A stretch of 62,228 nt of DNA, counting the filler, from Sluysia triapertura (lineage: Eukaryota), in the NCBI GenBank assembly GCA_046118255.1. It is 5 parts of 5 records of this genome, joined end to end, with 100 filler letters (N's around TTAATTAATTAA, not from the genome) between each part and the next. Parts side by side here need not be neighbours in the genome. Positions count along the whole stretch, not along the records: positions 10,983 to 26,507 come from JBJNIA010225905.1; positions 26,608 to 38,685 come from JBJNIA010141724.1; positions 38,786 to 51,237 come from JBJNIA010094448.1; positions 51,338 to 62,228 come from JBJNIA010191907.1; 1 more part is not named here. One strand, 5' to 3'. The notes below the pieces were generated by a model. The model was given only the letters and a program-made list of their open reading frames with translations, did no database searches and was not told the origin of the DNA. Position numbers and translations under genes: made by a program. Positions 1-62,228 of this stretch are shown piece after piece (positions within the stretch are counted from its first letter, which is position 1; every line of letters begins with the position of its first letter).

Positions 1-941
1 ATAAAGTGGAAAATAAATGCGAGAAAACGTTGCTTTGCATGTTTTGTTCATTATTTATTATTTATTATTTTAATAAATGCGTTTAAATAATGTTAAAATC
101 TAAAATTAAACTAACATTTTAAATAATGAATCAAAAGTTCTTTACTTTTTGTAAAAATAAATATTTATATTATAATCATTTACGATAATTTTCAATCTAC
201 AAAACCAAAGCTGTCCTAAATATCAAATTATTTCCACATAAAAGTACATTTTCAAATTTAATTTGTCATAAATTGTTTTTGATAATTCCATTAATTTATT
301 CAGGTATTCGACATTTTTTTATAAACGTCTTTCGATTTGTAAAACACTTAACCTACGTCAAAATATGTTTGAGTAGAGTTTGACTTACAACGTATAGTGG
401 GTGTTCCTGTAACTTGATAAGTTATTAATTATCAATAAATGCTTTAATTTTAATCTTAAAAATTCGGATTTAACCAATCAATTTAATGATTATTACAAAT
501 TATTGAGTGTCTTTGATTAATGCTTACTTAATGTGTTTATAAAAATCTAAACTTAAAACTAATAAAATCGCAATTTATAGTAAAACACAATTAACAATGT
601 GGGACTATTAAATAATATTAAAAGAACAGAATAGGTTAGAGACAAGGTAGTAATAAAATATTAAAATTAAAACCACTAAGGGTCTTATTTGTGTATGTAA
701 TAATTTTACGTGGATTTTAACCAATTCCTCCAAAATATCGAGGAAACTTGGCAAATATTTACTTAAAATAGAAATATTTGAGTGGATTTTATGATACTAA
801 TATTTTACTTTTATTACCTGCTTTAATAAAAATAAATAATGGAAAATATGAAACATAAACAGCTTCTGAACCAATATAAAATTGAATAAAATTTTGCTGG
901 ATAGAACCGAATAGAACCGAAACTGATAATTTTCAAAATGG

Positions 942-1075
942 CGATTCTCATTAAAGTGATGCTAGTTTATATACTAGTCATCAGCCAAGGAAAATCGGTG
1001 GAATGTTCTATAACATTCTAGAAGCTTCTGTCCTATTTTTAGAAGCGAATTTTCTTTCTTTTTCGAAAAATAATT
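942..1075 (-). repeat. Dispersed repeat carrying a heat-shock element, copy 1
   Basis: Collinear with the reverse complement of 37310-37428 (gattct..tgatgctagt..ctagtca..ttctagaa..tctttttcgaaaa). Confidence 0.65.
1000..1029. promoter_or_regulatory. Heat-shock element, six alternating nGAAn units
   Basis: GAA tg TTC ta TAA ca TTC ta GAA gc TTC; one mismatch to the nGAAnnTTCn consensus. Confidence 0.7.
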
Positions 1076-3210
1076 TCTTTTTTGGAAAATAAATTTTTTT
1101 GAAAAATAAGTTTCCTTTCTGAAAAATAATTAATTTTAAAAGTAATTATAAAGAATAATAAATGGTTTTACACATGTTTTTAATTAAATTTTTGATAGTT
1201 TAAAATAGTTTTAAATAATTTTGAAGGGTTATTATGATATTTTGAAATTATTTTGTAGGGCTGAATGAATTTAATTAGGTTCTGAAACTGAACCTTCTAA
1301 GATTTAAATTAGTTATTTTAATAAGGTTCCAAACTGAACCTTAAGAGTTTCATGAGATATTAAGTGAAAAAGGAATCGAAATTAAAATGACTTTTATTAA
1401 TTAAATATGTACAATTCTAATAACAGATAAAAAAATGTGAGTATGGGATTAATTTATAATTAATTAATCCTATCTTTATATTTTAAATGAAATAATTAAA
1501 TTGGCTACTTTTAAATAATAGCGTTAATCAAGTCAAAATTTTGAGTACAAATTTACACACTCAATATTACAAATTGATAAGAAACTAAAGATAATTTCTT
1601 AACAATCGTTCTGTAGAATAAATTGTGCGAAAGATTAAAAATATGTTGGTGTTTTCGACGTTGAAAAGGAGACTAACGTGTAAGAATAGTGTCAAGAATT
1701 GCCAGATAATGTTTAACTTATGAAAGATGAAGCTTGACCTTGAGTTCAAAACGATTAAACAAATAATAAAAAAATTTAACTAAAATAACTTTAACAATAA
1801 TAAATATTATATTCCCTTAAAGAAAATAAAAAATACTTGTTTATTATAATACATTTTATATTGATGATTTTAATTAAATAAAATATTTATTATTAAATAT
1901 TTAAAAAATACTCAGAAAATACTCACTTATTTAATTTTGCTTCCAAAAATACAATTAATTAACATACAATTAAATACATTTATAAGTATCGAAATTTACT
2001 AAAATATTCATTTATTTGAATGTTAGTAGATTTAGAATAACAAAATACGTTGTTAAAAATAGTTGAGTCATCAAATTAGAAAATTTAAGAATATGCATAC
2101 CAATGTAATTGTTAAACTTTAATCTAACAATACTTTGAGGATACTAACTATCCCAATAAACACAAATATGTCTGTCAGCATGCCCATTCAGTTCTTATTT
2201 GCATTTTTAAGAATGAGGATCCAGAAGCAATGATGTCAGAACAAGTGTCATTATAGAGACTACTATTCGCCGATGGAAATGAATAGTAGCGAAGATAACA
2301 TAAAATGACATAAAAGAAAAAATTACATTTGTCGTTTTTGATATCTAATTTTTATTTAAGTTTGCGGTTCGATTACTTTATTTTTTTTCTCTGATTTTCA
2401 TTCACGTCAAATGTTATTTCCTATCAATTTCAAATTCCGAAATACACTCGTTAAAATATTTAAAGCTTTGAACTGGATTTATTTCAACCAAGATTAATAC
2501 AGTATCTAAATATGTTATATTGCAGAGAGTAGATCTCTCTTTGCCATTGAAGCATCCATAATTAAATTTAACACAGTTATATCATTTTTACATTGGTAAC
2601 ATAATTTTAATATCAACTTTATTGAAAATTGAAATATCCAATCGCAAAGTTAAAACAAAAATATAGAATGCTATCTTTATGATAGCACTTTATTTATTGA
2701 TAATAGGTTTTATATTTCTCATATAATGTCATGTGATTTAAAAATTGTATCACATATAGGTACATTATTTATGGAATAAACGAATATTAAATAGATTAGT
2801 AATAATAATAATTTGTGTAGGTGGTACAAACATAATACAATATTGTATTATATTATAAAATAGAAAGTACAAAAGGAAGCTAACAAGTTTAACTTAAATT
2901 ATATATAACACATGATTATAAAGAAATGAAATGTGGGTGTTTATCTACGTGTATGTTTATTAAAATTTTGTCAGTTTAAGAGAAAATTTGTAAGGTGAAA
3001 GAAAAATGAAACAATTAGCATAAAAGATGTAAACAAAGAATAAAAAGTAAAAGAATAGAGAGATAGTAAAAGATAAAACCACACAATCTAATCATTTAAA
3101 AGAATTGAAACTATTATTTATTAGAAACTAATCTATTGAATTAGACTTCCTTTCTGTTTACAATCTACTTATTTATTGGTATTAATATTCTTAATATAAT
3201 ACTTAATACA

Positions 3211-3212
<2 letters not shown>

Positions 3213-3265
<53 letters not shown>

Positions 3266-3299
3266 ATAATAGTAATAATAATAGTAGTAGTAGTAGTAA
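3213..3299. repeat. (AAT)n/(AGT)n microsatellite
   Basis: Direct read. Confidence 0.95.
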
Positions 3300-4059
3300 C
3301 ATTGCAATAAAGTAAAAACATCATTTTAAATAAATTAAAATCATCTCAGAAATTTTAAAATAAATCAGAAAAGGTCCTAAAATAAAAAAAATGAAGGAAA
3401 ATATAAATGGAACGTAAATTAAAAAGTATTTGAATAAAACAGTAGCAACATAAGATCAAAAAATACTAAAAAATAAAGACAAAGAAATAACTAAAAAGTA
3501 AATAAATATGAATGTATGTGTAAACCAAAATATGGTTAAACATATATAAATTAAATAATGTAAACATTAAATTTGTTGCAATGTTAAAATGTAAAATAAG
3601 ATGAACAATACAATAAACTATAAAATCGTTATTATAGTGTGGAACTAAAAAAATTAATTGGCTTAATATAAATAAAACATAAAATAGTATAAAATGACTT
3701 CAAGAAATAAATGAACTGTACAAAAATAGAAATGAAATAATTTTCTGCTGGGACATAAACTAGAAATATTTTATCGGTTTACAGTATTGCATTATAAGCG
3801 AAAAGTAACTCATCAGTTTATTATACCACAATATATAGTAGTAAATTATCGACCTTTTCTGATATCGATCTAAAAGTAACATGTAGGTTTATTGTACGAT
3901 ATTATTTCAAAATAATGCAAAATTAATTAAATTATTTTAATTAATTATTAAATTATTAAAATAATTAATATACTGTTTAACACTAAATGTACTAGTACTT
4001 TTAAATTCCTAATTTTTTAAAATATATAATTTGCAACATAGTTTCTGATTTCTAATTTC

Positions 4060-4700
4060 TCCTTCTACATTTTCCGCAGGCAAGTTGTTCTGTTGCTGCG
4101 TACAATCTTATTTGATATTTTTTTCGTGACTGCGAATTATTGTTGGAGCTGCTTGATGTTGCTTCTTACTGGTTTTCCTTTTCTTCACGAAATTCGAGTA
4201 ATTTTAACAAATAACGTTGCTTTGATATCTTCAACTAAATTGTTTCTTGATGAAATAGCCATGCACCTATTTTCGCATCATTAGATCAACTATATCGACG
4301 CAAAATTTAGTTTTATTATAATAAGTGATTGTTTCATGTGTTTTCTTTCTGTTGCTTTTGGATTTATGTTTGTTACCTAGTATTATAACCTTTTTTGGGT
4401 TTTGATTTATAAATTGTCAACGCACAATCATTTGATTTATATGTTACTGTAAAAAAATGATTCAAATAATCTTTGTTGTTTTCGAAAGTGCAGATAGTCC
4501 TTTTTGCCAACAATTTTGCAGCCAGAGATGCAGTGGTGAAAATGATATCCGTGGTAATATTCCTCCCACAGTTGGTGAAAAGTTTGGCTAATTTCATGGT
4601 ATTGACGCCGGTCTTGTTAATCCCGTCCTAAGTATGGCAACGTAAGATCGGTAACTACGATAAATCCAGAAATTTAATAAGATATAAGAATTTGCAGAAA
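4060..4700 (-). pseudogene. piggyBac transposase remnant
   Basis: Across frameshifts and stops: LPYLGRD, GRNITTDIIFTTASLAAKLLAKR (cf. GRNITxDNFFTS) and TITYYNKTKFCVDIVDLM (cf. YNKTKGGVDxxDQM), ending in CGKCRR. Confidence 0.85.
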
Positions 4701-4804
4701 GTCAAATGAGCAAAAAATAGCAATGAATCTACTGTAAAATAATACGTTGTAAAGACAATAACTTTTAAATAATTTTGTACAAGTCACATTTGCACATAAT
4801 TACT

Positions 4805-4807
<3 letters not shown>

Positions 4808-4867
<60 letters not shown>
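4808..4867. repeat. (ATT)n microsatellite
   Basis: Direct read. Confidence 0.95.
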
Positions 4868-4869
<2 letters not shown>

Positions 4870-5680
4870 AGAAAATTATTTCGATAATTAAAATAAATGC
4901 CATAGTGCAAGTTGAGTAATTATTTGAAAATAATTATTTTAATTGCCTTAATCATAGCAATTGTTTTATTTTACAAATATAATTGTTGCAAAAGAGTATA
5001 AAAAGAGCAAAATCAATTACAACGTCAACGAGAACTTAATTGCGATAATTTTTTAACGACTCACTTGGCCTTTTCAGATCCTCACGCGGAATATTATTAT
5101 ACATTTAGGCTCGAAATTATTGATAAACGTTACGAACTTTTGGCAATAATTTATTTCGCTCTCCTTTAAATGCGTAAGATTATATATTTTTAAGTTTTCC
5201 CCCTTTTTTAAAGAAAGGGTCAAACACAGACACAAACTCATTTACTTTTTCAAGAAATTTTAAAGGTAGTTTTATAAAATCTATTTATTCGAATACTTAC
5301 ATAAATTACTATTTGTAATTTAATTTTTATTGCATTGTTAGGTTACATATACTACATTTAATAAACCACAAATTGTTTCTTTTTGTTATTATCGTTATTA
5401 TTTTTGTAGAGAATTTTGTAGAGTTTACAATAAATTCATAAGATATAAACAAGTTACATATGATATAAAATGAATTAGGAGCTATCTGCGTTTTGTAGCT
5501 AATAGTTTTCTCTTAAAATCATATAGACCCGTCATTTCTTAGGAAATATAAATCTGTAACTATCTTAAGAAATCATTTTGCAAAGTGTTAAGAGTTAAGT
5601 AAATTAATAATAAAGCAAGTTATTCTTACACTTTTATAGAAACAAGACAATTGCACTACGATTTTAAAGTACATTTTGAA

Positions 5681-5720
5681 AGGGGTCATATGATCCCGGT
5701 TGGTACGTTTAATGATAATT
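5681..5720 (-). mobile_element. Possible degenerate piggyBac 5' terminus
   Basis: Near-palindrome GGGTCATATGATCC followed by ggttggtacgtttaatgataa, resembling piggyBac terminal sequence; lies upstream of the minus-strand transposase remnant. Confidence 0.35.
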
Positions 5721-6143
5721 GCATAATCATTAACCTTTTATTAATAGATTATTTATTCACGAATTAAGTCTTGCATCTTTTATGTTGTAGCATTTAGTTG
5801 TAGACGCATTATACTACTATATTATTTACTCAATAATAGCTAAATAGACTTCAGAGTATTTCAGTTATTTAATTTTACCGAGGTACAATTTGGGAAATCG
5901 TTTTGATTGAGTTTTCAACTGAATTTAAAAACACATTTCGATTACAGACAAGTAAAACTAATTTACAAGTTAAATATCACATGAGTGATTGTAAGTGAAA
6001 ATGATCCAGTTTAATTGATATAATGTATAAAGCGTACTTACACAAGTCGATCAAAGCTTAAAATTAAATGTAACACATTTTAGAAAGAAAGTAGTCAGTT
6101 ATAAAAGAGTACTATTCATTACAATGTAAGAAATTTTTGATGT

Positions 6144-6176
<33 letters not shown>

Positions 6177-9100
6177 TTGTACATATTCGAATTCGTTGTA
6201 CATTTAATCGTATTTACAAATATAATAAAAAATTTCCTTTCGTAAAATATCATGATAAAGTCAAACAGTTTATTTATGGTTATAAAAATTCGTTGGATTA
6301 ATTTTCTATATTATAAAAAGTTTATATTGTTGTACAAATAAAATAAAATTAAGCTTTGTAAATTTTAATAAACATATTCAAAATTCGACATTATCCTATA
6401 AGTTTTCCGTTGGTTCATTATTATTAAATAAGTTTCGATACCAACTTCGAATAGAGTAATGTATAAATTTCCATTAAAAGTCTAATAGCGTTTAAGTGAT
6501 TTGTCTTTATTTTAAATATAATTCATCTGTGTAATTGATTTGATAATATGAATTAAAATAGACAGCATATTTTTTATTTTTTATTTCATAATATTCGGAA
6601 CATCCTATTAGTGACTATTTTGTATTGGGGATGCACGATAAATAGAGTTACTGATTTGTGCATTTCAAAGGTGCATGTACTATTTCGTTTTACTAGTTAT
6701 TTAGTACGTATTTAAAAACTGTTTCCGTTGAATATTCTTATTTCTATAGGGTGATCAAAATGTCAAAAGTCACAAAGTAATTTTCACTGAAACTATTAAT
6801 AGTACTCACTGCAAAGAAATAATCATTGGCGACGGTATAAAAATCCTCACTAAAATTTTTTAACACTGAACTGAATAAAACGGTTCTTTATTATCCAATC
6901 ATATAGTGCACACACATGTATGTTTATGACAACAATTCTTCTTTTTATTGTTTTATTTAATCATAATTTCAGTTTTTATACGATGTTGCTTGAAATTCCA
7001 AATAACGTGGATTCATTTCCTCCTGCAACGGTGTTTAGAGATTAAATTATCTTTTGCAACATTTGGCTTCTAATACTTGATTTTACTGTTAGGTTTATGA
7101 AGTAAATGAAGCGGTGTTTTATGACCACACTTGACTTAAAAATACAATAGAAATGAATGCATCAGGTAAAATGACATTACAATCTAAACTTCAAAGTAAA
7201 ACGTAAAATTAAAATCCAAAATTAAAATTTGGCAATACTTTCGTTAAAACTTTATAATCAAAGTTCAATGAAAATAATAAATTGCTGCAATATTCAGAAA
7301 AGACAATTTTGAACTCTTAGCTATGTGAAGCCTTATTTCTTGACAAAAATCATTTTAATATTGTCTATTTATCAAAATTATATATTGTAATCATTAATAA
7401 GTTATAACAATAAATAATGACACAAATCGTGCAATATAACTATAAATAACAATAATTATATGAAAACATAAAATTAGTATTTAAGATGTGATTTGAAATA
7501 TTAAAATTTTTTCTAAATAAATTTGGAACTGTAATAATAATCTTGAGTTATTGCTTTATATAAAAATTAGACACTAAGCTTAGTCTCCGCTTCCTAATCA
7601 TTCGTATTCTCTATAAAACTTTTACTTCTAATTCTTTAAATTTATTCTCATTTATATTTCTAATCAGCAATTTAATAATTTAAACTGTCACAAAACTTTG
7701 AGTAATATCAAATAATAATTTAAAACGGTCTTTATCTGTAAAGTTGCGAATTAAAATCAGTATTCACCCAGAAGTCCGAATTTATACAATCGTCGAATTC
7801 GAGAGCCCTGCATAATGTTCACAACAAAAAACCTTAATGCTCAGCCTTAAAATCAGCCCGATAAAATCTGAGCGAATAATAATAAATAAAATTATTGTGA
7901 AGTTTACAGTGAAAAACACGTTACGTAGTCTTTTTCACGGATATTACATTATAGCCAAAAATTTTCTCCATTCCATTCTATAATAATTTTTCCACAATCA
8001 ATTTCTCCCTATAGTTAATTTCATCTTACAACCAATTTCATTCTTTAATCTTATTCTATAATAATCAATTTTATAATTCTGGCAATATTTCATCCGCTTT
8101 ATTTATTTGTTATTTATTCTACATTATAGCATCTACTTTGTTTTGATTCACGTTTCTGCACCTCTTTAGTTATCTTGTTTAGTTCCATTAAATAAATTCA
8201 GGAAAATAAATATCTAACATCTAAATTTAGATGGGTTTATATATTTTTAATGGTAGTATACGTTTGAAAATAATCCCATCGTAATACAATTAAAATATGT
8301 TAAATATAAAACAATTTTAATAAAATTATTAATATGAATTTATTAATAAAGTTAATAATAAATTATTTATAATGTATTCAAATTCTAATAAATGGATGTA
8401 AGTTTAAAATTAAAAAGTTAGTATGGTCAAAAAATAACTCGATTATTAGGCGAGAGTCATAAGTATACGTGAAGTATGACCTAGAAGTTTTATTGCTGCT
8501 CATAAGGAAGATCGATCTACTTCGAAAATCTAGGTATATTTTTCTTAGAAAAGTGTGTTTCGTGAACAAAGACACTTCACATGTAACAATTAAAAATTTT
8601 CTAAATATAAATATAAACATAGATGTCCAAATAGATATCCAATTTTATTTCTATAAAATAAAGAAGGATAATTTTTGCAAGTTAATGTTGAAATATAATG
8701 TTGCGGTTCATTATATTTTCGTATGAATTTAGATCAACTTGCTTGTTATAAAACTGGTATGAAGAAACTGTATTAAGTACACAAATTGGGTGGAAAATCT
8801 TTGATAATGGGTTACGTTGATACAGAAAGATTAAAAAGAATAGCAAAGCCTAATAAGATGAAATCTTTAGATTATCCATATTTACTAAGAAAGTACACTA
8901 CTACTTAAATGTTTTCAACGTGATTATTAATTATTTAGGTTGGTTACCATATGAAGCAGTTGAAAGTATAAATGATCATTCATACAAAGTTTGTGTAATT
9001 TAATATTTCAAGAGCCTGTATAAAATGTTTTTGAAAATTTGTTTATTATTTCTTTTATTGAACATCATTTCACATGTTTTAATTGTATATTATACTTATT

Positions 9101-9528
9101 TTACTTGCATATATTATTGAAAGTATATTATCTAATATTGTCTAATTTTATGAAATATTGATGGTAGAGAATAACTCAATAATTCAATAATTTATGCAGA
9201 AATCAGATATCGTATTAGCGGAATCCACATGGACCTCTGACTGTATATAATCGAATTATGTTTAGTTTAGTTTGTGAATTCCACTTAACTCATTATTGAA
9301 AGTCTGAAATAATATCTGCACTTTTTCTGTCAAAGAGCTTTTTTGTGTAAAGATAATGTTTGAAAACAAATGATGTTAATAATAATAATAATGATTATAA
9401 TAACGTGTCAATTGAATTTACAATTAAACAAAACATCTAGCAACGTTGATTAACTAAATAAGAATTTAGAATTTGAAATTAACCCACATAAATGCATTAA
9501 TTAAATTTGGCATAAATTAAAAAAAATA

Positions 9529-9651
9529 CACCTATCCCCCGATTTACACGGTAGATACGTTCCTGTGAAAAACGTAAAAAACTTATTTGGAAAAACGATA
9601 AAAACAAAAAAAAAACTTGTTTGGAAAACCGTGTAAATCGGGGGATAGGTG
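9529..9651. mobile_element. 123-bp MITE of Tc1/mariner-pogo type
   Basis: Perfect 24-bp TIR CACCTATCCCCCGATTTACACGGT (9529-9552 / 9628-9651), flanked by TA on both sides. Confidence 0.92.
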
Positions 9652-10669
9652 TAATTGAAATTTAAAATATTTGAAAAATTAAAATTAATTTTAATCTTGA
9701 TTTAATTATAAATTAAACAGCTGTCACCAAAAGTTGTATAAAAGTAACAAATTTGATAACAATTAAAATTTTTTAAATCTTATTTGAAAATAAGCGTCGT
9801 CGAAGGAAGGAAAAATTTGGTTAAAGTTAAAATAGTAACGAGAACACACATTATACAAAGGAACAAAATTGTAAGATGTCGAGCGACATATCAATAAATT
9901 GGAAATTATAATTCAGCTAACATTAAACATATCTATTTGTCGATTTTTTGAAAATAAACTAAATTAAAATCGTTTTATCGGTACCGTTTAATAAGAAATC
10001 ATTATAAACTAATAATTGTCAGCAAGTTCTCTTTAACAAGAACCTTACTAAAATTTTTGCTTATTTCAATTATAGATTCTAATCACTAAAGAACCTCAGT
10101 AAAATCTCATTGAATTGCAATAAAATTTGTAAAGGAAAACACCAATTAATAGATAAAACCCCATTAATTTATCGACAGAATTCTATTATTCAAGGTTTTA
10201 TAAGGAAGAGTGATAAGTAAATTAATAATAAAATACAATTCATTAAGGATTAAGCTTAACCACACTTACGTCTACGTCCAGTAAGTTTACTTTACCATTT
10301 TTCTTTAGAAATCTTACGGACTAGCCGTAACTCGTAAGAGTAGGATTGTAGTCGGACTTAATTTTTAAAAAATATTTTATAAAGGTCAAATAAAACTCAA
10401 ACATAAAGCATAGAACAAGAGTTTTCAGCATGTGGATTCAAATTTCGCTAGTCAAATATCAATTGAAACAGGTTTAAAACGATACCTATTTTAATTTAAA
10501 ACCAAAAAACATAGTTTCTCAAGAATTTGGTATTACTTTGTTTATAAGAATAGTTCATAGTTTAATATTCTAATTAATCATTCAATTATTGATGTTGATA
10601 TATCACATGATAAACATTATTTTTTAGAATTAAATGTTAATTTCATATGAAATCATTAATTAATTGATT

Positions 10670-10674
10670 ATTAC

Positions 10675-10737
<63 letters not shown>
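10670..10737. repeat. (ATT)n microsatellite
   Basis: Direct read. Confidence 0.95.
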
Positions 10738-10882
10738 GTACAAATTATGTAACATGTTTATTATATTCAAGATATGATACTAGTGATTTGTTTTACAATA
10801 ATATCAGTCAAGATTAACATTTCGGTAAATCGATTAATATTAAATTTATTTCAGCTAAACACGATATGAAACATAGAATAAC

Positions 10883-10982
10883 NNNNNNNNNNNNNNNNNN
10901 NNNNNNNNNNNNNNNNNNNNNNNNNNTTAATTAATTAANNNNNNNNNNNNNNNNNNNNNNNNNNNNNNNNNNNNNNNNNNNN
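10883..10982. other. Artificial contig linker N44-TTAATTAATTAA-N44
   Basis: The same 100-nt construct occurs four times; the 12-mer gives stops in all six frames. Confidence 0.97.
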
Positions 10983-12045
10983 CATAATAAAATTAAATTC
11001 AGTATACTAACTATTGAAACTAGTAAGATTTTAACTAAATAAGACTTTAATAGCGAATTGGATATTTGATAAGCTTTAAAGACGCAACACTTCTTACATT
11101 AAAATAACAATTATAATTATTATTAATTTACTTTAAAATGATGAATTTAACTTTACTTTTACAGTTTAATTAATTTTCAATTCCTCAAACTCAATTTTTT
11201 ATTGGAAAATGTTTAAGGTTCTCATTCCCAAACAAACCATTTCACAAATACTTCAACCTCATTTTCGATTCTCCTATTTCATAGCAATCCTTCCATACTC
11301 AATTCATCATCTCTTTATTATTCTAAATATGAATATTTCAATATTTTTAATTAAAAAATTAATTTAAATTCGACTTTGCTCAATATGGAGGCTTTCCTCT
11401 AATGAATTCAGTCAAACCTTATTTTTATTTTAAAACACATACACACACAATTACAATTTTAAAATAGCAATCTCATTCAAAATTTATTCACAGAAACGTA
11501 ATTTTTCTTAATTAATTTAATTAAGATTTTAATTAATTATTTATTTATTTTAACTTATTTTATTCTATGTTTAGAGGATTTTTTTATGTTTATAAAGTTG
11601 TCAAATACTTTACAAGGTACTCACCTCTACCACTCTGATTCCTTTTTCTACTTTTTTATTTCAATTATTAATGTATTAAATTTATCTTTGATATTACGAA
11701 CCATGATTTTAATTCTTGAACATTTCAAAGGTTCCAAACTTTTTACAAGGTTGTTCGAAGGTCTCAAAAGTTTATTAAGGTCTTAAATGCCTTCAAAGAC
11801 TCCGAAAGACCAACAGGGTCCCAGGGTTCCGAAGTTCAAAGGTATCTTTCCAAACTTTACTCAAGTCTTCGCAAGGGTCTCAATACCATACAAATATCTT
11901 TGGAACGACAAGGTATTCTTCAGTTTCAAAATGATTATAAACATTTTACTGTTAATTATTCATGCTCTAGAAATATTTAATTATGTTTATATTATCGTAT
12001 TTCAGATATTTTATATCATTTTTTCTTATATATTTTAAATTCTAT

Positions 12046-12203
12046 TGTTGGGGTAAAAGGCCTAAAAAGTGCCAAGTAGTATAATTCAATATATTAAAAA
12101 TAAAATTGTTAGACGGGGCTGATAGCTCAGTGGTAGAGCGTCGACTGCGCAGACAGAGGTCACCGGTTCGATCCCCGGTCAGTCCATTTTATGAAGTCTA
12201 ACA
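12046..12203 (+). mobile_element. tRNA-containing TGTT...AACA mini-element (solo-LTR-like), copy 1
   Basis: Starts tgttggggtaaaaggcctaaa and ends gtctaaca. tRNA-like 12116-12186 with A box TAGCTCAGTGG, B box GGTTCGATCC and TTTT. Flanks ctat/ccat (3 of 4). Confidence 0.8.
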
Positions 12204-12426
12204 CCATACACTAACTGGACAATCCCAACGTAATATTCTTTCATAGACTTATAAATCTGTTGTTTTGATAGATTGAGAACCTACAGTATTAATTAGAAAA
12301 CAAAATAGTTAAAAACTTTATAATTCAAAAAGGAAATATAAAGAAAGTTTTTATAATTGAAAGAATTTAGAAAAGTGAAAGTTAAATAACTTTAGATTAA
12401 AATAGTTGTCATAGAGATGTTGCGTT

Positions 12427-12427
12427 A

Positions 12428-12496
<69 letters not shown>
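12427..12496. repeat. (AAT)n microsatellite
   Basis: Direct read. Confidence 0.95.
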
Positions 12497-12497
<1 letters not shown>

Positions 12498-12659
12498 TAA
12501 GGATAAATCCTAAGGACGATTAAGGAAATATAGTATAAATGATTCAGTTTTATTGCATTGATTAAGTTATTAGGAAATTGTCAGTATTTGTTATATTAAG
12601 AAGACAGAAAAAAAATAAAAAACTGAGAGATCTTAAGGTGAATTCACTCCAATAAGTTA

Positions 12660-12818
12660 TGTTGAAGTAAAAAAAAGCCTAAAGTGCCATTTAGTACAAA
12701 TGAATATAATGAAATAAAATTGTTAGATGGTGCTGATAGCTCAGTGGTAGAGCAATGGAACTGCACAGCGATGGTCCCGGGTTCGATCCACGGTCAGTCC
12801 ATTTTACGAAATTTAACA
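12660..12818 (+). mobile_element. tRNA-containing mini-element, copy 2 (more decayed)
   Basis: tgttgaagtaaaaaaaagcctaaagtgcc...gctgatagctcagtggtagagc...gggttcgatcc..cagtccatttt..aaca. No clear TSD. Confidence 0.75.
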
Positions 12819-13362
12819 ATGAAAATATTTATAACAAATTATATTATTGCAAATCTCGCAGTTTTAATTTCTTCCAAATTGCATGTTAATTGTCACTTTT
12901 GGTAATTTTCTATTGTTATCTCGCACCAGAAGTGTTTACAGGATGGTATTTCTCTCCTCCTCACTTCTTTACTCTACTCCAGAACGTTTGATTTCCATGA
13001 TTTAAAGTTATTTGGTCTGAAAAGAAAGTAGCAGCGAGTTATTTTGGCACAGCCAAAAATTACAAATTTCAGAAATTGCTAGTTATTTATAAAATTATTA
13101 TCAATGAACAATTACTTCTCAAAAATTATTTTATGAATCTATTGCTCATAAACAAATGTTAAATGAGACAATCATTTTTTGAACAAAGGCATTACATTTT
13201 TTTGTAAAATCCAACACCTTTATTCTAAAATTTTAATCATTATTATAGGTAAATTTTTGAGTATTCAAGTTAACTTTAAGTTAAGAGACCATGTTGCTAA
13301 GTTTAATTCGAATGATTGTGTTTAAATAATATGAATTATTTTTTAAAAATTTCACCTTAATC

Positions 13363-14201
13363 ATGTTGAACAGTTTAAAAATACCTGAATTTTTATTGAA
13401 ATTAAAAAAGTTGGTTGATTCACCAGAAACAGATCACTTGATAAGATGGAGTGAAGTAGATATATTAATAGTCATTTTATCATAAGTTTAGAATGGAGAA
13501 AGTTTTCTTATTAATGATGGACAAGCTTTAGCTAAAGAGTATTTTCCGTTATTATTCAAACATAAGAATGTTTTTAGTTTCGTCAGACAGCTAAACATGT
13601 GTACGTTTCTATATTATTACAATATTTATGTTTCTAATTAGACGGTTTTCATAAAATCAATAGGGTTGATTTCGGTACGAATAGAAATAATTTTGATGAT
13701 TCAGAATGGAGTCATCGCTATTTCAGACGCGGAAGATTGGATTTAATTAAACGAATTCAGCGCAAAACATCTTCACTAAATGAAATAGTTATTAGTAATA
13801 TATCAGATAAAGATGCAAATGAAACTTTAAATTGCAAATTAAATATAATGAGATCGACAATTAATGCATTGAAAGAACGTGACATGGAAAATAAAAGTCG
13901 GCTAAGTCATTTAGAATTGAAGAACTCAGAATTAAGAAATACAATTTCTCACATACAATACCTTGTGGATTACAATAAAAACATGTTAAATAATGTTAGT
14001 TAATTTTGATTAAAAATAAAACAAACAATTTAAATTTTAATGTAATTTTTTATTTAGCTTTTCAAATCTAATTTATATTCCCCATCGATCCTTGTAAATC
14101 AGTTTAAAGATAAGTTTCAGTTATCTTTACCAGGTTGTAGCAGTCCAACTACGATTGATATACGAAATAATAAAAGTATAGAATACATTACTCATCGGTG
14201 A
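13363..14201 (+). CDS. HSF: Heat shock transcription factor (HSF DNA-binding domain plus heptad repeat), about 232 aa, 4 exons: 13363-13455, 13492-13600, 13642-13994, 14058-14201
   Basis: Spliced translation MLNSLKIPEFLLKLKKLVDSPETDHLIRWSE/NGESFLIND...FKHKNVFSFVRQLNMY/GFHKI...EWSHRYFRRGRLDLIKRIQRK, then a coiled coil. GT-AG introns of 36, 41 and 63 nt keep frame. A donor at 14198 could add a short fifth exon ending at 14303. Confidence 0.93.
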
Positions 14202-14899
14202 GTTTTATTAAGTATAAATTATTTTTTTACCGAATCACTCATCAATTTAAATCATTTATTTTATAAGTTTATCATCTATTTATAAAATAGTGGAGTTTCG
14301 TGAATTCAGTTTTGTTTTTACTCCACATAATTTATACTTGGGACTATTGCTTTTTGAATCTTAATTCGATATTAAAATTTTGTTTTGTTTTAAGAAATAT
14401 TTCTATTAGGTATGAGTTATCTTTTCAACATTGTAGCTCAAAAAATTTATCTTAAATTTTTTCATAATGCAATTGAGCATAAAATCCACAATTGAATATC
14501 AAAATATAATTGCTAATGTACAACTAGAATTAATTTTATTCTATTTCTTACTCTTTAGTTGCATTTTTCACAGTAATTGTAACTACATCATAGTTAATGG
14601 GTAAGTTTATCCTTATGCAGAAGCTTACATAACAATAATTTGAAAAATAATAATTTTAGGTTTTGAATGTATCAAAATTTTTAAAAAATAAGCATTTAAA
14701 TGCATACCGAGTTGTAACAATTTTCTAAATAATGAAAATAAATATACTTATGAAATATTAAATACTAGTAGTAAAACTTCATTAAATACTAAGATATCGA
14801 AATTTACAACGAAATATTTAGTTTTTGATCGTAATCACAAAAGTTCTTGTTTTCTCTGTATTAGGTTGTTAAATGACAAATATAAAAATATAAATATAC

Positions 14900-16150
14900 A
14901 AATTCTAAACATAGTTCGTCAATAAAATAACCCTATCTAGCCCAAGTATTGCCATTTTTACATCGATTTATTCGCATTTTATGTCTTGTAAGAAATGTTG
15001 CATTGAACGAAGCCAGTACTAATTTGAGATGTACAGAATTTCCAAATTAAATTTTGTTAACATGCTACGAGTGGCTATTAAAGTACGAGTTCCTTCGTGA
15101 AGGAATGTTATACCTTTTCCATAGATCAGTGTTGGCCGTATTTTAACATTTTCTGATGTAACTGCGTTATTAAATGGTACCGTTTCACCAATTTTCAATA
15201 ATTCAAAATGTATAATTTCAAACACAAAAGAGCCTTTTTGACTTCAAGTCGATTCATCTTTCATCTTCTCAATAATTCAGTTCAAAAAGGTTCAATACCC
15301 AATGCAATTGCGAATCCTATAAACTTTGTTATGCTAATTTTAGTATATCTAGCACATTTTAGTAGTTTTAAATGATTTAAAATTGTATGCATCTTTCTAT
15401 ATTTCGAGGGCATTTTAAATTTGGGTAACTCTTACTCTATAATGTATCCCTTTCTGAATCGAATATCTTACATAAACTTAAGGTGACCAGATTTTTAGTT
15501 GGGCAAAGCGGGGAAGTATCAACAAAAATTTTCATACAGAATAAAAATAATGTAATATTTTTTTATTTTTAACATAAGGCTTACCTTAATTTTCTATGGT
15601 AAGTAGGAGATTTGTAATTAGCACGCAGTACGAACACTAAGTGTATCATCTGAGAGACAAATACAAAAAGCAATATGTTAGTCGTCGTAGCTCGTAGGAT
15701 TCTTAGAACGCAAAACAATGATTTTCATAAATATAAAATTTAATTTAATTCTAAAAGTCGGGACAAATTGAAAAATCGGGACTGTCCCGCCAAAAGCGGG
15801 ACGTCTGGTCACCTTAAGCATGCGGGGGATATGAAGTATAGTGTTTATTTTTATATAAAATCTTCTGTGGGGTTCAAAAGTAATGTTAAATACTTGCCTC
15901 ATACTACCATCGTTAAAATCCTTAGAACTCACAGTTTCTATTAAATTACGGTGCGACATGATCTGCTAAATCTAAAGTAGATTTTTTGCATTTTGTACAG
16001 ATATTTCGTAACAGTTCCTTTAATTGTTTATTAATTAAGAAGTTCACTCTAGATTTGAATGGTCCAATACCATTTTATCAGTTGCATTCGCTTTGAAATG
16101 TAAAGTTTTACAAGACAACCCATAATTGTTTTCAGCGGTTCTACGAAGAT
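14900..16150 (-). pseudogene. Decayed ORF, possible paralog of the 18230-19249 gene, interrupted by a hAT-like MITE
   Basis: ORF pieces at 15678-15959 and 15019-15225. The tail STGFVQCN...LGLDRVIL resembles the frameshifted tail CCGFMICN...YGHGQIIF of the 18230 gene. Confidence 0.4.
15479..15816. mobile_element. hAT (Blackjack-like) non-autonomous element
   Basis: 13-bp TIR TAAGGTGACCAGA / TCTGGTCACCTTA with subterminal CGGGAC repeats. No 8-bp TSD seen. Confidence 0.75.
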
Positions 16151-18229
16151 TTTATTTTAATTATCCTTTTTTCTAATTTTATTTTATCTAGAATTCTAAT
16201 GAAATAAATTTTAACTAAGTTTAAAACCCGCAAAATATAGGGATGATTAAATCAAAATTAAAACAGTCCGAAACAAAATACTACAAAACAATGTAAACAT
16301 CAATTTTATAACATGTATAATGGCAAATAAATCTAACATAAAACTGGAACAATAATTTTTTTGTACTTATAAATTTGCCACTTGGATTGCGGTTTAATAT
16401 GTGTGCTTTATTAGAACTTAAAATGACTGACGTTCAATTGAATCTCGACAGTTTAAATCAACCTGAATCGGTTTAAAACGTTGATAAAGTTATGAAATTC
16501 ATCATTAGGTTTCATGTAATAATAATTGTGTCTTAAGTACGGGAATCACTGGTTGGATTATGAACCATTGAATTAAAATCATAACTCATTTGTACCTAAG
16601 AGCATTCACCGAATTGATTGTATTAAATATGTAATTTTTGTTTATTTCACAATTTTTGTCATAATTATACATAAAATACATAAGTAGAATAAAATAATAA
16701 CAATAATACAGGTGGATAATAATAATTAATAATGATAATAATAAATAATAATGATAATAATATCGTACAAATAATAATTTTGAAATAAAACATAATAATT
16801 TGCTATTTACGAAAGTAATTATATAATTTATAAAATTTAAAATAGTGATATAACAATAATATAACTATCCTTTAAAAGCAATGTTGAATTTTAGATAACA
16901 ATGTCGCGAGAATAAGTTAAGTTGTGTTGTGATATTTGACAAATATTTCTGTCTTATGTATGTTATTTCTACAAGGTTGAGTTGAAGTTTGTTTAAATTT
17001 TTTTTGAAAATTATCCTTCAAGGTTGGATTAACCAGACATGTATAAGCTATTTATTTACTTCAAAATCGTGATACGATTCAACGAGTACTACGTTCCGGA
17101 AGTTATGTAATTTGTAGTTACCCGATGAAAATTTTTGAAACCAAATTTTCATCATTTCAAAAATACATTTGCCATTTCTCTTCCATTTCTGTCAACAAGA
17201 TACAAGCTAAAAGAGTTCACGAGTTAAAACCTATAATTTGAATGAACCAATGTTTGTGATAGTTCTGTAAAATTTGTAATATTACATATTTTAAAAATCA
17301 TATTAGGAAACAAATGTTAGACTTAGTGAAATAGTATAGTGAATGCAGAAAATTACATAAAAGGTTGTTATTATTTGCGTCGTGATACTATTTGGTGCTT
17401 TCAGTTTTTCGAATAAATATTAGATATCAATTAAAAATATTTCACGCCTTTATAATAATAATTTTCATCAATAGAATCACTTTAATTGCATATATATATA
17501 TATATATACTGATGCGACTTTATGATTCTCATTTATATATTTTTGCAATAAATTTTTAAAAATTGGGTTAGTTTCATAAAATAAGATAAACTACAAATAT
17601 TTGTATTAATATTATCTTGTAGGATAATGTCTGAGAACTGTGTACAGTAGAATAAAATAAAAGCGAAAACTTAATGTGAGTTCACCAACGTACTGGACTT
17701 GCCAGTTAGGGACAGCGTTGAATTTGGAATCAAGATAAGTGGAGGTTATATAAACTTTGTTAATTGCCTAACTAATGAGCAAACTTCTAATGAGTAGTAT
17801 TTTAATGGGATTTCTGACACTGAAATTTAATTAATATATTTTAATGAGATCCTTAAATTGAACCTTAAAATTTTTAATATAGTGAATTTAATTAGGTTCT
17901 TAAACCGACTATGGACGTGGGTTTAAGGTTATAAACTAAAAAATTGAATTTTAAAAAGATTTTAAGTATTTGTTCAAGTTTTATTCTCTTTAAGGGCTTA
18001 ATTTCATTAGGAACGTCCATTTTTGAAGTTGGTCTAAATTTAATAAAAATAAGGAACATAAAAGAATTTGTTAATTTATCAAAAGAATATGATGATTTAT
18101 ATTGTTTGTTAAAGTCTAGTTCGACCTTATCTGTAAAGTTTGTAATTATCTTTGTAAAATTAATACTTTTCTGTTTAAATATTAAAAAGAAAATAATATC
18201 CAGATTTATTGTGTAATTAGAACTTATAA

Positions 18230-19249
18230 TCACATTAAATTGAAAAAATAATTTGTCCATGACCATAGTCCATGAAACTCCCCGCAATATTTTCTGAAAA
18301 CCCGTCGTTGCATATCATGAATCCGCAGCACTTTAATAATGACTAAAAAATAATTATTTATATACAAAAATTTGCAACTTACATAATTAAATTTGATTAT
18401 AATTACACACATAAATTTACTAGATAACATAACGTGTTCATATAAGAACCAATTGTTGTCATGTTTCTGCATCATTATAGAAATATGTAATATCGACTGA
18501 TAAGGTAATACCCCGTATCCAAAAGACAAATTAACGAGGAAAATTTGAATAAAACTAAGATTATCCAGTGTATTGTTGTACCAACTTGAATCTCTTACGT
18601 TGCTTGCAATTAACTTATGAATAATGCTTTGAGAATATGGTTTCATTGAATTAACTTGAATAAACATTTTGGGTACATCATGATGTTTGAATCTGCAAAA
18701 AGGATCAGCACAATTTCTGTCGACAGTAAAGTAATTTGTTCGAACTTCCAAAATTTCCATATCTACACTTGCATAGCCAATGGTCCGAATTTCCAACACT
18801 TTATCATGGCCATTGGTACATTCCACAACACAAATGTACGAGCAACCATGTGGTTCTGAAAACATTAACTTTGCCAGCGAACCACCTTGTATCCAAACTC
18901 TACACTGAGCAAACGAACACCAAATAAACACAGAGTTGTTGGAATTGAAATCATCAAACGGATGGTTATAAATTGTCTTGATAGTCCATTGATTTTCCAA
19001 ATTCATTATTTGTTGATACTGTATAACATAAATAGAAAATGATGTTACTTGATTGATATGAATGTTACAAATATGTTGAACATTTAAAATATGATACCAT
19101 TTCGGAATTAAATCAGCATATTCCTTCATAGTGTATAAGAAACACATTAATGAGGTTGAAAAGTATTTATTTTCGTAACATTGTCTACTTAATTTCTTTT
19201 TAATAAATACTACATCTTCAGGATTGATATTTTGCTGTGACTGATGCAT
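18230..19249 (-). CDS. 339-aa orphan ORF (gene B) with a partial CCCH-like motif, NCADPFCRFKH
   Basis: Longest ORF in the window, ATG start, intronless, downstream of the palindrome at 19387-19440. Confidence 0.6.
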   Translation of the reverse strand: MHQSQQNINPEDVVFIKKKLSRQCYENKYFSTSLMCFLYTMKEYADLIPKWYHILNVQHICNIHINQVTSFSIYVIQYQQIMNLENQWTIKTIYNHPFDDFNSNNSVFIWCSFAQCRVWIQGGSLAKLMFSEPHGCSYICVVECTNGHDKVLEIRTIGYASVDMEILEVRTNYFTVDRNCADPFCRFKHHDVPKMFIQVNSMKPYSQSIIHKLIASNVRDSSWYNNTLDNLSFIQIFLVNLSFGYGVLPYQSILHISIMMQKHDNNWFLYEHVMLSSKFMCVIIIKFNYVSCKFLYINNYFLVIIKVLRIHDMQRRVFRKYCGEFHGLWSWTNYFFNLM

Positions 19250-19386
19250 TTCTTAAGATTTTGATAAATGATGTAATTTCTAACAACACTACTACTATTA
19301 GAAAAATTTTTAGTCTAGACGTTTGATTTTTAATTGTTTACTAATATTTTTAATTATGTCTGGCTTGTAATTGTTTCTGTTAGACT

Positions 19387-19440
19387 GCCCAATCAGAGTG
19401 TTTTAAAAAATATTGAGAATTATATGGACTCTGATTGGGC
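19387..19440. promoter_or_regulatory. Inverted CCAAT-box pair, putative bidirectional promoter
   Basis: Perfect 13-bp inverted repeat GCCCAATCAGAGT-N28-ACTCTGATTGGGC. Confidence 0.6.
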
Positions 19441-20521
19441 GATGATAAAATTGAATCTTGACGATTGATAACAACACAACTACCGGCATCAGTGATGTCA
19501 TTCTAATGACAATTTTAATCATGTAAATAGTACTGATAACGGCGTAACTAATTTAATGATTTTACACAAAATTATTAAAATTATATTGTATAAATGATAG
19601 CAATAATGATAATAATACGACAATAAGGTTACTGTTATTATTATTGTCAAGAAATAAAAATAAAAATAAAATGCATAAATATTCCTTTTACTAAGAAAAA
19701 CACAAGATCTGTTCTATTATACTCTTTGACTTCTTACATATATAATACATAAAAGAGATAAAACTTGTGAAATATCGTGAAGAAACAACGATAGCGAGGT
19801 ATATGACGTCTCAGTTATCGTTGTTACTTCTTGTTAAGATAATGAATTGTTTAAAGCTGAATTATGTTTATTTCTAGAGATAAAAGCAATGGTTCGAGTT
19901 GTAATTGAAGTGAAGAATGTTAGCATAAATTGTTAAAACTTATTAAAGATTTACAGTTTAAAAACAAGATTTGTGTATTAGATAGAATGATTTGAAATGC
20001 TTGATAAAAGGTTGAAGTTATTTTAATTTTGAATGGTGATTACAAAATAAGTCTTAATATATTATAATGTTATTCCTAGTAAGTATTGAGTATGTGTATG
20101 TGAAGTGTGTTTTGGTTGGTGTAGTTGGTTGAAGGTTTTGATGTAATTGATCTATGTTTCAAGGGTTCTTGTTAGAGTTATTGGATAATGATATTATGCC
20201 TATGGTTTGTGAAATCTATGTTATGGTTGCGATTTGTTTGTTTGGGTATCTGGTGAATGAATGTTGTGAATTATTTGAGGTTAAATGTCAAAGTTTGTTA
20301 TGTTATGGATGGTTGACGTGTTGGTTAAATTGTTGATACATGTGAGTTGATGAGGTGTTGTAATTATCGAATATTATTTTATGATGTTGGTGTTGGTGTA
20401 GTTCGAAAGTAAAAGGTGTGATTATTGTGAAAATTGCATTTTAGTGAAATTTGATTTGTGGATATTAGATTTAGTATTTTGATCGAGTTTAAATTATGAG
20501 TGTTGGCCACTACACTCCAAA

Positions 20522-20860
20522 ATCAATGACATTGATAATGCACTTTTTAAGGCTAGTAGGGGATGGTTCGAAAAGTTTCGTAAAAGAAGTAATATTCATA
20601 ATGTAATTAGACATGGAGAAGCTTCGATTTCAGATCTCCAAGCCGCGGAAATATTTTAAAAAGTGTTTATAGAGTTTATTGCAAATGATGGTTATGTTTC
20701 ACAACAAGTTTTTAATTGTGATGAGACTGGACTTTTTTTGGAAACGAATGCCCAACAGAACCTTTATTACACAGGAAGAAAAATCAATGCTTGGACATAA
20801 GCCGATGAAAGAAAGGCTGACTCTTTTACTATATAGCAATGCAAGCGGAGATGCTAAAGT
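20522..20860 (+). pseudogene. Tigger/pogo (CENP-B-like) DDE transposase remnant
   Basis: FKASRGWFEKFRKRSNIHNVIRHGEA...*...QVFNCDETGLF(+1)WKRMPNRTFITQEEKSMLGHKPMKERLTLLLYSNASGD; one stop and one frameshift. Confidence 0.93.
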
Positions 20861-22578
20861 AAGGATAAAAGGCAAACGAATTCGTATATGAATTCTCTTG
20901 TGCCAGAGTAAAGGTCCCTGAAGATAAAAAAGAATCAATATTAATAGATAAACTAAAATTGATAGGTCCAAAATTAAGGACCTATGTTACATTAATCGAA
21001 GGCAATCAAAGCATTAATAAGTATATTTATGATAAAGATAATATTAATTATGTAAGTAATTAAGGGAATAAAAATATACAGGAGATAAAATCCCATAATT
21101 TATAAAAATAGAAATAAGTATAATTTTGATGATTATAATGATAATAATAGATTTACAAAAAAATTTAGAAATCTCTCAAATTATGATGCACATAAAAATA
21201 ACCTTACTAATTATGATAATAGATATAATATTTATAACAGATATAATAGCCACGTAGAGGTCACTCAAATAGTTTTAAGGGTAATCCAAACAATACGAAT
21301 GATGATAAACGAAATAATAATAAGATTAGGGGTTCAACAATAATAGAATAAGCAAGTATGGTGTATCTAATTATGAACAAAGACCAGCACCGAGTTGGCC
21401 AACTAATTCTAATATTAGCAATCAAAATAACCATAGAAATAGAAATAAAGTCCAAATCGGTATGATAGTAGTTTGAGTAAAGCACAACTAATATAGGAGA
21501 AATATGATATGAAAATTACACAAGAAATTGTATGAAGCTAAAACAAAATCCTAATAGGAAAGTGAGATTTAATGATAATAATAAGAGTGATAAGGAACAA
21601 ATAACTTGAAATCAAACAGATTACTATTTCAGAGATGGCGCCAATGAATACGAAGACGATTATCAATGTGAAGAAAAATCCAGAAGAAATGAGAATATCA
21701 AAAACAAATGATCAAAAGGAGACAAATTAGCAACGATGAAGAAGATGACAAATAATTAAAAATAATAACAGAAGAGAAAATGCAATGTTAAGAAAATTTT
21801 TTATAATTGGATTAGAATGTGATAGAAATCTGTTTATAAATAAGCAAGAAGAAGAACTGTTCATGAGCTATATGCATGACAAATAATTAGATTTCAGGTG
21901 AGATAAACAACGTAGTGGTCAACGGTAATGGAAGATAATCAAATAAAACTAAATCAAATAATTTGGAGTTTCAGTATAGGAATTCTATACAGTTTCTATA
22001 TTTAACTTGACAGCAACTAGTATATACAGGTACTTTGCAGTAAAACTACTTCTTCAATATTCTCGTCATAAGGGGTTTCTTAGAATTTCTTTTGCTGTAT
22101 CAATATTATGGATTGGTTCATTTGCTGTAGCACTTCCAATTACTTTTTGTCTTAAACATCATATCATTAAAGTTTCAGTTGAATTTTTGTACATTTAATA
22201 ATGCAGATTTTATTACTTGGTCATTTATCGGTTAATTTTAAATTCCGCCAATCATAACTATTGTTTTTATTGTGAAATAGTCAAAATAATTCACTAAAGA
22301 GCGTATAATAAAGAAACATCCAAAGCTGTTGAAATTAATAGTGTAAATATAAATCGTCTCAATAGTGATAACAGCAGTAATGATAAAGTAGAATGTGAAA
22401 CAATTACTCGTAAAACTAATAACGAACAAATTAAAGATGATATTGATTGTGATTTTGGTACTAATAAACTAGAAACTATTGTAGAAGAGTAGAGAAGTAC
22501 TAAAACCACTGAAAACTGATAAAACAGAAGTTCCCAAAGATATTCCACGAAATAATGTTAATAACAAAATGTTAACCC

Positions 22579-22732
22579 TGTTGGGGTAAAAAGGCCTAAA
22601 GTGCCATTTGGTAAAATTGACTATAAAATAAAATCGTTAGACGGGGCTGATAGCTCAGTGGTAGAGCAATCGAACTGCGCAACGATGGTCCCGGGTTCGA
22701 TCCCCGGTCAGTCCATTTTACGAAGTCTAACA
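22579..22732 (+). mobile_element. tRNA-containing mini-element, copy 3 (best preserved)
   Basis: TGTT...AACA with an exact 4-bp TSD, ACCC. Confidence 0.88.
22644..22715 (+). ncRNA. tRNA-like Pol III cassette, not a canonical tRNA
   Basis: Acceptor stem GGGCTGA/TCAGTCC plus A, D stem GCTC/GAGC, T stem CCGGG/CCCGG with TTCGATC loop, then TTTT. Anticodon arm is irregular (4-bp stem, enlarged loop). Confidence 0.75.
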
Positions 22733-24272
22733 ACCCCAAATAGAATTTCGGAAGAAATTCAAAAAAACAGTGTTGAGAATCTTACAAAAATAAGTGTAAC
22801 CTCACTTACACTCATTGATCAGGATATTGAATTTAAGCGTGAAAAACTTATTAAAATCGAGAATTCTTTAAATAAAAACATTAATGGAACAGATGACCGT
22901 AAAAATCAATTATTATATGAAGATTGTATTGTTTCTGAGGAAATTAAGAAAGAGCAGTCAGGAAAACCTATTAAGGAAAAAACTCATCAATCTGATGAAA
23001 CATTGGGGAAATTATGAAATTATTAAAGAAGAACACGATAAAACAATCGCAAGTATGATATGAGAGGAAATTGAAAATGAGAAATCTGTAGATAAAATAA
23101 AATGGAATCGATAGAACTGAAATCTAAAGAAAAAGATATTTGCATCGATAATAATAATTTTAAATTTACAAGTTAATTGCTAAAATTCAAAAATCTTAAA
23201 TGAAAATTTAAGTTTAAAATTTAAAAAATCAAAAAAGCAGGATTACATTCACTCTAAAAGTTTATTTTACAATAAATTCTATTATCATAAATAATGACAA
23301 CTGTTTCTTGACATATATGTGAAAATACTATTAACTTCAAAATATAGAAGATTTTGTAAATCATTTTAAAATGTTAAATTTTCTAAATCAAACTCGAACA
23401 TATATTAAAGCACAGCAAAAACTACTAACACGCTAAATTAATGAAACGTTAGAATCACAGTTTTAATTATTTTAAATATTTTTTAGAAAGTGTTTATGTA
23501 AATGTACTTCAATTACTCCATATATTTAACAATTTCGAAATGTATTTTTCATCAAATTATACAATAAAGCTATGAATTTTGTTTCTAATTTAAAATATTT
23601 CACAAAAAACCAGGTGTTTCTTTACACAATTACAGTAAAAATCAACTTTCAATTTTTAATATCAAGCACCTCTTACTTTTATCACATTGCACCAAGTAAA
23701 AGGACAAATCTCTATCATTTTCGAGTAAACGATTCCATTATCAATTTTCTAATTTAGCCACACAATTCTCAGCACCTGTCTTGGTTGGTGCTAAATTTCC
23801 TACACAAATGACAAACTTAATATTCCATTTCCTCTTGATATAATATTATTTTATAAAAACTATTATTTAATGCCATTATTATCAAAACCGAGATCTATTA
23901 ATTATAATAAATTGACATAACAAATAATACTTCTTTCTTGATAAAAGTTGTTATCTTTGTTTTGTCAGGATAATTAATCAAGTCAGGATACAGATAGAAA
24001 TTTAGAATTATAAATTATCTTAACTCAATTAGAACTACTAGTTTTAATGTAATCATTTTATTTAATATTTTCTAACTTAATCAAAACAAAAATTACAATA
24101 AAAAAAATCAAACGCTCATGACAAATTTAATTAATTAATTAATACAAAAAAATTATTTATAAAATTCTTTTAAATAATTTTGATATTAGTTTATAAAAGC
24201 AAAAAATGTAATGAGAAAAGTAATAAGAAAATCTACGTCATTGTAATCATTGTATTTTGTCTATCGATCATA

Positions 24273-24275
<3 letters not shown>

Positions 24276-24328
<53 letters not shown>
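24276..24328. repeat. (AAT)n microsatellite
   Basis: Direct read. Confidence 0.95.
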
Positions 24329-24331
<3 letters not shown>

Positions 24332-25332
24332 TAATACACAAGTAATCTGAAAATAGAAAAATGTATAAGGAAATCAGTTTAAATATTAAAACACAGCATC
24401 AAAATATTCACAGCCAAATATCAAATAAATAATGAGCATTTGAATGCTATATCATAATTATTAAATAAAAATGAAAACAGCAATTAAATTAAAATTAATA
24501 ATTCTACTGCCATTTACAAAAATTCAAACAAAATTGCTTTATAAATTCAACTTTGTTATATGATATAAACAGAAATATAATATCGTCATATAAAGTTAAA
24601 TATCAGTGAATCCGTAATATATATATTATATTTTTATAATTTACACTATTTTAAAACAAAAATTTCTTTGTAATACCAGACATTTTCTTTAATTAAAAAC
24701 TAGAATAAAAACATAATATTTTCTCATCTATAAACACATCCAAAAATCGAGTTTATTCAAAAAATTACCTTTAATATTATTTTTACTTTTGAATTCAATT
24801 TTAATTTCATAGTAATACAAGGAAAATCGAATATTTTTCATTATATAATAAAATCATAATCATTTGCGGTTTTATGTAAACAAGTTGTATGTTTTTTTTA
24901 GTTATTTTAATAATATTTTCTAAATACTTCTTATTTTTACATTCAGAAAATGCAGAATATACTTTAATGATTATTTAAGAACAATTACTTATACCTAAAG
25001 AGTATATATATTATTTCACATAAACAAAACATGGTGAATATAGTACACAATGTGTTTAAATGTTTTAAATGGCAATAAAATTTATATGTCTAGTGAAGTA
25101 CCATTACTTTTTATCTTAAAATTACAATATTAATATTTAATTTCTAATAAAGTTTTATTTCAAATATAGCCTTCATTAATTAATTTGTATTCGATATTGA
25201 TTTCTGAAAATCCAATCTATTTCAGGATTATCATACATTATAAGCATATTAAAACAATTTAGGCAAAAAATAATAAGACCTAAGTGCAATAAAACTTATA
25301 GTTTCCAAAATAAGATTTACCATTACGCTTAC

Positions 25333-25515
25333 TGGATATTTCCATATATATTTTGTATATACTAATATATCCGAGAATAAGAAAAATATTCGCTTTTTAT
25401 CTGTTTTGCGGCATACTTTTATTAGCGTACCTTCACCAACAAGCATTCTTTCGTCATTTAATAGTGGATATTCCTTAAAATCATTACCATCTTCATCGTT
25501 ATCGTCATATGTGCA
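25333..25515 (-). CDS. Exon encoding the N-terminal part of a PLEKHF/Phafin (or FGD)-type PH domain; possibly a fragment
   Basis: cag|...YPLLNDERMLVGEGTLIKVCRKTDKKRIFFLFSDILVYTKYIWKYP|gtaagc, 183 nt, phase 0-0. Resembles the Phafin motif RVLIGEGVLTKxCRKKPKxRQFFLFNDILVY. Confidence 0.7.
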
Positions 25516-25715
25516 CTGGATTATTTTTAAGGAATTAATAAACCAGCTAGAGATAACAACTGATTAATTGTGTTAAGTCTGCGTTTAGTTGAATCTTGCA
25601 TGACATGTACATAATTAACAATTTTGATCCAATCTTTGCATTTGTCGGCTTTCCTCATCTCTTTCCTCTTGATTATTAGAGTTATGTGAACCATCATTAG
25701 AAGGACCATTATCTG

Positions 25716-26272
25716 TTATTGTTGGAGAAATAGGAGATAAAGATTTTCTTGACAAGCTCGATTCATAACCAATATTATAAATGCATTTCTAATTGATAAT
25801 TTTTGCATATTATTTGAATTTGTAAATAAGCGAATGTCACGTCTTAAATTTTTCCATTTATTATAGCAATGTTCTACTGAAAAATCTCCATGTTCATTCA
25901 TTTCTTTACCGATACTAATCCATACTGACTTATGAACTGATTTTCTTTTAAAATCACTAATTCTCTTTTCAATACAATCCAATAATGCATGTACTTGAGA
26001 TGGATTCCAATGAACTTTTTTATTAGAATTTCCTTTCTCATCAGCATTTGGTCTCAATGTATTGCAACTAAAATTTGTCTCAGATTCTGGCGATGATGTA
26101 GATGTTTCATAAATTAATTGCTGTTTTGATTATCTAATTTGACGTCATAATTTACATTCATTTCATTATCTTCGTATTCATCAATATACGTTTCTCCGCC
26201 ACTACTAGTACTCAATTGACTTCTGCGTCTTTTATGGGACGAAATCGACGATACTACGTTTTCATCAACCAT
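25716..26272 (-). CDS. Myb/SANT-like (trihelix/MADF-type) DNA-binding protein; exons 26272-26156 and 26120-25716; 3' part probably frameshifted
   Basis: KVHWNPSQVHALLDCIEKRISDFKRKSVHKSVWISIGKEMNEHGDFSVEHCYNKWKNLRR. A 35-nt GT-AG intron keeps frame with the ATG at 26272. Confidence 0.75.
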
Positions 26273-26507
26273 TGTTAATATTTATTTTACAAATAAAATA
26301 ATTATAATATATTTTTAAATATATTTTAATAAACAATACAGTATTAGATGAATTTTAATAATTAAATTTTATTAATATTACATTTCACTGAGATTTACAC
26401 ATGCATAAATAAATCATAATTCACAAGAAAAATACATCCTATACTTTTAACAGAAAATATAAAAGTCGTGTAACCCCCTTATAATAAAATTGATAACATA
26501 GCTATAA

Positions 26508-26607
26508 NNNNNNNNNNNNNNNNNNNNNNNNNNNNNNNNNNNNNNNNNNNNTTAATTAATTAANNNNNNNNNNNNNNNNNNNNNNNNNNNNNNNNNNNNN
26601 NNNNNNN
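26508..26607. other. Artificial contig linker
   Basis: N44-TTAATTAATTAA-N44. Confidence 0.97.
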
Positions 26608-27099
26608 ATAATATTTAAAAACTATAATTATAATTAATAAACAACTGAGTTTAAAATTCACTAATTTATATTTTATTGTAGAAATGTAAGAACTATTAAG
26701 TTTTATTTAAAAATACATTAGGTGTTTTCGTTTAATTTAACCTTTGAAAACATTAATTAGTTTAATATTTCAATGTCTTTCATTTTTTTCAATTAATCAT
26801 TTGTATTTTATTTTTTAAATCTTTCTAGAAATACTTTCAGAATCATTATTATATTAGATATAATATTTATTTGGTGATTAATTGGTTTTAAAGTTTTAAA
26901 TTTGAATTTTAAATTTAAATTTATAAAGATTTGGTTAAAATTATCTTTATTATTATAAAACAGCAAATAAATTAAATTTATTTATAAATGAAAAGAAAAT
27001 ATCATAATAAAACACAAATTTATTACGGATACATATGGATATAAATTTTATAATAAATGTTATCAAATGTTTTATAATTTTATAATAAATATTATCAAA

Positions 27100-28407
27100 A
27101 GTCTAATGATACGAAGATTTATTAAAGAAATGATCAAAGTAAGATAATTAATTGTATATAATAAAAATAAAAATTTACTTTTGATATTAAATTGTTTCTA
27201 AGAATGTACGGTTCCACATGGTCTTTTGATTGAATCGTGTTGATTGTAAAGTTTCTGTTTGGTTCTTTAAATCTCAATGTTTCGAAGAGCTTATTTATTT
27301 GATCTATATGTTGGATGTAATTGGCGTTTCCAATTCCGCTGTGGTCAATTTCATTGATGCCATGATAATATCTGCATCTTTTACCAAACTTCAGGCATAT
27401 CCCTAATTCAATCGTCTGGGAAGTACACTGTGCTAAACGTTCGCCTTTAACAAAAGTTGAATTTGAACTAATACATGTTGGTCTAGTCATATCTTTTCTT
27501 TGATTATTTGAATGGATAATTGCATTAAATTTGTTCTTTTGTTTGCCTTTATTCAGCATACCTTGTTGCAGTTGGAAAGATAGGATTCCTTTGAGCATTC
27601 GTCACTTTACTTGAGATGATGGGATAATTGTATCATCATCTGTCGTTTCATCATATAAATTAACGTGAATACTATTTCTTACAATTATGGTTTGAACATT
27701 AAACTTAACCGTCCAACATGAAATATTATTTATTGTAAATGATAAATTTCTATGTAACACGGGATGCACTAATTGTACTTCACATTCCCTTCATGTTGCT
27801 CTAAAGATTTATGAATGGGCAAAAACATAACATTTAAAGTTTGTTTGTTGTTTCATCAGTAACATTCTGACTAAAAGTATAAATATGATTAATCATAACG
27901 AATTTAAATTCAGTTTGTTTTACATCTAAAGTTGCATTAATTGCAAATATGATTGTTCCGATATTAACGTAATAGGTAACGTGATTTTGGATACTAATAA
28001 TAAAGATTTCAACTTTATTTGTATTGATGAAGGTAATCTAGAACGACTGCAGTGAGTGTTTCTTTCTAATTTTTTGGAATCATTTGGACATAATCATAAA
28101 ATTTAACAATCCAACATTAAATTAAGAACATTTAACTTATCCCAATCTAAATTTGAATAAATTAATTTCGACTCGCGATCTACCAATGATATTACAAAAT
28201 GTCTTGTATCACTGTGATCTCCACAAATAACCACAACAGTTTCCTCGTCTGGATATACGCGACTTGATAAAATTTTAACAATACTACACTTAATTTTTTG
28301 TAAATCATCATTTACTAAAAAAGCTGTGGTATTATTTTTAATAATTTGATTAAAATCACATGCATTATTTATCATTTTTTGTAACTCTTTCTTTTTCTGG
28401 TTAACAT
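27100..28407 (-). pseudogene. Gene B copy with a TTP/ZFP36-like CCCH finger (27362-27427)
   Basis: ORF pieces 28103-28375 and 27134-27598; CTSQTIELGICLKFGKRCRYYHGINEI. Confidence 0.7.
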
Positions 28408-29262
28408 AATTTTTATAATTGTGAATGGTAATTGTCTAGTCGAATTGTGATTGGGCGTCCTATGAGTAGCAACTATTATAATATAAAAATAGAATTGATT
28501 GGATGTCCAATCACTAACTAGAAAGTATCAATTGGTAGTTATGTTGTGAAAATGAATGCCTGTCACCTCACCATGCAGTAAAAAGGAAATGACAAATGAG
28601 AAATGGTGACAAGTAATTTCAATCCATGTGGCTAGTAACAGCAAAATTCATTTTTGGTAAAAATGTTCTGTCTGGACTGACAGACATAAAATTAATGTAT
28701 ATATTATTGATAATAATTAAATTGATAACAATAAATAATAGTAATAATAATTATTATAATAAAATGGCGATACAATAAGAATAATAGTAATAATAATATA
28801 AAAGTGTAAAAGATAAAAAATAAAATGCATAAACCTTAATCTTTTAATAAAGTTCTCTTTATCTTATTTCTTTATATGAACTTTATTTTCTTAGAACATA
28901 TGAAATCAAATGAAATTTTATTTGAATTAAAATGCTTAGAATTGTTTTAAAGTGTGAGTTTAATGTTTTTCAAGGTGTTAATGATTGAGTGTTGAAGGAT
29001 TGTGAACTTAAAATGTTTCAGATTAATTTTGAATTGTATGTTTGGTAATTTGAGATGTAAACTGTGATTCTAATGTTGTGAAATTACGAAATGTACCTTA
29101 ATATAATATTTAATATATATAATTTTAATGTTATGAGATTGTGGGTTTACAATGCTTTGGAATGTAAAAACAAAAATTTTAATGGACCTGAAAGGTAAGA
29201 TGTGAGATGTTAATAATTGTAATATTCCGTGTAAATAAAGGTTGAAAAGGTTAGCCACCACA
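27100..29262 (-). mobile_element. Divergent gene-pair element, copy 2
   Basis: Terminus CCACCACA at 29255-29262; G/T-rich gene A about 28900-29250; aaaataaaatgcataaa box near 28817; inverted repeat GTGATTGGGCGTCC / GGATGTCCAATCAC at 28447-28514. Confidence 0.6.
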
Positions 29263-31329
29263 ATGAATAAATAAAGTATTACAGAGATTTGTTATAAACT
29301 ATGATGAAGGTGCGTATGTGTGTGTGCATTATAAAATTGAATAAAGAACCGCTATATTTAAAATTGAGGATCAATCTTCCGAATTTATAACGAAATTTTG
29401 TGAAGATGTGTTGTAATAGAAACAAAAATACGCTTGAATATTAAATCGAATGTTTAGGTAATGATCGAATGCCTAAAAGTAGTAAGCTATATTCAAATAA
29501 AAATAATGAAATAAGTAATTTTAAATTTTATAAACAATACATGAATTGTGAGCCATATTCGAAATGAGATATAAAAAACCTGAATAAGTAGTGAGCCACA
29601 TTAAATTCAGAATAATTTAAATTTTATTATATATTAGAAAATTTTGATATGCTAGTGTTTTTAACTATTGCGCAAATTATATAATATTAAAGTTCGCCTA
29701 AGATTAACGGTTTATGCTTAACGCGACGTTCTCGGATGATTTATTGTATTTTAATGAATGTCTATTTGGTTTATTTTCTTATTAATGCAATGTCACTTTA
29801 GGCAATTATTACGTCTTATTAATTTAATGGTTTAATTTCTATTGCTTTAATTATTACAACTCTATATTACTTTTAAAGGTCTACTATCTTTTGATTATCG
29901 CTTTATTAATTTTCTGAAATTCGATCTTTCTTATCCTTCCTTTAGAATTTAACTTTCTATTACTCTTTAACTAAAAACTTTCGTTAAAATTAATGTAATA
30001 TTCTTTCTCTAAATATACAAATTCTCTTTTTCTTTAATTCTTTAAACTACCTTTTACATTAAAATTCTTCAATTTAAATTTACAAGTTAATATCTTTAAT
30101 TCTTATTTTATTTTTCTTTTATCTTCAATTTATCAATAGAATGAAACAAGAATTCAAAACTCCAAAAATGTATTATACAAAATAACTAAGCAATGTCTGT
30201 TGATAATAATGTTCTAACGTTTTATTTAATTTTAACAAAGAAATTGTCTCTAGCGAAACTAGAGATTATTTATAAGAGTTTAAGTATCAATATCATGTCT
30301 CTTAACACAGACAAAAAACTTACAACTATAAACTTACAAAATTTTAGAAAACAAAACTGATCTGGTGAAAAGATTTCTCTCGAATGTTAAATGGAAGTAT
30401 ATAGTGCAACATGATCACTCCGATTAATTAGATTCAGGAATAAAAAACTCGAACGATTCAGAAACACGAACTAATAAAAACTGTCTCGGACAATAATTGA
30501 GTTCAATTACAAAAATCACGAATGTCTAAAAGTGCATGGAGAATAGACCACGACAGAGTAACTAATTTTTGTGGTGAGTTTTATACCTTAAACTCAGCTT
30601 TTTATTCCAAATCAATCATTTACTAATTTTAAAGTTAATTAAAATTAAATGAAGTTTTATTTATTTGTCAAATTTCCTTTTTGTGTTCAGTTAAGTTTAA
30701 TGCTTTTTTGTTTACTTAATTAATTTAAATTTATATTTACACTCATTAAATCAATTAAAGCCGAAGTGAGCTTTGTTTAGTTTATAAATTAATATTTATT
30801 TTTCATTTAGTGAAACCAATTTCATTATTTTTTTTATTTTATAATTCCATCTTACTTTTGATGGTGCACCCTACGGGTACATAAACTGAAGTTGAATAAT
30901 AATCAGAATTTTGTATATTGAAAATTTTATCAATTTTGTATAGAATATCGTATGATGGAAATTTGTATTAAAATTTTACTAAACGTTTTTATATTTATAT
31001 GGACTCTCTCATTTGATATTTAGTTTTATATTAAATTTTTTGAATAATTTATTGGATAATTAATACGAATCATTCAAATATAAATACTAAGGGAAACATC
31101 GTAAGTGCGATAAGTTCAGAAGAATGAGTATTACAGATTAAAATAAAATTAATACGTAACACATATAATAATCTAAATTAATACCGATGTTGCTTAAGAA
31201 AGACTAAAACGCAACGAACATTTTCATTAAACATACGTTTGAGAAAATTTACAAAGCAATAAAAATAAAAATTAAGATAAAATAATAAAATATTGAATTT
31301 TAATAATTATATTTTAAAATTATAATATT

Positions 31330-31620
31330 AGTTTAGATTGGTGTATGATAAGATTTTTGAAGATATAAAGATCGCATAAAGGTTATTGATGATATGAAAG
31401 TGTGTAAGGATGTGAAGATATAATAGTTGCACGTATCTATTGATGTTGTAAAGATTTTCAAAAGTATGTTATGGTTTGTAATTTTGGATAGTTGCGAGTT
31501 AAAATTTACCGTGTAATTAAATATGAGATAATAAAGGAGGGCACTCCTTGTTGCATAATTCTTTATTATAGGCATATACCTTAATGTTAAAAAAACAATT
31601 TTAGACCCTACCACCCATAA
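31330..31620 (+). repeat. G/T-skewed gene-A-like fragment
   Basis: Same compositional skew, preceded by an A-rich spacer and ending in ccaccc. Similarity judged by eye only. Confidence 0.3.
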
Positions 31621-34600
31621 AATTTAACATAAAGACAGTAATTTTAATTTGAATATTTAATTCGAATTTGAAAGACATTCGCCGACCAAGAAATGGCGAA
31701 ATACTCGTACTATTTCGAGCAATTTATTATATTACCTACAAAATACAAGATATCAAGCTTTGCTTAATATTTTCAATTTATTATAGTGCTTTATATATTG
31801 TTTTACAGCTTTGTTTATTAATAACAGTTTGTTGACCCTATTAAATTGATTTTGCTTTTGCATTGTTAAAGTTTTAAAATTATTCACATAGATAAATTTA
31901 ATTTTTTATACCCTCCTTAATAATTTGGCCCGTGGTATCCATTTACGAATACTTGACGAATACTGTAGATTAACCCATTTAAATATTATTTTGCAAACCA
32001 GATTAATACAAAACCAAAGCGTAAAATTTAACACTCTTTAGTATAGGAGCATAGTTATTCGAATATTTCATCAAATATCTCATAATTATTACTCGTTTAT
32101 ATTGTCAAATTTATTTATTCTCATTACATAGTAAGCTTGACCGTTGATTGGAATTATTGATATTACTTAATTTTATATTTTAATTCTTTGACTATCACAG
32201 TTATTTCTTGATGTTACTTCTATTCTGAGCATTAATTGATGTTCTTATTTTACCATGTTTCCATGCAACTAGAGTAATTATAAAACGTCACCTACAAAAA
32301 TAGCCCACCAATAACCATATGACAAATAAATTCTTATGTGCGTGTTTTGGTGCTACAATAATTTAGTGATTAAAAAAAGTCCTAATTGTAAAATTTTTCT
32401 CATCAATTTTAGGAAATTCGCATATTTTTTTAAATTAAATTTTTCTTTAGAACATTCAAAGATAAATAATTTGGAGATTAAAAACATTATTGAAATTATT
32501 AATTTTTATATATATTTTAAAGTCCATTTAGGTTAAGTAATAATGCAAATCAAAAAGTACTTTCAAGAAATCATGTACAAATGATACCTTTGATGGAATT
32601 AATAACCAATAGAATGAATAATTTACCATAAAAATATCGCAAAATGTATATTGAAGCAAAATAGATATCGAATATAAAATAATATAATATAATATAGTAA
32701 AGAAATTATTAATTGTTTTATAGTGCAGCCAATGAAGTTCGACTTTAGCGACCTTCAGAGTCTAATAAATCATCATCACACTGTATTGATGAGAATCTCA
32801 ATGACTTTGTAATGGAAATTAAATTGTCTCGAAATATCGTTCTTATCAGGCGTATCAAGAGGGACATTGAAGTTGGTGTACTAGGTGTAAAATAGGTAGA
32901 TACTGAAACTGTATTAAAATTCAAAGTGCTTGGTTTCAATTTTGTATACATTAAAAGTTTAACAAATAAAACAATAATAATAATGATGTTGATAAAGGTC
33001 GTTTTTAATATTACCATAATCAAATTGATATTATCATTCATTTTTATTTATCTTTATTACAATGTTATAATGAATGACTTCTTTTAACAGTTTTAAATAC
33101 TTATTTTGCGGTAGATATTATTTATGTTAGAATGTGTATAATGTGAAGTAGAAGGTAATGTGAAACTTATGGATGGTAGTGATTATGAGAGACATGATCT
33201 GTTTTATGTGTGAAATCATGTAATAAAGTTAATACATATTTAATGAAAATATTTTATTCCAGTCTTAAGTACTGCTTAATTAATCTACAGTGCTCCTTCA
33301 ATTAATCGCATTACTAAATACAAACTGCACTTTATTATTTTTTATTGTATTACTTCAATGTTAACATCATTATTAGCAACGAACACAGCCCCATTATTCT
33401 TAACAGTCGCTCTGTCAATTAACACTCCAATTTTGTTTTATTATAATAGCGATAATAAAATAATAATATTAAGAATAGTTTCGTTTAGACAAGGTTTAGG
33501 GATTTCCAGTTACGAAATTTAGACGACCGTGATTTTCCTATTTCTAAATTATTTTTAGATTTCTATGTGATGAAATGTATTATTATTTTATTACATTTTC
33601 TGTTAATTAGGTCATCTAGGCCCTTAATAAAAATCATAATAAACGGGAATCAATAATTACATTAAAAATGTCAAAAATTATTATTTTTAAAAATATAACA
33701 AAAAATTGCTCATTATTTTGCTACCCATAAACATAATTATTCCAGTGAACAATACTGTTATTTTATACAAAGTTATTTTATTATGGTTTTGGTAAAGCGT
33801 TTACCTTCAGCGAATTGTGAACCGTATATCTGAAGCTGATGTTTGCTCTGCTACGGCATTAGAATTGTTAAGAAAAATGACACCAATGAGTGTAAAACTT
33901 CATCAAATGAAGCAGCAAACAATAAAAGGAAGTCCATAATTTAAATTGACTTAATTCCTATAAGGTACACAAATTATAAGAAAAGTGCATTATAAATGTA
34001 GCTTCAAGTAAAAACACAATATTTATGCAGATGTTTGCCTATTATTTTTTGTAATGCCTTCAGAAATTTCGGATAAACGACGTTATGAGCTAAATAGTGA
34101 TTCCTCTGTGGCAAAAGAACTAAATATATATTTGGAAATGAAGTAACTATCTTATTTTATATTTTATTTCTACTACTGCATATATTAATGAAGTGACAAG
34201 CTAATCAGAGCAGCTAAATGCGAGATTTTATACAAAATAAAACAATTTCTTTTAAACCAGGTTAAATACTATTGTTATTGTTATATTCAACATTCGGAAA
34301 TAGTTTTTAAGTTACTTAAATGACATTGTTCCTTTTTCAATACAATTTACACGATTCAACTTCAAGTCATCAGAAAATGTAACATAAACTTTAAAATATC
34401 AATATATCATATTTCCTAAGCAGATTAAATCACCGTACACTTACTTTTTAACATATCCACGGACCCTTTTGTGAGGGTCTTACTATCAACAAGGTAACTT
34501 TAGAAAATGCAGCATCTCTTTTAATCATTTTAAACTTAATGTTTTTGGAGTTGCCTACAAATCACTCTGTCAAATTTTTTGAGTGATAAGGGTTAATATA

Positions 34601-37091
34601 ATAATAATGATAATTATTATATTAAAAACCAATATTTATAAAATAATAAAGTGTAATAATTATTATTATAAAACATATAGGGACGTAAAGTCCATTATCA
34701 ATAAATAATAAATTAATAACTGAAGAACGTAACGCCAATATCTAATTAATTATAAATATTTAAGGCATGACGCCTGTTAGGTTGTCATCACAATCCTTTA
34801 AAATCTTTAAAAATTTCAATAGATAAAATTAAATTATAAAAAAGGTAATAATTTTCGAAAAAATAAAAAAAGTTTTCTTAAATAGAAACCTAAAATTCTA
34901 AAATTTTCGAGAAACTCAATTTTGATTGGCTGATGATCAACATATAAATTGGCTTCAGTAAATTTACAGTCAAACAAAATTAATAGCATCAATTTACTTA
35001 TGCTGGAGTAGGACTTCATGTGGACCATCAACCATTCACAATTGATTTGCTTTTAGCATAGAACTTTCGCACTTATAAATTTTTAAGAGTTAACAATTTT
35101 TGGAATTCTAATTTTTAAAGAAGATCAGTTTGATTCCTGTTTAGAAAATACGTTTTTTCAATCCCGGGATTTTATTTGAAGATCACTTTCTTTTTTGGAA
35201 AATATAATTCATTAAATCCGTCAGTTTGTGTTTGTAGGGACAGTTTTAAAATACACTCATATTATTTATTAATTCCGCTATAATCCTGATATAAAATGAG
35301 GGGAAACTTATTTTTAAGTTTAAATATCATAAAATTAAAGGCCTACAAAGGTTTTAATTTAAAATTATACTTTATTGTCTTTTCTCTTTAAATTATATAA
35401 CATTTTTCGAAGCTTTTGTGAATTAATAAACATTAAAAAGTTGTTTTTGTTATTTTCCAACAATTGTTTGGTTGTTCGAACATTAAACTATCAGGCAGAG
35501 ACCTTCGATAAAGTACAATTTTTAAAAGTGTATTAAACAATTATATATAAATTAAATTGTATAGGTAAATAAGTAGGTTAAGCCTTTAAATAGATTATTA
35601 TGTTTAATTATTTATTAATTATTTAATTATTTATAAGTAGAATAAATAAATAAACAAAATAGTCATTGTCTTTCCATCGCAGAAGAACTATTTTCGCTCT
35701 GTACCAAAAAAAGATCATTATCTTTACACCATAAAACCAAGATATAAATTGTTTCTAAATTGCTCATGTGTATTTACCATTCGATTCGGAATCCCAGCTT
35801 CGCGCAATTTGCCATATTACTGGAACTATGACATTGGTTAACTAGATATTAGAATTTCGTATGTTTATATTTAGTAAGATTCCTTTGATTAAGTTAAAGT
35901 TTAATATTTGATTCATGCTCTAAATTTACTTTTAGAATAGTTTAACGCTACTGAAAAAATTCTTCGTAAAATTCATAATAAAAAATATTTAAGCTTGTTC
36001 TTAATATTATTGAACGTACTGAACACAATATTTTAACAGGAAGGTTAATAATGATAAAAAATACATTACAAGATATGTGGCATTTTCTTAATAAAAATTT
36101 TTCTTAAATTTAATACTTTCAATTTTCAAAAAAAGTTAAAATTTCGTAATGTAAATAAAATCATAAAAAGTATAAAGCCATTCACAAATTGGTGTCAGGA
36201 GGAAAATCCAAACATCTTAATTAAATTTGAATCTTTCAATATTGTTAATTTTTTTAATAACATTAATTGTGACGATAATAACGATGGTAATAACAATTAT
36301 AATTATTATTATTATAATTATCATTGTAGTGAAAAGTGATTAATATTTTTAATTCAAAAGTCACAAAAGTTTGTGAAACAGATCACAGAAAATTTAAATA
36401 AAAAGGTAGTGCATATTAAAAATAAATCCTATAGGGCTGCCTTTCATCACAACCCTTTTGTTGAATGGTTGATGACGGTCAATTTTCTAGTTCCAAGAAA
36501 TGATAAAATAACAATAATATAGCAATTGGGATAATAAAGACATGATTACGATGATAATAATAATAATAATCGTTTTATTCAAATGCATATTTATTTGTGT
36601 ATATTACTTGTTTATGCAAATAATTATATTATTAATTATAAATGCGAAAAAATGAATATAAATAAAGCAAGGTTGTTATAACCATAACATAATTTTAGGA
36701 GCTAAAACGTAACAATTGGAGATTTTTGTCGATTTGTGGATCGAAGATTTTAACTTAAAAATGAGCATAAAATTAAGTAAGCTTTATTTAAATAAGTTTT
36801 TATCTTGTTTAAGGCAAGATTTAAATTAAATTCAAAAGCTCATACATTTGTACAACTAGTTTGAGACTAGTTTTAAAATCGAATTTAAAATATATTAACA
36901 TTATAATTTTATTTTATGTACATTCATTGATTTGTATTTCGAATTATAACTTTCACTTGATTTCTTAAATTTTACATTGAAACGAAATTTGGTCGCAAGG
37001 ATTATTGTATAGATACTACATAATGATTATACGAATCAACATAGAGTTATTACGTACAGAGTAACTATTAAAGAAGTTATCTAGTAAATTG

Positions 37092-37138
<47 letters not shown>

Positions 37139-37309
37139 TTGTCTAAGACGAAGTTTATTGTTAATTGCATAAGTTCTTATAAGAAAAGCCTCCAGGTACG
37201 TCTTTCTTAGGAATTTAAATCGTTTACTAAATGTGGACCCGCTTGTAATATAAAATAAGATTTACAGAAAAATTTAGCACTTTAAACTCTTAAAATATAC
37301 AAAAATAAT

Positions 37310-37428
37310 GTTAATTTTCGAAAAAAGAAGATAACATTATCTATAAAAGAAATCGAAAATTCTAGATCATTCTAGAAATTCCCTTGACTAGCATAAATAT
37401 ACTAGCATCAGTTTAGTTAGAATCACAA
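37310..37428 (+). repeat. HSE-carrying dispersed repeat, copy 2 (HSE at 37354-37383)
   Basis: GAA aa TTC ta GAT ca TTC ta GAA at TCC followed by cataaata and atcagtt; inverted match to 942-1075. Confidence 0.65.
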
Positions 37429-38611
37429 TTTAATAACACAATTTAATAACACAATTTAATGATTTTATTGGTAATCAGACTTGGAGTAAACGATTTTCAA
37501 AAAGATTACGGAAATTTTTATGCCAATTCAATAATTTCAGTATTCATACAATATTTAGTTATTCCACCTGCGATTTACTCAGTTATTTCTGTTGAGGTTG
37601 TTGTAACTTTTGAAGTTAAAACTTTAAAGTGCACTAAAAATAAATTTTATCTAACATTTCTGATCCCCGATTTATTGAGGGATAAAATCATTTCTAAAAT
37701 ACTGTATATTTATAAATATTAAAGACTTCAACAAGGTTCCAATTTTAAATTACTTCATTTTTAAGCAGCAAGACTAATTCTCCAAGTTGGAAGATCTCAT
37801 GTAACACCTTATCTTAAGGAATTACATTGGTTGCCAATAAAAGCAAGAATAGAATTCAAAACCATGACAATAATTTACAAATGCGCTTAGAAATAATAAA
37901 AAATTTGGAAACCAAGATGAATATTTCATTGAGACATAATCATAATCTATACAGAATCCATAGTGATAATAATCGAGGTGATAGGTTGTATAGCGTTTAT
38001 GTACTACCCGAGAATGTCAAAATACTGGAAGATTATGAAATATTTAAGAAGACAAAGTTGTTTCGGTTTCAGAAATATTAAAGCGAATGATTTATTTTAA
38101 GCGCTTTTGAGTACTTACTTTGCAGTAGATACGAGCGCAATATAAATTAATAATAATATTATAACCAATGCTAAAGTACAAATCAAATATAACTTAATCA
38201 TCAATTGACTTTACGGAGAACTGATAACATAAAATCCAGAGAAGACGCAAATGAACCATGCCTTGAATCTATCGCACACTTTCCACTCAATGTCGTTAAA
38301 CGAAACAAAATCCCAATAATTTTATAGTGAAATTACAAATGAAATTAACTCGCTTAATTAACTTTTAATCACATGATTCTCTAAAATCTATAATTAACAA
38401 ATAATACATACATTCAATTCATTTATTGCCACGAAATCGGCACTCATTTACTCAAACTAAATTAGAGTAGACCTGACAAGCTTTGTTAAATAGCCAATCA
38501 TCAACTTAAATTTTGATTTGACGTAAAACATTGGAAAAATGTGTGAATAAAAATTATTTTAAATTATTTTTGGCTTACTTTTTTGGCGTTTGTTATTTTT
38601 CATTTATGGAC

Positions 38612-38614
<3 letters not shown>

Positions 38615-38685
<71 letters not shown>
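38615..38685. repeat. (TAT)n microsatellite at a contig end
   Basis: Direct read. Confidence 0.95.
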
Positions 38686-38785
38686 NNNNNNNNNNNNNNN
38701 NNNNNNNNNNNNNNNNNNNNNNNNNNNNNTTAATTAATTAANNNNNNNNNNNNNNNNNNNNNNNNNNNNNNNNNNNNNNNNNNNN
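38686..38785. other. Artificial contig linker
   Basis: N44-TTAATTAATTAA-N44. Confidence 0.97.
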
Positions 38786-39601
38786 GGTGTTATTTGTGCT
38801 TCAAATCTTGTTCCAAAGCCACAAGAAGTCAACGCTGGAACATGGATTTTTTTGGTCCAGATTTTAGGATTCAAACGTGAAATCTCACTTCGACAAGATG
38901 TCCTACAGTATTTTATTATTGACCTTCCTTTTATTATCGTATATTACTTAAAAAAATATTTCAAATTCACTATATTTATGTCTCGAATCTTTTTAAATAT
39001 TAAAATCAGATCAATGTATTATATAGGAGTATCTAATAGTCTAAACTTATTTGAATTATACGTTCTGAGTCAAGACGCTTATGAAACCTTGATCGACGCG
39101 TATAACTACGACCAATGTATACATAGAGCAGTAGTAATTGATATTTCATTAAGACGCTATTTTAAAAAGGATCATATTTTGCCTATAATGGGTAATTTTG
39201 AAATAGACTCTAATAATTTTAGTCAATTCATAGAGTGTGACGACTTAAATTTGAATGTATCGATTACCATTGAAGATTGTGCTAGAGTTCTTCAGTTGGA
39301 TTCAAAAAGTGCAACTCCATTCTGTAGCCCTTTTGTGGGTCATTTTGAGTTGAGTGTTTTCCAAGTAGTTTTTAAAATTTCCAATAGAGTTGTGCAATAT
39401 AATAGTTTAAACTTTAAGGTTTTGTTTACCATATTAGAATTCAGTAAAGACTTTGATTTATGTCTTGATTATTTTAAATTTTCGTTTGAAGGCTTATTTT
39501 TATTATTTATGTTTTGGCGTGCCAAATCCGCTGTCGTATTCCCAATGACTTATGTAACATATGATATCTTATATATAGTTTTGTATTTTTACGTAATCTA
39601 A
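38786..39601 (+). CDS. Orphan open frame of 271 codons, open from the contig edge
   Basis: Stop-free from 38786 to 39601; no recognisable domain. Confidence 0.3.
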   Translation, partial: GVICASNLVPKPQEVNAGTWIFLVQILGFKREISLRQDVLQYFIIDLPFIIVYYLKKYFKFTIFMSRIFLNIKIRSMYYIGVSNSLNLFELYVLSQDAYETLIDAYNYDQCIHRAVVIDISLRRYFKKDHILPIMGNFEIDSNNFSQFIECDDLNLNVSITIEDCARVLQLDSKSATPFCSPFVGHFELSVFQVVFKISNRVVQYNSLNFKVLFTILEFSKDFDLCLDYFKFSFEGLFLLFMFWRAKSAVVFPMTYVTYDILYIVLYFYVI

Positions 39602-40119
39602 TTCTTTATTGTCCACGTTTATCCATTTTTTGGAGTGGGGGTTGAACGAGGTTTTCCTTGATTTACTTTCTTTTGTCATAGTTTGTTGTTTAGGAAGATT
39701 AAGAGCTGATTATATAAGTTCGTCTATTGATTAGTTCATTTAATTCTGCCTGTAATATTTCACAATAACTTTAATCAGTTCTCATTGGTCAGCAACTGCA
39801 AGTCTTCTTTTGATTAGTCAGCTTTTTGATTAGTCATCCCCATCCCCACTAAGGAAAGAGAATAAACTTCTAATTTCTTCTAAATCTATCGTTAAACGTA
39901 TGGCAGGTTTCAATAAGAGTTTCTGATTCTTTAAAATTACTGTCAAAAGATTCTGAACATTGTTAGACTGTGTTTGTGTTTTACTTTTATATTTATCAAT
40001 GCTTTCTCTTTTTTATAGCATTATTTTCAGTGTCACTGATTTCTTCGTGATCTCTCTATTCATCCGTATTCATCATTCGTATCATTCGTTCTTTATCAGT
40101 ACAGCAGATGTTCTTCTTT

Positions 40120-41340
40120 GAATTATCCCATTGTCACTGTCGGCATTCGTTTTCTCAAATAGTTACTGTCACTCACAATTAGAACACCATCATTAGACGA
40201 GTCGTCACAAGATCGGATTACTGGAACTACTACTAGTCGAGTCGCGACAACTGGGAATAAGATACTGAAACAATGTCCACTTAGACTCGGGTTCAAGTTG
40301 AACATAAATATTATCGATTGTCCAATTGACAAAGGACTTGCTCCAGTACACGAATACTGGATGCGAGGGTTACTGGCGGTAATACAGTGTTATCGATCTT
40401 TCATACCGTCGCTAGGGTACAGAAAGGCAGAGAAAATGTGGCTCTGATAATATTAACAACGATGTTTGATATAAGTTATACTTGGTTCGAAAATTGATAA
40501 GAAATTTCATTATCATTATAACTTAGCCTAGAGTCACGTTGAACAATTATGGAATGTTAAATGCGAGGTAAATTGATAAGTTTATTATTTATGTTACGGG
40601 ATAAGTTGGAACACAACACGGAGAACTTGATTAACCTACTAACTTGTCGCACAATCTTCTCACAGTATTTTTGAAGAACGTGCACCAATAATCCATACAG
40701 ACAAAAATACGTATCGCGCTCGATTCCACATACCACACGTCCTACTCGTTGTGCAAGTATGGTTACGTCCAATCCGGTCACCGAATATGTTAGGTGCTGT
40801 AATTAGTAATCGCTGATGATATAACCTATTTGAATTCACTTTATCCATCCGCAGTATGAGATGTGTGCCAGATGTCTTGATGTAGGCCTTACATACGACC
40901 TTAAATTAAAATGTAAACTTTCCTTTGATTATTTTTGTTTGTATAGTAAACAAAATTGTTTATTGTTATTGCTTCTGAATACAAAAGAAAATGTTTTGAA
41001 ATAAACAAACTTTGAAGAGTTTCATTAAAAAAGGCCCCCTCTGACCATTGACCATTCACATAATTTCTGACATGCGGCGCCACCGCCTCCTCATCTGTAT
41101 GATAAAACTTGACTCGTGATGTGACTGGATCCTCAAGAATGTGTTCCACTTCTGTGCAATTCGAGCATCATTTCATTTTCATCTTAATATGAATGGTCAT
41201 CACCGAGTCGCTCGGGAGATTCCCCATTTAATAAACATTGTCCCTGGTTTCACATTTGGAATTATTGATTGTGCAACTCATTCCGAACTTGCGACCCAAG
41301 TCTTGGTTTAGCCATTTCCATCAGAGCGTCTTTGTTTATT
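40120..41340 (-). pseudogene. Decayed DNA-transposase-like region
   Basis: HILEDPVTSRVKFYH...QWSEG and LVVVPVIRSCDDSSN resemble the PIxLxxDDTSGN motif of CACTA/Plavaka-like transposases; many stops. Confidence 0.4.
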
Positions 41341-55130: not shown

Positions 55131-58100
55131 AAGAAAATTCATAATATTTGAAATGAAAGTCTCACTAACTTTTATCGTGAATATACATCATCTGAGCAGT
55201 AAAATCAGTATATAGTATTTTTTGGAATATATATAAAAATAAAAATTGAAAAATAAAATATAATTATAAAATTAAAATTAATATTACAATTAAAAATAAA
55301 ATAAATTAATGTAAAAATTATAAATTTAATAAAAGAAATTAATAGGTAAATTTTAATTAAAAGTTAATTTTAATAAAAGAAACAAATGTTAACAAAAAAG
55401 GTATTCATTTAACACATTGAGCCCGGAGTCCCTGTTGCTCCGTACTTGAAATTGATACATAAGTTAACAAAAAAAGATAACTGATAATGGCAATGATGAG
55501 GACTGATACAACAAAACAAAATGTTACGTATTTGGTTAATATAATTTATCAAATTAATTTAATTTCCTACGAGATTTTGTGGCTTGGAGTTTTATAATTT
55601 ATGAATTGTGTCGAGTACAATGAATTAATAATGTGTATATTTATTTGGTGTAATATAATTGCTGGTAAATTTAACGGTTAATAATTTAAATATGTTTTAG
55701 TTTAGTGTTTTTGTATTGCGTAAGTTGAAGTAGTGATTTGTAGAATTGTGAGTTGTGTGAATTAATATATGAGAACGACAATGGGATTACCATGCGTTGT
55801 GATGATGATGGTCTTTTCCATTTTTTTAAATTGATTTATTACCTTCTAAAAATTAACCTGTACCTGGCAAATTATATTTCAATATTAAAAGTACATATAA
55901 ATAATTCATAATTGATGTATTAAAACAAACACTAAGTTCCAGCTTATAGAAAGCTTACAGATAATACAATATTGAATAATCAATTTATGAAAATAACAAT
56001 AAATTAACAGAAGAAATAATCTCTTTTTACAACACCCGTCATTACTATATATTATGTATCACTTTTTTATTCTTGTTCGAAAAAAAACAATTTAAAAATT
56101 TCATCGTACTTTGCGAACAAATAAAAATATGTCTTATTGTGTCGAGATTGTAGAGAAGTGATCGTTTTTAAAATTGCCCTTATATCTTAAATACAAATGA
56201 TACAGATTCTGTAAGACCTTATTTTAACGACGTTTGGGAATTCGATAATAATAATAATAACCACCAAGATAAGACCATTTTCTACCTACATATTTCGATA
56301 AATCTGAAACAGAAAGATAAATTTAATCTGTAGTCTAAGTTTTTCGCAATGTCACTAAAATTCTTAGGTTTGAGAACCACGAAACAAATTCCTATACTGG
56401 CTTATTGAAGAGTACCAACAGGAACTATGACCACACGAATGTTTAAGGGCAATGATCACTTCATTTTGTCTGCTTTATCTTTATTGGTGGTTAAAAAAGT
56501 ATGAAATACCTAGCACATCATTTTATTACTATTAAAATTCACAGATTATGCATCTAATATTCTAGTAGTTCGTTCAATATCTTTAACTCGTTTAGGCATT
56601 TAAAATTATTTAAAATACTTTATATATTTAAACATTTTTAAACTGTACACAAAAACAATAAAATAAGATTACAATTGCAAAACAAATGTAGCACAAACAA
56701 CCCTTTTAAACATAAATTAATTGTATTCAAGTTGTATAAGACATTTTGTCTGCTAACTTTCAATAATGTAATCTTTATTGTGCTTGTTGCCCACAACTGT
56801 ACTACATAAGATATATTCGCATATTAATTCGAGGATTCAGAAGATGTTTTCTGATTAATATAATGTATCACAATTGTATATACAGAAGATAATTTTTTAT
56901 TACCGAGTTGGTGAAATAAAGATAGACATTTAAATAAAACATCTAAAACTGTGTTTTCAATCAATATTAATAATAATAAACAGATAACAATGAACAAGAT
57001 TATAGTATGATTGTTGTAGAAGTCATCAGTGTTTCGATTGTTGTACGTATTTTGTTGAGTTTTTAATAGTTGTTAGATTAAGTTGGAGTTTGTTCCACCA
57101 CAACAAACCTAAAGTTTCTCCACGAAATTGCTTTCTATGGTGTTTATGGTCTTGATTTTGTTCTCCAAGGCACATTGTAGCTTCTTTTTTAATTTGAAAT
57201 ATGAAAGATATTGATTAATTTCTGTTGAACAATGCATCGTTATTATTTTAGACTTGAATAATGATTAGAATATTCTTCGAAACCGATTAATGATACATCT
57301 TCGGAAATGACTATTTTTTATTAGTATAATGTTCCAAAAAATAATAGCGGCAAAGCTTAAAAAAGATAAATGAAACTACTTTTGTCTGTATAATTTTTGA
57401 AAATGACAAATTCTATTTGAAATTGTTATTTCAGTTTTTAATAATTTTTGTGTAAACAAATTATTAAAATAAATATTATCCGTTATGTAAATAATCTTTT
57501 GTTATATTGAAATTATACTATTTTATTATGTAAATACAATTGTTTTAATATTAAGGAAGATTTCAATAAGATCAGTATTTAAAAATTGTAATATTAATTT
57601 TTATTATTTTGAGTTGTTAATTCAATGACAGCCAAATTGTTTTTGTCAAATTCGGGTGAACTAATGGCTAACATATTAAGCAGCGCTTGGCATTTGATAC
57701 ACTAATTTGTTCATCTCCTCGAGCAGAACATGCACAAAGTCGTACACGACACAAAAGTTAAAAATAACACAAAAACATAAAATTATTGTTCAGTAATAGA
57801 GTCATCATTGTCGGATATTTTATAAATATCAACATCATCAAATTCATCTTTTTCGAACGCTTTTAGAACGTCTGCTGACTTATACTTCTTGGTTAGTAAA
57901 ATTTAAATTTCCACAACGTAAACAAACAAAATAAACGCTAAAATCTACATGAAAACAACGTTTCCTGCATAAATTATGACATAGGAAGGAAGCAGTTGTG
58001 ATATGTCAAGAAATGTACTCGAAAGTTTTGCTGAAAAACTGTTACTTTTACAATAATTAATCATATTTCTATATAAAACTTAATATTTTGTGCTGCAATA

Positions 58101-58379
58101 TTTTAATTCAATAATACAGTGTTAATAGCTTTATTTTCAAAGTACATATGATAAAATATAAAGTTTATTTTGAAAAAAAAACCAAAAGATTAATTATTTC
58201 TAGCAAGCAAAAAAAAAATTATATTATTAAAATTTTTTCATTCATTTATAGATATTGTTTTTCAAAGTCAAGTACTTTTATTTAAATTATGTATTTATTG
58301 TTTAATCCGACTAAAGCGATGATGTAATTGCTTTTAGAAATGAACAATTCTTCAGTCATTTTTGTCATTCGAAAAGCAA

Positions 58380-58620
58380 GAACGAACTGTACTTTCAAAA
58401 GGTGTATTGTTAAATGATCTAAAATTTACAATGTTTTGAAGGTTTTAAGATATAGAGTGTAAGAAATGGTGTGAAATGTTTAAGGATTATATGATTTAGA
58501 CTGGGAATTATATTACGAATAATATTAACTTTGACAAAATGTGATATTTCAATAATAAGGTTAGTTATAACTTGTATAAATTTTTGATTTATTTCTAAAA
58601 TATCATATTTTTTAATTTGA
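58380..58620 (+). repeat. Gene-A-like fragment in the GPCR intron
   Basis: Reverse complement caatacaccttttgaaagtac resembles 51981 caattacctttttagaatgtac and 61604 caaccaccttttcaacgtac. Confidence 0.4.
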
Positions 58621-58678
58621 TTCGATAATTTTATTATATTCATTCTTTAATTGGTAATATATTAAAATTAAAACTTAC

Positions 58679-59162
58679 CAGATAATGTCCAAGCAATTCC
58701 TATCATTACAGCACATCGTTTACGACTAATTCCATAAGTTAAAGGACTTCGAGTAGCCCAATAACGTTCTAATGCTATCATACATAAATGTAAAATGCTA
58801 GCTGTTGAACTTAACACATCGAAAGCATGCCATAAATCACACCACAATTTTCCAAATATCCACTTACCTTCACTTAATTCACTGAAAACAGCAAAAGGCA
58901 TAACAATGAGACCCATTAATAGATCAGCACAAGCCAATGAAACAATGAAAAAGTTGGTTATACTTCTTAATTGACGATATAATACCACTGCTGTTATAAC
59001 TAATAAATTTCCACAAATTGTAGTACACAACAATAAACTAAGAAATCCACCTAATAATACATTAGAAGTACTGAATTTTATGATATTTGTTATTAACTTT
59101 GTCGTATTATTAATATCAGATATCGGATTTGTTGGATGGTAAATTATTGGAACAGTGGCCAT
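58679..59162 (-). CDS. Biogenic-amine class A GPCR (invertebrate dopamine Dop1R2/octopamine-like), first exon, TM1 to TM4
   Basis: GNLLVI, TNFFIVSLACADLLMGLIVMPF, WIFGKLWCDLWHAFDVLSSTASILHLCMIALERYWA (TM3 Asp present). Donor G|GTAAGT at 58678. Confidence 0.93.
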
Positions 59163-59692
59163 GATTGCGATTTGTTTATAAAGTTTTCAATAATAGACAT
59201 AATTTATAAATCACTAAATCAACAACACAAAAAAAACAAAGAAAAACAATACAAATTAAAGATGATCTTTATTGAATAAAAATTTCAATCAAATATTACT
59301 GATAATTTGCTTTAACCAATTAAATTTGTAATATCAAATTAACAAATCAGATTAAGAAAAATTCATTATTTTTACTTTTTATATTATTATTATTACTATT
59401 ATTAAATAAACATGGAATGGCTACTGGATTTCGGACAAAAAATGGCCACTAATGAGTTAATAATACAAATTGTAATAGTATTATAATCGATTCTGTGAAG
59501 AAAAATTCAGAAATTACAGTTAATATTGAATCAATCAGTAAAACTAACCTTTCAATTACGAAACACCTTAAAATTATGTACCGTTTATATTTCAAAAATA
59601 AACAAACTACCTGAGAATGTTAAAAACTTTAAACAGTTTTAAAATATATATATATATAATTAAAATTGCAGAAAGGACCTACCGAAAATTAC

Positions 59693-59807
59693 TGTTAAAT
59701 GGACAGACCGGGATTTGAACCCAGACTTCCTTACCTTACAGCTGTACAGTTCGATGCTCTGACCACTAAGCTATCAGACCCGTCAATTATACTATCGTTA
59801 TTCAACA
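59693..59807 (-). mobile_element. tRNA-containing mini-element, copy 4 (115-bp subfamily)
   Basis: Minus strand: TGTTGAATAACGATAGTATAATTGACGGGTCTGATAGCTTAGTGGTCAGAGC...GGGTTCAAATCCCGGTCTGTCCATTTAACA. Exact 5-bp TSD ATTAC (59688-59692 / 59808-59812). Confidence 0.85.
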
Positions 59808-61181
59808 ATTACAAAATGTGAATATTTATTAACAAACTTTGGAAGAGACAAAAAATTAATGTCTTAAAAACTTCGCAATAGCGCAAGTGTTTTCTCATAA
59901 AATTTGTGTTTAGTGTTTAGATGTCTACATGCCAATTTAGTTACATTCAATTTCTAATTACTATTGATTCATTTTATTAAAATATTTTCTTTAGGATATA
60001 TACTTAGTTTGACTATATAATCGAACCTTTCGTTCTGGATTACTCTATTTTATTCAATAAACTCACAAAAATAGTAAAATATAAAATATAACAAATTTTG
60101 AATAATTATAAAATAAAATTGATTAAATTATTATGAACTTTCTCATTAATAATAATTAAATTTTATTCAAAATTTTAATGCTAGATTTTAATTCTAGCCC
60201 AAATTAATTTATTTTAATTTATTTGAGAAAAAAAATCCCAACAAATAACTTACGATTTTATTACTAATCAGTAGAATCAAAATGGAATATAACAACACGT
60301 AAATAGCAAATGGTAATATCGATTTCATGTTTATTCTTCAATTGATAGATGATTTAATAATAGGCCGAGTTTATATATTTTCATTTTCTCTTCTTTCTGC
60401 TTGTGTCAGACTAAAGCTACGTACATACTTATATACTTATATACGCTTATAATAATATTTAATTATTTTTGATTATAGGCGTTATGTCTAAATGTAAATT
60501 AAAATAATTGTTATTTTTATACATATTACTATTATGTACAATATATTATTTTTTATACTTACAATAATAAATTAAATAAAATTAATTGTAAATAATTTAA
60601 AAATTAAATATTTAAATTTCGAAATGCTTCCGTTTTAAAAATGTAAAAAAATCAGCTCATACAATAATAACTAATCTTTTTACGAAAAAGATATAAAAAG
60701 TCTGCAAGATCAATCAAAATTTAATAAGCATCATCAAATTTTGGTGAACAAATGTTAATCATAGTTAATTGTGAGTGTCGGACGACTTATTTGGATAATC
60801 ATCGTCGGGACTTTGAAATCATTTTGCCGTTTTTTGATACAGTGAGTTTTGTTTGGTAAGTTAAGACCTAAAATAGACTTAATTACAAAATTTTTGTGTA
60901 CACTGAATATTTCAAAATACAATTAGATTTTGTTGTGTAGTGATGTATTCGTATTGAGTTAGTTTTATTAATATACTTTGCAATCTTCCTCATTATTCTA
61001 TATGAAAGTAAAGTAAGAAAATACAATAGGTTTAAAACATAAACGATAGAGATTTTGATACATAGTACAAAAAGATAGAGAAATATTTAAGGAAAACGAA
61101 TTAGTAAGTGTTTAAAATCTTGCAAACTCCTATAGGAAGGTTTCCAATAAAGGTATAAATCGTCCACCATAGGTAAACCCA

Positions 61182-61969
61182 TATGGTGATCAACCTAGCA
61201 CTTTGAGAATTTTATCTCCTTTACATTCACTAAAACATTATTTTAACCTTATGAAAACAATCCTATTTCATAACTTTACAATATCAAAATTACATTTCTT
61301 AACACTACACAACAACCTTTTAGAATTTGTCAAAACCGTTTCTATATTTTATCCTTTTCATCCACTAAAATCAATTTAAATCCACAATCTCGTAACATTC
61401 AAACCATAATGATATTTAAAACCATCAATTTTCATTAAAAAATTCATCTAAAATATTTTATTCTTCAATTCATAACAATTCAAGTTCAACCACATCCGAA
61501 ATTAACTACTAGACACTTTCATATCAATTCATAATTCTTTATCATTTAATCCCTAACATTACTTAAAATTATCAAGAAAATAAATCACATTTTCAACATT
61601 GTACAACCACCTTTTCAACGTACCAAAAGCTAAACTATAACTTATCTTCTTTTCATCCACTAAACTACTCTCTTTCAACATATTTGTAACCCATACTCTA
61701 CCAACATCTAAACGTTATTTCATTCAGAACATTAATGTTTATTTAAAATCCACGTAAAACATTTATATCATTTCAAAATACCTAAATCGCAACTTTTTAA
61801 CATCATAACATTCAATCTTCAGACATCTTTAAAGACATTTAACTATTTTAAATAGATCTAAATATGTTCAGAATAAATAAAGAAATCAAAAGCAAGATCG
61901 TCTTACTTAAGACAAATAAAGAATTTATGCATTAATAATAATAATAACAACAATAATAATAATATTGCC

Positions 61970-62007
<38 letters not shown>

Positions 62008-62111
62008 ATTTTATTTTCATTATTTTAATTTTTAAAATTTTATTTTGTCATTAAACCAATAATTACCACTATCAATGTTGACATTGTTGGTCACTATGTA
62101 CAAATTCTCAT
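61182..62111 (+). mobile_element. Divergent gene-pair element, copy 4 (gene A plus spacer)
   Basis: 61600-61830 is collinear with 51980-52210; tttatgcatt box at 61924; spacer actatcaat..tgacatt..tatgtaca shared with 52520-52560. Confidence 0.7.
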
Positions 62112-62228
62112 TGTAGTGGCCAAGACCCATAATTTAAAATTCACTGAAAAAATTATAACACTCAAATCACAATCACATTCAACATTACCAAACTACAACA
62201 ACTAGTTCATAAAAAACATAACATCTAA
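62112..62228 (+). mobile_element. Terminus of a further element copy, truncated by the window end
   Basis: TGTAGTGGCCAAgacccATAATTTAAA.. matches the reverse complement of 20380-20514 (TGTAGTGGCCAAcactcATAATTTAAA..). Confidence 0.75.

Follow-up and report, generated by a model that had tools for sequence, protein, structure and literature searches.

Probable solo LTRs of a Helenus-type retrotransposon, each with an internal tRNA-like cassette, in flatworm DNA

The window, the whole 62,228-nucleotide stretch of flatworm DNA that was analysed, holds four short related elements at a density of one copy per 15.6 kb. Each starts with TGTT and ends with AACA, at exactly the coordinates proposed in an earlier, sequence-only reading. 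Copy 1 (12046..12203, plus strand, 158 bp) and copy 2 (12660..12818, plus strand, 159 bp) lie 456 bp apart. Copy 3 (22579..22732, plus strand, 154 bp) is the best preserved of the four; its insertion site is decayed coding-like DNA. Copy 4 (59693..59807, minus strand, 115 bp) is a short variant with another type of leader, in which both leader and tail are shortened. Pairwise identity among the copies is 82–91% over aligned columns; no fifth copy was found in the window with nhmmer --max (next match, E 3.9). The lengths of leader, cassette and tail are 70/71/17, 70/72/17, 65/72/17 and 27/81/7 in copies 1–4, confirming that the tRNA-like part is internal, behind a leader of 27–70 bp in every copy. 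The T run and short tail that had been reported to follow are also present, with tails of 17 or 7 nt and no poly(A), except that copy 4 has TTT only, not T4.

All four cassettes exceed the Rfam tRNA gathering score of 29 (32–52 bits). The cassette of copy 1 (12116..12186, plus strand, 33.9 bits) has intact A and B boxes and is followed by T4, and that of copy 2 (12730..12801, plus strand, 32.1 bits) carries one mismatch in the acceptor and one in the T-stem. The cassette of copy 3 (22644..22715, plus strand, 51.7 bits) has fully paired acceptor, D and T arms; the T4 run and 17-nt tail, with AACA at the end, lie at 22716..22732 on the same strand. The cassette of copy 4 (59700..59780, minus strand, 81 nt, 40.7 bits) has two mismatches in its acceptor, and its anticodon/variable region is longer. 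An A box is present in all four copies. The B box that had been claimed is complete in three, with the GTTCGATCC core kept in the remaining copy; its last position differs in copy 2. ARAGORN predicts copy 3 alone, as tRNA-???. The acceptor of this copy has a G3-U70 wobble and A73; its anticodon arm, with a 4-bp stem and a 10-nt loop, departs from the functional-tRNA norm of a 5-bp stem and a 7-nt loop. The anticodon loop varies between copies. Folding z-scores are weak (-0.4 to -1.8). Across the four copies, 87% of base-pair cells are paired, a count reached in 38 of 500 shuffles, and two-sided changes number none in the acceptor and one in the inner 8-bp stem; with so few copies, such counts decide little.

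Exact target-site duplications (TSDs) flank two of the four copies, as had been claimed: ACCC, 4 bp, on either side of copy 3 (22575..22578 and 22733..22736, plus strand), and a 5-bp duplication around copy 4 (59688..59692 at its 3' end and 59808..59812 at its 5' end, minus strand), which reads GTAAT on the element strand and ATTAC on the plus strand. The flanks of copy 1, CTAT and CCAT, match at three of four bases, for which the chance is 9%, and no TSD is recognizable at the flanks of copy 2. Among 200,000 random pairs of window positions, 1.35% gave an exact 4- or 5-bp match, so that at least two exact TSDs among four copies would be expected with P about 0.001. A further boundary lies within the element, and had not been noted in the first reading. 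An inner 8-bp inverted repeat, TGTTAGAC...GTCTAACA, encloses a core of 97–98 bp; it is perfect in copy 1, where it bounds a 97-bp core at 12107..12203 (plus strand), and matches at 7/8 positions in copy 3. In copy 2, the core begins at 12721. This core provides a second, inner TG start, with a leader of 9 nt to the cassette. The outer perfect inverted repeats measure 4 bp (7/8 in copy 4).

The copies are members of one abundant mobile-DNA family. The family-wide evidence comes from sequencing run X1, possibly the source sample and the only holder listed by the run search; no RNA run is among the listed holders. In X1, 11,422 contigs align to the copy 3 region. Of these, 274 depart exactly at 22732, where AACA ends, and continue into unrelated sequence that has no poly(A), for a median of 255 letters and with a consensus agreement of 0.42; the 3' end is therefore fixed family-wide. 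No variant of at least 5% is listed for 22703–22732 among the X1 contigs. At the other end, two of the eight pieces listed, which contain 21 and 13 other letters, leave the element at 22579 and run on for 49 and 230 letters. Exact pattern scans for other loci gave no match in metagenome contigs, viral contigs or prokaryote genomes. The DNA comes from a flatworm host that is probably a planarian.

These observations are best explained if the four copies are solo LTRs of a new family of non-coding LTR retrotransposon (TRIM) of the Helenus type, a reading that we consider probable. Helenus, or TRIMp3, is a TRIM that carries sequence of tRNA origin in its LTR, in which A and B boxes are conserved (Kojima 2024, PMC10886601). 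All four flatworm copies have LTR-type TG...CA ends and, at 115–159 bp, lie within the expected length of about 100–320 bp. The proposal of a solo LTR with an internal Pol III promoter agrees with the anatomy and with the family-wide ends; as a concept, it is not new, because Helenus/TRIMp3 had already been described (PMC10886601). Membership in Helenus is likely rather than proven, since two LTRs around a PBS and a PPT, the form that defines the group, were not seen: no such element shorter than about 1.3 kb lies within the window, and no two-LTR (PBS/PPT) joint is among the X1 joints (15 of 25) and inserts (12 of 17) listed, nor is an empty-site joint among those same 15 of 25 joints; 212 rows of loose ends fall outside that listing. 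Neither a TGG within 11 bases of the 3' end nor a G-rich purine tract in front was found at any of the four copies. Remnants of RT, integrase or Ginger domains were absent from 151 window frames scanned (14 + 137, the 22 shortest among 172 listed frames being left out), and no Pfam family is matched by the frames that span copies 2 and 3, a result that bears on the solo units alone. Copies 1 and 2 were considered as the two ends of a single element and rejected: they are 84% identical, share no TSD, PBS or PPT, and have an AAT microsatellite between them.

An unlikely alternative is that nothing beyond the 98–160 bp unit belongs to the mobile element, which would then be a tRNA-bearing MITE or LTR-only element; it would never pass through a two-LTR RNA stage, and a Ginger-like transposase or an integrase would cut and paste it or integrate it as DNA. 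TGT...ACA ends with 4–5 bp TSDs are common to Ginger and Gypsy, the core is bounded by its own inverted repeat, and no internal region is seen in the window or among the X1 rows listed. Two X1 contigs, moreover, run from the end of one copy into another copy's core after 3 or about 11 letters. The ends, however, fit poorly. Ginger1 and Ginger2/TDD (Bao et al. 2010, PMC2836005) share TGTNR-type ends and 4–5 bp TSDs with the flatworm copies, but their terminal inverted repeats measure 40–270 bp in Ginger1 and 50–180 bp in Ginger2, against 4 bp outer and 8 bp inner here. The Ginger1 target is CCGG or CCGT, whereas the flatworm sites are ACCC, GTAAT and CTAT/CCAT. Proven two-LTR Helenus families, furthermore, have LTRs of like anatomy. 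The integrase-moved MITE offered in the sequence-only reading is accordingly disfavoured.

It is very unlikely that the family is a tRNA-derived SINE that a LINE enzyme copies and that its TG...CA ends and TSDs arose by coincidence or secondarily, although such elements would share the very high abundance and the internal A and B boxes. The 5' end lies 27–70 bp upstream of the cassette in all four copies rather than at the tRNA head, and a Pol III transcript made from the element itself would lack that upstream segment. TSDs directly adjoin the outer TG, and in the four copies and the 274 contigs the 3' end is always AACA, followed by neither poly(A) nor a repeat tail. Summed X1 depth does drop towards the 5' leader (1,353k at 22642, 809k at 22635, 432k at 22630 and 257k at 22614), which could mean 5'-shorter copies; contig-derived depth is not copy number, however, and other leader types lower it too, among them the copy-4-type leader carried by 172 X1 loose ends. 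That an ordinary host tRNA gene family has been duplicated with some flank is barely credible despite the near-perfect cloverleaf of copy 3. The anticodon loop, 10 nt long in this copy, varies between copies, and of eight variable positions listed for the element among X1 contigs, four fall in the anticodon arm; no entry of the tRNA table for Schmidtea mediterranea (PMC7962491, less one supplementary file) matches the acceptor motifs; and the cassette does not include the TG...CA ends or the TSDs.

For the Helenus-type family, a life cycle can be proposed in which the mover is likely to be an autonomous Gypsy partner; Gypsy makes up more than 90% of LTR elements in planarians (10.64898/2025.12.11.693146). 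The full element would be laid out as LTR-PBS-internal-PPT-LTR. (i) Transcription by RNA polymerase III would begin in the 5' LTR, at the cassette. (ii) The weak T4 stop in that LTR would be partly read through and the T4 of the 3' LTR would terminate the transcript, which would make the cassette the R repeat. (iii) Reverse transcription would be primed by a host tRNA at the PBS, within autonomous Gypsy particles. A self-encoded primer, as earlier suggested, finds no support: the window outside the copies has no site complementary to the cassette 3' end (up to three mismatches), and Helenus has none either, according to Kojima (PMC10886601). (iv) Gypsy integrase would join the CA ends, leaving 4-bp and sometimes 5-bp duplications. 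(v) Later LTR–LTR recombination would produce the solo copies. The cassette is likely to be retained mainly as a promoter. We think it quite unlikely that the many solo LTRs, every one bearing A/B boxes and a T4 stop, emit a retrotransposon-made tRNA mimic that undergoes processing and alanine charging, anticodon-less or miscoding, with its acceptor rebuilt and its anticodon loop freed; this idea is kept because the acceptor stem is of alanine type (fully paired, with the G3-U70 identity pair and A73).

Copies at the density found in the window would overwhelm tRNA gene prediction in the source genome. Three of the four copies end 530–1159 bp upstream of a gene start, and the family brings putative Pol III promoters close to genes. 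Planarians are amenable to RNAi, so that a Helenus promoter could be tested functionally for the first time in a related laboratory species. If membership is true, Helenus/TRIMp3 would gain its seventh animal phylum, and the fourth among lophotrochozoans. Kojima (PMC10886601) left open whether lophotrochozoan Helenus families had a single old origin or arose repeatedly, which an added flatworm family lets one test.

Platyhelminthes are absent from the Helenus hosts in Table 1 and Table S1 of that study (PMC10886601), and literature searches turned up no report of a flatworm tRNA-bearing LTR; an entry may exist in Repbase or Dfam. For the published families, Pol III transcription and Gypsy mobilization are unvalidated (PMC10886601). 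Their LTRs are 104–323 bp long (Table S1), TSDs are given as 4 bp in animals, and solo LTRs are common (PMC10886601). With animal Helenus, the flatworm copies share a TGT start, short leader, A/B-box cassette, T run, short tail and ACA end, as well as the LTR length range, a 4-bp TSD (in copy 3), solo LTRs and an unusable anticodon; bivalve, brachiopod and nemertean LTRs have the parts in identical order. They differ in the flatworm host, the 5-bp TSD of copy 4 and the second inner TG start; set against the 4-bp TSD of animal Helenus, the four copies give one exact duplication, one match of 3/4, one exact 5-bp duplication and one with none, too small a sample to establish the length. A further difference is the internal region, which was not found for the flatworm family; 30 Helenus families (present count) are named in Table S1 with no determined internal part (PMC10886601). 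Copy 3 has a 19-nt D-arm motif in common with Helenus-4_CVi and, by a by-eye reading over a line break, 23 nt of the T arm with Helenus-2_TeGr, whose 104-bp LTR has a 7-nt leader resembling the 9-nt leader of the flatworm inner core. A 15-nt T-arm motif of copy 3 was matched at 14 sites in the data of Kojima, and the 13 listed are all bivalve or brachiopod LTRs; the motif is no proof of kinship because it is also generic tRNA-Ala sequence. Family-specific motifs gave no match in those data, where line breaks may conceal some.

Among other flatworm elements, taeniid tapeworms have ta-TRIM (Koziol et al. 2015, PMC4558846), likewise a TRIM with many solo LTRs and with similarly mixed TSDs (52/57 of 4 bp and 5/57 of 5 bp); tRNA figures there as the primer, and 'polymerase III' does not occur in the main text. 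What was first proposed as a 'tRNA analogue of Cassandra' had been published as Helenus (Kojima 2024). The TRIMs Cassandra and Ajax likewise have LTRs that contain a Pol III promoter and terminator derived from a small RNA: Cassandra in plants and Ajax in nemerteans carry 5S rRNA, whereas the flatworm copies carry a tRNA-like sequence.

Four copies of a short repeat bounded by TGTT and AACA lie in the window, at the coordinates and with the ends first given by the sequence-only reading. Copies 1 (12046-12203), 2 (12660-12818) and 3 (22579-22732) are on the plus strand, with leaders 5' of the internal tRNA-like cassette of 70, 70 and 65 bp and a 3' tail of 17 bp in each. Copy 4 (59693-59807, minus strand) has a leader of 27 bp and a tail of 7 bp. 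All four cassettes pass the Rfam tRNA gathering score of 29 bits (33.9, 32.1, 51.7 and 40.7 bits for copies 1 to 4). Identity among the copies is 82-91% over aligned columns. A sensitive profile search found no fifth copy in the window; family density there is one copy per 15.6 kb. Comparison within the window rejected copies 1 and 2 as a two-LTR pair. The sequence-only reading had placed a T run after the cassette: copies 1-3 have T4 immediately 3', but copy 4 has TTT. Its two exact target duplications (TSDs) hold, 4 bp at copy 3 and 5 bp at copy 4; the chance of at least two exact 4- or 5-bp matches in four is about 0.001. The flanks of copy 1 agree at three of four TSD bases (9% by chance), and those of copy 2 show no TSD. 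For three of the four copies, a gene start lies 1159, 544 and 530 bp downstream of the copy's end, with copy and gene in the same orientation: an HSF-like ATG at 13363 (12046-13363) and an amine GPCR ATG at 59162 (59162-59807). In compact DNA such a placement could arise by chance. About 110 bp upstream of copy 1 lies one member of a 61-bp repeat pair (11872-11932 and 47026-47086, 84%) whose members are on opposite strands.

A family-wide view comes from X1, a public sequencing run that contains 0.77 of the sampled words and is a possible source sample. At 80% likeness, 11,422 X1 contigs align on 22330-22980, around copy 3; summed depth, which does not equal copy number, rises from 20-420 in the flanking DNA to 98,000-2,480,000 within the element. 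Very high abundance of the family is plain, and its TG and CA ends are fixed. The commonest loose end listed, with 274 contigs and a median of 255 letters, falls at 22732, precisely where AACA ends; consensus agreement beyond it is 0.42, which marks the flanks as unrelated, and these are AT-rich and lack poly(A). Of the eight listed pieces, two are other copies (21 and 13 differing letters) that halt at 22579 and continue into other DNA. Among the variants listed, none of at least 5% falls at 22703-22732 or in the acceptor, D arm or T stem; the anticodon arm has four variable positions among the contigs. Because a 172-contig loose end joins copy 4's leader type to a normal spacer, copy 4 likely belongs to a second subfamily, as a member that has undergone deletion. 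The listing covers 6 of 218 loose ends, 15 of 25 joints and 8 pieces, and an internal region could sit among the rest.

At 22635 most X1 depth is T (702k of 809k), against C in copy 3. With T the inner sequence becomes TGTTAGAC again, which matches the terminal GTCTAACA perfectly in inverse orientation; copy 1 has this arrangement, and in copy 2 both sides are altered at one pair of this inverted repeat. The inner core bounded by TGTTAGAC and GTCTAACA measures 97-98 bp and has a 9-nt leader. Helenus, or TRIMp3, comprises TRIMs (short non-coding LTR retrotransposons) whose LTR contains a tRNA-like sequence (Kojima 2024, PMC10886601). Helenus-2_TeGr, the shortest Helenus LTR in the available published record (104 bp), has a similar leader of 7 nt. 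The core is inferred to represent an older LTR of shorter length, to which 5' extensions were added later. In two X1 contigs the core begins 3 and about 11 letters past another copy's end; these may be core-only copies, but nested insertion would explain them too.

The cassette, which has A and B boxes, was compared by motif search with the available part of the Schmidtea mediterranea tRNA table (PMC7962491). Likeness to tRNA-Cys(GCA) covers the D arm and the beginning of the anticodon arm; the T arm and outer acceptor (G1-C72, G2-C71, G3-U70, A73) resemble tRNA-Ala-type rows. In the four inner acceptor pairs both strands depart from those rows with pairing kept, and the acceptor motifs matched no row in that part of the table. 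The anticodon loop of copy 3 has 10 nt, and ARAGORN could not assign an isotype. Alanyl-tRNA synthetase takes G3-U70 alone as identity element and ignores the anticodon (PMC8583063). This pair is kept in three of the four copies; in copy 4 it is gone, together with another acceptor pair. No two-sided acceptor change occurs among the four copies, and acceptor position 6 is altered in a weak loose-end consensus from X1. An alanine-chargeable tRNA mimic is a quite improbable role for the cassette. For S. mediterranea, prediction gave about 4,100 tRNA-like loci, of which only 1,372 were retained (PMC7962491); Helenus-like repeats could be among the loci that were discarded or of suppressor type.

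The window is AT-rich animal DNA (22-34% GC per 2 kb) with HSF, Myb/SANT and amine-GPCR exons. Among the 120 matches listed for the GPCR exon, the first-ranked is a 1,008-residue fish protein (38% identity), and the next named, S. mediterranea GCR001, has the highest identity (68%). In a tree of the exon and 30 chosen from these 120, the fish protein omitted, the exon joins Schmidtea receptors (support 86/90, not starred), and together they nest in a clade (91/91) whose named members are all flatworm. Four of the six best Myb/SANT matches are named, all four from flatworms. The tree and these matches together identify the host, on sequence grounds, as a flatworm and, from one gene, as likely a triclad.

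Several other features share this DNA. A decayed Tigger/pogo-like transposase piece with stops and frameshifts lies at 20483-20990 (Pfam HTH_Tnp_Tc5, E 3e-5). At 21980-23200 a GPCR fragment (7tm_1, E 3e-8) is followed by coding-like low-complexity DNA hosting the copy 3 insertion, and a stop-free frame of 150 codons without a Pfam match (22565-23017) crosses that copy. X1 contigs covering the copy 3 flanks carry several differences, so the target itself may be multi-copy. A dispersed repeat pair of about 305 bp (51934-52237 and 61556-61862, 72% identical) has no relation to the tRNA-like family. At 9527-9653 lies a perfect 26-bp inverted repeat (75 bp between arms, 50% GC), possibly a small MITE. 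The window's longest frame (18233-19252, minus strand, 340 codons) has a weak PRE_C2HC match (E 0.003), which suggests a retroelement gag-like remnant.

With Helenus and Cassandra as models, a cycle can be proposed for copies of this kind, which are probably solo LTRs. A Pol III transcript would start in the 5' LTR, pass the primer-binding site (PBS) as well as the polypurine tract (PPT) and reach the 3' LTR. A Gypsy element would package and copy it; Gypsy makes up more than 90% of planarian LTR elements (10.64898/2025.12.11.693146). Insertion would be by integrase, and LTR-LTR recombination would then leave solo copies. A tapeworm TRIM likewise mixes TSD lengths (52 of 4 bp and 5 of 5 bp, of 57; PMC4558846). 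Counting against the solo-LTR reading, the window shows neither a PBS nor a PPT nor a two-LTR copy. A Ginger/MITE element, including the integrase-mobilised MITE offered earlier, is unlikely, because the terminal repeats here do not have the length of those of Ginger as described in the available text (PMC2836005). A SINE is contradicted by the leader upstream of the cassette and by the fixed tail.

The sequence-only reading had proposed a tRNA analogue of Cassandra; such a kind exists, but is already published as Helenus, Cassandra's counterpart (PMC10886601). In the available account, animal Helenus has 4-bp TSDs, Gypsy-like PBSs, frequent solo LTRs and mostly non-functional anticodons, and self-priming was not found (PMC10886601). 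Only relatives of known hosts were screened (PMC10886601), which probably left flatworms out. Family-specific motifs had no match in the available part of the Kojima 2024 sequence file (PMC10886601). No report of a tRNA-bearing LTR element in flatworms was found in the literature, as distinct from Repbase and Dfam entries, nor was such an element found in the available portions of preprints on planarian genomes and of a meeting report. The family probably operates like animal Helenus. Bivalve, brachiopod and nemertean Helenus LTRs have a part order identical to that of the copies here, and a similar size (PMC10886601). The Helenus hosts in the available record span six animal phyla without Platyhelminthes (PMC10886601), whereas the present host is a flatworm; the family is probably a Helenus member in a phylum not yet listed.

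Follow-up and report, generated by a model that had tools for sequence, protein, structure and literature searches.

The window, as we call the whole stretch of 62,228 nucleotides from Sluysia triapertura analysed here, contains members of a repeat family of high copy number whose copies start at a constant TGT end. The host is a flatworm, probably a triclad. Judged from the sequence, the repeat likely carries intron-free pieces of ordinary host genes, not the divergent orphan gene pair described in an earlier note on this DNA. The features of copies 1 to 5 are listed in Table 1.

Table 1. Features of the repeat copies in the window, ordered by position.
Feature	Position	Strand	Remarks
Copy 1 cargo	17892..19249	-	339-aa ORF, overlapped by a 140-aa ORF in a different frame
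Copy 1 inverted CCAATCAGAGT motif	19387..19440	.	13-bp perfect arms
Copy 1 TTTATGCATT box and AAT-rich tract	19545..19679	-	
Copy 1 region A	19680..20514	-	C/A-rich, G-poor, apparently non-coding; highest-copy part
Copy 1 terminus TGTAGTGG	20507..20514	-	adjoins Tc5/Tigger transposase fragment
Copy 2 CCCH-like zinc finger	27350..27433	-	zf-CCCH_UNK, E 0.0015-0.0046, below Pfam cut-off
Copy 2 cargo, host ECM29 N-terminal domain fragment	27959..28432	-	proteasome adaptor
Copy 2 inverted CCAAT motifs	28447..28514	.	8-bp perfect arms
Copy 2 terminus TGTGGTGG, short region A, box	28824..29262	-	
Copy 3 terminus, region A, variant box	51397..52425	+	
Copy 3 inverted CCAACCAGAGT motif	52637..52698	.	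10-bp perfect arms
Copy 3 cargo, TRNT1 (CCA-adding enzyme) fragment	52981..53379	+	E 3.5e-12
Copy 3 possible second captured fragment, ribokinase-like	53529..53840	+	not significant
Copy 3 decayed CCCH-like finger	53856..53954	+	E 0.016
Broken ORF C	54480..55190	-	convergent with copy 3 cargo; best E 0.19
Terminus facing copy 3	57090..57102	-	12 of 13 nt identical to copy 3 end
Copy 4, decayed terminus, region A, box, AAT tract	61182..62111	+	interrupted by copy 5
Copy 5 (copy 1 type)	62112..62228	+	nested in copy 4; cut by contig end

The terminus and region A

TGTRGTGG occurs exactly five times in the window, at 20514 (-), 29262 (-), 51397 (+), 57102 (-), and 62112 (+), and is distributed over three contigs. 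Shuffled sequences contain it a mean of 0.94 times, and none of 100 shuffles reaches five. A sixth, decayed end (TATGGTGATC) is located at 61182. The similarity between copies 1 and 5 begins exactly at TGT, and 26 of their first 30 nucleotides are identical. Just outside the copy 1 terminus is a match to HTH_Tnp_Tc5 (E 1.5e-4). The remaining half of this Tigger fragment was not found in 51 of the 69 plus-strand ORFs to the left of copy 1.

The depth profile covers copy 1 only. Summed depth is 9,783–73,755 over bins 19712–20647 (copy 1 region A), compared with 12–22 for single-copy contigs, and the copy 1 repeat is about a thousandfold deeper than single-copy DNA. In one public run, depth drops approximately 50-fold or more immediately outside the 20514 end. 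This position is also the end point of one contig in public run X2. A small share is present in runs X2 and X3, where the profile is the same but the depth far lower. As X1 may be the source sample, none of the three runs counts as independent support. The terminal patterns had no matches in metagenome contigs or in viral contigs. The earlier note had described a multi-copy element ending in TGT(A/G)GTGG, and the ends, the copy 1 and copy 5 alignment, and the depth drop show such ends to be non-random and sharp.

The sequence behind the terminus, defined here as region A, had been described as a strand-skewed gene. The skew is present, with C-over-G values of 0.38–0.61 in four of the five regions measured; it is 0.0 over the first 800 nucleotides of the 57102 copy. 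A gene is not supported: region A looks non-coding. On the G-rich strand, stop triplets are as numerous as in shuffles, and the longest open frame in copies 1 to 4 does not exceed 64 codons. Region A of copy 3 is 72% identical to that of copy 4 over 315 nucleotides, and in this alignment third-position bias is absent and 8 of the 10 gaps have lengths that would shift a reading frame. An LRR reading of region A, made by eye, was ruled out by the stops, the gap and codon pattern, and the lack of a Pfam match. A hammerhead or other structured RNA was sought in the element and not found.

Two groups of copies give region A alignments that exceed local shuffles: copies 2, 3, and 4, and the pair of copies 1 and 5. 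Neither copy 1 against copies 2, 3, or 4, nor the 57102 arm against the four copies tested, gave an alignment above this level. Region A of copy 4 contains an internal duplication of approximately 250 nucleotides.

The promoter-like region and the cargo

The TTTATGCATT box is located at 19679, 28833, and 61924. The earlier note considered this box conserved, and its placement agrees, with all three copies on the terminus strand and 0.43–0.84 kb inside an end. The count alone is weak (three against a mean of 0.98, with 7 of 100 shuffles reaching three), and copy 3 contains a variant, TTTATGAATT, at 52416, 1.0 kb inside its end. The AAT-rich spacer and the inverted CCAAT motif are both present as previously described. 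CCAAYCAGAGT has three matches against 0.01 expected, and the perfect arms of the motif are 8–13 base pairs long. Relative to copy 1, the CCAACCAGAGT motif of copy 3 has a paired position changed in both arms. The inverted motif is promoter-like and may act as a promoter. Compared as wholes, the promoter-like regions of the copies do not align above shuffles.

All three long copies contain an ORF directed away from the end, with its start no more than about 0.15 kb from the CCAAT motif. Both firmly identified cargos are sense-oriented parts of host genes, and the distance from the motif to their start is at most about 0.3 kb. The single orphan gene formerly placed here is replaced by different host-gene fragments in copies 2 and 3, each upstream of a shared CCCH-like finger.

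The copy 2 cargo matches ECM29 over 158 aa with E 1.8e-28 (E 1.7e-33 in a further search). It lies in a single frame with two stops, and no intron-sized insertion is present over its 474 nucleotides. Extension of the match past approximately 160 aa was not supported. One further frame in the middle of copy 2 gave only one match, at E 1.4.

The copy 3 cargo matches TRNT1 over 133 aa in a single frame, with one stop, one one-residue gap, and no intron-sized insertion over 399 nucleotides. It spans human residues 105–236 by a hand-counted offset anchored at p.Arg190 and p.Ile223, and therefore bridges the human splice sites c.342 and c.608. Just upstream of the match, at 52870–52986, is an in-frame GT..AG stretch of 117 nucleotides that could be a retained intron. 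HSF, a host gene in the window, has introns of 36 and 41 nucleotides, both within 200 nucleotides; the host also has exons of 400–500 nucleotides. Intron loss from the ECM29 and TRNT1 cargo may be proposed by reference to human intron positions; the short HSF introns speak for it, and the long host exons and the GT..AG stretch against it. The ribokinase-like match downstream has E values of 1.1, 0.053, and 0.53 (fifth of six matches). A ribokinase identity is unproven, as two further NCBIfam matches at chance level are just as good. The CCCH-like fingers of copies 2 and 3 are homologous, with none of 1000 shuffles reaching their alignment score.

The 339-aa ORF of copy 1 is an open run with a chance probability of about 2e-13. 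This cargo is itself multi-copy (bins of 146–697, and one contig at depth 90, against 12–22). No homolog was found among 248 near-length and 190 longer candidates, and there was no exact entry in the sequence collection checked. Against PDB sequences the ORF had no matches and the second ORF had one, at E 1.3. Against Pfam the only match was PRE_C2HC (E 0.0027, below cut-off). Single-sequence folds, unusable at pLDDT 34.8 and 38.9, had no structural match at E 0.001. Three loci returned by a search were dropped, since they matched bacterial signal peptidase genes by chance and on the antisense strand.

An ordinary host gene family does not account for these cargos, because the fragments contain stops, are fused to unrelated segments, and lie beside a high-depth repeat. 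It is improbable, too, that the cargos are LINE-made processed pseudogenes or DNA rearrangements that landed by chance beside a common short repeat, with only the terminal 0.4–1.1 kb forming one family. Such landing would agree with cargo that is not the same among copies, with the failure of copy 1 region A to align with that of copies 2 to 4, and with the lack of alignment above shuffles between the promoter-like regions as wholes. It is opposed by the nearness of the ORF to the CCAAT motif and its direction in the three long copies, by the downstream CCCH segment common to copies 2 and 3 despite unlike upstream cargo, and by the multi-copy state of the copy 1 cargo.

No enzyme gene and no gag/pol was found in the ORFs of the element that were scanned. 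Among the 98 listed short ORFs, 76 were compared with Pfam and had no matches; the remainder were of low complexity or had been scanned before. This is as the earlier note had it, and the TGT ends, the host-gene cargo, and the failure to find an enzyme gene agree with its proposal of a non-autonomous element that carries cargo and has an integrase-type end. Its alternative of an accessory region belonging to a giant retroelement is conceivable; that of an endogenous virus segment is unsupported. Polintons and endogenous DNA viruses carry PolB, capsid, ATPase, or protease genes and long TIRs. No match to any of these four genes was found in the ORFs scanned within the window, no exact terminal match was present in viral contigs, and there is no long TIR or 6-bp TSD. 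It is thus very unlikely that the repeat is an accessory region at the end of a Polinton-like element, or of an endogenous DNA virus, that captured host genes, even though genes facing inward from short inverted ends would suit it and strand-displacement replication could produce skew near the end.

Origin of the repeat

The best explanation stands about an even chance of being correct. The repeat would be the LTR, or a part close to the LTR, of a Gypsy-type element that is non-autonomous and perhaps Burro-like, with mRNAs captured by template switching. Reverse transcriptase and integrase would be supplied by an autonomous partner elsewhere in the genome, and this integrase would recognise the TGT end. 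During reverse transcription, a template switch to co-packaged host mRNAs would place spliced sense fragments (ECM29, TRNT1) upstream of a CCCH-finger segment that the element already had. The resulting chimera would be transcribed from the CCAAT palindrome. Chimeras would then be re-amplified in trans, with end-proximal pieces gaining far more copies.

Both end types of the repeat fit the TGTNR pattern given for Gypsy and Ginger (PMC2836005). An AATAAA followed by a GT-rich stretch is described for the Gypsy-type 3' end (PMC3601003), and on the G-rich strand this order is found in two of four copies, the hexamer being common at 74% AT. LTR-mediated retrocopies (Tan et al. 2016, PMC5131818) are partial, intron-free, in sense orientation, sometimes joined from two or several genes, and re-mobilised as non-autonomous elements; the cargo is likewise partial and in sense orientation, and would be alike in the other points. 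In the retrocopies as described, some of the internal gag/pol region has given way to cargo, with recognisable LTR-element pieces on both sides. In the repeat, neither gag/pol nor a PBS or second LTR was seen, and the cargo occupies one slot behind the promoter-like motif and before the shared CCCH segment. The LTR reading is further opposed by the failure to find a second LTR, a PPT, or a gag/pol remnant. No PBS was seen by eye between promoter and cargo. TGG follows one of the six ends (the decayed 61182 end only), and a purine tract is absent before all six; outer LTR ends would lack both PBS and PPT. Depth declines gradually inward, as Pack-TIRs would also give. No parent gene was found for the copy 1 cargo or for ORF C, which likewise counts against the LTR reading. 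A TSD, a second LTR, a long TIR, a PBS, and an enzyme gene were all looked for without success, and any superfamily assignment is therefore tentative.

The terminus at 57102 appears to be either the far end of a 5.7-kb unit or part of a separate copy, and a matching 13-nucleotide inverted end holds only if 51397 and 57102 belong together. Similarity between these two ends stops after 13 nucleotides (17 of 30). No TSD of 3–10 bp bounds the pair with either left end tried. No long direct repeat bounds a unit within a contig, the contigs being short and the other copies cut.

The repeat might instead be a Pack-TIR, a non-autonomous integrase-type DNA transposon of the Ginger1/2 or IS3EU/GingerRoot kind. 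This is the main rival reading, though we hold it to be rather unlikely. Gap repair or fork switching would capture host DNA, and 51397–57102 would be one element with inward promoters and convergent cargo. Its ORFs are indeed convergent, a second G-rich stretch is present at approximately 55450–55900, and the facing ends are as alike as those of the closely related copies 1 and 5, all other pairs of ends being less similar. Ginger1 and Ginger2 share TGTNR termini with the repeat, have a size range (2.6–7 kb) that takes in 5.7 kb, and Ginger2 favours AT-rich targets (PMC2836005). GingerRoot often bears gene fragments and loses its transposase (PMC6839031), and Pack-TIRs are known from animals (PMC8277862). 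GingerRoot/IS3EU and Pack-TIRs (PMC6839031, PMC8277862, PMC10045372) resemble the repeat in their integrase-type TG/TA ends, in fragments captured from one or more genes, and in lacking the transposase. The 13 nucleotides shared by the facing ends contrast with TIRs of 40–270 bp in Ginger1 and Ginger2, which also have a 4-bp TSD and a transposase (PMC2836005), and with the TIRs of 100–150 bp and 6-bp TSD described for GingerRoot/IS3EU and Pack-TIRs (PMC6839031, PMC8277862, PMC10045372); none of these was found here. The 57102 arm also does not align with region A. GingerRoot cargo, as described in PMC6839031, retains introns, and none is seen inside the ECM29 and TRNT1 matches.

Proposed gene capture and related elements

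In this 62-kb sample, the slot is occupied by a different host fragment in each of two of the three long copies, and gene capture may therefore be routine for the repeat family. Transposons that capture genes are well documented from plants, flies, and vertebrates. No report from planarians was found, subscription journals and Repbase aside, and only a giant-transposon review was relevant. If capture is routine, the repeat would be a source of chimeric ORFs and of false orphan genes in annotation. In a lineage used as a stem-cell model, it may also give rise to piRNAs directed at housekeeping genes, and it would provide a testable path for the gain of host-like domains by Burro-type elements.

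The primary Burro paper reportedly places an AAT repeat inside the Burro LTRs. The giant Gypsy elements of planarians (Burro/GYPSM1, PMC6431247) resemble the repeat under the Gypsy-type explanation in their triclad-type host, accessory ORFs, and host-like domains. Compared by description only, the domains given there are MATH, BIR, BCL2, ankyrin, midasin, SUMO, dUTPase, and env, with ECM29, TRNT1, and CCCH not among them. Retand Gypsy elements (PMC11963269) have LTR-adjacent accessory ORFs on the opposite strand, a likeness that applies if the G-rich strand is sense. As described, Retand is a plant lineage and has a TRP28 domain instead of host-gene fragments.

A more speculative and doubtful reading is a previously undescribed triclad element with a dedicated capture cassette, in which the promoter and a CCCH RNA-binding tail stay constant while the housekeeping mRNA fragments between them are serially swapped. 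The chimeric proteins would be kept open by selection and amplified, as a genome-wide exon-shuffling device or as host-modulating accessory genes. The swapped fragments would be those of the tRNA CCA-adding enzyme, the proteasome adaptor, and perhaps ribokinase.

Ends and layout of the copies

The repeat is present in the window as five copies (copies 1 to 5), with one further end that faces copy 3. The positions of these and of the other features are listed in the table. The TGTRGTGG end occurs five times, compared with 0.94 expected, and none of 100 shuffles reached five. A decayed end belongs to copy 4. The multi-copy end proposed in the earlier note is upheld by this count. The alignment of copies 1 and 5 begins at the first T, and their flanks are unrelated. 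Copy 1 is adjoined by a Tc5/Tigger fragment, and copy 5 is nested in copy 4, which resembles copy 3 right up to the junction. The ends of the copies are real. The sequence TCAT precedes two of the five exact ends; the other three differ. The two decayed ends that lie head to head form a short hairpin and could be an end-to-end junction. The minus-strand member resembles the first 25 nucleotides of copy 3 by eye, and its arm does not score above shuffles in alignment.

Positions of the features in the window
Feature	Position	Strand	Remarks
Copy 1, end	20514
Copy 2, end	29262
Copy 3, end	51397
Copy 4, end	61182
Copy 5, end	62112
Further end	57102
TCAT ahead of an end	29263-29266; 62108-62111
Head-to-head decayed ends	61161-61192		TATGGTGGAC (-) at 61171, TATGGTGATC (+) at 61182
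(AAT)n then (ATT)n	61927-62024; 52433-52500
Isolated AAT tract	41359-41520		with TTATGCAT (-)
Copy 2 cargo frame	28435-27137
Copy 3 cargo frame	52792-53388
ORF C	54480-55190	-	broken
Abundant bins, copy 1	19946 to 20647
GPCR exon	58671-59159
HSF gene	13380-14003
Host exons	25252-26129		Myb/SANT (MADF-like) exon and PH-domain exon
Ig-domain-like exons, by eye	45700-45900; 47558-47962		second without Pfam match
Tandem duplication	45381-45681		155 nt
ORF, 271 aa	38786-39600	+	no Pfam match; minus strand may be, by eye, a decayed LINE endonuclease
tRNA-derived SINE-like repeat	12046-12203; 12671-12819; 22579-22733		three copies, 81-89% identity
tRNA-like sequence	59700-59780
High-copy short repeats	15500-15850; 17666-17716

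Inward of the end, copies 1 to 4 have a C-over-G skew of 0.38-0.61; the skew is not seen over the first 800 nucleotides of the further end. This tract (region A) can be aligned only among copies 2, 3, and 4, and between copies 1 and 5. The TTTATGCATT box that follows is weak on count (at least three in 7 of 100 shuffles) but is rightly positioned every time. The AAT tract is an inverted repeat, with arms of 38 nucleotides (89%) in copy 4. Burro LTRs reportedly contain an AAT repeat. The isolated AAT tract is like the spacer of the element, has no terminus or skewed tract close by, and is probably a microsatellite in a host intron. The inverted CCAAYCAGAGT motif is far above chance expectation. 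Between copies 1 and 3, one paired position of the motif differs, in both arms. This motif ties copy 1 to the copies with which its region A cannot be aligned.

Region A had been described as a strand-skewed gene ("gene A"). Stop triplets on the G-rich strand of copies 1 to 4 are as frequent as in shuffles, and the longest open frame is at most 64 codons. On the terminus strand, each copy is 1-2 SD under shuffles. When copies 3 and 4 are aligned (72%), eight of the ten gaps break the frame and the mismatches lack codon bias. A Pfam search of the short ORFs sent gave no matches. Region A is probably not a gene, which leaves a small chance of an old gene in decay.

Cargo beyond the CCAAT motif

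The ORF slot beyond the motif had been taken for an orphan ("gene B"). The copy 2 frame, with X in place of stops, was searched against 1.84 billion proteins at an E threshold of 0.001 and matched three proteins, all ECM29 (top E 1.8e-28, 42%, residues 2-159). The copy 3 frame matches the human CCA-adding enzyme (TRNT1) with E 3.5e-12 over 133 residues and one 1-residue gap. Judged from these matches, gene B is captured host sequence. A zf-CCCH_UNK match further along is below the cut-off in copy 2 (E 0.0046) and copy 3 (E 0.016); the alignment score between these CCCH-like segments was reached by none of 1000 shuffles. Copy 1 and ORF C, which is convergent with the copy 3 cargo, did not align with the segment (340 and 644 of 1000 shuffles, respectively). 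In copy 3, the sequence that separates TRNT1 from the finger has a ribokinase-like match no better than chance. In copy 1, one frame stays open for 339 codons, a run with a chance of about 2e-13, and a second, overlapping frame has 140 codons. Homologue, profile, and PDB sequence and predicted-fold searches found no parent gene for either.

The ECM29 and TRNT1 fragments are partial, are directed away from the end, and lack an intron-sized insertion. Numbering was hand-counted on the alignment with an offset of 41, anchored at p.Arg190 and p.Ile223 (PMC4930608). The TRNT1 match corresponds to human residues 105-236 and bridges the splice donors c.342 (same paper) and c.608 (PMC7312816). This favours uptake of the cargo as mRNA, with intron loss judged from human TRNT1 splice positions. 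Against this, the host also has long exons, and an in-frame GT..AG stretch of 117 nucleotides upstream of the TRNT1 match may be an intron.

Depth was taken from X1, a public sequencing run that may be the source sample and in which single-copy contigs have a depth of 12-22. Summed depth, which is not copy number, is 20,241-73,755 over the terminal bins of copy 1 and drops to 357 in the first bin beyond them. Bins with the box, the tract, and the CCAAT motif have 779-9,783, and those of the ORF have 146-697. In qualitative terms, the last 0.6 kb at the end is very abundant; the cargo is also repeated but is far rarer.

Superfamily, orientation, and mechanism

TGTNR ends are common to Gypsy LTRs and Ginger TIRs (PMC2836005). 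Troyka has CG ends (PMC12440569). The end of copy 3 and the further end face each other 5.7 kb apart, with convergent ORFs between them, and are identical at 12 of 13 nucleotides. Likeness stops after those 13 nucleotides and there is no TSD, which sets the pair apart from Ginger and GingerRoot and counts against a Pack-TIR DNA transposon, a possible but doubtful explanation. The pair as a solo LTR is unproven. A PPT is found ahead of none of the six ends. The G-rich strand of two of the four copies has the order AATAAA, GT-rich tract, ACA, which may correspond to the LTR pattern given in PMC3601003; the hexamer is common at 74% AT. By this pattern, with the G-rich strand as sense, the cargo would be antisense, like the accessory ORFs of Retand (PMC11963269). 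Sense capture by template switching would give the element the opposite orientation.

A non-autonomous Gypsy-type element that takes up mRNA by template switching, a process described in PMC5131818, has roughly even chances of being correct. What the sequence and depth show is a sharp shared end, a non-coding skewed tract, a conserved palindrome, repeated cargo, a slot that holds a different host fragment in each of two copies, and a common CCCH-like segment. Chance neighbours of a common repeat are an improbable explanation of the same features, and a Polinton or virus is more improbable still. In the Gypsy-type element, partner enzymes would be supplied to it, RNA would be the intermediate, and the CCAAT palindrome would serve as a promoter. 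It may be related to Burro elements (PMC6431247).

From the earlier note, the end, the shared order across diverged copies (within the limits of skew, box count, and region A alignment), and an integrase-ended, gene-carrying element are retained, while gene A as a gene and gene B as an orphan are not. Gene capture by elements with integrase-type ends is already known. Unusual here is that one slot, fixed in place by a palindromic motif that resembles a promoter on one side and a CCCH tail on the other, is refilled with differing housekeeping fragments. The literature searched gave no description of such a slot; supplementary repeat libraries of planarian genome papers may contain the family.

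Host and other repeats

The five N-spaced contigs have a GC content of 26%. Among the 48 matches of the GPCR exon, Schmidtea mediterranea GCR001 (67% identity) is closely followed by further flatworm proteins. The HSF gene has introns that are very short (36 and 41 nucleotides). These features point to a flatworm host, probably a triclad. Two other short repeats are very high-copy, with summed depths of about 72,000 (15500-15850) and 78,000 (17666-17716). The latter has loose ends on both sides, about 50 nucleotides apart.
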